Shown here: piece by piece, positions 1 through 64,000 of the stretch
Layout of the letters: each line of letters starts with the position of its first letter
How positions within the stretch are numbered: the first letter of the stretch is position 1
The notes under the pieces: model-generated
Told to the model about the DNA's origin: nothing
Database searches by the model: none
The model's input: only the letters and a program-made list of their open reading frames with translations
Position numbers and translations under genes: made by a program
Origin: an uncultured virus (IMG/VR IMGVR_UViG_3300009694_000018)
Lineage: Duplodnaviria; Heunggongvirae; Uroviricota; Caudoviricetes
Reading direction: 5' to 3' (one strand)
Virus record (IMG/VR): IMGVR_UViG_3300009694_000018
DNA: 64,000 nucleotides

Positions 1-676
1 CGATAATGATACACCGATAATAACGTTGGCCAAAAAGCAAAATAAACCATTAGATCAAATAACACATTTGAGTTGTTCTGATAAATCATTAACTAGTTTA
101 GAAGGAATTGAACATTTAACGAATTTAAGAGAATTGGATTGTTCTTATAATCAATTAACTAGTTTAGAAGGCATTGAACATTTAACGAATTTAGAATTAT
201 TAGATTGTTCTAATAATAGATTAACTAGTTTAGAAGGAATTGAACATTTAACGAATTTAAAAACATTATATTGTTCTAATAATCAATTAACTAGTTTAGA
301 AGGCATTGAACATTTAACAAATTTAAGAGAATTATATTGTCATTCTAATCAATTAACTAGTTTAGAAGGCATTGAACAATTAACGAATTTAAAAATATTA
401 CTTTGTAATACTAATCTATTAACTAGTTTAGAAGGCATTGAACATTTAACAAATTTAAGAGAATTATATTGTCATTCTAATCAATTAACTAGTTTAGAAG
501 GCATTGAACATTTAACTAATTTAAGAGAATTGGATTGTTCTTATAATCAATTAACTAGTTTAGAAGGAATTGAACATTTAAAGAATTTACAATATTTATA
601 TTGTAATAATAATAGATTTACTGATGAATATAAAAATTATTTAAAAACATTAAAAATAAATCATAAACAAATATAA
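1..676 (+). CDS. Leucine-rich repeat protein (8 x 22-aa LRR), 5' end cut by the window edge
   Basis: Repeats of LTSLEGIEHLTNLxxLxCxxNx. Frame is open from base 2 (DNDTPIITLAK), matching the sequence just after DPYGEEDW in the two paralogs, so the true start is upstream of the window. Confidence 0.9.
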   Translation, partial: DNDTPIITLAKKQNKPLDQITHLSCSDKSLTSLEGIEHLTNLRELDCSYNQLTSLEGIEHLTNLELLDCSNNRLTSLEGIEHLTNLKTLYCSNNQLTSLEGIEHLTNLRELYCHSNQLTSLEGIEQLTNLKILLCNTNLLTSLEGIEHLTNLRELYCHSNQLTSLEGIEHLTNLRELDCSYNQLTSLEGIEHLKNLQYLYCNNNRFTDEYKNYLKTLKINHKQI

Positions 677-2754
677 TGGCATTTGAAGTTAAAATAGTAA
701 ACATTAGTAGAAACGCAGATAATATAATTTTAACAGACAATTTAACTGTTGAAACGTTAAAAGTTAAATATAATTGGGTGCTTAACGCTAATGTTAAAAA
801 TTGTATCATAGGGCAAGATGATTATGGTATTGTATGGTATTCTGGGGAATGGATTTGTGGTGAATGGGAAGACGGAACATGGTATTCTGGAATATGGCAT
901 GATGGTATTTGGAAAAATGGTAGATGGTATTCCTATTTAATAGACGAATCAATGATAATAACACAAAGATTTGTCATTTTGGAAAAAGATAAAAAATATT
1001 CAGAATTTAGATCAGGGGAATGGTTAAATGGAGATTTTTACGACGGTATATTTGGTTATGACAGAGATGTTTCTAATAAATCTGTAAGTGACATAGAAAG
1101 CAAAAATTTTTCATCCGCTTATTGGAATTATGGTAGCTTTCATAATGGTACCTTTAAAAATTCTGTTTGGTTAGATGGTGTATTTTACGACGGTGAGATG
1201 TTAAATTCTTATTGGTTATATGGTAAATTTTATAACGGTGTATTTGATGATTATGAATGGTATGATGGATTATGGTTTGGGGGGGATTTTAAAAATGGCA
1301 AATGGTTTGATGGTAAGTTCAATCAATTAAAATATGATATTAAAAGTAGATTTGGAATTGGAAATTTTTGCATATGGTATCATGGCGATTTTTCAAGTGA
1401 TAAATATAGTCCTTTAAATCAACCGGAATTTCATTCTGGATTAAATATAGATGAGAGTGGAAATACTATACCTAGTATTTACAATAATCAGTCTATTTGG
1501 ATTAGTGGCAATTTCTATAATGGATTATGGTACGGTGGTCACTTCATAAGTGGAATATTCCACAATGGAAATTGGTATGGTGGAATACTAGGAAACACTA
1601 TAGGTTCAGAATATAGTTATAAATGTGTATGGAATAACGGACAGTGGTATAATGGTTTATGGATCAACGGCGTTTTTAAAAATGGACATTTTTATGGAGG
1701 TATGTGGATTGATGGAATTTTAGAAAGTGGTCATTTATCAACTAACATTAATGATCGAGACATTATTCCACTGTCGATGACAAATATATTTAATCCTCCT
1801 GTAGTTATTACGAATTCCGCAACTACAACATCAAAACATTATGAAATGATTGGTAACGGTGTTGTTATTAATGATGGAGGAGGAAAAATAATAAATAGAG
1901 GTATATGTTGGTTTCCATCAGGTATTACTATTGATCCTTTTTATGGTAATAGTTTTGCGATCACAGACGGTGGTACAATCGGGGATATTAACATTACAAT
2001 GAAAAATTTATTAAATACAACCACATATTATTACAGAGCGTTCGCTGAAAATTTGACCGGAATAACATACGGTGATGTTTTTAGCTTCACAACAACAGGA
2101 GAAACAGGACAATTACAGACAACTACATTACCCCCTCAATTGTTACCAACATCAAATAGTACGACATTTTTTGGAATGATAAATTCATCAGGCGAGTCTA
2201 TTACTATTTTAGACAGTGGATTTTACTATACTGGTCATACTTCGCCAGATATAACTTACGGTTCAGAATCAAATGGAACAACATCGATAGGCACATTCTT
2301 TAATACTATAACGACATTAGAACCATCTACCTTATATGATTATGTTGCTTATGTTACCGATTCAGAAGGAACTGTAATCGGAGAAAATGAACACATTATG
2401 ACACCTCCAATAGAACCGTCGTTATCGCCAACAGTAAGTACTGATGATGTGTTCTTAACAGGTTTTGATAGTGCTATAGCTTTTGGACATGTTATAGATA
2501 ATGGTAATGACACCATCATCGATGAGGGTATTTGTTGGAATACGTCGCCAAATCCAACCATTACTAATTCACATACACATTATTTAGATCTTCAATCTTA
2601 TTTTAACGGATATTTAACAGATTTAATAACGGGAACAACATATCATATTAGAGCATATGCAACAAATTCAATAAGTACATCTTATGGTAAAGATAAAACG
2701 ATAAGAACAAAATCATCACCGATGGTTGATATTTTAAGTATAAAAAATATGTAA
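676..2754 (+). CDS. Putative virion structural protein with (W/F)xxGx pentapeptide repeats and C-terminal FN3/Ig-like domains
   Basis: N-terminal WYSGEWICGEWEDGTWYSGIWHDG-type repeats; Thr/Ser-rich beta domains with TYYYRAFAEN and TYHIRAYATN motifs. Confidence 0.55.
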   Translation: MAFEVKIVNISRNADNIILTDNLTVETLKVKYNWVLNANVKNCIIGQDDYGIVWYSGEWICGEWEDGTWYSGIWHDGIWKNGRWYSYLIDESMIITQRFVILEKDKKYSEFRSGEWLNGDFYDGIFGYDRDVSNKSVSDIESKNFSSAYWNYGSFHNGTFKNSVWLDGVFYDGEMLNSYWLYGKFYNGVFDDYEWYDGLWFGGDFKNGKWFDGKFNQLKYDIKSRFGIGNFCIWYHGDFSSDKYSPLNQPEFHSGLNIDESGNTIPSIYNNQSIWISGNFYNGLWYGGHFISGIFHNGNWYGGILGNTIGSEYSYKCVWNNGQWYNGLWINGVFKNGHFYGGMWIDGILESGHLSTNINDRDIIPLSMTNIFNPPVVITNSATTTSKHYEMIGNGVVINDGGGKIINRGICWFPSGITIDPFYGNSFAITDGGTIGDINITMKNLLNTTTYYYRAFAENLTGITYGDVFSFTTTGETGQLQTTTLPPQLLPTSNSTTFFGMINSSGESITILDSGFYYTGHTSPDITYGSESNGTTSIGTFFNTITTLEPSTLYDYVAYVTDSEGTVIGENEHIMTPPIEPSLSPTVSTDDVFLTGFDSAIAFGHVIDNGNDTIIDEGICWNTSPNPTITNSHTHYLDLQSYFNGYLTDLITGTTYHIRAYATNSISTSYGKDKTIRTKSSPMVDILSIKNM

Positions 2755-2762
2755 TTAAAAAT

Positions 2763-3863
2763 ATGGCAACTCCACCGTCACCGATAACTAATAATTCAAT
2801 GCAGGTAAATGGAAAAGTTACAGACTCTGGAAGTCTGGATATAACAAGTATTGGATTTGTTTACAGTTCTTCTGTAACATACCCAACAAAAAATCAATCC
2901 GATTGTAAATATTTAGATGTCAATTTAAGTAAAATGGATGATCTTGGAAATTTTCAAGATATCGTAACTGGGTTAACATCCAATACAATTTATTATTTTA
3001 GATCATATGCGGAAAACCCTATAGGTATATCATATTCGATAGAATCCGTATCAGGAACTACAAACGGAATAACTAATATACCACAAATAACATTCAGTTT
3101 ATGTAGTTATATTACACCATATTATTATCCACAGCAAAATTTTGAAATTGGTGTAAATTATTACATAGTGGTTAGTGGACAAACAATAAAAAATGATGAA
3201 ATTAATTTCGCTTATGGCGATTTAAGAGTATATTACAATAATTATTCTAGTATTATATCTGTTTGGACCGGATATTCTAATGATTATATGATAGGTAGTT
3301 ATAACTATTTACCAGTATCAGAAAACACAGATAACCACATATTAACTTTTAAAACAACTCAGTGGTGTGGAATAGATGATTATTACAGTGTAACTGGTTC
3401 TTCTATAGCAAACGCGTGTTATCCTTTCTTGTGGGTAATGAAGTCAGAATCAAAAAACGCGGATTATTTCAAAGCTAAAAATGGAAATTATTTTTATAAA
3501 GATGCTTCATTGAATAACGGCAAATTAATTGAAAAAATAACCGGAGAAACTACCATGGTTTTTAGTTTAAAATTAGTAGAACCTAATAATTATTTAATCT
3601 TTGGTTATTTAGATTCATATAATAAAGATTATAATGTATCTTTTGGAATAGATGGAATAAATTGGTCCGGTATTACAAACAATAATTCTAATATTCGATT
3701 AGTTGAAACAGGTTTATATGAAAATGAAGTGATTAATTTTATGAGTCCTTGGCAAATATCAGGGCAACATAGTGTTTCTTATAGAGTAATAACATACAAA
3801 TATGAAGATTTAGGTTTTCAAGAATTTTATATTAAATTTGTTTCTTATTATGATGAAATTTAA
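2763..3863 (+). CDS. FN3-like domain protein, putatively structural
   Basis: GFVYS...LTSNTIYYFRSYAEN resembles the FN3-like units of the upstream gene. Confidence 0.45.
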   Translation: MATPPSPITNNSMQVNGKVTDSGSLDITSIGFVYSSSVTYPTKNQSDCKYLDVNLSKMDDLGNFQDIVTGLTSNTIYYFRSYAENPIGISYSIESVSGTTNGITNIPQITFSLCSYITPYYYPQQNFEIGVNYYIVVSGQTIKNDEINFAYGDLRVYYNNYSSIISVWTGYSNDYMIGSYNYLPVSENTDNHILTFKTTQWCGIDDYYSVTGSSIANACYPFLWVMKSESKNADYFKAKNGNYFYKDASLNNGKLIEKITGETTMVFSLKLVEPNNYLIFGYLDSYNKDYNVSFGIDGINWSGITNNNSNIRLVETGLYENEVINFMSPWQISGQHSVSYRVITYKYEDLGFQEFYIKFVSYYDEI

Positions 3864-3880
3864 AAATTTGAAAAAAAATA

Positions 3881-3890
3881 TTAATATATA
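3881..3890 (+). promoter_or_regulatory. Putative phage late promoter (TTAATATATA)
   Basis: AATATATA recurs roughly 5-60 nt upstream of many starts; here 22 nt before the ATG at 3913. Confidence 0.6.
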
Positions 3891-3912
3891 AAGAAAAATT
3901 AAGAATAATTAT

Positions 3913-4908
3913 ATGAAAAACTTTAATGATTTTTTAAACGAAGATGCTGATAACAAAAAAGAAACAAGTAAATTATTTTTTAGCTTAAACTTTTTTAAAA
4001 TATTAAATAAAATAAGTACTAATAAGGTAGCGAAAGAATTACTTGCAAACGACCGAAAACCTATTTCTAATATATCTTGGTTAGATATTGATGAGGAAGA
4101 CAGCAAAAATATTTCATTCTTAACTACTGACAGAGCAAAAAGAATTGAAAATGTTGATTTAATTAATTATGATCCAAATAGTCCTTTATGGACAAGTACA
4201 TTAAGACAAAGTTCATTAATAGGAAAAATAATCAATAAATTATTTCCTGATAAATTTACAAACATGGACATAGATGAATTCTATAATAGATATCGGCCAG
4301 AAATAGATGCGAAAAAATCAAAAGGTAACAATTTTGAATTAGTTAAAGGTGAAGATATTAGAAAATGGTATAATGAAAAAATGTACAACGGACGTATGGG
4401 ATCTTGTATGAGATATGATAAATGTAAACCATTTTTTAATATTTATTGCGAAAATCCAGAAAAATGCGGTCTTTTAATTTATTTAGATGAAACTGGTGAA
4501 AAAGCTTATGGAAGAGCTTTGGTATGGTCTGGATTATTTAAACCGAGTGGAGATACAAAAGAAGATAAAGAACCATATACATTAATGGATAGAGTATATG
4601 TAGTAGAAGGTAAATCACAATTAGTAGCAATGTTTAAAAAATATGCAATAGATAATGGATGGATTTATAAAGAAGGAGATGCTTTTATGATGGACGGTCA
4701 ACGAAAAACAACATCAGTTACGATACGTTTGAAACCAATAGATTATGGTAAATATCCATACATGGATACAATGCAATATTTTACACCGTCCACTGGCAGA
4801 GCGTCTTCAACAGCTGGTAATCCAGCCAGGGATCCGAGTAATCCTAGTAAAGTTTTTCATAGATATAATTTGAGAAGTCAAGATGGTGGTTATGCTAAAA
4901 TTGATTAA
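3913..4908 (+). CDS. Hypothetical protein, paralog 1 of a 4-gene tandem family (SCM...GRALVW...DRxY...YPYxDT)
   Basis: Motifs shared with the next three ORFs; N-terminus MKNFNDFLNE. Confidence 0.8.
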   Translation: MKNFNDFLNEDADNKKETSKLFFSLNFFKILNKISTNKVAKELLANDRKPISNISWLDIDEEDSKNISFLTTDRAKRIENVDLINYDPNSPLWTSTLRQSSLIGKIINKLFPDKFTNMDIDEFYNRYRPEIDAKKSKGNNFELVKGEDIRKWYNEKMYNGRMGSCMRYDKCKPFFNIYCENPEKCGLLIYLDETGEKAYGRALVWSGLFKPSGDTKEDKEPYTLMDRVYVVEGKSQLVAMFKKYAIDNGWIYKEGDAFMMDGQRKTTSVTIRLKPIDYGKYPYMDTMQYFTPSTGRASSTAGNPARDPSNPSKVFHRYNLRSQDGGYAKID

Positions 4909-4925
4909 AAAATACATAATAAAAG

Positions 4926-5957
4926 ATGAATAAAATGACATATAAAAATTTTTTAAATGAAATTAATGAAGCCAAACCTGAAAAATTTGTCAAAGAAAAA
5001 AAATTATTAAAAATTTTTATTTCACCTAGATTACTTGTCATACTCAACAATATGATAAAAACAGGAGATTTTCAGGTTAAAACTGTAGCTAATAGAATAA
5101 TAGGTCTTACGAAAACAGATAATGAACTTTTCGACATATCTTATTTTGATATGGAAGAAGGTAAAAATGATTTTATTTCTTTTATGCCAGCATCAAGAGC
5201 TTGGAGATCTATGAATTTCAAAGATCAAGAAGAAGCAAATATAGATCCAGATATAGATTGTCCAATGTGGAAAGGTAGTGGAAGACAATCATTGGCAGCC
5301 GGAAAACTAGTGAATAAATTATTTGATAATTTTTCTGATATGGCTATTGAAAAATTTGTTAACGCTTTTAGAGCAGAGATTTCAGCTTTATTTATTTTTA
5401 ATAATTTTAGAGTTGTTAAAGGCGAAGATATTAGAAATTGGTATCATGAAAAAAATTATAGTACTAATCCGATAGGAAATTTAAATCAATCATGTATGAG
5501 ATATAATAATTGCCAAAGTTTTTTCGATTTATATTGTAAAAATCCAGATAAATGTGGTTTACTTATTTTAACAGACTACAATCAAAAATTGATTGGTAGA
5601 GCATTAGTATGGTTTGGATTAAGAAAACCCACAGATAAGACTTTTATGGATAGAATTTATGTTAATAAACCTTCAGATGAAGAATTATTTAAAAAATACG
5701 CGATTCAACAAGGGTGGTTATATAAGTATCAACAAAGTGCACATGATACATCGTATGTTGAAAATGGTCAAAGAATACAAAAATCTGTTTCTTTACAATT
5801 ACCAGCAATGGAATATAAAAAATATCCATATATGGACACTTTAAAATTTTATAACCCAGGTACTGGAAGATTGGCCAGTGATCAAGGAAATCCTGTTGAA
5901 GGATTTAAAAGAATCAAACTTGAATCAGGTGACGGTTCATATGGAAGAATTGATTAA
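4926..5957 (+). CDS. Hypothetical protein, paralog 2 of the tandem family
   Basis: QSCMRY, GRALVW, MDRIY, YPYMDT; N-terminus MTYKNFLNE. Confidence 0.8.
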   Translation: MNKMTYKNFLNEINEAKPEKFVKEKKLLKIFISPRLLVILNNMIKTGDFQVKTVANRIIGLTKTDNELFDISYFDMEEGKNDFISFMPASRAWRSMNFKDQEEANIDPDIDCPMWKGSGRQSLAAGKLVNKLFDNFSDMAIEKFVNAFRAEISALFIFNNFRVVKGEDIRNWYHEKNYSTNPIGNLNQSCMRYNNCQSFFDLYCKNPDKCGLLILTDYNQKLIGRALVWFGLRKPTDKTFMDRIYVNKPSDEELFKKYAIQQGWLYKYQQSAHDTSYVENGQRIQKSVSLQLPAMEYKKYPYMDTLKFYNPGTGRLASDQGNPVEGFKRIKLESGDGSYGRID

Positions 5958-5974
5958 AAATAATTAAATTAGAT

Positions 5975-7030
5975 TTGAAAAAATATAAAGATTATTTATT
6001 TGAAGATAGAATTAACGTGAAAGAACTCAGAATGTTTTTTTCAGATAAACTTATTGAGGTTTTGGAATCAATGCAATCAGTTATTGCTAAAGAATTATTA
6101 GAATTACTTAAAAAAAACATTGAATATTCTTTTTCTTATGTTGATCTAGCAGATAATGTAGAAACTGTAAGTATATTGCCAGTAAATAGATTAAATAGAA
6201 TGGAAGGCGTAAAAGACGACGATTTAATTGTTCCTCAACCTAATAGTGTTGTTTGGGGGAAATATGGTAGACAAATAAATAGAGTCGGTGCTTTTGCTAC
6301 GAGACTTCTTCCGGAATATGCTGGAACTAAAGAATTAGAAAATTTTGTTCATGAATTTAAAAGCAAATTAGATTCTGAAAATTATACACTTAGAATTGTC
6401 GATGGAGAAGAACTTAGAAAATATTATCATGTAGATACTTATTATAATCCCACTCCGGGCATAATTGATAAACCACCAGATGGTAGACCAGATCCTAGAT
6501 CGGTATTAATGAAATCCTGTTTAAAACATCCAGAAAAACAAGGATTTTTTGACATTTATGTTAAAAATCCAGACAATATTAAAATGTTAATAATGTTAAA
6601 TAAAAAAGAACAACTTGTGGCTAGGGCTTTAATATGGTATAATGTTTTTGTAGTAGATAAACCAGAATCACCGACTAAGGGAACTTTATTGGATAGAATA
6701 TATTACACAAATGAATCTGATGTGAATATATTTATAGATTATGCTAAGAAAAATGGTTGGTCATATAAAACACATCAAGTTAAAGATTGTTTGACTTTTA
6801 TATTTAACGGTGTTGAAATTAATAAACCAATATCAACCAGATTACCTAATCACGGATATTATAAAACTTATCCATATATAGATACTTTATGTTTTTATAC
6901 ACCAGAAACAGGAAGAATTGCTAATTCTAGAGGTAAACCTGCTAGAAATCCGAATACTGGAAATGTATTTGAAAGATTACAATTACAAAGAACAAACGGC
7001 GGATTTAAAAAGTTAAGAGAATCCAATTAA
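5975..7030 (+). CDS. Hypothetical protein, paralog 3 of the tandem family
   Basis: KSCLK, ARALIW, LDRIY, YPYIDT; TTG start, MKKYKDYLFE. Confidence 0.8.
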   Translation: MKKYKDYLFEDRINVKELRMFFSDKLIEVLESMQSVIAKELLELLKKNIEYSFSYVDLADNVETVSILPVNRLNRMEGVKDDDLIVPQPNSVVWGKYGRQINRVGAFATRLLPEYAGTKELENFVHEFKSKLDSENYTLRIVDGEELRKYYHVDTYYNPTPGIIDKPPDGRPDPRSVLMKSCLKHPEKQGFFDIYVKNPDNIKMLIMLNKKEQLVARALIWYNVFVVDKPESPTKGTLLDRIYYTNESDVNIFIDYAKKNGWSYKTHQVKDCLTFIFNGVEINKPISTRLPNHGYYKTYPYIDTLCFYTPETGRIANSRGKPARNPNTGNVFERLQLQRTNGGFKKLRESN

Positions 7031-7046
7031 AATAAACTTATAATAA

Positions 7047-8006
7047 ATGTTCATATATAACTATAATAGTTTTTTATTTGAATCGGATGATGATAAAAAA
7101 TATATTTTAGTAATATCTTCTAAATTTAAAATACTATTATCGAAAATAAAATCTCCAATATCTGACGCTATTTTATTGGCAGTAAATGAAAAAAAATTCG
7201 ATATTTCATTTCTAGATTATACAGAAGAAAAAGATAAGATTGATAAAATAACTTATTTACCGTCTAATAGAATTTCTCAAGATTTAATTGATGATTCGCC
7301 ATCAGAACCTTGGAATTCTAGAATGAGACAAGAAATATCTGTGGGAAAAATAATTAATAAATTATTTCCTGATAAATTTAAACAAACCGAAATAGAACAA
7401 TTCGTAAATGATTTTAAAGCTGAAATTAACAAGTCTTTTTCTAAATTTAAACTAGTTGATGGTGAAGAAATAAGATATTGGTATCTTGAAGATAGGTATG
7501 AAAACACATCGCGAGGTGATATAAATAATTCGTGTATGAAAGCTATCAAATCTCAACCATTCTTAGATATTTATACAAATAATCCAGATAAATGTAAACT
7601 TTTAATATTAATGAGTGATAAAGAAAAAGAAAAAATTAAAGGAAGAGCTCTAGTTTGGTGGGGATTAAGAAAACCACTTGATAGAATTTATATGGATAGA
7701 GTTTATACCATAGATGACGCTGATAAAAAATTATATATTAACCACGCTATGCAAAACAATTGGTTTTATAAAGTAAAACAAGTTATGCATGATTCATCAT
7801 ATATGGATAATGGTAAAATTATTACTAGTTCAGTGGCTATAGTATTGAAACCAAGAGAATATGAACATTATCCATCATTAGACACCCTTCCTTATTATAC
7901 ACCAAGCACGGGAAGACTCGGTAGTAATGCTGGTAATTATATACCTGGACATAAAAGAATAATTTTAAATAGTGCTAGCGGTGGTTTTACAAAAATAGAC
8001 GTATAA
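7047..8006 (+). CDS. Hypothetical protein, paralog 4 of the tandem family
   Basis: NSCMK, GRALVW, MDRVY, YPSLDT; N-terminus MFIYNYNSFLFE. Confidence 0.8.
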   Translation: MFIYNYNSFLFESDDDKKYILVISSKFKILLSKIKSPISDAILLAVNEKKFDISFLDYTEEKDKIDKITYLPSNRISQDLIDDSPSEPWNSRMRQEISVGKIINKLFPDKFKQTEIEQFVNDFKAEINKSFSKFKLVDGEEIRYWYLEDRYENTSRGDINNSCMKAIKSQPFLDIYTNNPDKCKLLILMSDKEKEKIKGRALVWWGLRKPLDRIYMDRVYTIDDADKKLYINHAMQNNWFYKVKQVMHDSSYMDNGKIITSSVAIVLKPREYEHYPSLDTLPYYTPSTGRLGSNAGNYIPGHKRIILNSASGGFTKIDV

Positions 8007-8039
8007 AAAATTTTGAATCCTTAAAAAATAAATTAAATT

Positions 8040-8300
8040 ATGGATTGTACATGTGAACCCAAATTCAAGGGTATTGCTGACAATATAATTAAAACCGAAC
8101 ACGATTATTTCGAAAAAAGTTTAAAATTGCACTACAAATGTGATCCCGATAAAAGATGTATTTTAAATATAATGAGATATTTAAATAGTATGTCAGATTG
8201 GAAAAATTATAAATTTAATCAATATAGTGTTAAGAAAAATGATAATGATTTTATAATCATCTTCAATTATATTGCTCCAAAACCAGTTTTTACAAAATGA
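8040..8300 (+). CDS. Hypothetical protein
   Basis: ATG ORF co-oriented with neighbours, A-rich leader. Confidence 0.55.
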   Translation: MDCTCEPKFKGIADNIIKTEHDYFEKSLKLHYKCDPDKRCILNIMRYLNSMSDWKNYKFNQYSVKKNDNDFIIIFNYIAPKPVFTK

Positions 8301-8377
8301 ACTACTGAAAACTAAAGATGTAGTCGAATTTGACAATTTTTTCTAAATATATAGAATGTAAAAAATAATACATTCTA

Positions 8378-8629
8378 ATGAACTACAAAGACATTTATTA
8401 CATTTTTATAGAAAATCAAAACGAAAAATGTGTCATCAAAGCCACCAAAGATTTTGAATGGTTCATAGAAATATTTATCGGAAAAGAGCCGTCCATCGAT
8501 TTTATATATTCATATTCGAATAAATATTTCATAGACGATATAATGGATACACTTAGAGAAACTTACGATTATGTCGAAGAAATATCTTTTAGCGACATAG
8601 ACGATTACATGGAAGAAATTATATTTTAG
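8378..8629 (+). CDS. Hypothetical acidic protein
   Basis: ORF preceded by TTGA-N12-AATATATA (8330-8353). Confidence 0.6.
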   Translation: MNYKDIYYIFIENQNEKCVIKATKDFEWFIEIFIGKEPSIDFIYSYSNKYFIDDIMDTLRETYDYVEEISFSDIDDYMEEIIF

Positions 8630-8720
8630 AAAAAAATGATATTTTTTTGTTAATATATATTGATGTATTGTATCATTTTTTTTGAAAATGTAAAAGATAT
8701 GTAAAAAAAAATAGAAAAAT

Positions 8721-10007
8721 ATGAAAAATTTAAAATTAGAATTATTTAATTTCAAAAACAGATTGACTTTTGATCAAACTGATATTTCAAGTTTAGTTGA
8801 AGGTTTTATTATTAATTATGATAATATGTCTGAAAAGGAAATGGTTAAAGGTATTAACGAAAAATTATTGAAATACACGTACGATACTGATGTGAAATTG
8901 TTTTTAGAATCTTTAGATTCTGAAATGAAATCTTATCCATTAGTATATGAATTAAAAGATCTTTATAAAAGAGTCGAAAGAGACAATCAAGGCATGTTAT
9001 ATCGTCAACCATTACAGACGATCTTGGAAATTATTAATAAAGACAATGATGACGCCAGGATGGAATCGATTCTTAATGAGCTTCGTATGTATGATTGGGT
9101 ACCTGAAATTAAAAGATTTGTGTTTAATTTAACTAAATCTCCTATGGATAGACAAAATATGTCTAACTCTGGAAAGGCCGAAAAAGTTTATACGATAGTT
9201 GAAAAAGTGGATAACGGTTATATGGCTTTTGTATCAGATAGATGGTTTTTAATAAACGAAAATGAAATTAAACAAGTTTTAGCTGAAGATTATCTTTCGG
9301 ATGAAGATAAAGTAAGAGAAATTAGATTACTTGAACAATGTATGAAATTATCAACAATTGAAAATGATAAAATTTCCTTTAAGATTGACGAAAATGTTAT
9401 GGTAAGCCTTTCAACTAAAAACGATAAATCTTTATTTATTAACGAGGAAAAATTAGATCCCGAAACGACTTTAGAAAACGTTTTTAATTCTCCCATTATT
9501 CCTTATTTAAAAAGAGATTATTTTATGTTAATTAATACTATTAAAGAAAATTTGAACAATCTTGTTGAATTGGATATATCCCTTAAAGTTACAAATATTT
9601 TAAATCCTTATTTGGAAACATATGCTTTTAATTATAAAGATAAAATTTATTGTTATAATAAAGACATTCGCACAGGAAGTTCTTTTTATCAATATGAATC
9701 TGTAAATGAACTAATTAATGACATTAAAAAAGATCTTGATTGTGATTTGACTTATTTTTTTGAAAATAAATTATCAAAAGAAATGAAACAATTGAAAACT
9801 TTAGAAGATAAAGAAAAATCAATCGAACTTAAAATTAAAGATGTTAAAGAAGCTATTGATGAATTGAAAAACGAACATGCTTTATTAGAATCCGATAAAA
9901 ATCTTAAATTAACTTTCGATAATCTTTTAGTACATAAACATAATTTATATAAAGAACTTAATAAAATCAAAGACGAAAAAATTCAATTTAAAAAAACCTT
10001 AATTTAA
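8721..10007 (+). CDS. Hypothetical protein with C-terminal coiled coil, possibly head-associated
   Basis: 428-aa ORF after ATGA-N12-AATATATA (8636-8659), next to the head module; heptad-rich C-terminus. Confidence 0.6.
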   Translation: MKNLKLELFNFKNRLTFDQTDISSLVEGFIINYDNMSEKEMVKGINEKLLKYTYDTDVKLFLESLDSEMKSYPLVYELKDLYKRVERDNQGMLYRQPLQTILEIINKDNDDARMESILNELRMYDWVPEIKRFVFNLTKSPMDRQNMSNSGKAEKVYTIVEKVDNGYMAFVSDRWFLINENEIKQVLAEDYLSDEDKVREIRLLEQCMKLSTIENDKISFKIDENVMVSLSTKNDKSLFINEEKLDPETTLENVFNSPIIPYLKRDYFMLINTIKENLNNLVELDISLKVTNILNPYLETYAFNYKDKIYCYNKDIRTGSSFYQYESVNELINDIKKDLDCDLTYFFENKLSKEMKQLKTLEDKEKSIELKIKDVKEAIDELKNEHALLESDKNLKLTFDNLLVHKHNLYKELNKIKDEKIQFKKTLI

Positions 10008-10076
10008 TAATTGAAATTGATAAAAAAAAATATATGTCATGACAACAGATTTGGATTTTTAAAAAGTTATGAATTA

Positions 10077-10120
10077 AAAAAATGCTCATGTTCTATAATT
10101 GAATATGAGCATTTTTTTTT
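10077..10120. terminator. Rho-independent terminator-like hairpin
   Basis: A-run, ATGCTCATGTTC / GAATATGAGCAT stem, T-run. Confidence 0.7.
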
Positions 10121-10292
10121 TAAACTTTTAAAAAGTCAATAACTATAAGCATTGTTTTGAACATCAAATTTTACAGGCATCACGTTAAATGAAATAAATT
10201 GTAGTTAAATAAAGCTTTTCAAAAAATTTCCCCAATTTACAAAATTAAATTAAATTAATTAAAAAATAAATTTTTAAAAAAAAATTACAAAA

Positions 10293-10667
10293 ATGGCAAA
10301 TTATCTTGACGACGATGAATTATACTACGAAATTGTTTTGAGTAAAGGTCGTGGCTTCTTGACAAAGAAAGCTGAAAAAATGTTATTATTAATAGGTCAA
10401 AATATGATAAGAAGAAAAAATAATATGTATAAAACAGAAGATGATAAAAATGATTGTCTTCAAACCGGACTTCTTTTTATGTTTCAAAAATGGAAAAATT
10501 TTAATGAAAAAAAATACAAATTAGCTTTACCATTTTTTTCAGAGGTTTTTAAAAGAGGAATGGCTTGTGGATATAATGAGCTAACTCAAAAAAAAACAAA
10601 TTGTGAAAGAATAGTTATGGTTAGCATAGATTCTAGTAATGATGGTGAAGGATTTCATAATTTTTAA
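10293..10667 (+). CDS. T4 gp55-like late-transcription sigma factor (short form)
   Basis: NYLDDDELYYEI start, DCLQTGL...WKNFN...PFFSEVFK pattern like gp55; lies beside the gp4, gp2-like and portal genes. Confidence 0.65.
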   Translation: MANYLDDDELYYEIVLSKGRGFLTKKAEKMLLLIGQNMIRRKNNMYKTEDDKNDCLQTGLLFMFQKWKNFNEKKYKLALPFFSEVFKRGMACGYNELTQKKTNCERIVMVSIDSSNDGEGFHNF

Positions 10668-10684
10668 AAAAATATATATTACAA

Positions 10685-11206
10685 ATGGGATATAGAGCCA
10701 AACCAAATGTCATTTTAAAGAAAAATGGGAAAAAGATGTACAATAGTGGTGAATATCATCTTATTCATCCATCTAAATATTTGGGTGATGCTGCTTTAAT
10801 TTATTGGAGATCTTCTTGGGAATATAAACTATATTTTTATTTAGATAACGAACCACGTGTACTTCATTGGAATGTTGAAGGAATGACAATTCCATATGAA
10901 ATTCAAATAGATGGAAAATGGGAAACTCATAGATATCATCCAGATTGTTTCGCAGAAATACAAAGAACGGACGGTACTATATCAAAAACAGCAATAGAAA
11001 TAAAACCATATAAAGAAACAATTCCTCCGGAAAAACCAAAAAAAGAAACTTTAAAATCATTAGAAAATTACGAATATAGAATGAAATTATTTTTAAGAAA
11101 TCTGGCTAAATGGAAAAAAGCCAAGGAATATTGTAACAAAAGAGGTATTGATTTTTTTATTATGACTGAAAAATTTTTCGATGATCATTCAATAAAAATA
11201 TTTTAA
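10685..11206 (+). CDS. Head completion nuclease, T4 gp4-like (TnsA-type PD-(D/E)xK)
   Basis: HPSKYLGD...YWRSSWE...IPY...HRYHPD...EIKP...NLAKWKKA...FFIMTE. Confidence 0.85.
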   Translation: MGYRAKPNVILKKNGKKMYNSGEYHLIHPSKYLGDAALIYWRSSWEYKLYFYLDNEPRVLHWNVEGMTIPYEIQIDGKWETHRYHPDCFAEIQRTDGTISKTAIEIKPYKETIPPEKPKKETLKSLENYEYRMKLFLRNLAKWKKAKEYCNKRGIDFFIMTEKFFDDHSIKIF

Positions 11207-11211
11207 CAGAA

Positions 11212-11979
11212 ATGGATAAATATAAAGGATTAGAATCATTTTCATCATATTGTCAAAAGTTGATAGGAGAATATAATGGTAATATGAAAAGATTGGTTAC
11301 AGAGTCTACTGATCTTATTTTCAGTTTAATAAAAAATCCAAATCTTGAAGTTAAACGATCAATTAAAGGAGGAATCTACGTTGGTAAATTTTATTTGATA
11401 AGATATAATTATAATGGAAACAAATTATGGTGTCCTGTTTTTGTAATAGACGATAGATACAATGCAGAAATTCAAAAAAGAATTATTTATGCGATAAATT
11501 TTGATTATTTGCCTTTTAGATATAAGATTGTATATCTGGATAAATTATTTAATATGTTTCAATCAATAATAATAAAAAATATAAAAAATAACGATAATGA
11601 TAATGATGTTAATAAAGAAATACCTTTAAAAGTTAACTTTGAATCAATATACAGATCTTTAAAAAATAACGGGGATTTTAATTTTTGTATAACAGGTTTT
11701 GATTATAGTAAAATAGTTGGTGTTGATAAAGGTGAACCTGAAATTTATGGAATATCCATTAATATTGTACCTAGATTTATTTTTTTAAATACTAAACAAG
11801 TAAATAAAAACATTATGATAAAAGCATTAAAAAATACAGATATAGAAAAAGAAAAAGAAAAATTATCTATAATTTTAGAATTATATGAAAAAACAGTGCA
11901 AGATTTCGATAACGATGTTAAAGAATATTATCAAAAATTGAGATTGATTGAAAATCATTACAAATTATATGATAATTAA
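11212..11979 (+). CDS. Putative DNA end-protector protein, T4 gp2-like
   Basis: GKFYLIRY...PVFVI...AINFDYLP resembles the gp2 core; adjacent to gp4. Confidence 0.45.
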   Translation: MDKYKGLESFSSYCQKLIGEYNGNMKRLVTESTDLIFSLIKNPNLEVKRSIKGGIYVGKFYLIRYNYNGNKLWCPVFVIDDRYNAEIQKRIIYAINFDYLPFRYKIVYLDKLFNMFQSIIIKNIKNNDNDNDVNKEIPLKVNFESIYRSLKNNGDFNFCITGFDYSKIVGVDKGEPEIYGISINIVPRFIFLNTKQVNKNIMIKALKNTDIEKEKEKLSIILELYEKTVQDFDNDVKEYYQKLRLIENHYKLYDN

Positions 11980-11994
11980 ATCAATCATAATATA

Positions 11995-12004
11995 TTAATA
12001 TATA
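11995..12004 (+). promoter_or_regulatory. Putative late promoter upstream of portal
   Basis: TTAATATATA 20 nt before the ATG at 12025. Confidence 0.6.
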
Positions 12005-12024
12005 GTAAAAAATAAATAAATTAA

Positions 12025-13842
12025 ATGGCAAGTTACGATAGATATAAAAATAATCAAGGAAACTCTTCAAATTTCGGATTATTCAATAGAATTTTAAGAG
12101 GACTCTCTACAATGTTCGGGGGTCTTGAATATAATGACATGAGAATAAGAAACGCCTACGCTGTTGGTGTCCATGAAGAAACTACTGATGTATTATATCA
12201 ACCGAATAGTTCAAATATGTATGATTTATTTACTAAAAAGACTATTGCTAGATTTTTAGACAAAAAATCAATAGCATATCTCGATAGAACATATTTAGAT
12301 AAAAGAAAAATATTAAGACAATACTCTATAAAAGACGAAATAAAAGATTTTATTACACAAATTGCTGATGAGTGTATTATATATGATGATAATAATAGAT
12401 TTTGTTTTGTTAAAGATCTTCCAGATACTTACGAACAAACTATAAAACAAAAATACCAAGAAGTATTCACGAAAATAATAAACACTTTCAATTTTAACGA
12501 AGGTCAAATCGCTTGGCAATATCTTAAAAATCTTTTAATAGACGGTTATATTTCATATGAAATTATCTATGACGATAAACAAAAAAATATAATAGATTTA
12601 GCTCCATTAGATCCTTTAACACTGATTGTTGCTACTGATCCGAATACAAATACAATGATCTGGATTCAACATCCAGATAATCCACAAATGCGTAAAATCT
12701 TATTAGATTCTCAAATTATTTATATATCATATTCAAATAATAATGAATATGGTGAAACTTCTTATGTTGAAAATTTAATTAGACCATATAACCAATTAAA
12801 AATGATTGAGCAAGCTCGTCTATTATATAATATAAATCAAGCATCAATTTATAAAAAATTTGTAATACCAGTCGGAGGATTAACTCGACAACAAGCCGAA
12901 CAACAAGTTTATGAATTAATGAGTGAATATCACGACGACGTACAATGGGACGAAAGAATGGGCACTGTTGCTATAAACGGTAGCACTAATATACCATTTA
13001 GTAAAGATTTCTGGTTTCCAGAAGGACAAGGAGGTACACCTAGCATAGATATATTACAACCGACTCAAGTAAATTTAAATGAAGATATAGTACTTCAATG
13101 GTTTTATAAAATATTGAAAAGAGCAAGTAAATTGCCTTTTCAAAGATTTGATGAAGATAATGGTGGTGGATCTTATGCATATGATTCCAGTGCAGCAATT
13201 ACGAGAGACGAAGTAAAATTTAAAAACTATATAAATAGAGTTAGAACAATATTTAAAGAAATCTTATTGAAACCGTTAAAAATTCAAATGATTATAGAAT
13301 TTCCGGAATTAAAAGACGATACTACTTTCAATGACAACATAAGATTAGAATTCATATCTGATACATTATTCGAAGAATGGAGACATTTGAAAAATATGAG
13401 TGAAAGAGCTGGTATCGCATCAACATTAATGTCGTCATTACAAAATTCAGAAGGAAAATCATTTTTAAGTATTGAATGGGTAATGCGTCATATTATGAAA
13501 TTTACAGATGCTGATATTGAAGAAAATAGAAAATATAAAATGCTAGAACTCAAATCCGGAGTCGGTGGTCCAGAAGGTGCTGGTCCAGAAGGTGGATTTG
13601 CCGGCGGATTTGGTGGAGGCGCTCAATTCGGTGGTGGTGGAGGAGCACAAATGGGGGGAGGAGCACAATTTGGTGGTGGATCACAAGCTGGTGGCGCTCA
13701 ATTTGGCGGTGGAGCACAAATAGGTGGAGAAGCGCAAGCCGGTGGTGGAGCACAAGCCGGTGCTCAATTTGGCGGTGGAACACAAGCGGGTGGAGGATCT
13801 CAAACACCATCACCACAAGCCGGACAAGGAGCCACATTCTAA
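12025..13842 (+). CDS. Portal protein, T4 gp20-like, with Gly/Gln-rich C-terminal tail
   Basis: IADECI, LIDG, SYVENLIRPYNQLKMIE, DFWFP...G.P.IDIL, ASKLPFQRF, ITRDEVKF..YI.R.R..F..IL..PL..Q motifs. Confidence 0.9.
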   Translation: MASYDRYKNNQGNSSNFGLFNRILRGLSTMFGGLEYNDMRIRNAYAVGVHEETTDVLYQPNSSNMYDLFTKKTIARFLDKKSIAYLDRTYLDKRKILRQYSIKDEIKDFITQIADECIIYDDNNRFCFVKDLPDTYEQTIKQKYQEVFTKIINTFNFNEGQIAWQYLKNLLIDGYISYEIIYDDKQKNIIDLAPLDPLTLIVATDPNTNTMIWIQHPDNPQMRKILLDSQIIYISYSNNNEYGETSYVENLIRPYNQLKMIEQARLLYNINQASIYKKFVIPVGGLTRQQAEQQVYELMSEYHDDVQWDERMGTVAINGSTNIPFSKDFWFPEGQGGTPSIDILQPTQVNLNEDIVLQWFYKILKRASKLPFQRFDEDNGGGSYAYDSSAAITRDEVKFKNYINRVRTIFKEILLKPLKIQMIIEFPELKDDTTFNDNIRLEFISDTLFEEWRHLKNMSERAGIASTLMSSLQNSEGKSFLSIEWVMRHIMKFTDADIEENRKYKMLELKSGVGGPEGAGPEGGFAGGFGGGAQFGGGGGAQMGGGAQFGGGSQAGGAQFGGGAQIGGEAQAGGGAQAGAQFGGGTQAGGGSQTPSPQAGQGATF

Positions 13843-13896
13843 TAAGAAACCATTATGTGCCTTTATCCAGTGAATCGTTCAGATAAAGAAATAAAC

Positions 13897-13927
13897 AAAA
13901 AAACCTATCTTTTTGATAGGTTTTTTT
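13897..13927. terminator. Bidirectional terminator between convergent genes
   Basis: AAAAAAACCTATC-TTTTT-GATAGGTTTTTTT. Confidence 0.8.
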
Positions 13928-13945
13928 AATTTAATATTAAAGATT

Positions 13946-15586
13946 TTATTTATTCCATATATATTTTAAATTTCCACTATCGTATATTCTAAATATATTT
14001 TTTTCTATCATTATATCGTGTTCAGATTTATTTGGATCTTCACCGTTTTTTACTAAATTATCTTTTCTAAAATTGAATCTATATTTTCTTATTCCGTCTA
14101 TAATATAAAAATAGTTTGGTCGTGTTTTATGAATTAGTTTGAATCCAAGATTTTCATATAAGTTACCTGTTGACCACGATCTATCGGCATAACTAATTAT
14201 TTCTATCGGATTATATTTTTTGATAAAATATTTAAATAATTTAGAAGCACTACCAATTACATTAGTGTTTAATTTATTGCAGAATCTAAGTATTTCATAT
14301 GTGTCATCTATTGATTTTTGACCCATCGATTTTCTTAAAGATCCAAATGTCATGATTGATACTAATTCATTTTGATTAAATAAACCAATTTTTATTTTAG
14401 AACCGACAAAACCTTGTAAATGATTTTTTTCTAAAAAAATTTTAACTAATTTATTATCGGTTATTTCTTTTATATCGCATTTTCTAGCCATTATTTTATT
14501 AGATTTTCCGATAAGATTTAAAATTCTAGATTTGACTATATCAGTTTTATATAACCAATCATCTTCGTATATTTGAATAAGTTTCATTTCGTTTTTTTCA
14601 CATAATTCAGTTTTATTAAAATGATAATAATTTTCTTTAAATATCTCGGAATGCCAATATAATCCATTAAATTCGAAAGCCAATTTCAATTCCGGTAAAT
14701 ATATATCTATTTCATAAGGATTTATTGTCTTTCTATCATTTAATGAAATTTCTTTATTATAATTTTCTTTTATGAATTCTTGTAATTGCACCTCAAATCC
14801 GCTATTTGAAGAAGAGCCTATAGGATTACAAATAGTGCAAATAGTTGTTTTATAGATTTTAAATCTTTGATGTAATATAATAAAAGGAATATCATATTGT
14901 TTTTTACACACATCACAAAATATTGTATATTTTTTATTTTTAAAATCTATATTTATGATATTTAACTTACAATATAATTTTTTTAATTTTTTAGTTTGTA
15001 ATTCGATGGATTTAGATGGATTATCCACACCGTATTTATTTACAAATGTGTCTTTGATACTATTTTTAAATTCTTCTGAACCAAAATAATAATCATTTTT
15101 GTATTTTTTTTTATTGGTGTTTTTTATTTTATCTAAAATAATATTGGACATGAAAGAATTATCTGATCCATATTTATCGTTAAACGTCGCTTTAATTTTT
15201 TCCTTAATATTATTATCTTTGAGAGGATTATCTACTCCATATTTTTTTATACAGGTTTTTTTTATTTTTTCTTTAGTTTCATCAAACAACATTTGATGTT
15301 CTACTCCATATTTTTCTAAACACGTTTTTTTGTTTTTTATGCAGCTACACTTCAAACATGTATATAAATTATATTTTTTAAAATTTTTATTATAATTTTT
15401 ATATGATAAAATTGTCTCTAATCCACAAACATCGCACCTGACATGTAATTTTTTATGACTTTGTTTTTGCAAATGTTCAATTGGAATAGTTATAATATCT
15501 TTTAAATTAACAATATAATCAAATTTCTTAAAATAATCAATATTTTGTTTGGTTATCTTTACATCTATATTTTTTTCTATTATCAT
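13946..15586 (-). CDS. Hef-like free-standing homing endonuclease (Zn ribbon, KYGVxN repeats, PD-(D/E)xK/Vsr-like nuclease, GNAT/Mom-like C-terminal domain)
   Basis: CDVCG; KYGVDNP repeats; EIDIYLPELKLAFEFNGLYWH; NHLQG...LRFC...ASKLFKYF...SYADRSWS. Confidence 0.75.
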   Translation of the reverse strand: MIIEKNIDVKITKQNIDYFKKFDYIVNLKDIITIPIEHLQKQSHKKLHVRCDVCGLETILSYKNYNKNFKKYNLYTCLKCSCIKNKKTCLEKYGVEHQMLFDETKEKIKKTCIKKYGVDNPLKDNNIKEKIKATFNDKYGSDNSFMSNIILDKIKNTNKKKYKNDYYFGSEEFKNSIKDTFVNKYGVDNPSKSIELQTKKLKKLYCKLNIINIDFKNKKYTIFCDVCKKQYDIPFIILHQRFKIYKTTICTICNPIGSSSNSGFEVQLQEFIKENYNKEISLNDRKTINPYEIDIYLPELKLAFEFNGLYWHSEIFKENYYHFNKTELCEKNEMKLIQIYEDDWLYKTDIVKSRILNLIGKSNKIMARKCDIKEITDNKLVKIFLEKNHLQGFVGSKIKIGLFNQNELVSIMTFGSLRKSMGQKSIDDTYEILRFCNKLNTNVIGSASKLFKYFIKKYNPIEIISYADRSWSTGNLYENLGFKLIHKTRPNYFYIIDGIRKYRFNFRKDNLVKNGEDPNKSEHDIMIEKNIFRIYDSGNLKYIWNK

Positions 15587-17214
15587 TTTTTATTCCATAA
15601 AAATTTTAAACTACCTGAATCATATATTCTAAGTATTCCTCTATCTAACATTATTTCATGTTCGGTTTTAGTCGAATCAAATCCTTCTGTTATCAATTTA
15701 TTTTTTCTAAAATTAAATCTATATTTTCTTGTTTTATTAATAATATAATAATAATTTGGTTTTGTTTTATGAATCAATTCAAATTCTAGTTTCTTATATA
15801 AATCACCATTGGACCAACTACGATCAGCATAACTAATTACTTCTATCGGATTATATTTTTCAATAAAATATTTAAAAAGTTTACTAGCTCCACCTATAAC
15901 GTTAATATTTATTTTATTACAAAATCTAAGCATTTCAAATGAACTAATTGAAGATTTTTGACCCATGGGAATTCTCAATGATCCAAATGTCATTAAAGAT
16001 ACGATTTCTTCGTTATAAAAAAGTCCGATTTTTATTTTAGAACCAACAAAACCTTGAATATGGTTTAATTCTAAAAAATCTTTAACCATATTATTATCAG
16101 TTATTTCTTTTATTTCACATTTTCTAGCATATATTTTATTTGATTTGCCTAGAATATTTAATATTCTAGATTTAACTATGTTTTGTTTATATAACCAATC
16201 GTCTTCGTAAATATGTATTAAATGAATTCCTAATTTTTCACATTCTTCGGTTTTATTTAAATGATAATTTGCATCTTTGTAAAATTCAGAATGCCAATAA
16301 AGTCCATTAAATTCGAAAGCAATTTTCAAATTTGGTAAATAAATGTCTATTTCTTTTGGTGGTATTATTTTAGCGTTAGTAATGACATCAAATTGATAGT
16401 TTTTTTTTATAAAATCTATTATGTTTTTTTCTTCACTCGATGTTGAAAAATAACCAATTGGATTACATATCGAACACAATTCAACTTTTAATTCTCTTCT
16501 TGTTTGATATGCTCTTTTATTTAATGAAAAATTTTGATTGCATTTTTTACAATAAAAAATATAATCATCTCCAACATAATCAATAATTCCATATTTATTT
16601 TTTAAGAAATTTAAAACTTTGTTTTTAATTTTTTGTTTAAAATCAATTGATTGTGATATATATTTTACTCCATTATTTTCAAAACATGTTTTTTCTTTTT
16701 TGATTTTTATATTTTTATTTTTAGATACATTATCAACACCATATTTATCCATTATGGTTTTTTTAGATTTATTTTTTATAATATCATTTGATAACCCCCA
16801 ATCGCATCCCCAATTTATTCTATTAGTTTTTATTTTTTTTTCTTTTATTTCAATACTCTTAGACACATTATCTACTCCATATTTCTCTAAGTTTTTTTCT
16901 TTTATTTTGTTCTTAACATTATCTATTTGAAAAACATTTTTTACTCCATATTTTTCTAATAAATTCTTTTCATTTTTACATTTTTTACAATAATATTTGA
17001 TTAAATAATCATTCTTCACTATAGAATTAAATTTGACTTTCCTTTCTATTCCACAAATATCACACCTTATATTAATTAACGCATGACTCCCGTTACTTAA
17101 ATCCTTAATAAACACATCAATTGTTTCATTGACTCTCCCAATATAACCTAGCTTTTTATATCTACTAATATTCGATGAATTCAATGTTATACTTACTTTA
17201 TCGTCTATTATCAT
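15583..17214 (-). CDS. Hef-like homing endonuclease paralog
   Basis: Same architecture and a near-identical C-terminal half to 13946..15586. Confidence 0.75.
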   Translation of the reverse strand: MIIDDKVSITLNSSNISRYKKLGYIGRVNETIDVFIKDLSNGSHALINIRCDICGIERKVKFNSIVKNDYLIKYYCKKCKNEKNLLEKYGVKNVFQIDNVKNKIKEKNLEKYGVDNVSKSIEIKEKKIKTNRINWGCDWGLSNDIIKNKSKKTIMDKYGVDNVSKNKNIKIKKEKTCFENNGVKYISQSIDFKQKIKNKVLNFLKNKYGIIDYVGDDYIFYCKKCNQNFSLNKRAYQTRRELKVELCSICNPIGYFSTSSEEKNIIDFIKKNYQFDVITNAKIIPPKEIDIYLPNLKIAFEFNGLYWHSEFYKDANYHLNKTEECEKLGIHLIHIYEDDWLYKQNIVKSRILNILGKSNKIYARKCEIKEITDNNMVKDFLELNHIQGFVGSKIKIGLFYNEEIVSLMTFGSLRIPMGQKSSISSFEMLRFCNKININVIGGASKLFKYFIEKYNPIEVISYADRSWSNGDLYKKLEFELIHKTKPNYYYIINKTRKYRFNFRKNKLITEGFDSTKTEHEIMLDRGILRIYDSGSLKFLWNKK

Positions 17215-17310
17215 GATAAGATTTATTAATATATATAATTAAATGGATGTTATGTTTTGTCTAAATCACCATTAAATACATCAAAATAGAAAAATATCAC
17301 ATTTTTAATG

Positions 17311-17323
17311 TAATATATAAATA
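17311..17323 (+). promoter_or_regulatory. Late promoter upstream of the prohead protease
   Basis: TAATATATAAATA contains both the local AATATATA motif and the exact T4 late promoter TATAAATA (17316-17323). Confidence 0.7.
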
Positions 17324-17340
17324 AAAAAATAAAAGCAAAC

Positions 17341-19767
17341 ATGAAGAATGTTCTGATTATTGAAAATTCAACCAATGGATTGCAAAAAGTCAACGAATCT
17401 GTTACCCCAACAGGGAAACGTCAATACATTTTAGGTGGTATATTCACTGAATTTGGTGTGAAGAACAGAAACGATAGGATATATAGTGCTGATAGATTTT
17501 TGCCGCACTTGGATGAATTATTAGAAAGGAAAAAAACACTGGGTGTCGTTTATGGCGAGTTCGATCATCCTGATGTTTTTGATACAAGTTTATCTAGGGT
17601 ATCTCACATTGTAGAAAAAGCTTTTTATGTAAAAGATAAAAATAGAGTTGATGGTGAAATTAAATTACTAAATACTCGTTGGGGGAAAGAAGCCCAAGCT
17701 TTAATAGATGATGATTGCCCTATTTTTGTTTCATCTAGGGCCGCTGGAATAACAGAATCAAATGGCGAAGTAACAATTAAGAAATTGTTTACTTATGACG
17801 CTGTTGCAGATCCTGGTTTTAGCTCCGCAAAAATGGAACTTCGCACATTAAATGAATCATTAGGATTTAACGAAAGTGCTAACTTTAGGATATATGATAT
17901 ATCCGACGAGTCAAAAATAAACGATTTGTTCAATATGGATAATAATGAATTTGTAACAAAAGAACAGATGGAAAAGTACTCTAATTATTTAACTGGAGAA
18001 ATTGCTAAAACAAAAAATGAAATTAGTGAAACCATTAAAAATGGTGATTTTGATCCAAAAAAATTAAATGATTTGTATGAAAAGTACGAAACCTTCAATG
18101 AGGGATTTAAGAAGATAGCTTCTTATCTCGATTACTTAGCCGAAACGATGCAAGTATTGGTTAAAGAAAATAAAAAAATTAAAAAAACAAACGAAAAACT
18201 AGAAGAAGATTTAGAAAGAACTACAGAAAGAACTAAAAAAATTATCGAACACAATGATTATCTGGCAGAAAATCTAGAAAAAGCAATTGGATATACTGAA
18301 TATGTTGCTGAATCAGTTGATAAATCAATTGATTATTCCAATTACATTGCAGAAACACTGGATAAATCAATAGACTTCTCAGAATATATCGCTGAAAACG
18401 TTGATAATACAATTAAATATTCAGAATATATCGCTGAAAACGTTGATAAATCAATTGATTATTCCGAATATATAGCTGAAAATCTAGATAAAAATATAGC
18501 TTATTCAGAATATGTTGCTGAAAGTTTAGATAAAAATATAGCTTATTCAGAATATGTTGCTGAACATGTTGATAATAATATTAAATATGCAGAATATATC
18601 GCCGAGCATGTTGATAATGGAATCAAATATTCAGAATATATTGGTGAACAACTCGATAATAGTATTAAATATGCTGAATATATTGCTGAAAATTTGACGG
18701 ATGCAATTGCTTATGAAAATTACATCGCTGAATCTTTAGATAAAAATATAGAATATAATAAATACATCGCTGAAAAATTAAATTCTAAAGGAAATTTGAT
18801 AAGAGAATCTATTGAAACTCCTGAAGAAAAAATGGGTAATTTTAAAACCGGTTCTGTCGCAAAGTATTACGATGATGACGAAGATATGAACAACGTTCAA
18901 CCAATCGATGACGACGATGAAACTGGAGTTCAAAATCAAGGTCAGACTCAAACGCAAGGTCAAGCTCAAGTTCAAACGCAAGGTCAAGCTCAAACGCAAG
19001 GTCAAGATGAAGAGGAAGAAGATGTTGATATTGAAGGAGTAAATGCCGAAGAAATTCAAGATGAAGAAGATAAAACAGAACTAGTACCTGGTCAAGTTGT
19101 TAAAATTGACGATGATAAAACGGGTGAAATTTTAGCAATTAATGCTGACAATGGAATTGCTGTAGTTAAATTATCAGATACCGGTGAAGTTCAAGAAATT
19201 CAAGAAAATAGATTATCAATCATAGGTGATAAAATTTATGATTCAGAAAATACATTAAAGAAATTAGTGTTAAAGCAAATCAATGAATCCAAAAAACGCA
19301 AGGCTTCAGAAGATAAAGAACCTCATTTCTTACTTTTCTTAACTGAAAAGAAAAAGGCAGCATACTATAACCTTTCTCAATCAGATAAAGAAAAAGTAAT
19401 CGTTGCAATGAACGAAAGTAATGGTTATACAACAGAAAATGAAGTTTTAACAATAATGGCTAAAGCTCTAACTTCAGCCGTAAGAAGCTTTAATGACAAA
19501 TTGATCGACAATATCCCAAACGATCTTAGACCAATTTGGGAAAGTTTACGTCCAGAAGTTCAAGGAAGTATTATAAGTAGTGCACAATTTTATACAAACC
19601 TTACTGAGGATAAAATGGAAAGTTTCTGGAATAGTAGAAACCTCCACGAATATGCTAAAAAAAGTTCAGGTAAAGTTACACTGTTAACAGAAAAAAATAA
19701 TAGTTTTGATAATACAAAGTTATCTGAAAATCAATTAGAAGCATATTTAAAAAGATTACAAAGATAA
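17341..19767 (+). CDS. Prohead protease (T4 gp21-like) fused to a long scaffold/core-like region
   Basis: KNRNDRIY, GEFDHP, VSSRAAG and YDAVADPG protease motifs in the first ~170 aa; directly upstream of the capsid gene. Confidence 0.85.
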   Translation: MKNVLIIENSTNGLQKVNESVTPTGKRQYILGGIFTEFGVKNRNDRIYSADRFLPHLDELLERKKTLGVVYGEFDHPDVFDTSLSRVSHIVEKAFYVKDKNRVDGEIKLLNTRWGKEAQALIDDDCPIFVSSRAAGITESNGEVTIKKLFTYDAVADPGFSSAKMELRTLNESLGFNESANFRIYDISDESKINDLFNMDNNEFVTKEQMEKYSNYLTGEIAKTKNEISETIKNGDFDPKKLNDLYEKYETFNEGFKKIASYLDYLAETMQVLVKENKKIKKTNEKLEEDLERTTERTKKIIEHNDYLAENLEKAIGYTEYVAESVDKSIDYSNYIAETLDKSIDFSEYIAENVDNTIKYSEYIAENVDKSIDYSEYIAENLDKNIAYSEYVAESLDKNIAYSEYVAEHVDNNIKYAEYIAEHVDNGIKYSEYIGEQLDNSIKYAEYIAENLTDAIAYENYIAESLDKNIEYNKYIAEKLNSKGNLIRESIETPEEKMGNFKTGSVAKYYDDDEDMNNVQPIDDDDETGVQNQGQTQTQGQAQVQTQGQAQTQGQDEEEEDVDIEGVNAEEIQDEEDKTELVPGQVVKIDDDKTGEILAINADNGIAVVKLSDTGEVQEIQENRLSIIGDKIYDSENTLKKLVLKQINESKKRKASEDKEPHFLLFLTEKKKAAYYNLSQSDKEKVIVAMNESNGYTTENEVLTIMAKALTSAVRSFNDKLIDNIPNDLRPIWESLRPEVQGSIISSAQFYTNLTEDKMESFWNSRNLHEYAKKSSGKVTLLTEKNNSFDNTKLSENQLEAYLKRLQR
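18250..18780 (+). repeat. 13 tandem 42-bp / 14-aa coding repeats (YSEYIAENxDKxIx)
   Basis: Counted directly in the translation, from HNDYLAEN to YNKYIAEKL. Confidence 0.9.
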
Positions 19768-19800
19768 ATTTTATATGTTTGATAGTCGATTTAGAAAAAA

Positions 19801-19824
19801 ATGACTTTTTAAATCAAATATATA
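19801..19824 (+). promoter_or_regulatory. Bipartite putative late promoter (ATGA-N12-AATATATA) upstream of the major capsid gene
   Basis: Same spacing at 8330, 8636, 61882, 32160(-) and 52168(-). Confidence 0.6.
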
Positions 19825-19845
19825 ACTAAAAAAAAAATTAAAAAA

Positions 19846-21603
19846 ATGAATTTTATAGTAGACGGTGTGAAAGCACAAAAAAAATGGGCTCCTATCTTAG
19901 ACGCTCTTAAAGTTGTTGATGATGATAAAAGAGCATGGATGTCCGAATATGCAGAAATGCATCAAATGAATGAAAATGTTGGTTATGCAACATTGAATCA
20001 AAATGGTATGGGCAAAGTTCTAGCTCCCGTTATCTCTACAGTTCCTGGTGCCACTTGGCAAGGTGATGGAGTAATCGGTAGTGGTGACGTTGCACAAAAT
20101 CTTCTCCCTGTCGCAATGAAGATCGCAGCTCAAACGATTGGTTTGGATTTGGTTGGTGTTAAACCAACAGCTTCTCCAAGAATCGAACTCTTATTTGTTG
20201 ATTTCAAATATGATAACGCTTATGCTGACGGTATTCGCGAAACAGCTGACGCTAATCAAAGACCTTTGGTTTTTAAAGTTAAAGGTAATGATACAGCAGA
20301 AGATTTACTTTTAAAACAAGCTCTTCAATTACAACTTTCTTTATTGAGTATTCAAGAAAGAGTTGGTGGATTATCCAAGAGAACTTGGGTTCATATTGGA
20401 GCTGGTGGAGCAGTAGCTACAATGACAAATGGACCAGCAGTTGGTTCTTATACCGATTGGTTGGAATTTTTAGGATTTTCCAGAATTGATGGTTATCCAA
20501 TGTTTAGATGCTACAGACAAGCTGGTTTCTCAGTTGGTTCTTTGGTACCACAAGATTCTACAGGGGCTGCAAATTACCCATGGCAAACTGGAATGAATAC
20601 ATTCCCACAAACTGGCGCTATTACTACCTACTTATCAACTAATGATTTTGGTACTATAAGCGGTACAACTACTACAGGTTTAACAGCTGGTACATGGACA
20701 ATTGAATTGATTTCACTATTGGAAGATCACCTACCTGGATTTTCAGCTGGTTGGACATCTAATATGGAAAATGGCTGGGAAGGTCCTATGTCAAGATTCC
20801 AAGATGAAAAAACTTATCCTGGTGTTATTGGTCCTGATGTATTCACAAAATCAGTACAAGTAGGAGATGTTGAAATTTCATCAACATTGAAAAGAACTCA
20901 AATTGAAGATATCAAAGCCGCAACCGGTATGGATATTGTTCAAAAACTCGAAGGAGTTTTAATTAACGAACTTACCCAAGTTATTTCTAAAGAAATCGTC
21001 GGTAAAGTTAGAAACTTAGCTCTCAAGAATAGAACATCTTATACTGCTCCAAAAATGGCAGATGGTGTAACATCAAAATTCGACCTCAATGTTGATACAT
21101 ACGTAGCAGCTTTGAATACTGGAATGGGTGAAACAACTCACTCAATCCAAAGAAAACTTATTGCCAAAATCAATAACGCTTCTAACTTCATCGCTACTGA
21201 TGGTAGAATTGGACCAGCTCAATATTTAGTAACAAACGGTAACTTAGCTTCCGTTATTCAAGATATCGCTGGTTATACTATTAATCCAGTTAACGCTGGC
21301 AAATTAAATACCAACGGTCAACTTTATCCAATGGGTAATGTTGGTAATATCGCAATCTACGTTGATCCATACATGAGATGGGATGATAACTATATCTATT
21401 TAGGTAGAAAAAATAGTGTTGATCAACCAGGTCTTCTCTTTATCCCTTATTTAATGGCACAATCAATTTCCTTGATTTCCGAAGCGACGTGGGCACCAAG
21501 AATGTTGATCAGAAGCAGATATGCTGTTGCTGATATTGGATTCTTCCCAGAAAAACAATTCATGGCTATTAAGGTTACTGATTCTGAAGGTGTTCTTATC
21601 TAA
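19846..21603 (+). CDS. Major capsid protein, T4 gp23-like
   Basis: KKWAPIL N-terminus, AQTIGLDLVGVKP, IAIYVDPY, GLLFIPY, TWAPRMLIRSRYA; biased codon use; follows gp21 and precedes a terminator. Confidence 0.9.
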   Translation: MNFIVDGVKAQKKWAPILDALKVVDDDKRAWMSEYAEMHQMNENVGYATLNQNGMGKVLAPVISTVPGATWQGDGVIGSGDVAQNLLPVAMKIAAQTIGLDLVGVKPTASPRIELLFVDFKYDNAYADGIRETADANQRPLVFKVKGNDTAEDLLLKQALQLQLSLLSIQERVGGLSKRTWVHIGAGGAVATMTNGPAVGSYTDWLEFLGFSRIDGYPMFRCYRQAGFSVGSLVPQDSTGAANYPWQTGMNTFPQTGAITTYLSTNDFGTISGTTTTGLTAGTWTIELISLLEDHLPGFSAGWTSNMENGWEGPMSRFQDEKTYPGVIGPDVFTKSVQVGDVEISSTLKRTQIEDIKAATGMDIVQKLEGVLINELTQVISKEIVGKVRNLALKNRTSYTAPKMADGVTSKFDLNVDTYVAALNTGMGETTHSIQRKLIAKINNASNFIATDGRIGPAQYLVTNGNLASVIQDIAGYTINPVNAGKLNTNGQLYPMGNVGNIAIYVDPYMRWDDNYIYLGRKNSVDQPGLLFIPYLMAQSISLISEATWAPRMLIRSRYAVADIGFFPEKQFMAIKVTDSEGVLI

Positions 21604-21637
21604 TCAGACTATCAATAATTATATTATTATAGTAAAT

Positions 21638-21673
21638 AAAAAAGATCCGGCAATGTGCTGGATCTTTTTTTTT
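21638..21673 (+). terminator. Terminator after the major capsid gene
   Basis: AAAAAAGATCCGGCA-ATG-TGCTGGATCTTTTTTTTT. Confidence 0.85.
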
Positions 21674-23622
21674 GTTCAAACTTTGTTTATTCATATGAAT
21701 ATAATAATTTGAACTTTAAAATTAATATATATAATAGAAAAAAACCAATAACTTCCAATGATAAAAAATCACAATATTGATATTAAAGTTCATAATAAAA
21801 ATTTATCTTATTATAAAAATTATAATAATAGTATCAAATCTGGTGATACTATTAATATTGATATAAAAAATTTACCAAAATATTCTAAAGTTAGAATAGA
21901 TGTTATTTGCGATTCGTGTGGAAAAGAAAAAAAGATAAGATATTTCGATTATAGAAAAATCACTAAAGATTTATCTGATAAATATTATTGTGCGGAATGT
22001 AAATGGGAAAAAACTAAGTTGACAAATATTCAAAAATACGGAGTAGAAAATGTTTTTCAAGATGAAAATATAAAAAATAAAATAAAAAAAACAAATATAG
22101 AAAAATATGGTGTTGAATATTACTCAATGACAAATGAATATAAAGAAAAAACTAAAAATGAATGTTTAAAAAAATATGGTGTAGATCATCCATTGAAAAA
22201 TAGAGAAATTTTACAAAATTTAAAAAATACTAATTTGAAAAAATATGGAGTAGAATGCACGTTACAAAATGATGAAGTTAGATTGAAAATAATAAAAACT
22301 AATATAAAAAAATATGGGGTCGATGTTCCTTTGAAAAATAAAGAAATCGTTAACAAATTAATAGAAACAAATATAGATAAATATAAAGAACGTTCACCCT
22401 TGCAAAATATGGAAGTAAGAAAAAAATCTTTACAAACACTAATGAGTAATTATGGTGTATATAATCCGATGAAATCCGATATAATCAAAGAAAAATCAAA
22501 GAAAACCAAAATTGAGAATATTTTAAAAAAATTCGAAAATATTAATATTATTAAAATAGATTCTTCTAATTATACTTTTAAATGCGATTGTAGAGAATCA
22601 CATGAATTCACAATATCTTCAATGTTATTGTATAATAGATTAAAATGTAAAACTAAATTATGTACTGTGTGCAATCCAATTAATAGTTATAATAATTCAG
22701 GCTTTCAAATAGATTTTATTGATTTTATAAAATTAAATTATTGTGGTGAAATATTGAGTAATAATAGAGAAATTATAAAGCCTTATGAGATAGATATATA
22801 TCTTCCAGAACTCAAATTAGGATTTGAATTTAATGGTGTTTATTGGCATAATGAATTATATAAATCAAATAATTATCATTTAGAAAAAACAGAACTATCC
22901 GAAAAAAATGGAATTAAACTCATACATATTTACGAAGACGATTGGATCTATAAACAAGATATAGTAAAATCTAGAATATTAAATATCTTAGGCGAATCAA
23001 ATAAAATATATGCTAGAAAATGTGAAATAAAAGAAATAAATACAATATCATCTAAAACATTTTTAGATGTCAATCATATTCAAGGACACGTAGGTTCGAA
23101 AATTAAAATAGGACTTTTTTACGAAAATGAACTTGTTTCTCTCATGACATTTGGATCTTTAAGAAAATCAATGGGTCAAAAATCAACAGCGAATTCATAC
23201 GAATTATTAAGATTTTGTAATAAATTGAATACTAATGTTGTGGGAGGAGCTAGTAAACTTTTTAAATATTTCATTGAAAAATATAATCCGATAGAAGTAA
23301 TTAGTTATGCTGATAGATCTTGGTCATCTGGTCATTTATACAAAATATTAGGTTTTAAACTAGAACATAAAACCAGACCAAATTATTATTATGTAATAGA
23401 TGGAATTAGAATGCATCGTTTTAATTTTAGAAAGGATAAATTAATAAAAGAAGGTTTTGATTCAAATAAAACAGAACACGAAATAATGTTAGAAAGAAGA
23501 ATCTATAGAATATATGACTCGGGACATTTAAAATTCAAATTTAATTCTTAGGATTTTTTTTTGTTCAAACTTTGTTCATTCATATGAATATAATAATTTG
23601 AACTTTGAAAATTGATATATAA
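21661..23622 (+). repeat. ~70-bp direct repeat (21661-21732 and 23552-23622) preceding two tandem endonuclease genes
   Basis: TTTTTTTTGTTCAAACTTTGTT(T/C)ATTCATATGAATATAATAATTTGAACTTT(G)AAAATT(A/G)ATATATA occurs twice. Confidence 0.9.
21758..23551 (+). CDS. Hef-like homing endonuclease paralog
   Basis: CDSCG, KYGV repeats, EIDIYLPELKLGFEFNGVYWH, GNAT-like C-terminal domain. Confidence 0.75.
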   Translation: MIKNHNIDIKVHNKNLSYYKNYNNSIKSGDTINIDIKNLPKYSKVRIDVICDSCGKEKKIRYFDYRKITKDLSDKYYCAECKWEKTKLTNIQKYGVENVFQDENIKNKIKKTNIEKYGVEYYSMTNEYKEKTKNECLKKYGVDHPLKNREILQNLKNTNLKKYGVECTLQNDEVRLKIIKTNIKKYGVDVPLKNKEIVNKLIETNIDKYKERSPLQNMEVRKKSLQTLMSNYGVYNPMKSDIIKEKSKKTKIENILKKFENINIIKIDSSNYTFKCDCRESHEFTISSMLLYNRLKCKTKLCTVCNPINSYNNSGFQIDFIDFIKLNYCGEILSNNREIIKPYEIDIYLPELKLGFEFNGVYWHNELYKSNNYHLEKTELSEKNGIKLIHIYEDDWIYKQDIVKSRILNILGESNKIYARKCEIKEINTISSKTFLDVNHIQGHVGSKIKIGLFYENELVSLMTFGSLRKSMGQKSTANSYELLRFCNKLNTNVVGGASKLFKYFIEKYNPIEVISYADRSWSSGHLYKILGFKLEHKTRPNYYYVIDGIRMHRFNFRKDKLIKEGFDSNKTEHEIMLERRIYRIYDSGHLKFKFNS

Positions 23623-25585
23623 ATGTAATAATTTGAACTTTAAAGAAATGATTTTAACAGAAAAAATAGAAATAAAAACAACGAATAAAAATATTGGTTA
23701 TTATAAAAAAATAGGATTTGATATTAATTCGGGAGATGTTATTGAAATAATTCCAGAACAATTACCTGAAACATCTAAAATAAAAATTGATGTAAAATGT
23801 GATAATTGTGGTAAAAATTTAAATATTTCATATTATTCTTATTTAAGAAACACGAAAGATAATAAAAATTATTATTGTAATAAGTGTTCATTTATAAAAG
23901 CAAAAGATACCAATTTAAAAAAATATGGATTTGAATCTCCATTACAAAGAGTAGATATAATTGAAAAAATTAAAAATTCGAATAAAATTAAATATGGTGT
24001 GGAATTTCCATCACAATCAAAAGAAATAAAAGAAAAAATAAAGAAAACATGTTTAAATAAATATGGTGAAACTTCATATATGAAAACTGAACAATTTAAA
24101 AATTCTTTTAAAGTAAAATACGGGGTAGATTGTCCTTTAAAAAAAGAAGAATTTTTAAACAAATTTAAAAAAACCAATTTAGAAAAATATGGATTCATTA
24201 CACCTTTAAAATCTGAAATAATTAAAGATAAAATATCAAAAACAAAAAAAGATAAGTACGGAAATGAAAATTTCAATAATAGAAAAAAATACAAAGATAC
24301 TTGTTTAGAAATTTTTGGTTTCGAAAATCCAATGATGAATCCTGAAGTACAGAACAAATTAAAAAAAGTAATGTTAGACAAATACGATGTTGAATTTCCG
24401 TCACAACATGAATATTTCTTCAAAAAAATGTTGAAAAATGGATTTAAAATAAATAAATATAAAGATTTATATTATCAAGGCAGCTATGAATTAGATTTTT
24501 TAGAAAAATATTACCATATAGGAATTAAAAGACATAATAGTATTAAATATATTTATAATAATAAAGAGCATATATATTTTCCTGACTTTTATTTTGAACC
24601 ATTAAATTTAATTATTGAAATCAAATCAAAAAAATGGTACGATGAAAATTTAGAAAAAAATTTAGCTAAACAAAAATCTTGTCAAGAACAAGGTTATAAT
24701 TTTATTTTTTTAATCGATAAAAATTATGAAGTATTTAACAAATTAATTAAATTTCATATATATAATAAAAAACATTCATGGCAATATGACATTAGATTAA
24801 ATACAATAAATGAATTTAAAATAGAAAAAAAATTAAATGTTTCTGATTTTACATTTGAATACGTTCCTGATAATAACAAAATATTATGCGATGAAGTTAA
24901 AATTTTTATAGAAAAATATGAATGGTTAGGAAAAATGCCAAATAGACCAACACACAGATTTATAGCCAAATATGAAAATAAATTAGCTGGTGTTGTTATT
25001 ATGGCCACGCCCAATCAATTTTCTAAATTGTTGGGTGATAATACAAGTCAATTAGAAAAATTAATAAGTAGGGGGGCATGTGCGTCATGGACACCTAAAA
25101 ACTTAGCTTCATCTTTAATAATGTGGTCTATAAAATGGATGGTAAAGAATACACAATTTAGAATTTTTACTGCTTATTCTGATCCAGATGCTAAAGAACT
25201 TGGAACTATTTATCAAGCCTGTAATTTTATATATTTGGGACAAAAGTATGGAAGTAATAAAATATATTTCGATTTAAATAAACCTCATTTGGATTGGTTT
25301 TCTAGTAGATATTTTCATAGAAGGAGTATGTATAAGAAGATGGCTAAAAAATTGAATATTGAAATTACTTGGAATAAAGTCAGTGAAATTCCGTTAGATA
25401 CTAAAAAATTATTAAATTTGGAGATAGAAAAATACGAAAAATCATGTATAAATAGAATAGCCACACCAAAACATAAATATGTTTACATACTGGGCAATTG
25501 TAAAAGAGAAACAAAAAAAATGATTAACGAATTCGAAAAAAGAAATTCTAAACTGTTAAATTTGGAATATCCAAAAAACAGATAA
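23612..25585 (+). CDS. KYG-repeat / PD-(D/E)xK nuclease fused to a Mom-like GNAT DNA-modification domain (likely start at ATG 23648)
   Basis: YQGSYE..F...YFPDFY...IIEIKS nuclease; FIEKYEWLG...PKNLAS...AYSDPDAKELGTIYQACNFIYLG resembles the Mom family. Confidence 0.65.
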   Translation: MIYKCNNLNFKEMILTEKIEIKTTNKNIGYYKKIGFDINSGDVIEIIPEQLPETSKIKIDVKCDNCGKNLNISYYSYLRNTKDNKNYYCNKCSFIKAKDTNLKKYGFESPLQRVDIIEKIKNSNKIKYGVEFPSQSKEIKEKIKKTCLNKYGETSYMKTEQFKNSFKVKYGVDCPLKKEEFLNKFKKTNLEKYGFITPLKSEIIKDKISKTKKDKYGNENFNNRKKYKDTCLEIFGFENPMMNPEVQNKLKKVMLDKYDVEFPSQHEYFFKKMLKNGFKINKYKDLYYQGSYELDFLEKYYHIGIKRHNSIKYIYNNKEHIYFPDFYFEPLNLIIEIKSKKWYDENLEKNLAKQKSCQEQGYNFIFLIDKNYEVFNKLIKFHIYNKKHSWQYDIRLNTINEFKIEKKLNVSDFTFEYVPDNNKILCDEVKIFIEKYEWLGKMPNRPTHRFIAKYENKLAGVVIMATPNQFSKLLGDNTSQLEKLISRGACASWTPKNLASSLIMWSIKWMVKNTQFRIFTAYSDPDAKELGTIYQACNFIYLGQKYGSNKIYFDLNKPHLDWFSSRYFHRRSMYKKMAKKLNIEITWNKVSEIPLDTKKLLNLEIEKYEKSCINRIATPKHKYVYILGNCKRETKKMINEFEKRNSKLLNLEYPKNR

Positions 25586-25608
25586 AGATTATACAAAAAG
25601 AAATAAAT

Positions 25609-26043
25609 CTAAATCATTCTAAAAGTTTTAGTTTCATTTACTGGCCATAAATATTTACCATTATTAAAACCATTATCTTCTGGAAATTTTGGTAAATAAA
25701 ATTCTGGATATTTTTCAATAAGTCTGCTGCGCATTGCCCTGTGGAAATTTTCATTACCTAACCACCACGGGGATATTAATTTATTTTCATCCATCTTAAA
25801 TAAATTATAATTATTTTTATATCCTCTTTTCACCCATTCAATTACAATGTTATTAAAATATAGTTTCAACATTTCATCGTATCCGAGCCACATTTTTACA
25901 GCTGGATGATTTATCCAAGAATTCTTAGTGCCCATTAAAATATCTAATATTTGGGACGCTTCTACTCTTTGTTTTCCTAATCTTTTATAATCCAATACTT
26001 CTGAGGTTTTTTTGAAGTCAGAATATGGTAAAAAAGTTTGCAT
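25609..26043 (-). CDS. Pyrimidine-dimer DNA glycosylase / DenV-like family protein
   Basis: MQTFLPY...LDYKRLGKQRVE...HPAVKMW.GY...PWWLG...H. Confidence 0.8.
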   Translation of the reverse strand: MQTFLPYSDFKKTSEVLDYKRLGKQRVEASQILDILMGTKNSWINHPAVKMWLGYDEMLKLYFNNIVIEWVKRGYKNNYNLFKMDENKLISPWWLGNENFHRAMRSRLIEKYPEFYLPKFPEDNGFNNGKYLWPVNETKTFRMI

Positions 26044-26106
26044 TTAATTTAATTTTGACAAAATTAATAATTTTTTTTATATTTGCAAAAATAATATATA
26101 ACAACA

Positions 26107-26654
26107 TGAAATTAATGTTTATTACGGGTTCTTGTAGAATGAGAGATGAACAAAACAATTTAATGCCATTTGTTCGCAGTCAACACTTTATAAATGTTTT
26201 CACTATGTTCGGTGACAAATTAATTTATCCTGAAATTTATTGGTATGAGGGAGATGTTCTTTTTCCACATTTAGAAAAAATAATTGAAAAAGAACATCCA
26301 GATATGATAATTGGTTATTCGGCAGGTGGTCATCTTGGTTTCCACCTCTGTAATAAATATAATTTGAAAGGTTTACATTTTAATCCGGCCATTGCATCAA
26401 CCAGTGAAGCACCTACTCTACAAAGATTACCACAAGATTATTTAGATATTCAAGTTAATAATGATCAAATGATGATAATTGGTGAAAGAGATAGAAAATA
26501 CAACGGTGGTGTTGATGGGCATCTTGTTATTAGTTATTTAGAAAGTAAAAAATTCAATGGACAAATTCTTATCATTCCGGGTCTAGAACACGATGTTCCT
26601 CTTCAATTATTTAAAATGGCGTTTGAATATTTCAGAGACATATATTTTGGCTAA
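26107..26654 (+). CDS. YqiA/YcfP-like alpha/beta hydrolase
   Basis: GYSAGG nucleophile elbow, FNPA, C-terminal His; start placed at ATG 26107 after AATATATA (26093). Confidence 0.7.
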
Positions 26655-26994
26655 TACTTTTCATTTTAATGAATTTAAATATTCTTTCTATCATGATTAT
26701 ATAAAATGATATTATAATAGAAGTTGTTGTTAATACATAATATCTTAAAATTATCATTAAAGTTATTCTATTCAATATCATTAATATAAATTCATTTAAA
26801 AATGGAATAAATAGAAATAATATTATTAATAAAATTGGTAAAGTAAATAAAGAATATTTCTTATATTTTCTAATTCTTGCCTTTTTCTTTTCGTATTTAT
26901 AACATAATGACATTACATTATCGATAAATTCATTTGAGCAATGATCTTCATTTGAATTTAATATTAATTTCCCTATATAATCTATTTTATTCAT
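26632..26994 (-). CDS. Hypothetical membrane protein
   Basis: Two hydrophobic segments. Confidence 0.5.
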   Translation of the reverse strand: MNKIDYIGKLILNSNEDHCSNEFIDNVMSLCYKYEKKKARIRKYKKYSLFTLPILLIILFLFIPFLNEFILMILNRITLMIILRYYVLTTTSIIISFYIIMIERIFKFIKMKSISQNICL

Positions 26995-27241
26995 TAAAAT
27001 CAGCTTCTCTTGGTGTTATTGGCTTTAAATTTTCAATATTAATGGTGTCATAAAAATCTTCAAAAGTTGCTTCATTAGGAGTAATGGGTATTATATCTTT
27101 AATTTTAACTTCATTTTTTTGGAAATGAATATTTTCTATTTTAGAGTCTTTAATGTCGGCTATTGTGATATTAAAAATAAACATTAAACTTATTGTAATA
27201 ATTGTTTTCTTCATATAATTTATTTTTAAAATTAGACACAC
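26987..27241 (-). CDS. Small exported protein with a repeated PITPxEAxF motif
   Basis: MKKTIITISLMFIF signal-like sequence; PITPNEATF and PITPREADF. Confidence 0.5.
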   Translation of the reverse strand: MCLILKINYMKKTIITISLMFIFNITIADIKDSKIENIHFQKNEVKIKDIIPITPNEATFEDFYDTINIENLKPITPREADFNE

Positions 27242-27286
27242 ATATTACAAATAAGTTACAATTTATTTTTCAAAAAATATTTAAAA

Positions 27287-28096
27287 TTAAAAATTATGTT
27301 TTTTTTCTGCTTCACTAATTCTTTTTATAATCCTAAAAAGATCTCTCATTTCTGATATTTGTCCATTTTTAATATTAGAATATATTATATCTTCATATGA
27401 TTTTAAATCTATACTGTTAATGAAATCCATGTGCTTATGAATAGGTATAATTTTTTCTTTATTTTCATCAGCGTAGCAATATTCAGAATGAACATCGTCA
27501 TCGTCTTCGTGATAGTGTGTATAGAAAGCGAATGTTTTTATTATTCTGGAATTAAATTTTTTTCTTAAAAATTCATCTATTTTATCTCTAGTTCCGCCGG
27601 ATACAAAACTATCGTCTATAAATATAAAATCTTTATATGATATATCATTAAATCTTTTTTTCAGAATTTCAATTTTATTATTTTCATCTTCTTTAACTTT
27701 TCTAATTTGTCCACTGACCACGACCAAATTGTTGTTGAATTTTATAACTTTATCTTCGATTAATTTATATATCCATTTTCCAAAATCGCCGGATGTGATT
27801 ATATCAAAATAAAACGCCTGTTTTTGAATTATTTTAAACATCTGTTTAATTAAATAAATATTTTCAGGTTTTATAATAAAATCGTCTATATTTTCAAGAA
27901 AGGGAAAAGTGAAAACAGATATTTTTTCATTTTTATAAATTTCATTCACAAAATTAATAAAAATTTTAAGATTTTCTTTTTTTTCAATTGTTTCATTTTT
28001 ATCAGAATAGATATCTTTATCTAGTTGAACTTTATTTTTCAAAAGATCATTTATATAACTTTTAAGTTTATTCATCGTCTTCGTCCTCGTATTCAC
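27287..28096 (-). CDS. Type I phosphoribosyltransferase-fold protein
   Basis: PRPP-binding motif FIFIDDSFVSGGT. Confidence 0.6.
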   Translation of the reverse strand: MNTRTKTMNKLKSYINDLLKNKVQLDKDIYSDKNETIEKKENLKIFINFVNEIYKNEKISVFTFPFLENIDDFIIKPENIYLIKQMFKIIQKQAFYFDIITSGDFGKWIYKLIEDKVIKFNNNLVVVSGQIRKVKEDENNKIEILKKRFNDISYKDFIFIDDSFVSGGTRDKIDEFLRKKFNSRIIKTFAFYTHYHEDDDDVHSEYCYADENKEKIIPIHKHMDFINSIDLKSYEDIIYSNIKNGQISEMRDLFRIIKRISEAEKKHNF

Positions 28097-29081
28097 TTTT
28101 TGGATTTAGAATAATTGGATATTTATCATTAACTTTTAAAACTCCATATTCTTTGGTATCGAAAAGAATTATTATTTCTTTATCTGAATACAAAAAAGCA
28201 GGAACAAAACCACATATTTTACCTTTGTATTTTTTAACTTTTTTTGATTTTGTTACAAATTCAATATCTCTATATCTTAATTTATCCATCACATATTTCC
28301 TGCCTTTGCGTAAATATTCATTCCATAATTGTACCGTGGTGATTTTTTCTTTTTGATCTAAATTTTCTGAAATATTATCATCATCATTCCAATCTTCTTC
28401 GCCATAAGGATCTTCGGCAGTAAATATTCTCTTTTTTTCTTTTCTTTTTTGAAGTTCAATCATTTTTTCACTAACTTGATCTTTAGTTAAATATGGTAAC
28501 ACATCATCGTAAATATTTTCTCCTCTGTAATCAAAACACATCATTTCGTATGTGTCTTTAGAGTTTGAATACACTTTTTCACCAAATAATAAAGATACAC
28601 TATAACCATTATCGAAATCCATTTTGGCAATTTTTACATCGTCTACATATGGATGATCTTTAAAAACGAGATCATCAAATGTCAAATAATTATTTTCGTT
28701 TAAAAAATTTTTATATTTTATCTTTTTTTTCTGAACTATATTTTCGTTATTCCAATCTTCTTCGCCATAAGGATCTTCGGTAGTAAATATTCTCTTTTTT
28801 TCTTTTCTTTTTTGAAGTTCAATCATTTTTTCACTAACTTCTTCTTTAGATGAAAATAGTAGAATGTATTTACTTTTCTCATGATCAAAATAGAACATAC
28901 TATATTCACTTCCCGGTAGATATTTATCATCGAGTCTAAATACCGATAGAACATATCCGTTATTGAAGTTTATTTTATCAAATTCTGTATTCAGTTGTGG
29001 ATGATATTTAAAAACGAGATCATCAAATGTCAAATAATTATTTTCGTTTAAAAAATTTATATATTTTTTAAATGAATACAT
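28068..29081 (-). CDS. Modular protein with a duplicated ~120-aa unit ending in EDPYGEEDW
   Basis: NFLNENNYLTFDDLVFK...SEKMIELQKRKEKKRIFTxEDPYGEEDWN occurs twice. Confidence 0.8.
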   Translation of the reverse strand: MYSFKKYINFLNENNYLTFDDLVFKYHPQLNTEFDKINFNNGYVLSVFRLDDKYLPGSEYSMFYFDHEKSKYILLFSSKEEVSEKMIELQKRKEKKRIFTTEDPYGEEDWNNENIVQKKKIKYKNFLNENNYLTFDDLVFKDHPYVDDVKIAKMDFDNGYSVSLLFGEKVYSNSKDTYEMMCFDYRGENIYDDVLPYLTKDQVSEKMIELQKRKEKKRIFTAEDPYGEEDWNDDDNISENLDQKEKITTVQLWNEYLRKGRKYVMDKLRYRDIEFVTKSKKVKKYKGKICGFVPAFLYSDKEIIILFDTKEYGVLKVNDKYPIILNPKSEYEDEDDE

Positions 29082-29082
29082 T

Positions 29083-30483
29083 TTAATTATTTTTGATTTT
29101 TTTAATAATATAATTAACTATTATTTCTGGAATATTGACACCCGATATAACAGAAAAGGTAGAGAAATGTGAAGCCGAATTAACCTCCATTATGTAATAT
29201 TCCTTTGTATTTTTATTCTGTATTATGTCAAATCCTAAAATATCACTGTCTAAATGTTTAGATACATCTTCACACATTTTAATGATATTAGATGGTAATT
29301 TTCCTTTTATAGCCTTTGCCCCTCTAGCCACATTAGATCTAAATTCTTTTTCGTCTATTCTTTTTTTCTTTATTATCAATTCAACTTTATTTTTTATTGT
29401 TATAACCCTATAATCCCCATCGTTTGGTATGAATTTTTGTATCAACATCAAATTGGAAGAATATCTATGTGAAAAAGTTTTGATTAAGTTTTTCAAATCT
29501 TTGATCAAGAAAACGCCAGTACCTCTATTTGCTTTAACATCTTTGACAATAACTGGGAATCCAAAGTCATTTTCAACTATACTGATTATTTTATTTGTTA
29601 ATTTAGTAGTCATTATTGATGGTATATATGGATATCCTAAATTTTCTAAAAGATCAAATTCATAAGCCTTATTATCATATTCACTATAAGTACCATATTT
29701 TAAATAAGGAATATCATTTCTATTTAGATAATTAACAATCATTTTACACAAAGATGTGAAATTTGATACGTGTCCAAAAAATACAAAATTGTAATCTTTC
29801 AAACAAATACCATGTGCATAATAATCTTTTTTTATTTTATAAATATCATCATAATTAACAAAATTAACAAAAACATCATCTTTCATTTTTTCATAAAATA
29901 AAACTGGAAATAATCCGGACATATTTTCAAATCCTCTAAAAAAATTATAGACATCTTTTTCACCATGTGTATCTATAGCCAAATCGAATTGAATAAAAAG
30001 TACTTTATATTTACTATCCGGTTTTTCTGTTTTTTTAAATCTACACATTTTAAATGGAATTTTATATCCAATATCAATATGTGGATCACCGACTTCATAT
30101 ATATTGCCTTTACTATTAGTGACTGCTTTGACGTAATGATAGGGTTTGGATTTTAAAAACTTTTTTTGATTTTTATTCAAATCGTTAAAATCAAAAATTT
30201 CTACCCAATCACCAATTTCTATAGGTGTTGGCTGTCTTACTTCTTCAACCTTTGGTTCTTTTTTTATTTTTTTAATTAAATCATCATGAATTTTTTTTAC
30301 TTTCAAATCCCTTTTCTTTTCATCTTCTGTCTTAAAGCTATCATCATCAATATCCCATAATCTCAATTGGTTATATTGATCAATGTTCAATTTATCTTCT
30401 TCTGGTTGTAGTTGAACTTCTTCATCACCAGTAAAAGGTTGTACATTTTCCTTAAAAAAATTATTATATCTTAATATTTTCAT
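29083..30483 (-). CDS. RimK/LysX-family ATP-grasp ligase with N-terminal extension
   Basis: FPVIVK...RGTGVFL, IQKFI...DYRV, FRSNVARG, GFDII, MEVNS. Confidence 0.85.
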   Translation of the reverse strand: MKILRYNNFFKENVQPFTGDEEVQLQPEEDKLNIDQYNQLRLWDIDDDSFKTEDEKKRDLKVKKIHDDLIKKIKKEPKVEEVRQPTPIEIGDWVEIFDFNDLNKNQKKFLKSKPYHYVKAVTNSKGNIYEVGDPHIDIGYKIPFKMCRFKKTEKPDSKYKVLFIQFDLAIDTHGEKDVYNFFRGFENMSGLFPVLFYEKMKDDVFVNFVNYDDIYKIKKDYYAHGICLKDYNFVFFGHVSNFTSLCKMIVNYLNRNDIPYLKYGTYSEYDNKAYEFDLLENLGYPYIPSIMTTKLTNKIISIVENDFGFPVIVKDVKANRGTGVFLIKDLKNLIKTFSHRYSSNLMLIQKFIPNDGDYRVITIKNKVELIIKKKRIDEKEFRSNVARGAKAIKGKLPSNIIKMCEDVSKHLDSDILGFDIIQNKNTKEYYIMEVNSASHFSTFSVISGVNIPEIIVNYIIKKIKNN

Positions 30484-30587
30484 ATTATTATATATAAAAA
30501 ATTATTATTAAAAATTAAAAAAAAAAATAAATCTTTTTAATTTTTAATTTTCATTATATATTAAAATAATCCAATGAAAATTTATTT

Positions 30588-31115
30588 TTAACAGTGTTCT
30601 TTTAAAAATTTAATGATTTTTTCTTTTATGCCCAATTGTTTAATTCCCTCATTAGCGCGTTTTATGTGAATAAAATTCGCTTCAAACCAAGGATTCAAAT
30701 CGTAATCATCAATGACTATGAATTTCTGTACATTGTTATCACACACATATTTTATGATTTCAGACGCACGACAAGCTTCCAGTTCTTGAACTTTCATAAA
30801 TTCAATTCCCCAAAGATTCGGAGTTATATCTGTTATAGTGCATTTAACATTATTCCACTCAAATATTCTATTCATTACTTCCAATGAATATTTCTTACCC
30901 CAATCACTTGATAATACAACGATTGGTTTTTTTGATAGCATTGCTTCATCAAGAATTTGATTAAAAACCTTTACACATTTTTCATCAAACCTGTAGCAAT
31001 CATACATGGGATGCCATTTTTTCCTATTAGTATAATACTGATTGGTGGTCACTAAAACACCGTCTAGATCTAAAAAAATATAGACTTGTTGATTATTATG
31101 GAATTCTTTATTCAT
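30588..31115 (-). CDS. HAD-superfamily phosphatase of the RNA-repair (Swiss-army-knife) type
   Basis: IFLDLDGVL, VVLSSDW, FIVIDD. Confidence 0.75.
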   Translation of the reverse strand: MNKEFHNNQQVYIFLDLDGVLVTTNQYYTNRKKWHPMYDCYRFDEKCVKVFNQILDEAMLSKKPIVVLSSDWGKKYSLEVMNRIFEWNNVKCTITDITPNLWGIEFMKVQELEACRASEIIKYVCDNNVQKFIVIDDYDLNPWFEANFIHIKRANEGIKQLGIKEKIIKFLKEHC

Positions 31116-31218
31116 TTATACAAAGATACATAAAAAAATTTTAAATAAAAAACAATTAAATCAAAATATACAAGTATTCAAAAAAAAATGTATTCAAGAT
31201 AAGGATTAAAAGGACTAA

Positions 31219-32130
31219 TTAAATTAGTCCTTTTAATTTCATATTTCTATATAATCTTGTAAAACCAATACCAGCACCATATCTATTTATCATTGGTAAT
31301 GATAAATAAGATTCTAATTCATTGATAACTCTTTCTTTACCAAATTCGTTATATAATAACTTGGCATACATTCCATCTGATATACTATGGAAACTATTTC
31401 TCATTTGTTCTACATCAACAGATCTTTCAGCCGATCCAAATGTTTCTTGACCACAAATAATAAAATCTGTTTTATTAAATAATCTTTCACCTTTTTTATT
31501 TAATCCATCTTGTTTCATATTCCAAAATGGATGAGTCCTTTCTGGAAAATACGTTATTCCAACAACGTCACCATATTCTTTCCATATTAATATTTCGTGA
31601 TCGGATTCTAAATTATCAACACCATAATGTTCACACAATTCATCATATGTGAATATTGGAATATCTTCAGTTTTTTTCACAAAACCAAGATGAACACTCA
31701 ATTCACTTAATGTTTTTATAAGATCTTGAAAGTTTCCTTTATGTTCAAACTCCCACATTGGAAATATTTTATCATGTCTACCAGGTATAGGATTAGGTTC
31801 ATCTCTATAAGATGTTGTCATACAATATATACCATCTGCTTCCTCTGGCATAGTTAGTAATATCATTTCCAAATTCATTTGATTAGTTTGACTCAAAGGC
31901 CATGTATTTCCATCGAAAGTAAAAGATCTTAAAGTTCTCGGATCCTCACAGGCAGCCATAATAGATCTTATTGGTTGAGGATAAACTTCTTTATAATTTT
32001 TTTGCATAAAAAAAGTCCTCATTTTATTGACTAATTCATCAAAGTCTTGAGGACCAATAACATCTTGGTTAAAAATTTGTTTCTTCATAAGCATTTTTTT
32101 TTTGGGCGGAAAAATCCACCAAAAAAACAT
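31219..32130 (-). CDS. Stand-alone class IIb aminoacyl-tRNA synthetase catalytic domain (Asn/Asp/Lys-like), no anticodon-binding domain; real start probably ~32094-32088
   Basis: Motif 2 SYRDEP...RH..IFPMWEFE; GQETFGSAER; motif 3 GAGIGFTRL. Confidence 0.75.
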   Translation of the reverse strand: MFFWWIFPPKKKMLMKKQIFNQDVIGPQDFDELVNKMRTFFMQKNYKEVYPQPIRSIMAACEDPRTLRSFTFDGNTWPLSQTNQMNLEMILLTMPEEADGIYCMTTSYRDEPNPIPGRHDKIFPMWEFEHKGNFQDLIKTLSELSVHLGFVKKTEDIPIFTYDELCEHYGVDNLESDHEILIWKEYGDVVGITYFPERTHPFWNMKQDGLNKKGERLFNKTDFIICGQETFGSAERSVDVEQMRNSFHSISDGMYAKLLYNEFGKERVINELESYLSLPMINRYGAGIGFTRLYRNMKLKGLI

Positions 32131-32156
32131 CTTACATATATATTAATTTTAAAATG

Positions 32157-33926
32157 TCAATTTTTTTCTGTGAGGTTTGTTTTTTTATTATTTTTCCAAA
32201 TAAATTTTAAATGACCAGAATCATATATTCTATAAATATTTTTTTCTAACATTATTTCATGTTCTGTTTTTGATGGGTCGGCACCATCTTTAATTAATTT
32301 ATCTTTTCTGAATACAAATCTATGTTTTCTTTTTCCGTTTATTATATAATAATAATTAGGTTCTGTTTTTCTTATAAAATCAAATCCTATTTTTTTATAA
32401 AGATTGCCATTAGACCAACTGCGATCAGCGTAACTTATAACAACATTGGGATTATATTTATCGACGAAATATTTAAATAATCGACTAGCTCCGCCGATAA
32501 CATTAGTATTTAATATATTGCAAAATCTTAACATTTCATAAGTTCCGACTACTGATTTCTGACCCATTAATTTTCTTTTATCACCAAATGTCATTAAAGA
32601 AACCAATTTATTTTCATAAAAAAGTCCTATTTTAATTTTTGATCCAACGTGTCCTTGAATATGATTTTTATCCAAGAAATCTTTTATCATTTTAGTGTCA
32701 TTAAATTCTTTAATTTCAGTTTTTCTAGCCATTATCTTATTAGATTTGCCTAGCAAATTTAGTATTCTGGATTTAACTATATCTTGTTTATATAACCAAT
32801 CATCTTCATATATTTGAATTAATTTTATTTCTTTTGATTCCGATATATTTGTTTTATTTATATGATAATTTTTGTCTTTATAAATCTCCGAATGCCAATA
32901 AAGACCATTGAATTCAAATCCAATTTTTAATTCTGGTAAATAAATATCTATCTCATATGGATTTATAATAATATTATTGTTTAATTCTATTATACCATCA
33001 TAATTTTCTTTTATAAAATCTCTAATTTGAATTTCCAAACCGGACTCTTGTTTATCTATTGGATTGCAAATAGTACAAATTTCAGTTTTGCAATTTTCTC
33101 TATTTCTGTTATAAAATAAATTAAAAGTTATATTGAAAGTATGCCCTTTATCACAATTAATTTGAAATTCTTTTTTAACAAAATCTGCATTAATAAAATT
33201 TAAATTTTTATATTTATTTTTAATTTCATTAAACCATTTTATTTTGTTTTCATTTATAAATTTATCTCTAATTATACCATTTTTAAAAATATTATCAACA
33301 CCATATTTATCTATTAATATTTCTTTAATTTTATCTATTATTTCAGGAGATGAAAAAACATTTTCATATCCAAAATTTTTTAAATATGTATTTTTTTTAT
33401 GTTCTTTAATTTTTTCATTTTTATTATGACTTTCAATCCCATATTTTAATAAATTCGTATTTTTTATTTTTTCTTTTATTTCATCATTTTGAAAAACGTT
33501 GTCAACTCCATATTTTTCATTTATTGTATTTTTTACTTTTTCTTTTATATTTTTATCTTTCATTGGATTATCAACACCATATTTATCTATAAGAGATTTT
33601 TTTATTTTTTCTTTTAGTTCCATTTTTTTTAATGGATTTGTTACTCCGTATCTTTTTATATTTGTTTCTTTATATTTTATCCATTTACAATCTTTACAGT
33701 AATATTTACCATCATCCTTTATATAATTATTATACTTGACATAAGACACTTCCTTTTCTTGTCCACAATTATCACAACATACATTAATCTTTAAATTACT
33801 TCCTTTATGTAAAATATTTATATCAACGTTTATTACATCATTTATTTTAATATCATTAAAGTAATTAATATAATAACCCATATTTCTCGAAGTTATAGTA
33901 ACATTTGAATTTTTAGTTAATATCAT
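32157..33926 (-). CDS. Hef-like homing endonuclease paralog
   Basis: CDNCG, KYGVDN repeats, EIDIYLPELKIGFEFNGLYWH, GNAT-like C-terminal domain. Confidence 0.75.
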   Translation of the reverse strand: MILTKNSNVTITSRNMGYYINYFNDIKINDVINVDINILHKGSNLKINVCCDNCGQEKEVSYVKYNNYIKDDGKYYCKDCKWIKYKETNIKRYGVTNPLKKMELKEKIKKSLIDKYGVDNPMKDKNIKEKVKNTINEKYGVDNVFQNDEIKEKIKNTNLLKYGIESHNKNEKIKEHKKNTYLKNFGYENVFSSPEIIDKIKEILIDKYGVDNIFKNGIIRDKFINENKIKWFNEIKNKYKNLNFINADFVKKEFQINCDKGHTFNITFNLFYNRNRENCKTEICTICNPIDKQESGLEIQIRDFIKENYDGIIELNNNIIINPYEIDIYLPELKIGFEFNGLYWHSEIYKDKNYHINKTNISESKEIKLIQIYEDDWLYKQDIVKSRILNLLGKSNKIMARKTEIKEFNDTKMIKDFLDKNHIQGHVGSKIKIGLFYENKLVSLMTFGDKRKLMGQKSVVGTYEMLRFCNILNTNVIGGASRLFKYFVDKYNPNVVISYADRSWSNGNLYKKIGFDFIRKTEPNYYYIINGKRKHRFVFRKDKLIKDGADPSKTEHEIMLEKNIYRIYDSGHLKFIWKNNKKTNLTEKN

Positions 33927-33940
33927 TTAAAAGAATATTT

Positions 33941-35458
33941 TTAATCAATATGTTCTAATTCCAACAAAAGCTCATCTTCAGCACTTCTAAGCTCTCTTTT
34001 ATATGACTCTAATTCATCGTGTTCTTTCATCATAAATCCCTTATATTTCTTTCTGTCAGCAAAAATATCTGTCATCACTTGATTAACTACACCGACCTCA
34101 TTTTTAAAAACAGAACCATTTAATAATTTAATATCATTAGAATCTAAATCAACCCTATGTCCATTAAAGATTGCAAAATCTTTACCCGGAGACAAAATAC
34201 CTTTATAAGAATCTGCCGAAATATTAAACATCCTCATACACGTTGGATAAAGGGACGAGAAATCATAGCAAGCAGTCCATAATGCCATTCCTTTTATAGG
34301 TTCTTTGACCCATCCTCCTTTAACGGTTTTCTCTGATTCCATTATTGTATTATTATCTGAGAAATCTCTATCCAATTTACATAGAATAACATTTCTTTCT
34401 TTTTTTAATTTTCTTCTCAATATGCCTTCTGTAACTGGAAGAGTTGAATAAGCGTCTAGGATTTTAATTCGAGATAAGGTGGCAATTCCATAAAGAATAT
34501 CAATCCATTTTGTTTTTTCGTGTATTTTCTGAACTAGAATTGAATCTACTGCATTATAAAATATAAACTTTTTGTAATCGTTTACGACTAGTGTTTTAAG
34601 AGATCCTTCATAATTGACTTTTTTAATACCAAGAATTCCATCGGAAACGAAGTCTAGTGAATTTGATTCTTTAACTTTAATTGTAGAGTTCCATTTTTCA
34701 TAGAGCTCCATATAATCAATAATTAATCTATGAGCTGGTTGTTCACAATATGATTGTTTTTGTCTACCATTTTTATTATCTCTTTTAAATGGTTGTCTTA
34801 ATATTTTAGTATATGACGCTGATGTTGGATCTACTCCGATTTTTCTAGCTCTATTAACGAGAAATACCCAATCATATTCAGTAAAATTCCAACCAGTTAT
34901 AACTGGCATTTTTGGAACATACTTTTCAAAAAAGTTCAATAGCATCTCGTATTCATTTCGATATTTAATGAATTTAAAATCATAATTCGCATTAAATTTT
35001 ACGAAATAATTATTTATATCTTCTCTAATAGATGCTTCTTGTTCCTTTGATAAATCATTTAATCCCATAACAAGAGCTTTATTTCTAACCACAATAGATA
35101 TAGATTGTATAGCACTTTCTGCTAGTTCTGGTTGAGGTCTTTTATCTAAAATTTCATTTTCAATATCAACAAAAAAAATCTCGGGCTCTACGTATTTAAA
35201 AAGAACATCTTGTTCTTCTTGTGGTAAATTATCAATATAATCATAAACTGAATATCGATCTGGCATTCGAGTATATGTTAACTTGCAAGCCATACCATCC
35301 CAAGTTGTATATTTACCACTTTTATCTCTATCATCATCCGAGCAAACTACATATTTTTGTGGATTTGGCCATCTATAATGTTTCATTTTAATTTGACCAT
35401 TATCACCAATATAGGATACTTTTAAAATTTGCTGAGAATATTCGTAATCAACTATCAT
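33941..35458 (-). CDS. Family B DNA polymerase, N-terminal subunit (3'-5' exonuclease and motif A only)
   Basis: VDIE (ExoI), TGWNFTEYD (ExoII), YNAVD (ExoIII), GGWVKEP, YDFSSLYP (motif A); ends after RKKYK, lacking motifs B and C. Confidence 0.85.
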   Translation of the reverse strand: MIVDYEYSQQILKVSYIGDNGQIKMKHYRWPNPQKYVVCSDDDRDKSGKYTTWDGMACKLTYTRMPDRYSVYDYIDNLPQEEQDVLFKYVEPEIFFVDIENEILDKRPQPELAESAIQSISIVVRNKALVMGLNDLSKEQEASIREDINNYFVKFNANYDFKFIKYRNEYEMLLNFFEKYVPKMPVITGWNFTEYDWVFLVNRARKIGVDPTSASYTKILRQPFKRDNKNGRQKQSYCEQPAHRLIIDYMELYEKWNSTIKVKESNSLDFVSDGILGIKKVNYEGSLKTLVVNDYKKFIFYNAVDSILVQKIHEKTKWIDILYGIATLSRIKILDAYSTLPVTEGILRRKLKKERNVILCKLDRDFSDNNTIMESEKTVKGGWVKEPIKGMALWTACYDFSSLYPTCMRMFNISADSYKGILSPGKDFAIFNGHRVDLDSNDIKLLNGSVFKNEVGVVNQVMTDIFADRKKYKGFMMKEHDELESYKRELRSAEDELLLELEHID

Positions 35459-35515
35459 AGTCGAATATCATTTGTTTTTATTTATTTAATATATACGAAT
35501 AAAAAATAAAAGTTT

Positions 35516-35700
35516 ATGAACAAAAAAACAGAAGATTTTATAAAAAAAAGCTAATATTGTGCACAATTATATTTATGATTATAGTTTAGTTAATTATGAA
35601 ATCTCCAAAAAAAAAAATAAAAATAATTTGTCCTGAGCATGGAATATTTGAGCAATTACCACCTAGTCATGTTATTAAAAAACAAAAATATTTGAAATTA
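35516..35700 (+). pseudogene. Frameshifted remnant of a homing-endonuclease N-terminal repeat
   Basis: MNKKTEDFIKK / ANIVHNYIYDYSLVNY / KIKIICPEHGIFEQLP lie in shifting frames across A-runs. Confidence 0.6.
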
Positions 35701-35706
35701 GATTAT

Positions 35707-35775
35707 AAAAAAACTCGGAAAGTAGCGATTTTTCCGAGTTTAGATAGCCGAAGCTATAACAGTCCTAAACTGTAT
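35707..35775 (-). ncRNA. Three-hairpin structured element ending in a terminator; partly antisense to 23S rRNA helix 69
   Basis: Minus strand: ACAGT-TTAGG-ACTGT, ATAGC-TTCG-GCTAT, AAACTCGGAAA-AATCGCTAC-TTTCCGAGTTT-TTTT. Confidence 0.55.
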
Positions 35776-35833
35776 ATTTTTAACGAACAATCCAAGATTC
35801 TAATCCTGTATCATTCTCCATATTTTAGATAAC

Positions 35834-36214
35834 CTAAGAAGATGGAAAATATTTTTTCATCATGTCAATAGCTTTATAGTCATTCAAACTTGGTTTACAA
35901 TTGTGTTTATTATATAGATGTCCTATCTTATAATTCATATTATCACATACTTCTTCGCCACATTCAAGACATTTAACTTTTTTAAAAGGGCGTGGAAGAA
36001 TGTTTTCATTGATATGTTGATCATTCCACCATTGTTCAAAAATTAAAAATCCCTTTTCACCAGCTTCAAACGCCAATTTGCATAATTCTTTTACTTCTGA
36101 TAAAAGAAATCTATTTTCTTTTTTTAAAGGTTCCCATTCCCCTTTAATCGGTATAAGATCACTATCATCGACCGCTTCTTTGAAATAAATTTTTCTACTT
36201 TTTAAATTTTTCAT
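35834..36214 (-). CDS. Hypothetical protein with a C2H2-like zinc finger
   Basis: CLECG...KIGHLYNKH. Confidence 0.55.
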   Translation of the reverse strand: MKNLKSRKIYFKEAVDDSDLIPIKGEWEPLKKENRFLLSEVKELCKLAFEAGEKGFLIFEQWWNDQHINENILPRPFKKVKCLECGEEVCDNMNYKIGHLYNKHNCKPSLNDYKAIDMMKKYFPSS

Positions 36215-37089
36215 ATTATTATATTTTTTATTTTTGTTTTTAATTTTAAATAATTTTTATATTCATCAGTAAATCTATTATTATTACAATATAAATATTG
36301 TAAATTCTTTAAATGTTCAATTCCATCTAAATTAGTTAATTGATTACGTGAACAATCTAATAATTCTAAATTCGTTAAATGTTCAATGCCTTCTAAACTA
36401 GTTAATGAATTATTCGAACAATGTAAATATCTTAAATTAGTTAAATGTTCAATTCCATCTAAATTAGTTAATTGATTATTATGACAATATAATTCTCTTA
36501 AATTAGTTAAATGTTCAATTCCTTCCAAACTAGTTAATTGATTAGAATGACAATATAATATCTCTAAATTCGTTAAATGTTCAATTCCTTCTAAATTAGT
36601 TAATTGATTAGAATGACAATATAATTCTCTTAAATTCGTTAAATGTTCAATTCCTTCTAAATTAGTTAATTGATTACGTGAACAATCTAATAATTCTAAA
36701 TTAGTTAAATGTTCAATGCCTTCTAAATTAGTTAATGAATTATAAGAACAATTTAATGTTTCTAAATTAGTTAAATGTTCAATGCCTTCTAAACTAGTTA
36801 ATGAATTATAATAACAATATAAAGACATTATTTGATCTAATGGTTTATTTTGTTCTTTAGCTAACTGTATTATCGGTGTATCATTATCATCGTTCCAATC
36901 TTCCTCGCCGTATGGATCAATATCCGATCTATTTAATTGTTCAAAGTTTTTTCCTTTCTTACCAATATCTTCGCCTCTCCTAGCTCTTTTAACTATATCG
37001 GATTTTTTTTCTTTTGTTAATCCTTCAGATGGTTTATTCTTTTCATTTAAAGTAAAATCATCAAAATTCATTAGATTATTCATATACAT
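36211..37089 (-). CDS. LRR protein (8 x 22-aa) with chimeric N-terminus and DPYGEEDW motif
   Basis: Same LRR consensus and caps as 1..676 and 62844..63533. Confidence 0.9.
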   Translation of the reverse strand: MYMNNLMNFDDFTLNEKNKPSEGLTKEKKSDIVKRARRGEDIGKKGKNFEQLNRSDIDPYGEEDWNDDNDTPIIQLAKEQNKPLDQIMSLYCYYNSLTSLEGIEHLTNLETLNCSYNSLTNLEGIEHLTNLELLDCSRNQLTNLEGIEHLTNLRELYCHSNQLTNLEGIEHLTNLEILYCHSNQLTSLEGIEHLTNLRELYCHNNQLTNLDGIEHLTNLRYLHCSNNSLTSLEGIEHLTNLELLDCSRNQLTNLDGIEHLKNLQYLYCNNNRFTDEYKNYLKLKTKIKNIII

Positions 37090-37157
37090 TTTGATTATTT
37101 TTTTTGGAATTCTAACTTTAATATATATATTAAAATAAAAAAATTCTTTTTTTATAT

Positions 37158-39710
37158 ATGAATTATCTATTAAGTAAAAAATTCGACGGCACCTTTACAA
37201 TGAATTTTATTGGCACTCAAACACTCACTCCAACGAATAATACTATGTATCTTAAACCAACAGCAGTAATAACTGGGATAAAAAAAATCACTTCTTATTC
37301 TCAAATTGTTAGAGGAACAATAGATTCATCACAATATTTGTCAGTATTCTTCAAATATCAAAATAAATATGACAATCAACAATCTGAATGTCAAGATTGT
37401 TGGAGTGAATTGATGCCTATTTCAGCAATAACTGGAATTACATGTATACCAAATAGACCCTTCGATTTAGAATTATATTATTATAGAATTGATGATAAAA
37501 TAGATGATCTTCCACCAACAAATATAATTATAGGTGATGATGATTATACACCAGCCATAATAATATCAGGTGATTATGAATTCAATTGGACGGACGGACC
37601 ATTCACTTTAACTGAAACTATTAATGAAGTAGTTCTCATTCCAAAAGACATATATAAAATATTTTCTATTTCTGATTTTCAAGTTATAACAGATGATATT
37701 GATAATTTAGAAATATATTATAGAGTTACTCAAGATAACGGTAGAACTTATTCTAAATGGGAACCTCTCAATAAAGCAAATATATCAACGTTTAGATTCA
37801 ATAATCTTAGATTCGCTAGAGTGGAATATAAAATAAAAACAATATATCCACCAAACCAGCCGACAAACGTATATGATGTCATTTTAATTGGAGATTTTCA
37901 AAATGTTTCTGCAAATTCTTTAAAAACAAACAGATACGGAATAAGACAAGACTGTATTGTTCCGTATATAAATCATTTCACTGGATCAACAGATACATGT
38001 GGTTGGAATATAAGCACGCAATCAGGTTCGACTTATAGTATGTCACCAGGCAACGGACAAATAACGAATGTTATGACTCCTTATGATTTAAATATGAATT
38101 TTTGGACACAGGGGCTAAGTTGTTATTCATCTAATCCAAACAATTCTAATGGAACAATTCCAGCTGGGGGAACTACCGCATCAATAACTGCTCAAAATCA
38201 AAATGCTCAAATAGGCGGTTCAACATACTGGAAACCTTATGATATGACACAAATAGTTAGTTTTGCTAATATGTTAGCCAATCAAGTGAATGATGTTTTT
38301 GGTTGGGAAGTAGATTATCATTTAACTGATCCGGATTCAAACGGAATAGACTTCATATTGCACGAATATCAATTATATAATATAATTGATATGAAAAAAG
38401 TTAAAATTTTAGTACCTGATAATAAATTTCCAGATAATACAGTAAAATTCAATCAATTCAATTTGGATTTATTTGATACGTTTGAAATTCATATACTCAA
38501 AGACGAATTTAAAAGAAAATTTGGAATCGATAAAAGACCTAGTGAAAACGATATATTATACATATGTCCTATAAACAGACTATTTTATGTTAAACATTCT
38601 CAAGTTTATAGGGAAGTTATGAACGCTGGTTATTATTATAAAGTAATACTTGAGAAATACGAACAAAAAGCGAATATCAGAAATCTTCACGAAGAATCAA
38701 AAGCCTTATTAGATACACTTACTAAAAACACTACAATGCAAGAACTTATGGGGATTGAAACCACACAGGAAGAAGAAAAAATTGCTAATATTGAACAATT
38801 CAAACCTTTCACTTTTGATCCGATGAGATATGTTGTTAATAATAAAGTAATTAGAGTTCAAGAAAATATATCTAATGATAATTTCGACTTTTCAAAATCA
38901 CATTACGATTTCAAAGATGTTATTGGAAAAACCGCAGTTGTTTATAAAAAAACAGATAATGTTTTCACCGAATCAACAAACAGATCTTTCATATGTTGGT
39001 TTAATTTTAATAATTCGTGGAACCCCGATAAACCAAATATAAACTCATGGAAAACTTATGATATAGATAAAAAAACAAATTTCTGGTTCTTTGATAATTT
39101 TGATACTGTTACTAATAAAGGATACAGATCTTGGTTTTATAACAACGATATTAATTTTCAATTAAACGATCAATATTATAAATTAAGTGGATTTTTAAGT
39201 GCAACAGACAAATCTAGAATCGGTGTTAATTTATTAACTAATATTTGGTACGGCCTCGTTATAAACCTAGATCAACGTCAAAAAACAGTAGAATTGAAAT
39301 TGTATCAAAGAGATAATAATTACGATATAGTTTTCTTTAATTCTAATACTTATCAATTACAAACCATATCTTGGTTAGATTCGACAGGATATACATATTT
39401 AATAAGTTCTGGATATAAACCAGTTAATAATGTTGAACTAAATACATCAATATCAACATTTAAAATAATTAAAGAAAATAAATACGAATCAACATACGTT
39501 CAATCCTTTGATCACGAAATGGATTTAACTATTAAAGGATCTAATATAAAATACACTAATTTGAGAATATTGACAGATGTTATTCCAACGGAAGAAATAT
39601 CAAATATTCTAAATCAAAATATAATATATAATGCTGAAAAATTATTATTGGCTGATAACGCCGATAAAAATATTTATACAGAAAATTTTGTAAATAAAAA
39701 TTGGGTGTGA
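37158..39710 (+). CDS. Virion structural protein containing a T4 gp14 (neck)-like domain
   Basis: VFGWEVDYH...D.IL.EY...FGIDKRPSENDILYICPINRLFYV resembles gp14 RPxEGDLIY.P..LF; palindromic TATATATA promoter at ~37120. Confidence 0.5.
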   Translation: MNYLLSKKFDGTFTMNFIGTQTLTPTNNTMYLKPTAVITGIKKITSYSQIVRGTIDSSQYLSVFFKYQNKYDNQQSECQDCWSELMPISAITGITCIPNRPFDLELYYYRIDDKIDDLPPTNIIIGDDDYTPAIIISGDYEFNWTDGPFTLTETINEVVLIPKDIYKIFSISDFQVITDDIDNLEIYYRVTQDNGRTYSKWEPLNKANISTFRFNNLRFARVEYKIKTIYPPNQPTNVYDVILIGDFQNVSANSLKTNRYGIRQDCIVPYINHFTGSTDTCGWNISTQSGSTYSMSPGNGQITNVMTPYDLNMNFWTQGLSCYSSNPNNSNGTIPAGGTTASITAQNQNAQIGGSTYWKPYDMTQIVSFANMLANQVNDVFGWEVDYHLTDPDSNGIDFILHEYQLYNIIDMKKVKILVPDNKFPDNTVKFNQFNLDLFDTFEIHILKDEFKRKFGIDKRPSENDILYICPINRLFYVKHSQVYREVMNAGYYYKVILEKYEQKANIRNLHEESKALLDTLTKNTTMQELMGIETTQEEEKIANIEQFKPFTFDPMRYVVNNKVIRVQENISNDNFDFSKSHYDFKDVIGKTAVVYKKTDNVFTESTNRSFICWFNFNNSWNPDKPNINSWKTYDIDKKTNFWFFDNFDTVTNKGYRSWFYNNDINFQLNDQYYKLSGFLSATDKSRIGVNLLTNIWYGLVINLDQRQKTVELKLYQRDNNYDIVFFNSNTYQLQTISWLDSTGYTYLISSGYKPVNNVELNTSISTFKIIKENKYESTYVQSFDHEMDLTIKGSNIKYTNLRILTDVIPTEEISNILNQNIIYNAEKLLLADNADKNIYTENFVNKNWV

Positions 39711-39724
39711 TGAATAAAAACCAG

Positions 39725-40417
39725 ATGAAAAATTTAAAAACATTCGAAGAATATACTGATTACAGAAATGTGACTGGTTATGGAAGTATGGGAATATCTG
39801 GTGATCAAAACACAGGACCTTCTTTTAATAAAGGTCCAGATTCAGCTACTTATAGAAGACCTGATGTTATAACCATGCAAGATATTTCTATGCAGGACCC
39901 TTATTTCGGAAAAGATAGAGAATTAAAAAAAAGAAAAATAAGAAAGAATAGATATATCGATAAATTAAGAAAAAATAAAACTAAATATTTGGATGATGTT
40001 GATAAGGACACTCAGAAAAAAATGATAAAAGAGAACAATAGTAGTTTTATTTTAAAAAAAATTGGTGATAAAATCGACATTAAAAAAATATACGATGATT
40101 TGCAAGATGTCGAAAAAGTTTGTGATTATTTAAATGAAAAATATAAAAATAAGCTAATTGACATATACAGTAAAAATAAACTCTATAATATAATGTTAGT
40201 TCCTAATTCTTTATCCACTACAGGTAAATATGCAAAAAAGCTAAGACTTAACGTTAATTACAAAAAATTATTTACCAGCAATTTAACTATTAGAGATGTT
40301 GATGATGATACATATTTAGATATATTATCTGACGTTATACAAGAATACGAAATAGTAGAACCTATTAGAAAATTTACAGAAAATGATCCATATGGTGAAG
40401 AAGAATGGTATGAATAA
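39725..40417 (+). CDS. Hypothetical protein, CTS-like N-terminus and C-terminal DPYGEEEWYE
   Basis: Start placed at ATG of MKNLKTFEEY. Confidence 0.7.
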   Translation: MKNLKTFEEYTDYRNVTGYGSMGISGDQNTGPSFNKGPDSATYRRPDVITMQDISMQDPYFGKDRELKKRKIRKNRYIDKLRKNKTKYLDDVDKDTQKKMIKENNSSFILKKIGDKIDIKKIYDDLQDVEKVCDYLNEKYKNKLIDIYSKNKLYNIMLVPNSLSTTGKYAKKLRLNVNYKKLFTSNLTIRDVDDDTYLDILSDVIQEYEIVEPIRKFTENDPYGEEEWYE

Positions 40418-40418
40418 C

Positions 40419-40985
40419 ATGAAAAATTTTGACACATACATAAATGAATCAATTTTCAATGAAACTTTCGAAGAAAGAATTGATCATTTAAATGCTTTAT
40501 TTTTTGAAAATAGAAAAATATTTGCTGAAATTATATCTAATGAAAAATTGACAAAAGTAGTAAATAAATATTACATCAATTTGAGTTTAATAAGTAAATT
40601 GTTTGTTTCAATTCTAATGAAATATAAATTTCATTTTACACAAGATCAAATTAACATCATTAAAGAAAAATGGAATGTGTTTGAAAAATGTTTTAAGGTT
40701 ATTCCATTTACGGATTTTTTTTACATTAATATAAAAAAAATATTAAATAGTATATTAATTAGAATTAATCAAACATTATCTATTTTAAGATTATTGGGTA
40801 AAAAATTCGATATGGAAGGTGTCACTTTATATGATGAAAATGGAAAAATAAATTCTTATCAAACACACACAAAAAAAGGTTATACTTATTTAATCACTGA
40901 TTCGAATAAAAAATTATTAAGAGATCAACAATTAGCAGCACACGCTGATGTAGACCCTTACGGTGAAGAAAATTGGGAGGTATGA
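40419..40985 (+). CDS. Hypothetical protein, CTS-like N-terminus and C-terminal DPYGEENWEV
   Basis: Start placed at MKNFDTYINE, 1 nt after the previous stop. Confidence 0.7.
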   Translation: MKNFDTYINESIFNETFEERIDHLNALFFENRKIFAEIISNEKLTKVVNKYYINLSLISKLFVSILMKYKFHFTQDQINIIKEKWNVFEKCFKVIPFTDFFYINIKKILNSILIRINQTLSILRLLGKKFDMEGVTLYDENGKINSYQTHTKKGYTYLITDSNKKLLRDQQLAAHADVDPYGEENWEV

Positions 40986-40988
40986 TAA

Positions 40989-41288
40989 ATGAAAACATTT
41001 GTACAATTTAATAAAAATAAATCAAAATATAAAATCGGTGATGTAGTATATTATCATGGTATGCATAGAAATGCACACGGTTATTATGTGATAAAAAATT
41101 ATTATTGTTCAAATGATCAAAATATGTGGAAATATGATTTAGAATCATTGAATAAAAATACAGTTCAGTTAAGTTATATATGGGAAATTTCTCTATCTAA
41201 AACTAAAGAAGAATTTCAAGAGAACCAAAGGATTAAATCTGAAAAATATAAAGATATAGATCCTTACGGTGAAGAAGAATGGGAATAA
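40989..41288 (+). CDS. Small KOW/SH3-like protein with C-terminal DPYGEEEWE
   Basis: KYKIGDVVYY...YDLE. Confidence 0.65.
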   Translation: MKTFVQFNKNKSKYKIGDVVYYHGMHRNAHGYYVIKNYYCSNDQNMWKYDLESLNKNTVQLSYIWEISLSKTKEEFQENQRIKSEKYKDIDPYGEEEWE

Positions 41289-41317
41289 AATTAAATTTTA
41301 ATTTAATATATAGAAAT

Positions 41318-41404
41318 ATGAGTGATAATTTAAAAAATTTTATTATATTTGTAAAAGAAAAAAATAATCATAAAGATATTGATCCTTGTGACGAAGAAGA
41401 GTGA
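41318..41404 (+). CDS. 28-aa minigene or remnant MSDNLKNFIIFVKEKNNHKDIDPCDEEE
   Basis: Hand-translated; follows TTAATATATA (41303); the tag's Trp codon is TGA. Confidence 0.45.
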   Translation: MSDNLKNFIIFVKEKNNHKDIDPCDEEE

Positions 41405-41439
41405 AAATAGATTACTGAACATAAAAACATATATGAATA

Positions 41440-42339
41440 ATGAAAACGATTTTTAAAGATTCTTTGAATGAAAAAGTAGAAATGAAACAAAAATATTATA
41501 TCTATACTTTGAGCGACCCGATAGACGGTGAAGTGAAATATGTTGGGAAAACTAAAAATCTTAAAAATAGATTTTGGGCGCACAATAGTCCATATTCTCT
41601 AAAAGATTCTTGGACCTCAAAAAATAAATGGTTGTTATGGTTAAAAAACCAAGAATTGAAACCTATGATCGATGTACTAGATGAAAGCGACGCAGATAAT
41701 ATAGATAATTTAGAAATATACTGGATAGGACAACTTAAACAATGGGGGTTTAAATTGAAAAATGATACAAGTGGTGGACAAGGTGCTGATTATTGGACTG
41801 GAAAAAAAATACCAGAAGAAAGTAAATTAAAAACTTTAATGAACAATCCATTGAGAAGAGAAGTGTGTGAATACGAAATTGGGACAGATAAACTCTTAGC
41901 CGAATATATATCAACACGAGAAGCTAGTAGAAAAACTGGTCATAAAGTTTCAACTATTATAGATAGTTGTAAGGGTAAATCTACACCTAGTAAATTTGGT
42001 CATTATTGGAGATACAAAGATGAATATTTTCCTTATGTTGAAAGAGAACTTAAACACACCAAAGAAGAATTATTGAAAATGAAAATGAATCATCCAAATC
42101 GTAAATCTGTGTGTCAATATCAAATAGAAACAGATGAATTGGTTAAAGAATACGACTCTGTTCGTCAATCCGAAAAAGAAACAGGAATAAATAGAAGACA
42201 CATCATAGGTTGTTGTAAGGGAACAAAAAGTTTTAATAGTGCAGGTGGTTATTATTGGAGATATAAAGATAATTATTTTCCATTTGTTAATACTCCAGAA
42301 ACTATTGGTAAATATAACAAAAAATATAAAAATAAATAA
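41440..42339 (+). CDS. GIY-YIG homing endonuclease with NUMOD1-type repeats
   Basis: YYIYTLSDP...KYVGKT...R, N.TSGGQG, two units of the form S.R.A...TG...I..CC.G...GYYWRY. Confidence 0.8.
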   Translation: MKTIFKDSLNEKVEMKQKYYIYTLSDPIDGEVKYVGKTKNLKNRFWAHNSPYSLKDSWTSKNKWLLWLKNQELKPMIDVLDESDADNIDNLEIYWIGQLKQWGFKLKNDTSGGQGADYWTGKKIPEESKLKTLMNNPLRREVCEYEIGTDKLLAEYISTREASRKTGHKVSTIIDSCKGKSTPSKFGHYWRYKDEYFPYVERELKHTKEELLKMKMNHPNRKSVCQYQIETDELVKEYDSVRQSEKETGINRRHIIGCCKGTKSFNSAGGYYWRYKDNYFPFVNTPETIGKYNKKYKNK

Positions 42340-42345
42340 TAAGAT

Positions 42346-43947
42346 ATGAAAAACATGAATCTAATAAATTTAACAGAATTTGAAAAATTCGTCGATATGA
42401 TGAAAGAAAACATCGGAAACGCAGGAACGGTGAGGACTCGCTTCGCGCCAAGCCCAACGGGTCCGCTCCATCTGGGGGGGGTGCGAACAGCGCTCTATAA
42501 CTATCTTTTCGCTAAAAAATATAATGGGGTTTTTTACTTGAGAATTGAAGACACTGATCAAAATAGATTTGTTCCTGGAGCCGAAGAATACATAAGAAAA
42601 TCTTTAGAATGGTGTGGAATAGTTCCAGATGAAGCTCCTTGGATTGGTGGTCCATACGGCCCTTATCGTCAATCTGAAAGATATAATATCTATCCAAAAT
42701 ACGCAAAGGATTTGGTAAATGATGGTAAAGCCTATTATTGTTTCGATACACCGGATGATATTGAAGAAATGAAATCTAGATTGATCAAAAAAGGCATTCA
42801 GTCACCTCAATACGATTATAAAACTAGAATGGAAATGAAAAATTCACTTTCATTATCGCCAAGAGAAGTAGATGACTTACTTTCAAAAAATGTACCATAT
42901 GTAATTAGAGTAAAATTTCCAGAAAATCAAAATATAGTTGTTAATGATATTATTAGAGGAACTATAAACGTAAATACGGATACATTAGATGATAAAGTTT
43001 TATTTAAGTCGGATGGTCTTCCAACTTATCATTTGGCTAATATAGTTGATGATCATTTAATGAAAACAAGTCACGTGATTAGAGGTGAAGAATGGCTTCC
43101 GAGTGCTCCACTTCACGTATTTTTATACGATTCATTTGGATGGAAAGCTCCTGAATTTGCGCATTTAGCTCTTTTACTTAATCCTGGTGGAAATGGTAAA
43201 TTATCAAAACGTAATGGTGATGAAATGGGATTCCCAGTATTTCCTCTAAAATGGCAAGATCCAAAAGATCCTTCTAAAAGTTCAAGCGGATATAAAGATT
43301 CAGGATATTTACCAGAAGCTTTTATAAATTTCTTAGCTTTTCTTGGTTGGAATCCAGGAACAGAACAAGAAATTATGTCAATGGATGAATTGGCCAAATC
43401 TTTTTCATTAGAAAGATGTGGTAAATCCGGTGCTAAATTTAATATTGATAAAGCTAAATGGTATAACGGTCAATATTTGAAACAAATGCCAGATGAAGAA
43501 GTTGTTGTTCAATTAAAACCAATGTTAAAAGAAAGAGGTATAGACCTCCCAGATAGAACTATTAAGAAAATGGTTGAAATGAATAAAGGCAAGGCTAATT
43601 TTATAAAAGACATTTATGATGCTTCTTTATATTTATTTGAAAAACCAACAACTTATGATAAAAAAGTAGCCGAAAAGAAATGGACAGATAAAAGTCCTGC
43701 TATAATTGAGGGAATAAAAGAATCTGTTATAAAAGTGTCCAATTGGACATCAGAAAACATTCAAAAGGCTTTTGAAGATTATGTTAACTCTAATGGTTTA
43801 AATTTTGGTGCAGTTGCTCCTTCTTTGAGACTCGTTTTAACTGGAATGGGATTTGGACCTTCTTTATTTGATATAATGGAAATTATTGGTAAAGAAGGAA
43901 CAATAGATAGATTGACAAACTACAATATAAAAACGAAGAAAAAATAA
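42346..43947 (+). CDS. gltX: Glutamyl-tRNA synthetase
   Basis: RTRFAPSPTGPLHLGG (HIGH), LRIEDTD, VDDH.M..SHVIRGEEW, GKLSKR (KMSKS). Confidence 0.95.
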   Translation: MKNMNLINLTEFEKFVDMMKENIGNAGTVRTRFAPSPTGPLHLGGVRTALYNYLFAKKYNGVFYLRIEDTDQNRFVPGAEEYIRKSLEWCGIVPDEAPWIGGPYGPYRQSERYNIYPKYAKDLVNDGKAYYCFDTPDDIEEMKSRLIKKGIQSPQYDYKTRMEMKNSLSLSPREVDDLLSKNVPYVIRVKFPENQNIVVNDIIRGTINVNTDTLDDKVLFKSDGLPTYHLANIVDDHLMKTSHVIRGEEWLPSAPLHVFLYDSFGWKAPEFAHLALLLNPGGNGKLSKRNGDEMGFPVFPLKWQDPKDPSKSSSGYKDSGYLPEAFINFLAFLGWNPGTEQEIMSMDELAKSFSLERCGKSGAKFNIDKAKWYNGQYLKQMPDEEVVVQLKPMLKERGIDLPDRTIKKMVEMNKGKANFIKDIYDASLYLFEKPTTYDKKVAEKKWTDKSPAIIEGIKESVIKVSNWTSENIQKAFEDYVNSNGLNFGAVAPSLRLVLTGMGFGPSLFDIMEIIGKEGTIDRLTNYNIKTKKK

Positions 43948-44289
43948 ATGATAAAGAAGTTCGAGAATTTTAAAGATGTAGATCCCTACGACGAAGAAAT
44001 ATGGGAGGATGATAATAAAAAAATATTAGATAATTTATTATCATTATTAATAAAAAGGGGGTGGAAGATTTCAGAAGAAGATCATAGATATTATAAGATG
44101 TCCGCTCCATCTGATTTCGGGTTTTTAGAAGATCCTCCTGAGGAATATGCCTTTAAAGGAAGATGGAAACCATATAGATTAAACATACCAAAAAATGTAG
44201 AAAAAAATGATTTTATCGATAATATAAATAAAGTTATAGAAATATTAATGGATATGTATGACGATGAAAGAGATAATTATATAAAATAA
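43948..44289 (+). CDS. Hypothetical protein with N-terminal MIKKFENF and DPYDEEIW
   Basis: Direct translation. Confidence 0.65.
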   Translation: MIKKFENFKDVDPYDEEIWEDDNKKILDNLLSLLIKRGWKISEEDHRYYKMSAPSDFGFLEDPPEEYAFKGRWKPYRLNIPKNVEKNDFIDNINKVIEILMDMYDDERDNYIK

Positions 44290-44300
44290 TAAAAGTATAA

Positions 44301-44702
44301 ATGTCTAATTTAACAACAGATTTTGAAGAGTATAAAAATAAGAAAGTGAAAGAGTTTAATCCTAAAAAAGGATTTGATCCGATATCTTCGGATATTATTG
44401 CTTTAAAGGAATTAGAAGACGGGAATATAGAAAAAGTCGAAGGTCCGATTGAGATACTTCAGGTATCCGATATAATAACCGATAAAGATAGAATTGCTAA
44501 ATTAGAAGAAGCTATAATCGGACCACAATTTAATATGACAAGTAATCCAAGTGAAATTAAAATTGGAAGTATCATATGGTTAACTGCCTTAGCACAAAGA
44601 CCTCAAAGTGCGTCTTGGAATGTTCAACCAAGTTACGTGACGATCCAAACGAGAGTTGTGAATATTTACCAGGGATTAAATAAATTAAAAACAATTAAGT
44701 GA
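44301..44702 (+). CDS. Hypothetical protein
   Basis: Co-oriented ORF with normal composition. Confidence 0.6.
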   Translation: MSNLTTDFEEYKNKKVKEFNPKKGFDPISSDIIALKELEDGNIEKVEGPIEILQVSDIITDKDRIAKLEEAIIGPQFNMTSNPSEIKIGSIIWLTALAQRPQSASWNVQPSYVTIQTRVVNIYQGLNKLKTIK

Positions 44703-44908
44703 TTTAATGATAAATAGATTATAATTTAACTATTAAAGGATATAATTGAAAAATCAGATGAAAAGATTAAAAACATTAGAAGAACTTGTTGGATTTGGAT
44801 TATCATCATATCACGTAGAAAATGATCAAAATAAAACGATGAAGATGAAGATGATGGTTTTGATACAAAACATCAAATTGATGATTTAAAAATAAAAAAA
44901 ATAATGAT

Positions 44909-45256
44909 ATGGAAACATTAAAGATAACTATTAAAAGAGCCGATTTGAAAGTCGGTGATGATATTATGACTAAAGGAGAATACGACAATGTTGATTTAGA
45001 AAATCAAATTGGCAAAATTTTAAAAATAGAGGAATATGGTAATCTTTTAATAGAATTTAACGATTCTTTTAGCAAACAATTACATTCGGGACATAATGAT
45101 ATTGGTAAAGCTAAACATTGTTTCTATGTACCTTTAACAAATATATTATCAAATGATAAAACTAAATTCGAAAAATTGAAAAAAAGATCGGTTTATAACG
45201 TAGATGATAAGCAATGGTGGTTTGCTAATAGAGGTAAAAAAATGGGAAAAACATAA
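44909..45256 (+). CDS. SH3/KOW-like domain protein
   Basis: DLKVGDDI...GKI...LLIEF...H.G...G...HCFYV. Confidence 0.55.
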   Translation: METLKITIKRADLKVGDDIMTKGEYDNVDLENQIGKILKIEEYGNLLIEFNDSFSKQLHSGHNDIGKAKHCFYVPLTNILSNDKTKFEKLKKRSVYNVDDKQWWFANRGKKMGKT

Positions 45257-45354
45257 AGTTTTAATAAATTATATTAAACTTTATAAAACTGTTTATAGTT
45301 AAATGAATATATAATAATTAATTTAGAAAGATTTTTCTAAATTGAAATTATTAT

Positions 45355-46340
45355 ATGAAAAATGTTTTTATAATTGGTTCTTATCCATCCAACGAAAGGA
45401 GAATTAAAATATTAAAAAATGCATAAATAATATCAAGGAATTAAACTTTGATATTATTTTAACAACCCATTTACCAATATTAGATAAAGAAATCTATGAT
45501 ATTGTAGATTACGTTATATATGATAAATACAACGTTAAAGATTTTCTAGACTATTCTATTAACGTCGATTATAATGGATGGTGGGCAACACTTCAGAATT
45601 TTTCATGTAGAGTTTTATATGATAATTCTATACATCTTAATATTTTCAGATCCATTTATAATGGGGTTTCACTGGCTGATAAATTGGGGTATGAATATTT
45701 TAATTATTTAGAAGGTGATTGTATCATAAATGATAAAAAAGAACTATTAAACATCCAAAATAATATGTTTTCAAATAATTATAATCTATGGTTTTATGAA
45801 TATTGTATGAATGATGGCGGAGGAGATTATAATTCTTATAGTACATTATTATTTGGAGGCATTCCGAATTTTTTTGTTGAAAATTTAAAAAATATACCTA
45901 TAAGTGTGGATGGATGGATTAGTAATTCTACTTATTATCAAAATGGATTAGAAATTATAATTAATAAAGAATTAAAAAACATAAAAGAAAAAATATTATC
46001 TATACCATGTGAATCTATTGATAGCATGATCGATCACTTAATTGAAAGAGAATATGGAATGAATAATATTTTTTTTTATGATGGAAATAATTTTTATATT
46101 TTTTTGTTCAATGAACACGAACAAACAATCGTTAATATGTATATCAATGATGATATTTATATGGATATAAATTTATGTGAAAGAGAATACAATATCCATA
46201 AAATCAATATAAATGATTTTTTAAATAAAAAAATAAAATTGAATTATTTTATAGATAATGAATTAGAAACAGTAGAAAAATATTTGGATGAAAAAACAAT
46301 AAATAAATTGAAAAAATCTAATAAAATTGTTTTTAATTAA
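45355..46340 (+). pseudogene. Glycosyltransferase-like gene split by a -1 frameshift at an A6 run (45414-45419)
   Basis: MKNVFIIGSYP...ILK in frame 0 continues as CINNIKELNFDIILTTHLP...ADKLGYEYFNYLEGDCII in the -1 frame, which is open into ORF 45684..46340. Confidence 0.55.
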
Positions 46341-46732
46341 AATATAGTATAATATATTATTATATAGATAATAGTAATAACGAACAAAATAGCTTTCAAT
46401 ATCCAAATAATCTTAGATTTTAATTTCACTTCAATATCTGATGTTTTACCGGTGTACCATAGTTTCCATCCGTTGATCCAGTTAATACACAAATCATATA
46501 TAGTCCAAGTCCAATTCAACCCAAGAAGTCCGGCTAGGATCATGTCTTGCCAATTTGGAAACAATTGATAAATAGCAAAAAGAACAATTAAAGCTCTTAA
46601 TGTCATTCCTAAAGAATGCCATATGCTAGATAATTTAGCTGGATGTCCATTGAGAGTCCATTTCAATACCACTCCTTCACGAAGAGACATTATTAAAATG
46701 ATGATAAATAAAATAAATATTGTAACATACAT
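46337..46732 (-). CDS. Hypothetical membrane protein
   Basis: Three to four hydrophobic segments. Confidence 0.6.
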   Translation of the reverse strand: MYVTIFILFIIILIMSLREGVVLKWTLNGHPAKLSSIWHSLGMTLRALIVLFAIYQLFPNWQDMILAGLLGLNWTWTIYDLCINWINGWKLWYTGKTSDIEVKLKSKIIWILKAILFVITIIYIIIYYTIF

Positions 46733-46744
46733 TATTTTTATGGA

Positions 46745-47260
46745 TTATTTTTCTTCCAATAATGTTGCCGGGTTCAATAAATCAAATCTATCTGTTGAAA
46801 ACATATAGATTTTCTCAACTCCTATACCGTTTTCGTTTTTAGATATTCTACATCCAATATTTATTTTACCTTTATCGTTTATTGATTTAACAGTGAATGT
46901 TTTATAAGTCATTAAGAAATCATAGGCATCTTGTGGCATCTTAGATGATTTCTTATCATCCGTTAAAACTAGAACATCTCCAACTTTAAAATTTTTTCCA
47001 ACCTTTGGTTTCTTTTCTTTTCTTTGTTGACGTTGATATTGTTCATCATCATTATTATACCATCCTTCGTTTCCGTCATCATATCCACCATCCCCATTAC
47101 AATCAGGACAATTTCTGTCTTCATTATTTGGATCTATGCCAGAACCTTCACAAGTACCACACTCGACGAATGATTCGTTAATTTTTTTATTTTTTAAAGT
47201 TTCAATCTTGGGTAATTGTTTTTCTTCCACATTCTTTTTGAACCAATCCTTAAATTTCAT
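46745..47260 (-). CDS. Protein with a DnaJ-type Zn finger (CxxCxGxG x2) and a KOW-like domain
   Basis: CGTCEGSG...CPDCNGDG; NFKVGDVLVL. Confidence 0.65.
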   Translation of the reverse strand: MKFKDWFKKNVEEKQLPKIETLKNKKINESFVECGTCEGSGIDPNNEDRNCPDCNGDGGYDDGNEGWYNNDDEQYQRQQRKEKKPKVGKNFKVGDVLVLTDDKKSSKMPQDAYDFLMTYKTFTVKSINDKGKINIGCRISKNENGIGVEKIYMFSTDRFDLLNPATLLEEK

Positions 47261-47366
47261 AATATTTATATTTATTTTTTACGAAGTTAAATAATTTTTT
47301 TTAATTTACAAAATTATATATTAAAATTGAAAAATGTTTTTTTATATATAATTAAAAAAAATTAAT

Positions 47367-47523
47367 ATGATTAAATTATTCGAAGAATTTAATATATTTA
47401 GAAAAAAGAAAATAGATCCATACGAAGGATTATCTAAGATAGAAACCTTTAAGAAATTTAGAAATTAGAGATAAGATGAAAGATATTGATCCATACGGAG
47501 AAGAAAATTGGGACGATGATTAA
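47367..47523 (+). pseudogene. Frameshifted minigene: MIKLFEEF... then (+1 frame) MKDIDPYGEENWDDD
   Basis: Hand-translated; preceded by TTGA-N12-TATATATA (47327-47350). Confidence 0.45.
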
Positions 47524-47538
47524 AAATAAATATAAATT

Positions 47539-48111
47539 ATGGAAAAATTTACAAAAATAAAGAAAAATGAACCAAAACGCGAAGATAATGAAGAAATATT
47601 TAAAAATGACGAATTATCAATTATTAAATTCGATGATAAAGACGTTGTTATTAGTGACGCTGAAGTAGTCATATTACCATATTTTAAAGATGAAGGATAC
47701 ATACTTCTAAAACATGAAAAATGTCCAGCATTTAAATTTAAATATAAGGATAAATCTGAATATAATACAATAGATTATTATCTTACAAGCATAAAAGATT
47801 CATTTAACGACGATCAAACAGAAACACAAAATGTTAGACGCATTCTATATGAAAAAACCGGTGTAGTATTAAATCAATTATTTCCTATAGAAGTCGATAA
47901 AGTTTTATTTAAAGACGTTAATAACGTTGGGCAATACCATATATGTCTATTAACAATAAATTATAATGATTATAAACAAACTAGCATTAAAGTGACAGAA
48001 GAAAATAGAGTCGTTAAAGTTAGTTTTGGCGATATAGATAATTTAAAAATTTTTGATATAGTCACGGATTATCTAATTTTAAAATTAAAATATGAAAACA
48101 ATATAAAATGA
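47539..48111 (+). CDS. Degenerate Nudix-fold protein
   Basis: VVILPY...ILLKHE...QNVRRILYEKTG is a degenerate Nudix box. Confidence 0.4.
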   Translation: MEKFTKIKKNEPKREDNEEIFKNDELSIIKFDDKDVVISDAEVVILPYFKDEGYILLKHEKCPAFKFKYKDKSEYNTIDYYLTSIKDSFNDDQTETQNVRRILYEKTGVVLNQLFPIEVDKVLFKDVNNVGQYHICLLTINYNDYKQTSIKVTEENRVVKVSFGDIDNLKIFDIVTDYLILKLKYENNIK

Positions 48112-48278
48112 TGTGAAAAAAATCGTAACGTGGAAAGATTATAGATATAGATATTATCTGAAAGAAGGGAATAAAGATATTTGGAATGATTTATATGGTG
48201 TAAAACAATTATAAAGAAACCATATAATTATGATCCATCACCGTCTAACATGTTAGAAATTTTTACTAGACCAATAGA

Positions 48279-49154
48279 TTAAATTAAAACATTATTTGTA
48301 AATCCAATATTGAAATTTTCTCCATCGAAAACCAATATGTTTTTAATGTCATCAGATTTTTCAGTTTGTTTATTATATACTCTTATTGGATCACCACCGT
48401 CTGTTGGTATATATACATATCCATAACATTTACATAAATTTTTGAAAGTAAATCTATTGGTGATAACGAATCTATCATTTAATAAATTCATGTCATTAAA
48501 TTTAATTATATTATTTTCACAATATTCATTTAAAGATATGAGAGTAACAAAACCAACCCATCTAATATCAATTTTACTAGATTCTTCTAAAAAATTGAAA
48601 ATTTCTTTTTCATCATCTATATATCCATTAATAAGATTGCAAGACAAATTTAAAAATCTTTTATTACTTAATTCTTTGCTTATATTATGAATTATATCTT
48701 TTGATATTGAATTAAAACCCAATATTTCGTTGTTGATTTCGTCAACGTAATGATGTCTGCTTAATTGTATATTATCAACTATTTTATATAAATCGTTCTC
48801 GAATAATTTTTCAAAATTATATCCATTTGTATTAATTGCCATATAAACGTTAGGAAGAATTTCTCTTGTTTTTAATAATATTCTTTTTAACTTTTCAAAA
48901 TCAAGAGTTGGTTCGCCACCACTTAAATTTAATTTTCTAATTCTTACTTTTTCTGATATTTTTTCTAATTTTGAATAATATTTATCTTCATCTAAAGATG
49001 GTCCATTTTTACTATTACAAAATGAACAATTAGCATTACATCCATTTATTTTTATTTGAACATTAACATATGGTTCATCAACTTCCTCTAATTCATCGTC
49101 GAAATATCGACAATAATGAGTTTTTAATTCTATTTTTTTATTAAATAATATCAT
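48279..49154 (-). CDS. Radical SAM protein
   Basis: CNANCSFC (CxxxCxxC), SGGEPT, INTNG, LSRHHY. Confidence 0.85.
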   Translation of the reverse strand: MILFNKKIELKTHYCRYFDDELEEVDEPYVNVQIKINGCNANCSFCNSKNGPSLDEDKYYSKLEKISEKVRIRKLNLSGGEPTLDFEKLKRILLKTREILPNVYMAINTNGYNFEKLFENDLYKIVDNIQLSRHHYVDEINNEILGFNSISKDIIHNISKELSNKRFLNLSCNLINGYIDDEKEIFNFLEESSKIDIRWVGFVTLISLNEYCENNIIKFNDMNLLNDRFVITNRFTFKNLCKCYGYVYIPTDGGDPIRVYNKQTEKSDDIKNILVFDGENFNIGFTNNVLI

Positions 49155-49712
49155 TTAACATCCTCTGTGAAAACCTCCACTACGATCAAAAGGGTCTATG
49201 GTTCTTCTACTTTTTGTTTTGGATATTCTTTTGGGTAGGAACATTCCTTTTTCTTCTTCTTCCCAATTTTCTTCATCGTATGGATCTATTTCTTTCAATT
49301 TCTTTTCTCTGTTTAATCCATTTAAAAATTCATTTATTGCAACTTGACTTAAATCCCCATCAAGAACCATTTGTTTTAATATTTTTATTAAACGATCAAT
49401 ACTTTTTTCATCTTTTTTAATCGATTCCACGTGTTGTGGATTACAGATTAACAATATTTTAATATCATCGAATCTAATTTTATACTTACCTTCATTGTTA
49501 GTTCCTTCAAATGTGCCTATTTTACCAGAATGTTTAGAAACAGTTCTTGTATACTTAACATAATCACCAACTTTAAGTTCTGTTACTGTACCATCAACAT
49601 AATAATTATATAATGTGGTAATCAATTCCTCTTCTCTCTTGTTCATATCTAAATATTTATTATTTTGTATTCTTTCATTTATTATATAATTCGATATTAT
49701 CAATTGGAACAT
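49155..49712 (-). CDS. KOW/SH3-like protein with internal DPYDEENW
   Basis: ELKVGDYVKY...GKIG...YKIRFDD; real start probably at MNKREEE. Confidence 0.6.
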   Translation of the reverse strand: MFQLIISNYIINERIQNNKYLDMNKREEELITTLYNYYVDGTVTELKVGDYVKYTRTVSKHSGKIGTFEGTNNEGKYKIRFDDIKILLICNPQHVESIKKDEKSIDRLIKILKQMVLDGDLSQVAINEFLNGLNREKKLKEIDPYDEENWEEEEKGMFLPKRISKTKSRRTIDPFDRSGGFHRGC

Positions 49713-49956
49713 CTTTTACAATCCAACCTTCATTACTATTAATTAATTGACGATTTCTAACATCAATTTTTAAAATTATTGGATGATGCTTTTCGGCTTC
49801 TTTCGGAGTAAAGGTTAAATAAATATCACCTCTAAGTCCGTATCTCATAATACTATCGTAATTCTCAGGTTCAATTGAATGATATAAAAAATCAGGAATA
49901 AAATTTTCAGGCGTTTTATTTTCATTTAAAAATTCTGAATACTTTTTTATTTTCAT
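49675..49956 (-). CDS. Minimal ADP-ribosyltransferase-fold protein (like the Tpt1/KptA NAD-binding domain)
   Basis: LYH...N..SI...GL...IYLT....A.....ILKID...N..W.V..VP...I; N-terminus MKIKKYSEFLNE. Confidence 0.6.
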   Translation of the reverse strand: MKIKKYSEFLNENKTPENFIPDFLYHSIEPENYDSIMRYGLRGDIYLTFTPKEAEKHHPIILKIDVRNRQLINSNEGWIVKDVPIDNIELYNK

Positions 49957-50054
49957 ATTAATCTTGATTTATTTTTATATATTAATATTAGATTTTAGTT
50001 TTTTTTTGTTAAACTATCAATGTTTTTTTTAATATAAAAAAACAAAAACATTAT

Positions 50055-50336
50055 ATGAGAAGAAAAAGTTCATTTAATGATAGAGTTTGGTCTGATAGTC
50101 CAAATTATGAACTCGAATTTTTAAAATTGGAAAATGAAAAAATGAAATTAGAATTAGACCAATTCAAGAAAAATAAGAAAATTGATATTACTATGGAAAA
50201 AGACATAGCTGCTTTACTCAAAGTTTCTATGAGTATGAAACAATTATTGGAAATTATTAGACAAGAAGTTATGATTCCCATTGATTTAGGAAAACAAATA
50301 GATAAAGTGATAAAAGAAATTGAAAATTATGACTAA
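50055..50336 (+). CDS. Hypothetical coiled-coil protein
   Basis: ORF after AAACT-N17-TATA (50011-50036). Confidence 0.55.
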   Translation: MRRKSSFNDRVWSDSPNYELEFLKLENEKMKLELDQFKKNKKIDITMEKDIAALLKVSMSMKQLLEIIRQEVMIPIDLGKQIDKVIKEIENYD

Positions 50337-50532
50337 ATTATTTTTTAAAAAAATAGAAAAATGTTCCGATTGTCCAAATTCATATAGATCAAAAGAATCT
50401 ATTAAATTAGACGTTTGTTTGATTACAGACAAAAGAATATTTACAGAAACCCCAGATTGGTGTCCGCTTCCAAATTTTGAAATGAAAATAGAAGCTAATG
50501 AGACCCAAAGAGTTTGGGTAAAAATTAAGTGA
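50320..50532 (+). CDS. Small Cys-rich protein
   Basis: CSDCP...C...PDWCPL. Confidence 0.55.
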   Translation: MKIMTKLFFKKIEKCSDCPNSYRSKESIKLDVCLITDKRIFTETPDWCPLPNFEMKIEANETQRVWVKIK

Positions 50533-50538
50533 TTTTAA

Positions 50539-51438
50539 ATGGCTAAAATGTTTTTTAGATATAGTTCAATGGGGGCAGGAAAAACTCTTGATCTTTTAAA
50601 AACCTATTATAACTATGAAGAAAGAGGAAAATATCCAATTATATTTACATCAATAAAAGATAATAGATATGGTGAAAATAAAGTAAAATCAAGAACTGGT
50701 CTTGAAAGAACAGCGGTTGCTGTATCTGATGAAACTAATTTATTTGAAATAGTTAAAAATCATGAAAAAATAATAGATTGTGTTTTAGTTGACGAAGTTC
50801 AATTTTTTAAAAAACATCATATATATGAATTATCAGATGTTGTTGATATATTAAATATACCAGTTATCGCTTATGGGCTGAGGAGTGATTTCAAAACTTT
50901 TCCATTCGAAGGATCAATATACATGTTGACATTAGCAGACGAAATAGAAGAGTTAAAAACTCTTTGTTACAATTGTGAAAAAAAAGCAATATTAAATATT
51001 AGATATTCTACAAAAAAGGGGTTGCTTGGATGGGTTAAAGATATTATCGTAGAAGGAGAACAGGTTCAAGTTGGGGGCAACGAAAGTTATATGCCTTTAT
51101 GTAGAAAATGTTATAAAGAATTATTAGAACTAACATTAAAAAGAAAAAATAAAGACACTAATATAATTCCAGAAGGAATATATTGTTATACAGGTATAAA
51201 ATATGAAAAAGGTGTTTATCATATAAAAAATTGTCCATATTACGATAAAGTAGAAAACGGCGGAAGCCAATCTGACGGATATTGTCATTACTTAGATATA
51301 AGTGATGATAGTTTGAATAAAGAAAGTTGCTTTATAGATGAAAAAACAGGCGAGGAATTCACAGCTAAAGAATTAGGACTACCTATTGGTGGACGATTGT
51401 GGGATAGTTGCAAGGAATGCGGTGTTAACGATGATTAG
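50539..51438 (+). CDS. tdk: Thymidine kinase (type II) with an extra C-terminal Cys-rich domain
   Basis: MGAGKT P-loop, VDEVQF, YGLRSDF, C..C...CRKC. Confidence 0.9.
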   Translation: MAKMFFRYSSMGAGKTLDLLKTYYNYEERGKYPIIFTSIKDNRYGENKVKSRTGLERTAVAVSDETNLFEIVKNHEKIIDCVLVDEVQFFKKHHIYELSDVVDILNIPVIAYGLRSDFKTFPFEGSIYMLTLADEIEELKTLCYNCEKKAILNIRYSTKKGLLGWVKDIIVEGEQVQVGGNESYMPLCRKCYKELLELTLKRKNKDTNIIPEGIYCYTGIKYEKGVYHIKNCPYYDKVENGGSQSDGYCHYLDISDDSLNKESCFIDEKTGEEFTAKELGLPIGGRLWDSCKECGVNDD

Positions 51439-52120
51439 ATTTTCTTGAGTCTTTAAATCCTTTAATCCATCCGTCTTTTAGGTAATTATCTATATTTTCA
51501 ATTTTTATTCTTCTGTTTTTATTCAAAATAGGATTAAAAATCCATACTGTGTTTTTTGTCGCCTTTGATATATTATCCCTGGATTCATCGCTCATGTTTT
51601 TTAAACCTTCTAACATTTTAATTTTTTTATCTTGATCAATTACAATGTTTCTTCTTTTTTGAGCAATTGATAAATTTGTCCTCCTTTGTAAAGTGAATGA
51701 TTTACCCGTATTAGCTTTTCTAATTTTATCTTTATGTTCTTCGGTTAATTTTCTTTTAAAAAAAGTTGGACCGCCATCCCCACCAGGAGTTTGATTGGTT
51801 AAAGGTCCATTTTTAACTCCCAACACATTTAAAATTGTGCCTATTTCTCTTATAAGGCATTTTTCCAAATTGACTGCTGTATGTTGCTTCATATTCTCTT
51901 TTATTTTAAATATAATAGGTAAATATCCATCCGATTTAATTGATTTAATTTTATTTATTTTTAAAAAGTTTGAATCCTTCATTTTTAAATGAAAATTTAT
52001 TCTATTTTTTCTTCCATAACCTATATAGATAGGTTGAAACTCAAAATTTACAGTATCTACAACAATATTAGATGGGACTCTGGGATCACAATACACATAA
52101 ACATAATAATCTTCTATCAT
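51425..52120 (-). CDS. GIY-YIG-like endonuclease with a NUMOD3 motif
   Basis: YYVYVYCDPR...PIYIGYG...R, GPLTNQTPGGDG, LTEEHKDKIRKA..GK. Confidence 0.75.
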   Translation of the reverse strand: MIEDYYVYVYCDPRVPSNIVVDTVNFEFQPIYIGYGRKNRINFHLKMKDSNFLKINKIKSIKSDGYLPIIFKIKENMKQHTAVNLEKCLIREIGTILNVLGVKNGPLTNQTPGGDGGPTFFKRKLTEEHKDKIRKANTGKSFTLQRRTNLSIAQKRRNIVIDQDKKIKMLEGLKNMSDESRDNISKATKNTVWIFNPILNKNRRIKIENIDNYLKDGWIKGFKDSRKSNHR

Positions 52121-52341
52121 TTTAAAACTTTAATTTTATAATAGTATATATTAAAACATAAAACTCATATTAGTGCAAAGAATGCCGAGTTAAATCAAAA
52201 CAAAACATGAATACCAAAAAACAAATCAAAACAAAATGGAAAGGTGTTCAATATTGAAAAACCATCTAAAAACTGCGGAATAGAAGAAGCGACAACAAAA
52301 ACAATAAATAATTATGGCGATGAATAAAAACAAGAAATAAA

Positions 52342-52590
52342 ATGGATAAAATACTTGATAAAATAATTTATATAGATAATAGTTATTATGGATATAGAAT
52401 AACAAGAAAACTTATTCCCATACATGAAGATAATTATAACACTTGGTGGTGGATAGATTTTTTGGGTAATTTTGACAATATAAACGAAGTTAAAAAATTA
52501 TATCCAAATACATCAATTCAATCAATAAATAAAGCAAAAATAAAAAAATTTATAATAGAAAAAATAAAAGAAATACATGGTAAAATATAA
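52342..52590 (+). CDS. Hypothetical protein
   Basis: Overlaps the start of the next gene. Confidence 0.5.
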   Translation: MDKILDKIIYIDNSYYGYRITRKLIPIHEDNYNTWWWIDFLGNFDNINEVKKLYPNTSIQSINKAKIKKFIIEKIKEIHGKI

Positions 52591-53752
52591 TAAAATTAAA
52601 AGTCCTACAAATTTATCAGGATTCTACGTGGCTTATTACGGAAGCGTCATGAATGAACATAAAGGAATATACGGAATATCACATTTATTAGAACATTTGA
52701 TATGTAAAGGATTTGACGATTTAATAGAAAAATTCGAATCTGACGGAATCACATGGAACGCGTTCACTAACGATTCGGAAATAGTTTTTTATATGACGGG
52801 ATTAGATATATTCGTTAAAAAATGGAAGAAAATATTCTACGAACGTTTAACAACTTTTAAAATAACCGAAGAACAATTTGAAAATGAAAAAAAAGTTGTC
52901 ATAGAAGAATATAAAGATTCATTTAACGATCAATCAGAATGGCACAGACAAAATTTATTAAGAAAATTATATGGATATCATGAAGCTATTGGATTATTAG
53001 ATGATTTAAAAAATTTAACTTTAAATGATTGCTATGATTTTTTTGAATTTCAATATAGAAAACCGACAATGATTATTGATATATGTAAAAGTAATAACAA
53101 ATCATTAGAAGATTTCTTCAGAGGAATTTCTTACGATGATAGAGTTTATGAACAATTTTTAACTTTGTTTGACGGAAATTATTTATTCGAAAAAGGAAAT
53201 AACTACAAGAATAAGACATCAATAATAAATATATCTGAAATAATCAAAGATGATTTTCCGTATATAGATTTTATAACAAAAATGCTTGGTAATGGATTAA
53301 AATCCCCTCTATATCAAGAAATAAGAGAAAAAAATGGATTAGTTTATTATGTACATTGTTATCAGAGAATAATGACAAATATTTCATCACTGGTATTCTT
53401 CGAAACAGTCACATCAAATAATAATGTTGAAAAAGTACAAGAATTATTTAAAATGATTTTAGATAATCCGCATAAATATTTAACTAGAAAAAGATTTAAT
53501 ATAATTAAAAAATATTATAAAATTAAATTCAAGAAGGAAAATATATTATTACATAATAACGGATATAAATATATTCAACAAGAAAAATTTTCAGTTGAAA
53601 ATATAATTAATGAAGTGACTTATGAAAAAATAATGGAAATTTATCATAAATATTTTGATTTTAATAAATATTATAAATCAATAGATAAAAAAGAATTTGA
53701 TGGTGTAAAATTGCCTGTTTTGATAACAAAGCCTGCTACAGATATTAAATAA
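52577..53752 (+). CDS. M16 (insulinase) family zinc peptidase
   Basis: GISHLLEHL (HxxEH), WNAFT, EKKVVIEE, SPLYQEIREKNGLVY. Confidence 0.9.
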   Translation: MVKYNKIKSPTNLSGFYVAYYGSVMNEHKGIYGISHLLEHLICKGFDDLIEKFESDGITWNAFTNDSEIVFYMTGLDIFVKKWKKIFYERLTTFKITEEQFENEKKVVIEEYKDSFNDQSEWHRQNLLRKLYGYHEAIGLLDDLKNLTLNDCYDFFEFQYRKPTMIIDICKSNNKSLEDFFRGISYDDRVYEQFLTLFDGNYLFEKGNNYKNKTSIINISEIIKDDFPYIDFITKMLGNGLKSPLYQEIREKNGLVYYVHCYQRIMTNISSLVFFETVTSNNNVEKVQELFKMILDNPHKYLTRKRFNIIKKYYKIKFKKENILLHNNGYKYIQQEKFSVENIINEVTYEKIMEIYHKYFDFNKYYKSIDKKEFDGVKLPVLITKPATDIK

Positions 53753-53762
53753 ATTAAAAAAT

Positions 53763-54038
53763 ATGAGAAAATATAAAGATTATCAAAAAGATAAAAGAAA
53801 AAGATTTTTAACTGATGACGAAATAAAAAATGTTGAATGGGTTAATTTTAAAATAATTGTACCGACAGAAGATGATAAAAAAGAATTGATGGAAGCATTT
53901 CATCATATACATAATTCCGATATAGATACAGATTACGTTGCTGTTAATCAAATTGCAGGTCAATATTTATCAGAAGAAGACGGTGGAAATAATATAATAA
54001 TAGATAAAGAATTGTTTGATACATTAAATAAAAAATAA
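53763..54038 (+). CDS. Hypothetical protein
   Basis: Co-oriented ORF. Confidence 0.55.
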   Translation: MRKYKDYQKDKRKRFLTDDEIKNVEWVNFKIIVPTEDDKKELMEAFHHIHNSDIDTDYVAVNQIAGQYLSEEDGGNNIIIDKELFDTLNKK

Positions 54039-54039
54039 T

Positions 54040-54588
54040 ATGCATAGAAACGATAAATCAAGATTTCTTCTTTATATTGAGCCAAAAAAAGAAGAAAAAT
54101 TAAAAGTTCCGATTAATGACGAATTAACTAAATTAATGGAAATGGCTATGAGAGAATCCACGGAAGGGGCTGCCAATTATTCAGATATTAATGATGTTGT
54201 TGGAAAATTCAAAAAAGGAAATGGTTGGAGAGGAGATCATGGAACTGATTGTGGAGAATGTTCATCTAATCACGATTATTTATTGAATAACGGTTTAATA
54301 ACGAATTCATTATCAGTTTTTTACGTTAAATATTATAGAAATTCTATACATGAAAACGATTGGATAAAATTAAAACAATTGGGTGATTATTACGACGTTG
54401 ATATACAATTACCAAAAACTTTTCCGATATCGCCCTCATCTACAATCCATGAAACTTATGATGATTATATTAAAAATATATTTGATTCGTTATCAAATGA
54501 ATTAGGAAAACAAATAAGTAAAGAAATAATTGAAAAAATAAAAAAATTGGAAAATGTCAAGAATATTGGAAAAACCGGAATTTATTAG
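54040..54588 (+). CDS. Hypothetical protein
   Basis: WRG.H...CG..S..HDYLL.NG.ITNSL motif-rich core. Confidence 0.6.
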   Translation: MHRNDKSRFLLYIEPKKEEKLKVPINDELTKLMEMAMRESTEGAANYSDINDVVGKFKKGNGWRGDHGTDCGECSSNHDYLLNNGLITNSLSVFYVKYYRNSIHENDWIKLKQLGDYYDVDIQLPKTFPISPSSTIHETYDDYIKNIFDSLSNELGKQISKEIIEKIKKLENVKNIGKTGIY

Positions 54589-55297
54589 ATTATTAAAAGA
54601 AGTATCTAACAAACTTGATAGTAATAATATTCGAAATGAGATCCCGTTTGTATATAAAGATAAAATAAATTATGATCATATTAAAATTCTAATACCACAA
54701 GAGACTGATGCATCAACATTGGTCACGATATTAGATAACGGAGTATTTAATTTAAAAGGACAATTTATAGATTTTAATTATAAAGATTTTCGATTCATTT
54801 TTATTAGAACACCAGAAAATGAATTTTTATCATCGTTTTTCTATTATAGTTGGGACATATTACCAACATTAATGAATGTTATGTTTAATAAATTTGGATT
54901 ACATTTATATCCAAGTGGTTTAAAATATATTGTTGGTGAAAATCTCTTTTTGGTTTCGACCAATTTAGAACATATAATTGAATTTCTAGATTTAGATTCA
55001 AATGAATATTTTTCAAAAGGATTCATGAGTTTATTCAGTTATGCTAGTTTTATATCTATTTCAAAATATTTTAACACTCAAATATTTAAAGATTTCAAAT
55101 TAAATGATAATGATTTTTTATATTTTGATAAAAAACCTCAATATGATAAAGTTCTTGAATTGTTTTGCAACTTTGATAAAATTAAATATCAAGATTATAA
55201 ATATCATAAAGAATTGGATAAGTATTTATTAGACATAGATACCATGTTTCCTGGATCAAATTTTTTAGAAAATATATCCAAAATGAAATTTAAATAA
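54554..55297 (+). CDS. Hypothetical protein, possibly a degenerate nucleotidyltransferase fold
   Basis: Weak by-eye resemblance only (YYSWD...KFGL.L...GLKY). Confidence 0.35.
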   Translation: MSRILEKPEFIRLLKEVSNKLDSNNIRNEIPFVYKDKINYDHIKILIPQETDASTLVTILDNGVFNLKGQFIDFNYKDFRFIFIRTPENEFLSSFFYYSWDILPTLMNVMFNKFGLHLYPSGLKYIVGENLFLVSTNLEHIIEFLDLDSNEYFSKGFMSLFSYASFISISKYFNTQIFKDFKLNDNDFLYFDKKPQYDKVLELFCNFDKIKYQDYKYHKELDKYLLDIDTMFPGSNFLENISKMKFK

Positions 55298-55324
55298 AAT
55301 ATATACTAGAAAAACCAATACTGA

Positions 55325-55798
55325 ATGTCTTTATCTAAAGAAATTGAAGATTTTTTTAATAAATATGGTGAAGAATTTAATTTACTCACTATAACGTATG
55401 CTAAACAATTAGTACATAAAATTAAATCATCTGATATTTTACACAATTTTTTATTTGATAATAATATTACTGCTTCTATGTTATTAAATGAAATAGTGCC
55501 ATATAGCAATTATAAATTTAATAGCAGTGGTGACGAAAAATTAGATATGGGAGAAATTCAAAGTATATTAAATATAATATTATTTTCAAATGAATTAGAA
55601 AAACTCATAATGGAAGATCATGTTATAATTTCATCCATTGGTTCTTCTGGTGAATTGTTTTATATCCCCGATGAATATACTGTAAAATATTTTATGGAAA
55701 AGTATGGAATAGAATTAAAAGAAAATCAAGAATTTGACTATACTATTTTAGAAGATAATGACATCGGATCGAGTAATTTCAATTTTGGAATAAATTAA
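55325..55798 (+). CDS. Hypothetical protein
   Basis: ORF after AATATATA (~55298). Confidence 0.6.
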   Translation: MSLSKEIEDFFNKYGEEFNLLTITYAKQLVHKIKSSDILHNFLFDNNITASMLLNEIVPYSNYKFNSSGDEKLDMGEIQSILNIILFSNELEKLIMEDHVIISSIGSSGELFYIPDEYTVKYFMEKYGIELKENQEFDYTILEDNDIGSSNFNFGIN

Positions 55799-55803
55799 AT
55801 ATA

Positions 55804-56271
55804 CTAATGACGAATATATTTTTTATTCTGGGCAAATATAAACATTTGATTTGGGTTTGATGCTCTTATTATTAATTCAATATAATATTTATGTCTTTTT
55901 TCAATCCAAGTTAACTCTTTATCTGATTTACTCAATATATCATTATAATAATCATAATAATCCCAATAATTTTTTATATCATTGATTGCTAAATAATATT
56001 TATCACATTTATCATTTTTTTTATTAAAGACGAATAATGCTCTTATTTTATAATAATAAACTAACCAAGTATAATGGTTATTATCTGATATGAATTTACC
56101 AGAACTATCTATATTAACATACATCTTTTTTTCAAATTTATAGTTGAAATCATCATGTTTGAATGATTCTATGATTTCTTTCTTTGTTAATCCAATATAA
56201 ATGTTATAATCTATTTGAGAATAAACAATAGACGAAATAAATACTAATATTATTGTAAAAATTTTTTTCAT
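55804..56271 (-). CDS. Exported protein with a Bacteroidota-style signal peptide
   Basis: MKKIFTIILVFISSIVYSQ. Confidence 0.6.
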   Translation of the reverse strand: MKKIFTIILVFISSIVYSQIDYNIYIGLTKKEIIESFKHDDFNYKFEKKMYVNIDSSGKFISDNNHYTWLVYYYKIRALFVFNKKNDKCDKYYLAINDIKNYWDYYDYYNDILSKSDKELTWIEKRHKYYIELIIRASNPNQMFIFAQNKKYIRH

Positions 56272-56337
56272 TTTTCTTATATGTCTAAATACAAATTATG
56301 TTTATAAATCTGCCAAAAAAATTTAATATATACGCAT

Positions 56338-56700
56338 ATGATTAAAAAATATATACAATATATTAGAGAAAATATAGAATATCTTGAAGAAGAGGATGAA
56401 GAAGACATTGACGACAGTTTTATAATCGATAAAAAATTTAGACAATTTTTAATTGATAATAACTGTTTAGAAGAATATGCGGAAAATTGCGAAAATGAAA
56501 CTAATCTCAATTCAAAACTGGTCGGAGCCTCACTTTTAAGGTATGGGTATGCCGGTACAAACTGGTGGGAACATGTTGACGAACGCGATCATATAATGAA
56601 TGCTTTTTATTGGGGTGACACACCACAAGGGGATTTATATTGGAATGATATAAACTATAAATGGAACAAAAAAATAGAAGAATTAAATTATGATAGATAA
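56338..56700 (+). CDS. Hypothetical protein with CTS-like N-terminus
   Basis: MIKKYIQYIRE; AF.W..TPQG..YW; AATATATA at 56325. Confidence 0.65.
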   Translation: MIKKYIQYIRENIEYLEEEDEEDIDDSFIIDKKFRQFLIDNNCLEEYAENCENETNLNSKLVGASLLRYGYAGTNWWEHVDERDHIMNAFYWGDTPQGDLYWNDINYKWNKKIEELNYDR

Positions 56701-57895
56701 ATATGATAACTTTCTAAATGAAAATTTTAAAAAGGATTTCAAAAAACTTTTTAATAATATAAAATCATACTTCAAAAGTGAAGATGATATGGAAAGACTA
56801 GAATCCGAACTTGTTCGACTTCTTACGGACTATAAAGAAAAAATAATGAGAGGTGAAATTAAAAAAATTGATAATCAATTTCTCATGGATCTTCAAAAAG
56901 AAGTTGATAAAAACGTCATGGAACAACTCAACATAGATACTTTTTTTAGAGGCATAAACAATTTAAAATTAAAAGGTAAAGATAAAAAAATTGAAAATTA
57001 CTTCGATAATTATCTATCATCAATTCCAAAAAGGTTAAAAACATTATATAACGCTGAACAGGACATAGATATAACTGATGTGGATACAGAAGACGTTTAT
57101 TATGATCCTTACATTGAAGATAAAGAGTTCGCCGAATGGCGTAAAGTAATTTCTAGTGCACCAAGATTTAGAGTTAAAAGACGAAGATTTGAATTAGAAA
57201 AAGCTTCTCTGCAAATAGAACTCTTAAAAATGAGAGATTGGTTATTTTCAAATAATAAAAAATTAGTAGTTGTTGCAGAAGGAAGAGATGCTGCATCCAA
57301 AGGATCATTCATTAGAACAGCAACAGAAAACTTACACCCTAGTTATTTTAGAATAAATACATTTGGAATTCCATCAGAAGATGAGAAAAAAAATTGGTTT
57401 AAACGTTACTCTGATGTTCTTCCAGCCACACAACAAATCGCTTTTTATGACCGTTCATGGTATAATAGAGCTGTAGTTGAACCGGTTATGGGTTATTGTA
57501 CAACAGAACAATATGAAAATTTCATGGAAGATGTCTTACCATTTGAATATGATTTGATAGATAATAACTTCTATCTTATTAAATTTTGGTTTTCGATAAC
57601 AAAAGATACGCAAGAACTAAGATTTAAACTGAGACAAACATCACCAATTAAATATTGGAAATTCAGTCCAAATGATGCTAAATCTTTAGATAAATGGGAT
57701 CAATATTCTGCTTATAAAGAAGAAATGTTTAAGCGAACATCGACTGAAAAATCGCCTTGGGTAGCCGTAGATTCTAACGATAAGAGAGTAGCTAAACTCA
57801 ATGCCTTACGTTATATTTTAAATCAAGTACCTTATGAAAATAAAAAAACAGAGATTTTAGAAGTTTACCCGGAAGTAGTTTATCCAATATTATGA
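56690..57895 (+). CDS. ppk2: Polyphosphate kinase 2 with a ~170-aa N-terminal extension
   Basis: EGRDAASKG (Walker A), YDRSWYNRAVVEPVMG, LIKFWFSI, WKFSP.D. Confidence 0.9.
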   Translation: MIDKYDNFLNENFKKDFKKLFNNIKSYFKSEDDMERLESELVRLLTDYKEKIMRGEIKKIDNQFLMDLQKEVDKNVMEQLNIDTFFRGINNLKLKGKDKKIENYFDNYLSSIPKRLKTLYNAEQDIDITDVDTEDVYYDPYIEDKEFAEWRKVISSAPRFRVKRRRFELEKASLQIELLKMRDWLFSNNKKLVVVAEGRDAASKGSFIRTATENLHPSYFRINTFGIPSEDEKKNWFKRYSDVLPATQQIAFYDRSWYNRAVVEPVMGYCTTEQYENFMEDVLPFEYDLIDNNFYLIKFWFSITKDTQELRFKLRQTSPIKYWKFSPNDAKSLDKWDQYSAYKEEMFKRTSTEKSPWVAVDSNDKRVAKLNALRYILNQVPYENKKTEILEVYPEVVYPIL

Positions 57896-59335
57896 TCTAA
57901 TGAAATTGTTTTTAACTATATCTATGGCTTCATCTCTTGTCATAGTCGGATCATCTAAATATTTATCTTTAAGAAGTGCTAACAATCTTCCTATCACTGG
58001 ATGATGTCCCTTTGTAATTCCTAGTATTTCCATTATATCATTACCATTTAATGGCGGTTTAATATTTATTCCTTTATCTTTTTCTTCTAACTCTTTAAAT
58101 CTTCTTCTTATATTAGATATTTGATTTGGCATATTAGATTGAGCAGAATGTGATATGTTATCAGCGTGAATTAAATCTAATGTTCTTTCTAAATGGGGGC
58201 CTAAATCCATTTTTAGTTTTCTTAGTGTTCTATCACTTATTTCACCTTCATCGCCAGAATGTTTAGTTCTCATGTGATTATTAATGATAAGAAAAACCGC
58301 ATCACAAATTTCTCTTGGATATCTTAGTCTATGCAATATATCACGAGCCATATAAGCCCCTACTTCTTCATGATCATAAAAATGCACTTCGTGATCTATT
58401 ATCTCTCTTGTCTTGGATTTTCCTATATCATGTAGTAATCCAGATAATCTAGTTATTAAGTCCTTTGGCGTATTCTTTAATACCTCTAATGAATGACGCA
58501 TAGCATCGTACTGATGATGTTTATTTTGTTTCATACCGATGAGTTTATCTAATTCTGGAAAAATATATTTAGAAAGTCCAAATATTTGCAACAATCTAAT
58601 TGCCTTGTCTGGATTGTCTGTTAGTAACATTTTATTTAATTCGCTCTGTATTCTTTCCTGTGAAATATATTGAAGTTTTTTGGCGTTCTTTTTCAAACTT
58701 CTTATCATGAATAAAGGTAATGTCCAGTTATATTTAACAATTATTCTAATTGCTCTAAGCATTCTGAGAGGATCTTCATCAAAAATCACATCCGGATTTA
58801 AAGGAGTTCTCACTATACCGTCTCTTATATCATTTTTACCCATTCCTGTTAGATCTAATATTTCGCCGCTTGATAAATCTTTTAGAAGACTATTTATTGT
58901 AAAATCTCTTCTATTGACATCATCTTTGAGTGTTCCTTGTGAAACAATGGGTTTTCTATTTCCTTTTAGATATTCTTCTTTTCTTGGCATAACACATTCA
59001 ATTTCAACAAAAGAAATATCTACTCCATCATGTTTTATTTTTCTAAGGGTGAACATAGCTGTGCCGAATCTAGGATAAACTACTGGATTTTTACCATCTA
59101 CATATATACCCAATTTTTTAGTTATCCAATCTGCAAATAAAATGCCTCCGTTAGGTGCATTAATAAGAAGATCTATATCTTTTGGCGTTCTGCCCATCAC
59201 TTCATCTCTTACAGCACCTCCAGCAAGAAATACTTTACCTTCCCATTCTGTATCCTTTATAACATTTCTGATAAAATCAATAGCTGCTTCTATTTTATTA
59301 TTATTGGTTTCAAATAATTTAAATTTTTTTATCAT
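57890..59335 (-). CDS. cca: tRNA nucleotidyltransferase (CCA-adding/poly(A) polymerase family) with HD domain
   Basis: GGAVRD...KDID, RRDFTIN, EDPLRMLRA, ERI..E, LLHDIGK. Confidence 0.85.
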   Translation of the reverse strand: MIKKFKLFETNNNKIEAAIDFIRNVIKDTEWEGKVFLAGGAVRDEVMGRTPKDIDLLINAPNGGILFADWITKKLGIYVDGKNPVVYPRFGTAMFTLRKIKHDGVDISFVEIECVMPRKEEYLKGNRKPIVSQGTLKDDVNRRDFTINSLLKDLSSGEILDLTGMGKNDIRDGIVRTPLNPDVIFDEDPLRMLRAIRIIVKYNWTLPLFMIRSLKKNAKKLQYISQERIQSELNKMLLTDNPDKAIRLLQIFGLSKYIFPELDKLIGMKQNKHHQYDAMRHSLEVLKNTPKDLITRLSGLLHDIGKSKTREIIDHEVHFYDHEEVGAYMARDILHRLRYPREICDAVFLIINNHMRTKHSGDEGEISDRTLRKLKMDLGPHLERTLDLIHADNISHSAQSNMPNQISNIRRRFKELEEKDKGINIKPPLNGNDIMEILGITKGHHPVIGRLLALLKDKYLDDPTMTRDEAIDIVKNNFIRS

Positions 59336-59416
59336 TTCTATGAATAAATATTTCTTTTAATATAATAAATATAACTAAAAAGTTTTTTATGATTTTCTTA
59401 CATGAATATCTTTTCA

Positions 59417-59612
59417 TCATTTCATTCTTTCTTTGGTAGGATCATTATAATCAAAAGATTTTTTACATTTTTTACATCTAAGAATTTTAACAAGTTCAAA
59501 ATTTTTATCATAAACCGTTAAAACATCGAATTGATGATAACATTCATCTTCTTCTTCATCTGTTAATTTACCATTTCTCCACCATCTTATACCGTTAAAA
59601 TAAATCCAACAA
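59417..59612 (-). pseudogene. Start-less 3' gene fragment (FCWIYFNGIRWWRNGKL...CKKC...KERMK*) abutting the TnpB end
   Basis: Hand-translated open frame with no upstream start codon. Confidence 0.4.
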
Positions 59613-59615
59613 AAT

Positions 59616-60353
59616 CTACAACCTTGTAGATTGTATCAAATTTACTTCTTTGTAACAGACACCGTATTGTCCTGTGAGAAATCGATTCAAAATATTCTTA
59701 CCCGCATTAATATCCGCATTGTCTGTGTGACCACAATTCAGACACAAAAATATTTCTCCGTTTCGATTTCCCCTATCGGATTGACCACATACAGGACAGG
59801 TGGTAGAGGTATAATAAGGTGCTACAGTTCTGAACGAAATACGATTTAATTCACACTGTGCTTCTAACCTATTCAACCAATACTTCCAATTCCAAGTTCC
59901 GATAGAACGCCTAATACTTTTAGCCAATAGGCGTTTGGCTTTACTTTTGACTCCCATATTTTTGAGTTTTTCAACCACAATTAAATCAGGATTTTCAACA
60001 TTAACAATTTCTTTTGATACTTCGTCAATTCGTTGTTTCAATGCTCTTTTAGCCACATACCAACCTTTTGACTTCTGTTTACACCTTTTTACTCGTTCAA
60101 TACAACCTTTGATGTCTTTACCATATTGGTTTCCATTATTGAGTGATGCAAGTGCGTTAATACCTGTATCAACACCAATACAAACTTTACCTTCCTTTTT
60201 CGGTAATGTAACAATTTCAAAACTGAATTGAACATACTTTCGTGTGATAATATATGAATTTAATCGTTTACCCAATACATTATATTTGTTGAAATGTTTA
60301 TGATATTTTATCGGTAAATCCATAATCATTTTATTTCCAACAGATGCGATCAA
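59616..60353 (-). mobile_element. tnpB: IS200/IS605-family TnpB (RNA-guided nuclease), N-terminally truncated
   Basis: RuvC-I GVDTG, RuvC-II VVEKL, Zn finger CPVC/CLNC, RuvC-III NADINAGKNI; in-frame stop at 60381-60383; hairpin at 59613-59632. Confidence 0.85.
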
Positions 60354-60516
60354 AAACCTGATTTTCGTGTTAATTAATAGTTAAATTTTGTTAAAAAGTT
60401 GTAAATAATGTTAGATTTTTATTGACAGTTGATTAACCCTCAGATATGTACGAATCGAATATTTTAAACTTTATTATCATATGAAATATATATAAATTAA
60501 AAAAAATAAAAATTAG

Positions 60517-61554
60517 ATGGATCCAAATAAAAATTATTATGATATACTAGGAGTTGATAAGAACGCCGATAATAAAGAAATAAAGAAACAATATAGAAAA
60601 CTAGCCAAAGAACATCATCCAGATGCAACTCAAAATCATGATGACTCAGAATTCAAAAAATTAAATGAAGCTTTTTCTGTAATCGGAGATGAAAAAGAAA
60701 GACAAATATACGATGTACAAAGTCCGCATGGTAGAAATTATAATCCAAACCAAGGAAATCCTTTTTTTCATATAAATATTAATGGTCAGGATTTTAATCC
60801 ATTTGGAGGAAATCCTTTTCAAAATTTCGGATTCGGTGGAGGATCTCCATTTGATGATCCATTTTTTCAAAATATATTTCACCGCAGAGAAGAATTTCCT
60901 GAAAATTTAGATATTAAACATTCAGTTAAAATTACATTAAAGGACGTTTATAATAATAAACAAATACCAATAAAATTTAAACGTGACGTTAAATGCGATG
61001 TATGTGATTTCACTGGATTTGATCCAGAAAGCGAAGAATTTGAATGTGAGACATGCGATGGTAGAGGAAATGATGGTTTTACTCATTGTAAATATTGTAA
61101 CGGGACCGGAAAAATACATACAGGAAAATGTAAAAAATGCAATGGTACAAAAGTAATTTCAAAAGATGAAGAATTTGCTTTCGGTAATTCATTTAGAATT
61201 GATAAAAGTTTTGTTAAATATATTAGAGGAATGGGACATCAATCTAAATATTATCAACAAAAAGTTGGCACTCTTTCGGTTGAAGCCACTTACATCGACG
61301 ATAATAGATATATAAGAGATGGATCTAATTTGATTTATAAATTAGATCTTCACTATCAACAAGCCATTGATGGATTTGATTTTGAATACGAACATTTAGA
61401 TGATAAAAAATATTCTTTAAAAATTCCATCCAAAACAAAAGACGGCGATTTATTAAGAGTCGCTAGGAAGGGTCTATTGTATGATGATAATAATAGAGGT
61501 GATTTAATTGTAAAAGTTAATATAATCATTGATTACGAAAAATTAAAGAAATAA
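60517..61554 (+). CDS. dnaJ: DnaJ-family co-chaperone
   Basis: J-domain with HPD, G/F-rich linker, CxxCxGxG repeats, C-terminal domain RGDLIV. Confidence 0.9.
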   Translation: MDPNKNYYDILGVDKNADNKEIKKQYRKLAKEHHPDATQNHDDSEFKKLNEAFSVIGDEKERQIYDVQSPHGRNYNPNQGNPFFHININGQDFNPFGGNPFQNFGFGGGSPFDDPFFQNIFHRREEFPENLDIKHSVKITLKDVYNNKQIPIKFKRDVKCDVCDFTGFDPESEEFECETCDGRGNDGFTHCKYCNGTGKIHTGKCKKCNGTKVISKDEEFAFGNSFRIDKSFVKYIRGMGHQSKYYQQKVGTLSVEATYIDDNRYIRDGSNLIYKLDLHYQQAIDGFDFEYEHLDDKKYSLKIPSKTKDGDLLRVARKGLLYDDNNRGDLIVKVNIIIDYEKLKK

Positions 61555-61557
61555 TAT

Positions 61558-61758
61558 ATGAAATATTCAGAAAAATTTAAAAAAAATCAAACAAAAAAGG
61601 TACCTTCAGGATTTACGATGAATTTAAGTTGTAAATATGTTATTGATGTAACAAATGAAAGTGAAGAAAAGTTGAAATTCATTTATGATACACTAAATGA
61701 AACATTAACCATATTAGATGATAATTTTAATTTATTAACAATAGATTATGAATCTTAA
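61558..61758 (+). CDS. Small hypothetical protein
   Basis: Co-oriented short ORF. Confidence 0.45.
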   Translation: MKYSEKFKKNQTKKVPSGFTMNLSCKYVIDVTNESEEKLKFIYDTLNETLTILDDNFNLLTIDYES

Positions 61759-61928
61759 TTAATGAATCCATACATTATATCAGTTTATCGTAAAGAAGAC
61801 ATACCATCATTTAAACCTGAATTTTTAATTAAAATAATAGAAAAAATTGGGACAATTAAAAAACACAATAGAATATAAAAAATGATTTTTTCAAATTAAT
61901 ATATAAGTGAAAACAAATCATTTTTTAT

Positions 61929-62483
61929 ATGGATATTTTAAGAAATTTTGATAATTTTATAAATGAGGGATCTAAAACCTCTAATTCAATAGTAGATTCT
62001 GATAAGGAAATGAAATCTTTCAAAGATGTTCCTTCTGAAGTTTTTGAAACATCAAAAAGAATACTTAACGATATATTTGATAGAGTTCGTAAACCTGTTT
62101 TTGAATATGACAAAAATAAAGGTTTAATAGTAAAATTTTTTATTAGCGAAACAGATTTTAAATATATTGATGAAGATGAAATTTTAACACTCGATGAAGG
62201 AGTTAGAAAAAAAAGGACTTATGATGTTTCTTTAGAATATCTTAATAGAATAACTGAAACTTTTGAAGTTGAATATAGAGTAAGATTTGAAATGTTAGAA
62301 GATACTGATGAAGAAGAATATTTGGAGGATGAAAATGATGATATCATAATAGATGATGATTATGAAACTCCCAATCCCGATGATTTAGAATATTTCGATG
62401 AAGATCAAGCAGACACCGACATAAAGAAGGGAAAAATTAAAATTCAAGACTTTGATCATTTCGATGAAGATGATGAAGAATAA
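61929..62483 (+). CDS. Acidic hypothetical protein with CTS-like N-terminus
   Basis: MDILRNFDNFINE; ATGA-N12-AATATATA at 61882-61905. Confidence 0.7.
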   Translation: MDILRNFDNFINEGSKTSNSIVDSDKEMKSFKDVPSEVFETSKRILNDIFDRVRKPVFEYDKNKGLIVKFFISETDFKYIDEDEILTLDEGVRKKRTYDVSLEYLNRITETFEVEYRVRFEMLEDTDEEEYLEDENDDIIIDDDYETPNPDDLEYFDEDQADTDIKKGKIKIQDFDHFDEDDEE

Positions 62484-62501
62484 AAAAATAAATATTAAGA
62501 A

Positions 62502-62840
62502 ATGAAAGAAAATTTGAATCATTTAGTTCTATTCGATAAATATATTTCCGAAAAAAAGGATATTATAAAGGAAATTGGTAAAAACGTGAGGAAAGGACTT
62601 GGATTTTTGACATATGAAGAAAAAATAGAAAAAGGACTTGGGATCGTTAAAAAACATAAAGTTAAAAAGGATACCTACGAAATATTATTGAAACAAGATC
62701 CGGAAAGAGCAGAAAAATATTTAATTTTTTGGGCTGAATTACCTGATGGATTTCCGCATTGGAATAGTGTGACCAGAGAATGGGAAGATTCTGGCGAATA
62801 TTATGATCAAACAGGAATACTAGGGACAAGAAAATATTAA
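62502..62840 (+). CDS. Hypothetical protein with CTS-like N-terminus
   Basis: LVLFDKYISE. Confidence 0.6.
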   Translation: MKENLNHLVLFDKYISEKKDIIKEIGKNVRKGLGFLTYEEKIEKGLGIVKKHKVKKDTYEILLKQDPERAEKYLIFWAELPDGFPHWNSVTREWEDSGEYYDQTGILGTRKY

Positions 62841-62843
62841 AAG

Positions 62844-63533
62844 ATGATCAAAAATTTTAGAATATTTGAACAATTAAGTAGACAAGACATTGATCCTTAT
62901 GGTGAAGAAGATTGGGACAACGATAACGATACTCCGATAATACGGCTAGCCAAAAAGCAAAATATACAATTAGATCAAATAATGTCTTTAGATTGTTCTT
63001 ATAAAGGATTAACTAGTTTAGAAGGCATTGAACAATTAATTAATTTAAGATATTTATATTGTTCATTTAATAGATTAACTAGTTTAGAGGGAATTGAACA
63101 TTTAACGAATTTAAGAGAATTATATTGTCATTTTAATTCATTAACTAATTTAGAAGGCATTGAACATTTAACAAATTTAAAAATATTATATTGTAATTAT
63201 AATTTACTAACTAGTTTAAAAGAAATTGAACATTTAACGAATTTAAAAATATTATATTGTAATTATAATTTACTAACTAGTTTAAAAGAAATCGAATATT
63301 TAACTAATTTAAGAGGATTATATTGTTCTAATAATAGATTGACTAGTTTAGAAGGAATTGAGCATTTAACGGATTTGAGAGAATTATATTGTCATTCTAA
63401 TCAATTAACTAATTTAGATGGAATTGAACATTTAAAGAATTTAGAAACATTATATTGTTTCAATAATAGATTTACTGATGAATATAAAAATTATTTAGGA
63501 TCAAAGAAAAACATGATGAAGATAATATGGTGA
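62844..63533 (+). CDS. LRR protein (7 x 22-aa) with MIKNFRIFE and DPYGEEDW leader
   Basis: Paralog of the other two LRR genes. Confidence 0.9.
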   Translation: MIKNFRIFEQLSRQDIDPYGEEDWDNDNDTPIIRLAKKQNIQLDQIMSLDCSYKGLTSLEGIEQLINLRYLYCSFNRLTSLEGIEHLTNLRELYCHFNSLTNLEGIEHLTNLKILYCNYNLLTSLKEIEHLTNLKILYCNYNLLTSLKEIEYLTNLRGLYCSNNRLTSLEGIEHLTDLRELYCHSNQLTNLDGIEHLKNLETLYCFNNRFTDEYKNYLGSKKNMMKIIW

Positions 63534-63576
63534 AGAGAATTTAATAAGATTAAGATATTTAAAATGATGTTGATAA

Positions 63577-63828
63577 ATGAAAATTAAAAAATTAGAAAAT
63601 TATAATAATAAAAATATACTTATATTTATTGGTTCGGCTAGAGATAAAAATAATTGCCCAGGTCAAGAAAGTAAAACCAGTATTATTGTTAAAAAAGCAA
63701 TAAAAGATTTACCAAAAAATATAAAAATAGATATAATAGATCTAGCTATTAAAAATAAATCTTCTATTATACAACCATGTAAAGGATGTATATCTACATC
63801 AGGGGGAGCCTTATTTTTAACTTTGTGA
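63577..63828 (+). pseudogene. Truncated flavodoxin-fold / iron-sulfur flavoprotein (NADPH-dependent FMN reductase-like)
   Basis: ILIFIGSAR...SKT...DIIDL...IQPCKGC, then stops at 83 aa. Confidence 0.6.
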
Positions 63829-63837
63829 AATGATTAG

Positions 63838-63946
63838 AAAAACCACTTGATCTTGTTCCAAAAAGCTTGAAATTGAGAGCACAGAACCAATAGGACAGCG
63901 AATTCGTTTCGCACGAGGAACTGGCAACAAGATCAAGATGGTTTTT
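63838..63946. ncRNA. Candidate structured RNA (or small inverted-repeat element) with a long closing stem
   Basis: AAAAACCA-CTTGATCTTGTT pairs with AACAAGATCAAG-A-TGGTTTTT; inner hairpin GCGAA-TTCGT-TTCGC. Confidence 0.5.
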
Positions 63947-63966
63947 AAAAAAAATTTAATAATAAT

Positions 63967-64000
63967 CGGATAGTAGCTCAGTCTGGTCAGAGCGGCGGCC
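63967..64000 (+). tRNA. 5' half of a tRNA gene (anticodon lies beyond the window)
   Basis: CGGATAG-TA-GCTC-AGTCTGGTCA-GAGC-G-GCGGC: acceptor strand, T8A9, D-arm with GG, 5' strand of the anticodon stem. Confidence 0.85.

What the first reader, a model, noticed from the sequence alone, without database searches (positions are those of the whole stretch)
1..63533. Three dispersed LRR genes built from a shared, shuffled pool of 22-aa modules
Seen: genes at 1..676, 36211..37089(-) and 62844..63533 share caps (DNDTPII.LAK.QN..LDQI; NNRFTDEYKNYL) and a nearly invariant 66-bp repeat backbone (LTSLEGIEHLTNL). Variation is concentrated in the xxLxCxxNx stretch. The same variable modules recur in different orders within and between genes: RELYCHSNQ in all three, ELLDCS(N/R)N and QYLYCNNNR in two, KIL(L/Y)CN(T/Y)NL in two, RELDCSYNQ twice in one. 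Repeat numbers are 8, 8 and 7. Established: that stretch forms the concave ligand-binding face of LRR solenoids. Inference: a recombination-diversified binder repertoire, conceptually like lamprey VLRs. Its CTS-like and DPYGEEDW leader suggests virion delivery, for example to neutralise host defence proteins.
Basis: partly seen in the sequence, partly recalled or inferred. Interest (0 to 1): 0.8.

Follow-up and report, generated by a model that had tools for sequence, protein, structure and literature searches.

The report
Shuffled LRR genes hinge giant-phage genome
A giant uncultured phage carries at least 18 scattered copies of a small leucine-rich-repeat gene whose 66-base units are mixed between copies and which sit at most of the points where its gene order differs from a relative's, likely because ordinary recombination between the copies keeps renewing a predicted library of protein binders that may be packed into the phage head.

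Summary
The window is part of a T4-like huge phage (capsid 85.5% identical to the 735-kb phage LR756501). Other assemblies of it hold 18 loci of this LRR subfamily and two more subfamilies. Of 126 repeats, 105 have their nearest neighbour only in other genes; 118 pairs share an identical binding face, against about 5 by chance. Variation lies on the predicted concave strand (pN/pS 2.0; backbone 0.23). Subfamilies with different backbones share no faces.

New here: 10 of 13 gene-order breakpoints against LR756501, which lacks these genes, fall on an LRR gene, window genes B and C included. The best reading is inherited crossover and conversion between dispersed copies, probably by the phage's UvsX-like recombinase. 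No silent cassettes, reverse transcriptase or site-specific recombinase were found, so it is not VLR- or DGR-like. Head packaging and anti-defence are inferred from a T4-like leader; no target is known. The DPYGEEDW tag is not LRR-specific. The 89-kb 'circular genome' is probably a false circle through two LRR copies. The scan noted this family before on another genome (e1-5467352).

The parts
2..676 (+). LRR gene A (250 aa in full; 5' end lies outside the window), 8 repeats at 89-616; last gene of a tandem G-H-A cluster in the 243-kb assembly
   Evidence: Pfam LRR_4 6.7e-51
1..121 (+). 121-nt terminal repeat of the 88,970-nt contig; the circle closes through a chimera of genes D2 and H, which share 386 identical bases
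36211..37089 (-). LRR gene B (292 aa), 8 repeats at 36274-36801; sits on a gene-order breakpoint against LR756501 (128.4 kb | 93.4 kb)
36934..37089 (-). N-terminal extension of B, matching part of a separate 230-aa gene of LR756501 (residues 16-50, 77% identity): a gene fusion at the leader
37124..37131 (-). AATATATA motif 42 nt before B; the same motif lies about 29 nt before portal, protease and capsid genes (candidate late promoter, inferred)
62844..63533 (+). LRR gene C (229 aa), 7 repeats at 63009-63470; predicted LRR solenoid; sits on a breakpoint against LR756501 (163.7 kb | 686.5 kb), reciprocal to gene M
62844..62873 (+). CTS-like leader MIKNFRIFEQ (T4 IPII/IPIII read MKTYQEFIAE); shorter spacing to the Glu than in T4
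62892..62915 (+). DPYGEEDW tag in gene C (also in B at about 36895-36918); shared with many unrelated ORFs
12025..21603 (+). context: T4-type portal (12025-13842), head maturation protease (17341-19767) and major capsid protein (19846-21603), the machinery that a CTS would need
35834..36214 (-). 3' neighbour of B; its orthologue in LR756501 directly follows the orthologue of the 5' neighbour of LRR gene E2
37158..39710 (+). 5' neighbour of B; orthologue at 127,162 in LR756501, 34 kb from the orthologue of B's 3' neighbour

Best explanation
These are members of a large family of small leucine-rich-repeat genes in one giant phage whose near-identical 66-base repeats are mixed between copies, likely by the phage's ordinary homologous recombination, yielding a predicted set of protein binders that would be packed in the head and injected to block host defences. 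Shown: the family, the mixing, the position of the variable residues in the model, and the coincidence of the genes with gene-order breakpoints. Inferred step 1: the 39-nt conserved backbone recurring every 66 nt gives many in-register pairing sites, so a UvsX-like recombinase makes conversions (single repeats or blocks copied), unequal crossovers (4 to 13 repeats per gene, tandem clusters, relics) and crossovers between distant copies (caps uncoupled, flanking genome blocks swapped). Changes are inherited and slow, not programmed each cycle. Inferred step 2: selection keeps the core and backbone and favours new residues at six concave-face positions. Inferred step 3, the weakest: a T4-like leader sends the proteins into the prohead, the T4-type protease trims them, and they act on injection as T4 internal protein I does. 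Confidence by step: recombinational mixing about 0.9, binder under diversifying selection about 0.65, head-packaged anti-defence about 0.4.
For: Family size: 17 genes with 126 repeats plus one frameshifted copy. 105 of 126 nearest neighbours lie only in other genes; 27 cross-gene pairs are identical over 66 nt. RELYCHSNQ occurs 8 times with 7 different left and 7 different right neighbours. N-cap and C-cap distances are uncorrelated (15 genes, Mantel r -0.06, p 0.77). Subfamilies I and II share 0 faces in 5922 pairs, as homology-limited exchange predicts. 10 of 13 breakpoints against LR756501 hold an LRR gene; weighted null mean 1.5, max 7 in 100,000; a control multi-copy family has 1 of 14. 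The flank-swapped pairs share only 28-72 exact bases. UvsX-like gene beside a helicase, 2.9e-51. Face pN/pS 0.417/0.205 in subfamily I and 0.344/0.062 in II; neutral simulation gave about 1.0-1.4 at a similar pN. Model pLDDT 88.7 with strands on positions 15-17; best folds SDS22, Leptospira LRRs, internalins, VLR-based repebodies. 66 of 101 homologues carry the full K-x-[FY]-x-x-[FY]-x-x-E leader, against 0.3% of internal windows; none has a hydrophobic run of 10. CTS-like genes have the capsid-gene upstream motif in 13 of 17 cases against 76 of 245.
Against: No target, expression or virion data. The window genes carry a shortened leader that misses T4's spacing, and loose versions lead 70 of 472 ORFs, among them an enzyme. 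Only a few LRR genes have the upstream motif directly, and in subfamily II it lies inside the previous gene. In subfamily I two of three backbone four-fold sites are as diverse (0.59, 0.60) as face positions (mean 0.51), so relaxed constraint is not excluded there; the simulation used a star tree. The breakpoint test rests on one relative and was inconclusive in a second phage (2 of 11 breakpoints, p 0.056). 6 of 16 LRR-bearing intervals are plain insertions. Some shared blocks (E/E2, D2/H, P/Q/R/S) may be recent duplications or lie at contig ends. Repeats cluster slightly by gene (nearest neighbour in the same gene 13% against 5.6%). Little change is seen between samples.
Confidence: 0.5

Rival explanations
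1. Same recombining binder family, but made during infection and acting in the cytoplasm without being packaged, for example against host defence proteins or co-infecting phages.
For: No signal peptide or membrane run; LRRs serve as immunity proteins in polymorphic toxin systems (PMC3482391, passages); the leader is common in this genome.
Against: The leader is close to T4's in most homologues and is found on three different LRR scaffolds; leader genes share the capsid-gene upstream motif.
Confidence: 0.2
2. Largely selfish or neutral repeats: the genes spread and mix because repeats recombine easily, and the face varies because it is unconstrained.
For: Absent from the close 735-kb relative; relics exist; backbone four-fold sites near saturation in subfamily I.
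Against: Core pN/pS 0.02 and nearly all copies in frame; face pN 0.344 against pS 0.062 in subfamily II, above simulated omega 4; parallel expansions on three scaffolds.
Confidence: 0.12
3. Binders displayed on the outside of the virion (adhesins or receptor finders), docked through the DPYGEEDW tag.
For: Closest solved relatives include surface internalins and Leptospira LRRs; Goslar has virion fibre proteins with predicted LRR/beta-helix domains (10.64898/2026.04.21.720040, passages).
Against: No fibre or anchoring domain; the leader resembles an internal-protein signal; the tag also ends many small unrelated proteins.
Confidence: 0.1
4. A programmed diversifier like lamprey VLR assembly or a diversity-generating retroelement.
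For: Patchwork repeats joined through short shared sequence resemble VLR products (PMC3308329, passages); third bases of some face codons barely vary.
Against: No silent cassettes; no reverse transcriptase in 0 of 4 records, no tyrosine or serine recombinase in 0 of 3; adenines in backbone codons are invariant; genes identical between assemblies. About a quarter of the genome was not searched.
Confidence: 0.04
5. Assembly artefact: collapsed repeats create both the shared modules and the apparent rearrangements.
For: Contigs break inside LRR genes; three chimeric genes (own D, P0001, P0013) cross over within the longest exact match of their pairs, 386, 81 and 88 nt.
Against: A, B, C identical in three assemblies; B and C share at most 81 and 58 exact bases with any paralogue; flank-swapped pairs 28-72; shared modules carry private synonymous marks; gene G is bridged in one contig of another study.
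Confidence: 0.04

Closest known systems
SDS22-like 22-residue LRRs: human SDS22/PPP1R7 (6mky, 6obn), Listeria internalins (InlA, InlB; InlJ 3bz5), Leptospira LIC10831 (4u06)
   Same: Fold and repeat length; phmmer 5.7e-48 to SDS22 and 1.2e-51 to LIC10831; TM-score about 0.75; an invariant Cys in every repeat recalls the InlJ cysteine ladder (title of a reference seen).
   Different: Phage-encoded, own caps, no signal peptide or anchor, repeats about 83% identical in DNA and mixed across genes.
LRR repertoires of giant eukaryotic viruses (CroV and Megavirus FNIP/FGxxFN; entomopoxvirus, Klosneuvirus and Bodo saltans virus LRRs)
   Same: Large viral paralogue families with variable face residues, already compared to VLRs (PMC9525666, passages); top viral fold hits.
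   Different: Here the host is bacterial (predicted), the repeat class differs, there is no F-box or kinase fusion, a CTS-like leader is present, and the genes mark genome breakpoints.
T4 internal proteins IPI-III with capsid-targeting sequence
   Same: Leader likeness and T4-type portal, protease and capsid; T-even internal proteins are a diverse injected anti-defence set sharing only the CTS (PMC3012670, passages).
   Different: T4's proteins are unrelated small folds at fixed loci; here one repeat scaffold is diversified at many loci; packaging is untested.
Lamprey variable lymphocyte receptors
   Same: LRR solenoid, variable concave face, patchwork through short homology.
   Different: No incomplete recipient gene, no silent donor cassettes, no sign of per-generation assembly.
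Repeat-driven rearrangement and gene accordions in large DNA viruses; plant NBS-LRR clusters evolving by conversion and unequal crossover
   Same: Repeats as rearrangement sites and expanding anti-defence families (PMC13359090, passages); plant papers seen as search listing only.
   Different: The rearranging repeat is itself a protein-coding binder gene.

Membership tests
SDS22-like LRR solenoid | 22-residue repeats with LxxLxLxxNxL segment and parallel beta-strands | tested here: met
   spacing 22 throughout; LRR_4 above cut-off; model and fold search; Cys replaces the third Leu in 126 of 126 repeats
Listeria internalins | signal peptide and surface anchor or inter-repeat domain | tested here: not met
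   0 of 101 homologues have a hydrophobic run of 10; proteins end about 20 residues after the last repeat
VLR-type programmed assembly | incomplete recipient gene flanked by non-coding donor cassettes | tested here: not met
   all subfamily-I-like DNA in about 406 kb lies in LRR genes or one frameshifted copy; about 130 kb or more not examined
VLR-type programmed assembly | new receptor assembled per cell, so high diversity within a population | tested here: inconclusive
   only contigs available; assemblies identical; G unchanged in order, a few differences near the ends of F and G in 2 of 4 runs
VLR-type programmed assembly | AID/APOBEC-like deaminase | not tested
   no search run
Diversity-generating retroelement | reverse transcriptase | tested here: not met
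   0 of 4 records (G001 contains the window region); none among 99 own-contig ORFs scanned
Diversity-generating retroelement | one template repeat and adenine-specific change | tested here: not met
   adenines in backbone codons are invariant and non-A positions vary; no silent template
T4 CTS internal proteins | N-terminal MKTYQEFIAE-like decapeptide | tested here: inconclusive
   full motif in 66 of 101 homologues and 4 of 21 LRR ORFs of this phage; short form in 11 of 21, window gene C included
T4 CTS internal proteins | T4-type prohead protease in the genome | tested here: met
   phrog_207, 1.5e-26
T4 CTS internal proteins | encapsidation, cleavage after Glu, injection | not testable with these tools
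   needs virions
Site-specific shufflon/invertible cassette | tyrosine or serine recombinase and fixed crossover sites | tested here: not met
   0 of 3 records for each family; linkage decays all along the unit

The most novel reading that the evidence does not exclude
Huge Mahaphage-type phages carry an inherited, antibody-like arsenal: dozens of head-packaged LRR binders on several scaffolds, each subfamily a private recombination pool that yields new anti-defence specificities and, through the same crossovers, reorders the whole genome at the LRR genes.
Probability: 0.35. Interest if true: 0.85.

Novelty: new variant of a known kind. Interest (0 to 1): 0.62.

Why it matters
If right, it shows a bacteriophage using a eukaryote-style recombining LRR repertoire, a strategy described for giant eukaryotic viruses and plant and lamprey immunity but not found for phages in the searches run here. 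It ties binder diversification to whole-genome rearrangement through one set of sequences. Pull-downs with the paralogues could find unknown host defence proteins. A 22-residue unit with a fixed backbone and six variable positions is a natural repebody-like scaffold. In practice these genes break assemblies and can produce false 'complete' circular genomes: this 89-kb record is classed 100% complete with direct terminal repeats.

Tried and rejected
Reverse transcriptase, integrase and resolvase searches: none. Tail sheath search: 0 of 5, uninformative. PADLOC: 0 of 3 proteins. PHROGs gives only unnamed families for the LRR. tRNA scan of the window: 0. Backbone pattern in GTDB genomes: 0. Cluster look-up: 9 of 10 sequences not in the collection. 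A loose TATATA test showed no link with the leader (p 0.38); only the tighter AATATATA, chosen after viewing the capsid genes, did, so that result is post hoc. Laying contigs on gene B at 80% likeness could not resolve repeat order, because paralogues pile up; word shares of 0.80-0.94 are not used as evidence. A first synteny count without filtering single displaced genes gave 12 of 80 'breakpoints' with LRR genes; anchors lacking two collinear neighbours were then dropped (42 of 282) and one duplicate-anchor break removed. Replication in a second phage was inconclusive. A simple reciprocal inversion between B and E2 alone was rejected. Chimeras P0001, P0013 and own gene D cannot be told from misjoins and were left out of all counts. 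No complex prediction was run, as there is no candidate partner. Literature: ten searches found no description of this family; two huge-phage preprints and PMC7162821 have 0 main-text mentions of leucine-rich repeats. Supplements were not read and may list LRR annotations; most subscription journals are not covered.
Full report
Observation. The window begins an 88,970-nt contig that holds a fourth LRR gene at 88076-88771 and the start of A at 88773, joined to the window's start by a 121-nt terminal repeat.

The phage. The window encodes a T4-type portal, head protease and capsid protein. The capsid is 85.5% identical to that of LR756501, 735 kb. PMC7162821 (passages) places the genomes over 634 kb in the Mahaphage clade and predicts Bacteroidetes hosts; I did not test the host. 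The same phage lies in a 243-kb record (G001) and in 64-, 120- and 163-kb records, with A, B and C base-identical. G002 (163 kb) lacks the capsid gene, and its end continues into G001's start in the relative's gene order (235.2 kb to 235.7 kb), so I treat them as one genome (inferred). In G001 the own gene D is two genes, D2 and H, 88 kb apart and sharing 386 identical bases; own D is the front of one and the back of the other. The 'complete' circle is thus a misjoin or an excision product. Runs from 10 studies hold the stretch around B, mostly wastewater, sludge, bioreactor and groundwater; B's flanks differ by 0-3 bases in the four laid.

Family size. Subfamily I (backbone LTSLEGIEHLTNL) has 18 loci: 12 on G001, 5 on G002 (one frameshifted, one partial) and one on a 130-kb contig assigned to this phage only by shared repeats. 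Subfamily II (LTSLEGIEKLVNL) is a tandem of four genes and a relic; subfamily III has 20-residue repeats, four intact genes and two broken. Related phages have their own backbones and clusters; LR756500 has five matches of a 23-residue type, with a similar leader on the three I read. Of the 120 best homologues, 101 are Cys-type LRRs, and 88 of these carry the DP-tag.

Mixing. For 126 repeats of 17 genes (own D and the frameshifted copy left out) there are 73 different faces, 25 in two or more genes. Identical-face pairs number 118 (109 across genes), against 5.1 +- 2.7 by independent shuffling. 105 repeats have nearest neighbours only in other genes. There is a small within-gene excess (13% against 5.6%), as tandem duplication would give. 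In a tree no gene forms a clade (96 changes; minimum 16; shuffled 100.6; 66 columns, so many forks are unresolved). Only 10 adjacent-pair orders recur, all in copied blocks; common modules have many different neighbours. N- and C-caps are uncoupled. Subfamilies I and II share no face in 5922 pairs, and no set shares one with another phage. Linkage inside the unit is low (r2 0.01-0.06), so the 'modules' are themselves mosaics.

Structure and selection. The model of C is an LRR solenoid (pLDDT 88.7; first 20 residues low) with strands at unit positions 15-17, like SDS22, Leptospira LRRs, internalins and repebodies. The variable codons 14, 15, 17, 19, 20 and 22 lie on and just after that strand; that this face binds ligands is established knowledge, recalled. 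pN/pS is 2.0 on the face, 0.37 on other surface positions and 0.02 in the core; subfamily II gives 0.344/0.062. An AT-biased neutral simulation gave about 1.0-1.4 at a similar pN, so both exceed it, II clearly. Against this, two of three backbone four-fold sites in subfamily I are near saturation, and repeats are not independent.

Genome hinges. LR756501 has no close LRR match (best 3e-7; 0 frames with two LRR motifs). At gene A its neighbours are adjacent, without the LRR cluster. Over G001 and G002, 238 intervals lie between collinear anchors; 13 are breakpoints and 10 of these hold an LRR gene, against 6 of the other 225. A null weighted by gene number gives 1.5 (max 7 in 100,000), and a control multi-copy family falls on a breakpoint 1 time in 14. 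In four cases the LRR gene or pair is the only called gene at the junction. Read by eye, the 5' flank of one gene and the 3' flank of another are neighbours in the relative, on the same strand: C with M as a reciprocal pair, and E2, B, E/D2, O, N and J as one cycle, with small local extras (a short inversion near M, a 78-aa gene moved, two genes missing). Crossovers between dispersed copies give this pattern. So would misjoins, but these pairs share only 28-72 exact bases, the own contig's overlap suggests a word size near 121 (inferred), and the junctions at B, C, J, M and N recur in two or three assemblies. The direction of change rests on one relative; insertion of LRR genes at pre-existing breaks is not excluded; a second phage was too diverged to test.

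Mechanism. A UvsX-like gene lies beside a helicase. No reverse transcriptase, integrase or resolvase was found, nor silent cassettes, which VLR loci require (PMC3308329, passages). In contigs of four studies (2016-2025) all bins of the F-G-H-A cluster are covered, and G's repeats are bridged without change in one 379-nt contig. Two runs show 5 and 7 differences on the contig joining F's end to G's start, one with a 5-base gap in F's cap; since only one substitution was listed, the rest probably lie in the LRR ends (inferred). Order in F, H and A could not be read. This fits slow inherited turnover.

Delivery. T4 IPII and IPIII begin MKTYQEFIAE; T-even internal proteins are diverse injected inhibitors sharing only this signal (PMC3012670, passages). 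The full motif is in 66 of 101 homologues and in subfamily II; genes A and C have a shorter form. Genes with the leader more often have the AATATATA motif that precedes portal, protease and capsid (13 of 17 against 76 of 245; post hoc). DPYGEEDW occurs in 46 of 451 non-LRR ORFs, mostly at ends or module borders, and says nothing on delivery by itself. Packaging, target and anti-defence role are inferences.

Comparison. It works like the LRR repertoires of giant eukaryotic viruses (PMC9525666, passages) and, in inheritance, like plant LRR clusters (listing only). It fails membership tests for VLR, DGR, shufflon and internalin. Ten literature searches found no description in phages; other papers read as passages: PMC3482391, the Goslar preprint, 10.1101/2024.06.14.598830, PMC13359090; two preprints returned no hits. 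No supplements were seen. The scan reported the same family and a similar reading on another genome; its summary does not mention the breakpoint result.

Verdict. A real, larger-than-reported, recombining LRR family that also marks the phage's rearrangement points. New variant of a known kind; interest 0.62.

Noticed in passing
G000 whole contig; window 1-121 and contig 88076-88970: Record classed as 100% complete with direct terminal repeats is an 88.8-kb piece of a phage of 400 kb or more, closed through two LRR genes sharing 386 nt; it still holds portal, capsid and terminase genes.
   Followed up: yes
window 28068-29081, 39701-41288, 43948-44289, 49155-49712; contig 68116-70137: DPYGEEDW tag in 46 of 451 non-LRR ORFs, six times in one 673-aa protein; in L200 several tagged modules are fused ahead of an LRR, so the tag may also mark fusion junctions.
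   Followed up: partly
window about 29 nt before 12025, 17341 and 19846: AATATATA motif before structural genes, peaking 20-40 nt upstream genome-wide: candidate late promoter of this clade.
   Followed up: partly
window 13946-17214, 21758-25585, 32157-33926; contig 83259-84596: Six DUF7487 genes, three with a Mom-like domain hit, inserted among core genes and absent at the same sites in LR756501; probably mobile.
   Followed up: no
window 33941-35458; contig 84633-87902: DNA polymerase B is in pieces about 50 kb apart; the later piece has an intein start interrupted by a zinc-finger gene.
   Followed up: no
window 63577-64700: An 83-aa piece of a gene that is 281 aa in LR756501 follows gene C; the DNA after it reads like the start of a tRNA at the window edge, then an endonuclease-like frame.
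   Followed up: no
window 3913-8006: Four related 319-351 aa ORFs in tandem, the first with a full CTS-like leader, conserved in LR756501, no Pfam match.
   Followed up: no
L120, L122 (LR756500): A separate family of 23-residue LRR genes with MKYIKEYEEF-type leaders in a 462-kb phage: a parallel expansion on another scaffold.
   Followed up: partly
L029:2828-4273 (gene J): 481-aa fusion of a 320-aa front part to a whole LRR gene including its leader; lies on a breakpoint.
   Followed up: partly
window 59616-60353: Small TnpB/Cas12f-like gene.
   Followed up: no

Follow-up and report, generated by a model that had tools for sequence, protein, structure and literature searches.

What is a stretch of sequence resembling one of the most conserved parts of ribosomal RNA doing between two genes of a giant phage? 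The question is raised by an uncultured virus of the Caudoviricetes (IMG/VR record IMGVR_UViG_3300009694_000018), of which 64,000 nucleotides, hereafter called the window, were analysed. The sequence at issue resembles the helix 69 region of 23S rRNA, where the recognition site of I-CeuI is located. Helix 69 forms the inter-subunit bridge B2a and is among the most conserved rRNA stretches. An initial annotation of the window proposed that the minus strand encodes a phage RNA or 3′ UTR that base-pairs with the 50S subunit to recruit, hold or inhibit ribosomes or, alternatively, that the site is a decoy or a target for an rRNA-site nuclease. Here, we describe the element, its relatives in other phages and its genomic surroundings, and we weigh these readings against each other and against further ones.

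A three-hairpin element in the spacer before a DNA polymerase gene

The element forms the right part of a 375-nt spacer that extends from an ORF at 35834-36214 (minus strand) to a DNA polymerase gene at 33941-35458 (minus strand). Folding and family evidence delimit an RNA of ~71 nt on the minus strand, running from 35777 to 35707 (5′-AUAUACAGUUUAGGACUGUUAUAGCUUCGGCUAUCUAAACUCGGAAAAAUCGCUACUUUCCGAGUUUUUUU-3′), which starts with AUAUACAG and continues to the UUAGGA motif. The fold that we computed reproduces in full the architecture given in the initial annotation, that is, three minus-strand hairpins, one of them with a C-UUCG-G loop, and a terminal U-tract. HP1 (35759-35773, minus strand) has an ACAG/CUGU stem, which is extended in the minimum-energy fold, and a UUUAGGA loop that contains the invariant UUAGGA. 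HP2 (35744-35757, minus strand) is a C(UUCG)G tetraloop hairpin, AUAGC-UUCG-GCUAU. HP3 (35711-35741, minus strand) consists of an 11-bp terminator stem with a 9-nt loop, AAUCGCUAC, at 35722-35730, which displays UCGCUAC as had been claimed and precedes the U7 tract (35707-35713, minus strand).

An 11-bp stem followed by U7 has the features of an intrinsic terminator on the minus strand, with the U7 tract as its tail. A simple terminator scan returned no site at the element because the 9-nt loop exceeds the limit of that scan, which considers loops of 3-8 nt; this is no evidence against a terminator. The folding energy of the 146-nt region is −37.4 kcal/mol (z = −3.85), a value equalled by none of 200 shuffled sequences. 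No tRNA was detected in the window by ARAGORN or the Rfam tRNA model, and where relatives of the element lie in tRNA arrays they occupy a gap between called tRNAs. An RNase P external guide was also considered and rejected, as there is no RCCA 3′ end. One more hairpin, CAGGAU-UAGA-AUCUUG, is predicted at 35785-35816 (minus strand), between the stop codon of the upstream ORF and the element; the gap between stop codon and element is 66 nt in the window, against a family median of 15.

Complementarity to 23S rRNA and its chance level

On the plus strand, positions 35747-35768 (GCCGAAGCTATAACAGTCCTAA) match E. coli 23S rRNA 1907-1928 at 19 of 22 positions, in agreement with the initial annotation; the reference sequence is that of locus L122. 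The heptamer GTAGCGA, described as lying apart from this match, is present at 35722-35728. Read on the minus strand, the two matches become two segments able to pair with rRNA. Segment 1 (UUAGGACUGUUAUAGCUUCGGC, 35747-35768) is the complement of 23S 1907-1928, with fifteen contiguous positions (1914-1928, one G-U pair), then two mismatches, then CGGC; the fifteen positions are those of UUAGGACUGUUAUAG, whose pairing with 23S 1914-1928 had been noted. Segment 2 (UCGCUACUUU, 35719-35728), located in and just after the HP3 loop, is the complement of 23S 1927-1936 with one G-U pair.

How far does this exceed chance? When the 22-mers of the window were compared without gaps to both strands of the E. 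coli rrn operon, 35747-35768 was the sole site with at least 19 matches, and 12 other 22-mers reached 18/22. In the window alone, the match to 23S is barely above chance, and its significance comes from its conservation across phages. Indeed, the family 22-mer matches 23S at 20 of 22 positions, a score that was reached by none of 2000 shuffles. Run searches that tolerate G-U pairs are noisy, with U-tracts giving chance runs of 13-16 elsewhere in 23S, and the evidence for complementarity presented here is limited to Watson-Crick runs and Hamming matches.

The window holds another exact complement of 23S, 13 nt long (TTTCGCTACCTTA, complementary to 1927-1939), at 4023-4035 on the minus strand, antisense inside the ORF 3913-4908. 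This site, which is also a weak match of our covariance model R1 (E = 0.02), is probably due to chance.

An RNA family found almost exclusively in phages

By blastn, the same element was found in LR756501, a 735-kb uncultured phage, in the same synteny: a gene, the element, an endonuclease gene on the opposite strand and the DNA polymerase B gene. Compared with the window, this copy has compensatory changes in the stems of HP1 and HP3 and unaltered loops. Pattern scans revealed many further members. At least 18 were present among at least 119 loci matching an exact 17-mer pattern, the rest being mostly one unrelated coding sequence, whereas all 33 viral loci returned by a second pattern were members. 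Leaving HP2 free gave 90 viral loci with 58 distinct sequences, and leaving HP1 free gave 51 metagenome loci with 48 distinct sequences. Altogether, the union of the pattern scans comprises 92 distinct member sequences. The covariance model R1 identified one strong copy in each of the five phage records that were searched with it.

In prokaryote genomes the element is rare: a subfamily pattern matched seven loci in 185,579 prokaryote species genomes, and the sole member among them (L180) lies on a 9.2-kb MAG contig. With three member types as blastn queries against 50,697 phage records, no cultured phage was found to carry the element; the matches were to the uncultured 735-kb LR756501 and LR756503, plus one T-run match in a Bacillus phage. 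The cultured Flavobacterium phage immuto, a relative by its DNA polymerase A (36.6% identity), has a plain terminator at the syntenic place.

A search for Rfam matches had been recommended as a check. In Rfam 15, the sole match to the region 34500-37000 of the window was RalA, whose score of 15 bits (E = 3.7) compares with a threshold of 170. Searches of five other member loci recovered the flanking tRNAs and no match at E <= 1 that covered the element. No known RNA family with another function turned up in these searches. In the portions of the literature that were accessible to our searches, the motif appears in connection with I-CeuI sites, primers and probes, and we found there no phage RNA complementary to this region of 23S. 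From these sequence comparisons, the element is a member of a large uncatalogued RNA family that occurs almost only in phages.

Conserved positions and their proposed 23S target

As judged from the member sequences, the family is defined not by one fold but by its sequence, namely by two blocks complementary to a contiguous stretch of 23S. Block 1, UUAGGACCGUUAUAG, pairs with 23S 1914-1928, and its complementarity often extends toward 1907 (up to 1908 in perfect runs). Block 2, UCGCUAYY in the terminator loop, is the complement of 23S 1929-1936. The two blocks abut at 1928/1929 without overlap and jointly cover at least 23 contiguous rRNA bases. Since the search patterns forced the 15-mer or HP2, plus UCGCUA, only unforced positions count as evidence of conservation, and it should be kept in mind that members are mutually related.

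The stems vary around these blocks. All 92 members have an HP3 stem of 7-15 bp, built from 64 different 5′ strands around a constant UCGCUA loop core; with shuffled flanks, the mean stem is 4.7 bp and 10% reach 7. The HP1 stem is ACGG/CCGU in 68 of the 92 members, ACAG/CUGU in three and ACGA/UCGU in three. In the 18 members without an HP1 partner, CCGU either pairs with AACGG farther downstream or adopts another arrangement, and block UUAGGACCGUUAUAG is unchanged. HP2 comes with UACG or UGCG loops, or as a 6-bp stem, AUAGUC-UACG-GACUAU. A family that kept its hairpins and lost the complementarity had been named as the pattern that would speak against pairing with rRNA; we observed the opposite, the complementarity being kept even where the hairpins differ.

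Over all members, the U before AGGA is present in 91/92. The unforced positions extend the complement. UUAGGA is present in 47 of the 48 sequences from the scan in which HP1 was free. CCGU changes only by C to U (6/92, which keeps a G-U pair with the rRNA) or by an inserted C (12/92). After UUAUAG, the members continue with UUACGG, UUAC, UUA-A-CGG, CUACGGC, UUUCGGC or CUUCGGC, the exact 23S complement being UUACGGCC. The perfect Watson-Crick runs measure 15-21 nt and cover 23S 1908-1930. In block 2, UCGCU is followed by A-Y-Y in 81/92 members, and either pyrimidine, C or U, can form a pair with G1930 and with G1929; no base is conserved opposite A1937, where U occurs in 52/92. As for other rRNA targets, no Watson-Crick run of 9 or more with the 16S 530 loop was found in 69 members, including 70 nt upstream of each.

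The proposed target itself is highly constant. The 31-mer corresponding to E. coli 23S 1907-1937 was located at 42 places, always without a mismatch, in 35 of the 81 genomes examined from the phylum that includes a Bacteroidales MAG; no match to the 31-mer was obtained in the rest, which in draft genomes does not imply its absence.

Predicted exposure and pairing energy

Over 69 members, the predicted unpaired probability averages 0.78 at UUAGGA and 0.87 at UCGCUA. The corresponding averages are 0.45 for the complete RNA and 0.21 for the remainder of block 1, whose bases lie within HP1 and HP2. Hence, as in antisense RNAs that present loops to a target in trans, target-complementary bases are predicted to be single-stranded, and complementarity is kept while other positions vary. 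The predicted co-fold of the window RNA with 23S 1896-1950 reaches −45.9 kcal/mol, versus −20.7 and −12.1 kcal/mol for the two RNAs alone (sum −32.8). In this in silico complex, HP1 and HP2 open and pair with 23S 1903-1929.

The RNA strand and its genome context

Several features bear on the strand from which the RNA is made. A U-rich tail follows HP3 on the strand antisense to 23S in 57/69 members, and an A-run that could serve the other strand in 0/69. A co-oriented ORF stops less than 120 nt upstream in 65 of the 69, at a median of 15 nt before UUAGGA. The HP2 loops read UUCG, UACG or UGCG on the antisense strand only, so that UNCG tetraloops fit this strand alone. In a 324-kb phage contig (L131), the element (2958-3026) lacks a U-tail and occupies exactly the 69-70 nt that separate tRNA-Glu from tRNA-Val, on the strand of the tRNAs, and in another contig (L140) it follows tRNA-Val on the same strand (~2989-3060). 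In a third contig, co-oriented tRNAs lie more than 1 kb from the element. The tRNAs of L238 and L247 are on the strand opposite to the element, 750-930 nt away, which counts against the strand assignment. Altogether, because of the U-tails, the orientation of the ORFs, the tetraloops and the tRNA arrays, the comparison of members points to the strand antisense to 23S, the minus strand in the window, as the RNA strand. The copy of L131, which has no U-tail, would be released by tRNA processing. We also observed that the tRNA arrays of L131 and L140 are interspersed with GIY-YIG/NUMOD-type endonuclease genes.

A contig from an RNA (metatranscriptome) library covers 35632-35780 at a depth of 8.5, versus 2 for the contig of the upstream ORF, although DNA was possibly present in the library. 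The RNA runs are four sets of assembled contigs that carry no information on strand, ends or expression level, and in which uncovered parts are uninformative; this contig is only a hint of a transcript.

The element of the window lies in the 3′ UTR of the upstream co-oriented ORF (35834-36214, minus strand), which encodes 126 amino acids with no Pfam family. A relative of this ORF is also found upstream of the element in L168. Across the family the upstream genes are diverse and include those for ribonucleotide reductase, thioredoxin, M15 peptidase and many unknown proteins. A co-oriented upstream ORF that shares its terminator with the element, the arrangement of 3′ UTR-derived sRNAs, is seen in 65/69 members. 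A subfamily with UUAGGACCGUUAUAGUUAACGG (L193, L216 and relatives) follows the gene for the large subunit of ribonucleotide reductase, another member is downstream of a thioredoxin gene, and several members of the subfamily of the window precede a DNA polymerase A gene. These neighbours hint at a link to nucleotide and DNA metabolism modules.

The endonuclease remnant and the other neighbouring genes

The initial annotation mentioned an endonuclease remnant next to the element, and this could be substantiated. A frameshifted stretch of ~60 codons, left over from the N-terminal part of a free-standing gene resembling those of homing endonucleases, lies at 35518-35700 on the plus strand (tblastn to the intact ORF of LR756501, E = 8e-9): its pieces 35547-35597 and 35629-35688 (plus strand) match residues 13-29 (82%) and 40-59 (60%). 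The intact form in LR756501 is an endonuclease-like ORF of 234 amino acids (L001, 2340-3044). Neither the remnant nor the intact ORF matched a Pfam family at E <= 0.01. In the window, where it is convergent with the element, and in LR756501, the endonuclease gene has the element on one side and the DNA polymerase B gene on the other. DNA polymerase B genes are a usual target of free-standing endonucleases. The endonuclease gene is best read as an independent insertion, an incidental neighbour that is not part of the RNA. It was also asked whether the element could be a permuted intron-exon arrangement or a splint, which is ruled out by the coding genes that abut it.

The gene at 33941-35458 (minus strand) encodes the N-terminal part of a family B DNA polymerase (Pfam DNA_pol_B_exo1 and DNA_pol_B). 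Its product ends after 505 amino acids and contains the exonuclease domain together with the first part of the polymerase domain. The ORF that comes next, of 589 amino acids, has DUF7487 repeats and a Mom-like domain (both genes lie within 32157-35458, minus strand). The remainder of the polymerase was not found in the next three genes. LR756501 carries the same N-terminal polymerase gene, of 504 amino acids. Directly downstream of these, the region 29083-32130 (minus strand) has three genes with a relation to translation or RNA, which encode a class II aminoacyl-tRNA-synthetase-like protein (303 aa), a 'Swiss Army Knife' RNA-repair HAD domain and a RimK-like ATP-grasp ligase; the phage of the window seems to invest in manipulating translation. 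On the other side, at 36211-37089 (minus strand), a gene encodes a protein of 292 amino acids that consists almost entirely of leucine-rich repeats (LRR_4, E = 7.6e-65), an unusual product for a phage.

Discussion

In this study, we report a phage RNA element that the initial annotation had read as a minus-strand RNA or 3′ UTR with loops complementary to helix 69 and beyond. This part of the proposal is borne out by the homologs, by the strand assignment and by the Rfam searches, which returned no matching family. The best-supported mechanism is that a ~70-nt phage RNA acts by pairing with 23S 1907-1936, to which, given the conserved complementarity, we assign a probability of roughly 0.5. With somewhat less assurance, we suggest that phages of many lineages possess a dedicated RNA that invades helix 69 and the strand following it in free or nascent 50S subunits, and that they control in this way the supply or the turnover of these subunits.

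The following course of events can be proposed. The RNA would be the 3′ end of the mRNA of the upstream gene, ended by its own intrinsic terminator, or in some giant phages a unit of a tRNA array. The transcript would probably be trimmed to a stable RNA of ~70 nt that starts near AUAUACAG (35777). The exposed UUAGGA and UCGCUA would pair first, with the single-stranded junction after helix 69 and with the strand that follows, and pairing could then spread into helix 69 while HP1 and HP2 open. Helix 69 is folded and modified in the mature 50S, and the region is buried in the 70S and docks late in assembly. Because of this, plausible targets would be free or still-assembling 50S subunits, in which the region is not yet locked. 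Possible outcomes would be a helix 69 that is blocked for subunit joining, an arrested maturation, or cleavage of the long hybrid or of the rRNA thus marked. Decay of 23S during starvation is reported to start when RNase E cuts near 1942, which lies a few bases past block 2; where sRNAs guide RNase E, the cuts are located a few bases downstream of the duplex.

This mechanism has its difficulties. Because the order of the blocks is the reverse of that in a plain antisense copy, the RNA would have to loop back along the hybrid in order to bind with both blocks at once, and eight pairs formed within a 9-nt loop would be sterically tight. According to the predicted fold, most of block 1 would be locked in HP1 and HP2. 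Ribosomes are moreover very abundant, far outnumbering any sRNA, and the phage needs them, so that a simple inhibitor is not obviously useful.

Four other readings have to be weighed against pairing with 23S rRNA. That the whole element is an ordinary intrinsic terminator with accessory hairpins, resembling rRNA by accident, could be argued from the window, whose 19/22 match is just one above the score of 12 other 22-mers, and from the plain terminator of the related phage immuto; we give it practically no credence, as 92 distinct members keep both blocks, with 64 different terminator stems around the same loop, and the 20/22 of the family 22-mer was not reached by shuffling, while unforced positions extend the complement. 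A plus strand that mimics the I-CeuI-site region, acting as decoy or target of an rRNA-site nuclease that is tied to the adjacent endonuclease gene, would account both for the 19-20/22 identity to 23S on that strand and for the endonuclease-like gene or remnant that abuts the element in the window and in LR756501. This alternative of the initial annotation finds no support and is very improbable: the RNA belongs to the other strand according to the terminator tails, the ORF orientation and the tRNA arrays, the rRNA-like pieces stand in permuted order with ~20 nt between them, and among the 19 loci with ORFs listed only the window and LR756501 (L001) have an endonuclease ORF abutting the element. 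The contiguous I-CeuI recognition sequence (23S 1915-1937) is not formed in the window, where its halves are reversed and separated and the copy has three mismatches. The window and L001 both carry changes that disrupt the pairing of helix 69, while HP1 co-varies, and a fold of the plus strand that would mimic helix 69 was ruled out since the variants break it.

The two remaining readings accept the RNA and its strand. Its loops could serve another partner, be it a phage or host protein or another RNA, and the likeness to 23S could be a relic of captured antisense rDNA. HP2 does resemble the complement of the 5′ strand and loop of helix 69, made into a UNCG hairpin by one or two changes, as capture would have it, and pairing with 23S is deduced from sequence, most of block 1 being buried in stems. 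We nonetheless find this account unlikely. A relic would drift, yet subfamilies with different folds retain the complement, which in the longest case is perfect over 21 nt, and the only variation seen is of a kind that preserves pairing with G; furthermore, the blocks abut exactly at 1928/1929, and the second is not where a simple copy would place it. It is also conceivable that through the same complementarity a nuclease or another enzyme is guided to the rrl genes or to pre-rRNA during its synthesis, which would serve host shut-off or the salvage of nucleotides. The target is present in every rrl copy and identical across phyla, in some members the element comes after a ribonucleotide reductase or thioredoxin gene or ahead of a DNA polymerase gene, and a quasi-continuous hybrid of 23 bp would offer sufficient length for an RNase specific for double strands. 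The element is not regularly accompanied by any one protein gene, however, the upstream genes being diverse, and no known guide-RNA scaffold was matched in Rfam; we regard such a guide as quite unlikely.

To our knowledge, the targets of antisense RNAs described in bacteria and phages are mRNAs, replication primers or toxin transcripts, and phages that attack translation do so with proteins or tRNAs. In the literature accessible to our searches, we found no precedent for the proposed class of target. If the proposal is true, a natural trans-acting RNA directed at rRNA itself would for the first time be known from a bacterial virus; it would define a new route of host takeover, through helix 69 and the strand after it, and would provide a natural lead for rRNA-directed antisense inhibitors. 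Even with another target, the family is large, phage-specific and absent from Rfam.

Comparison with known systems helps to situate the element. RNAs that present antisense loops include CopA/CopT of plasmid R1, RNA I/RNA II of ColE1 and OxyS-fhlA with its two kissing loops. Like CopA, RNA I and OxyS, the phage element is a short structured RNA that carries the complement of its target in loops or single strands, with two contact sites, variable stems and fixed loops. It differs from them by its proposed target, an rRNA instead of an mRNA or a replication primer, by being encoded by a phage far from the target gene, and by being known from sequence. As in 3′ UTR-derived sRNAs of the CpxQ and SdhX type, it directly follows a co-oriented ORF and ends at the terminator of the latter; unlike these, it is a module found behind unrelated genes and inside tRNA arrays, and therefore behaves as an independent cassette. 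The copies beside or between phage tRNA genes in L140 and L131 recall RNAs C and D of phage T4, stable RNAs of unknown function encoded in a tRNA cluster, the likeness noted here being one of gene position, although most members of our family lie outside tRNA clusters.

With respect to the ribosome, the plus strand is close to 23S rDNA at helix 69, the I-CeuI recognition site (19-20/22 plus 7-9 further identical bases). Unlike the rDNA, it has its parts in permuted order, offers no contiguous site and does not keep the helix-69 fold, and the functional strand would be its complement. Ribosome-associated non-coding RNAs (rancRNAs) and the calicivirus TURBS, which pairs with 18S rRNA, act through contact with the ribosome or with rRNA, as is proposed for the phage element. 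However, rancRNAs are cellular fragments without long complementarity to rRNA. TURBS acts in cis on the eukaryotic small subunit, in re-initiation, whereas the phage element is followed by a terminator, has its proposed target in the large subunit and, in some copies, is not close to any ORF; what TURBS shares with the phage element is a conserved complementarity to rRNA in a virus.
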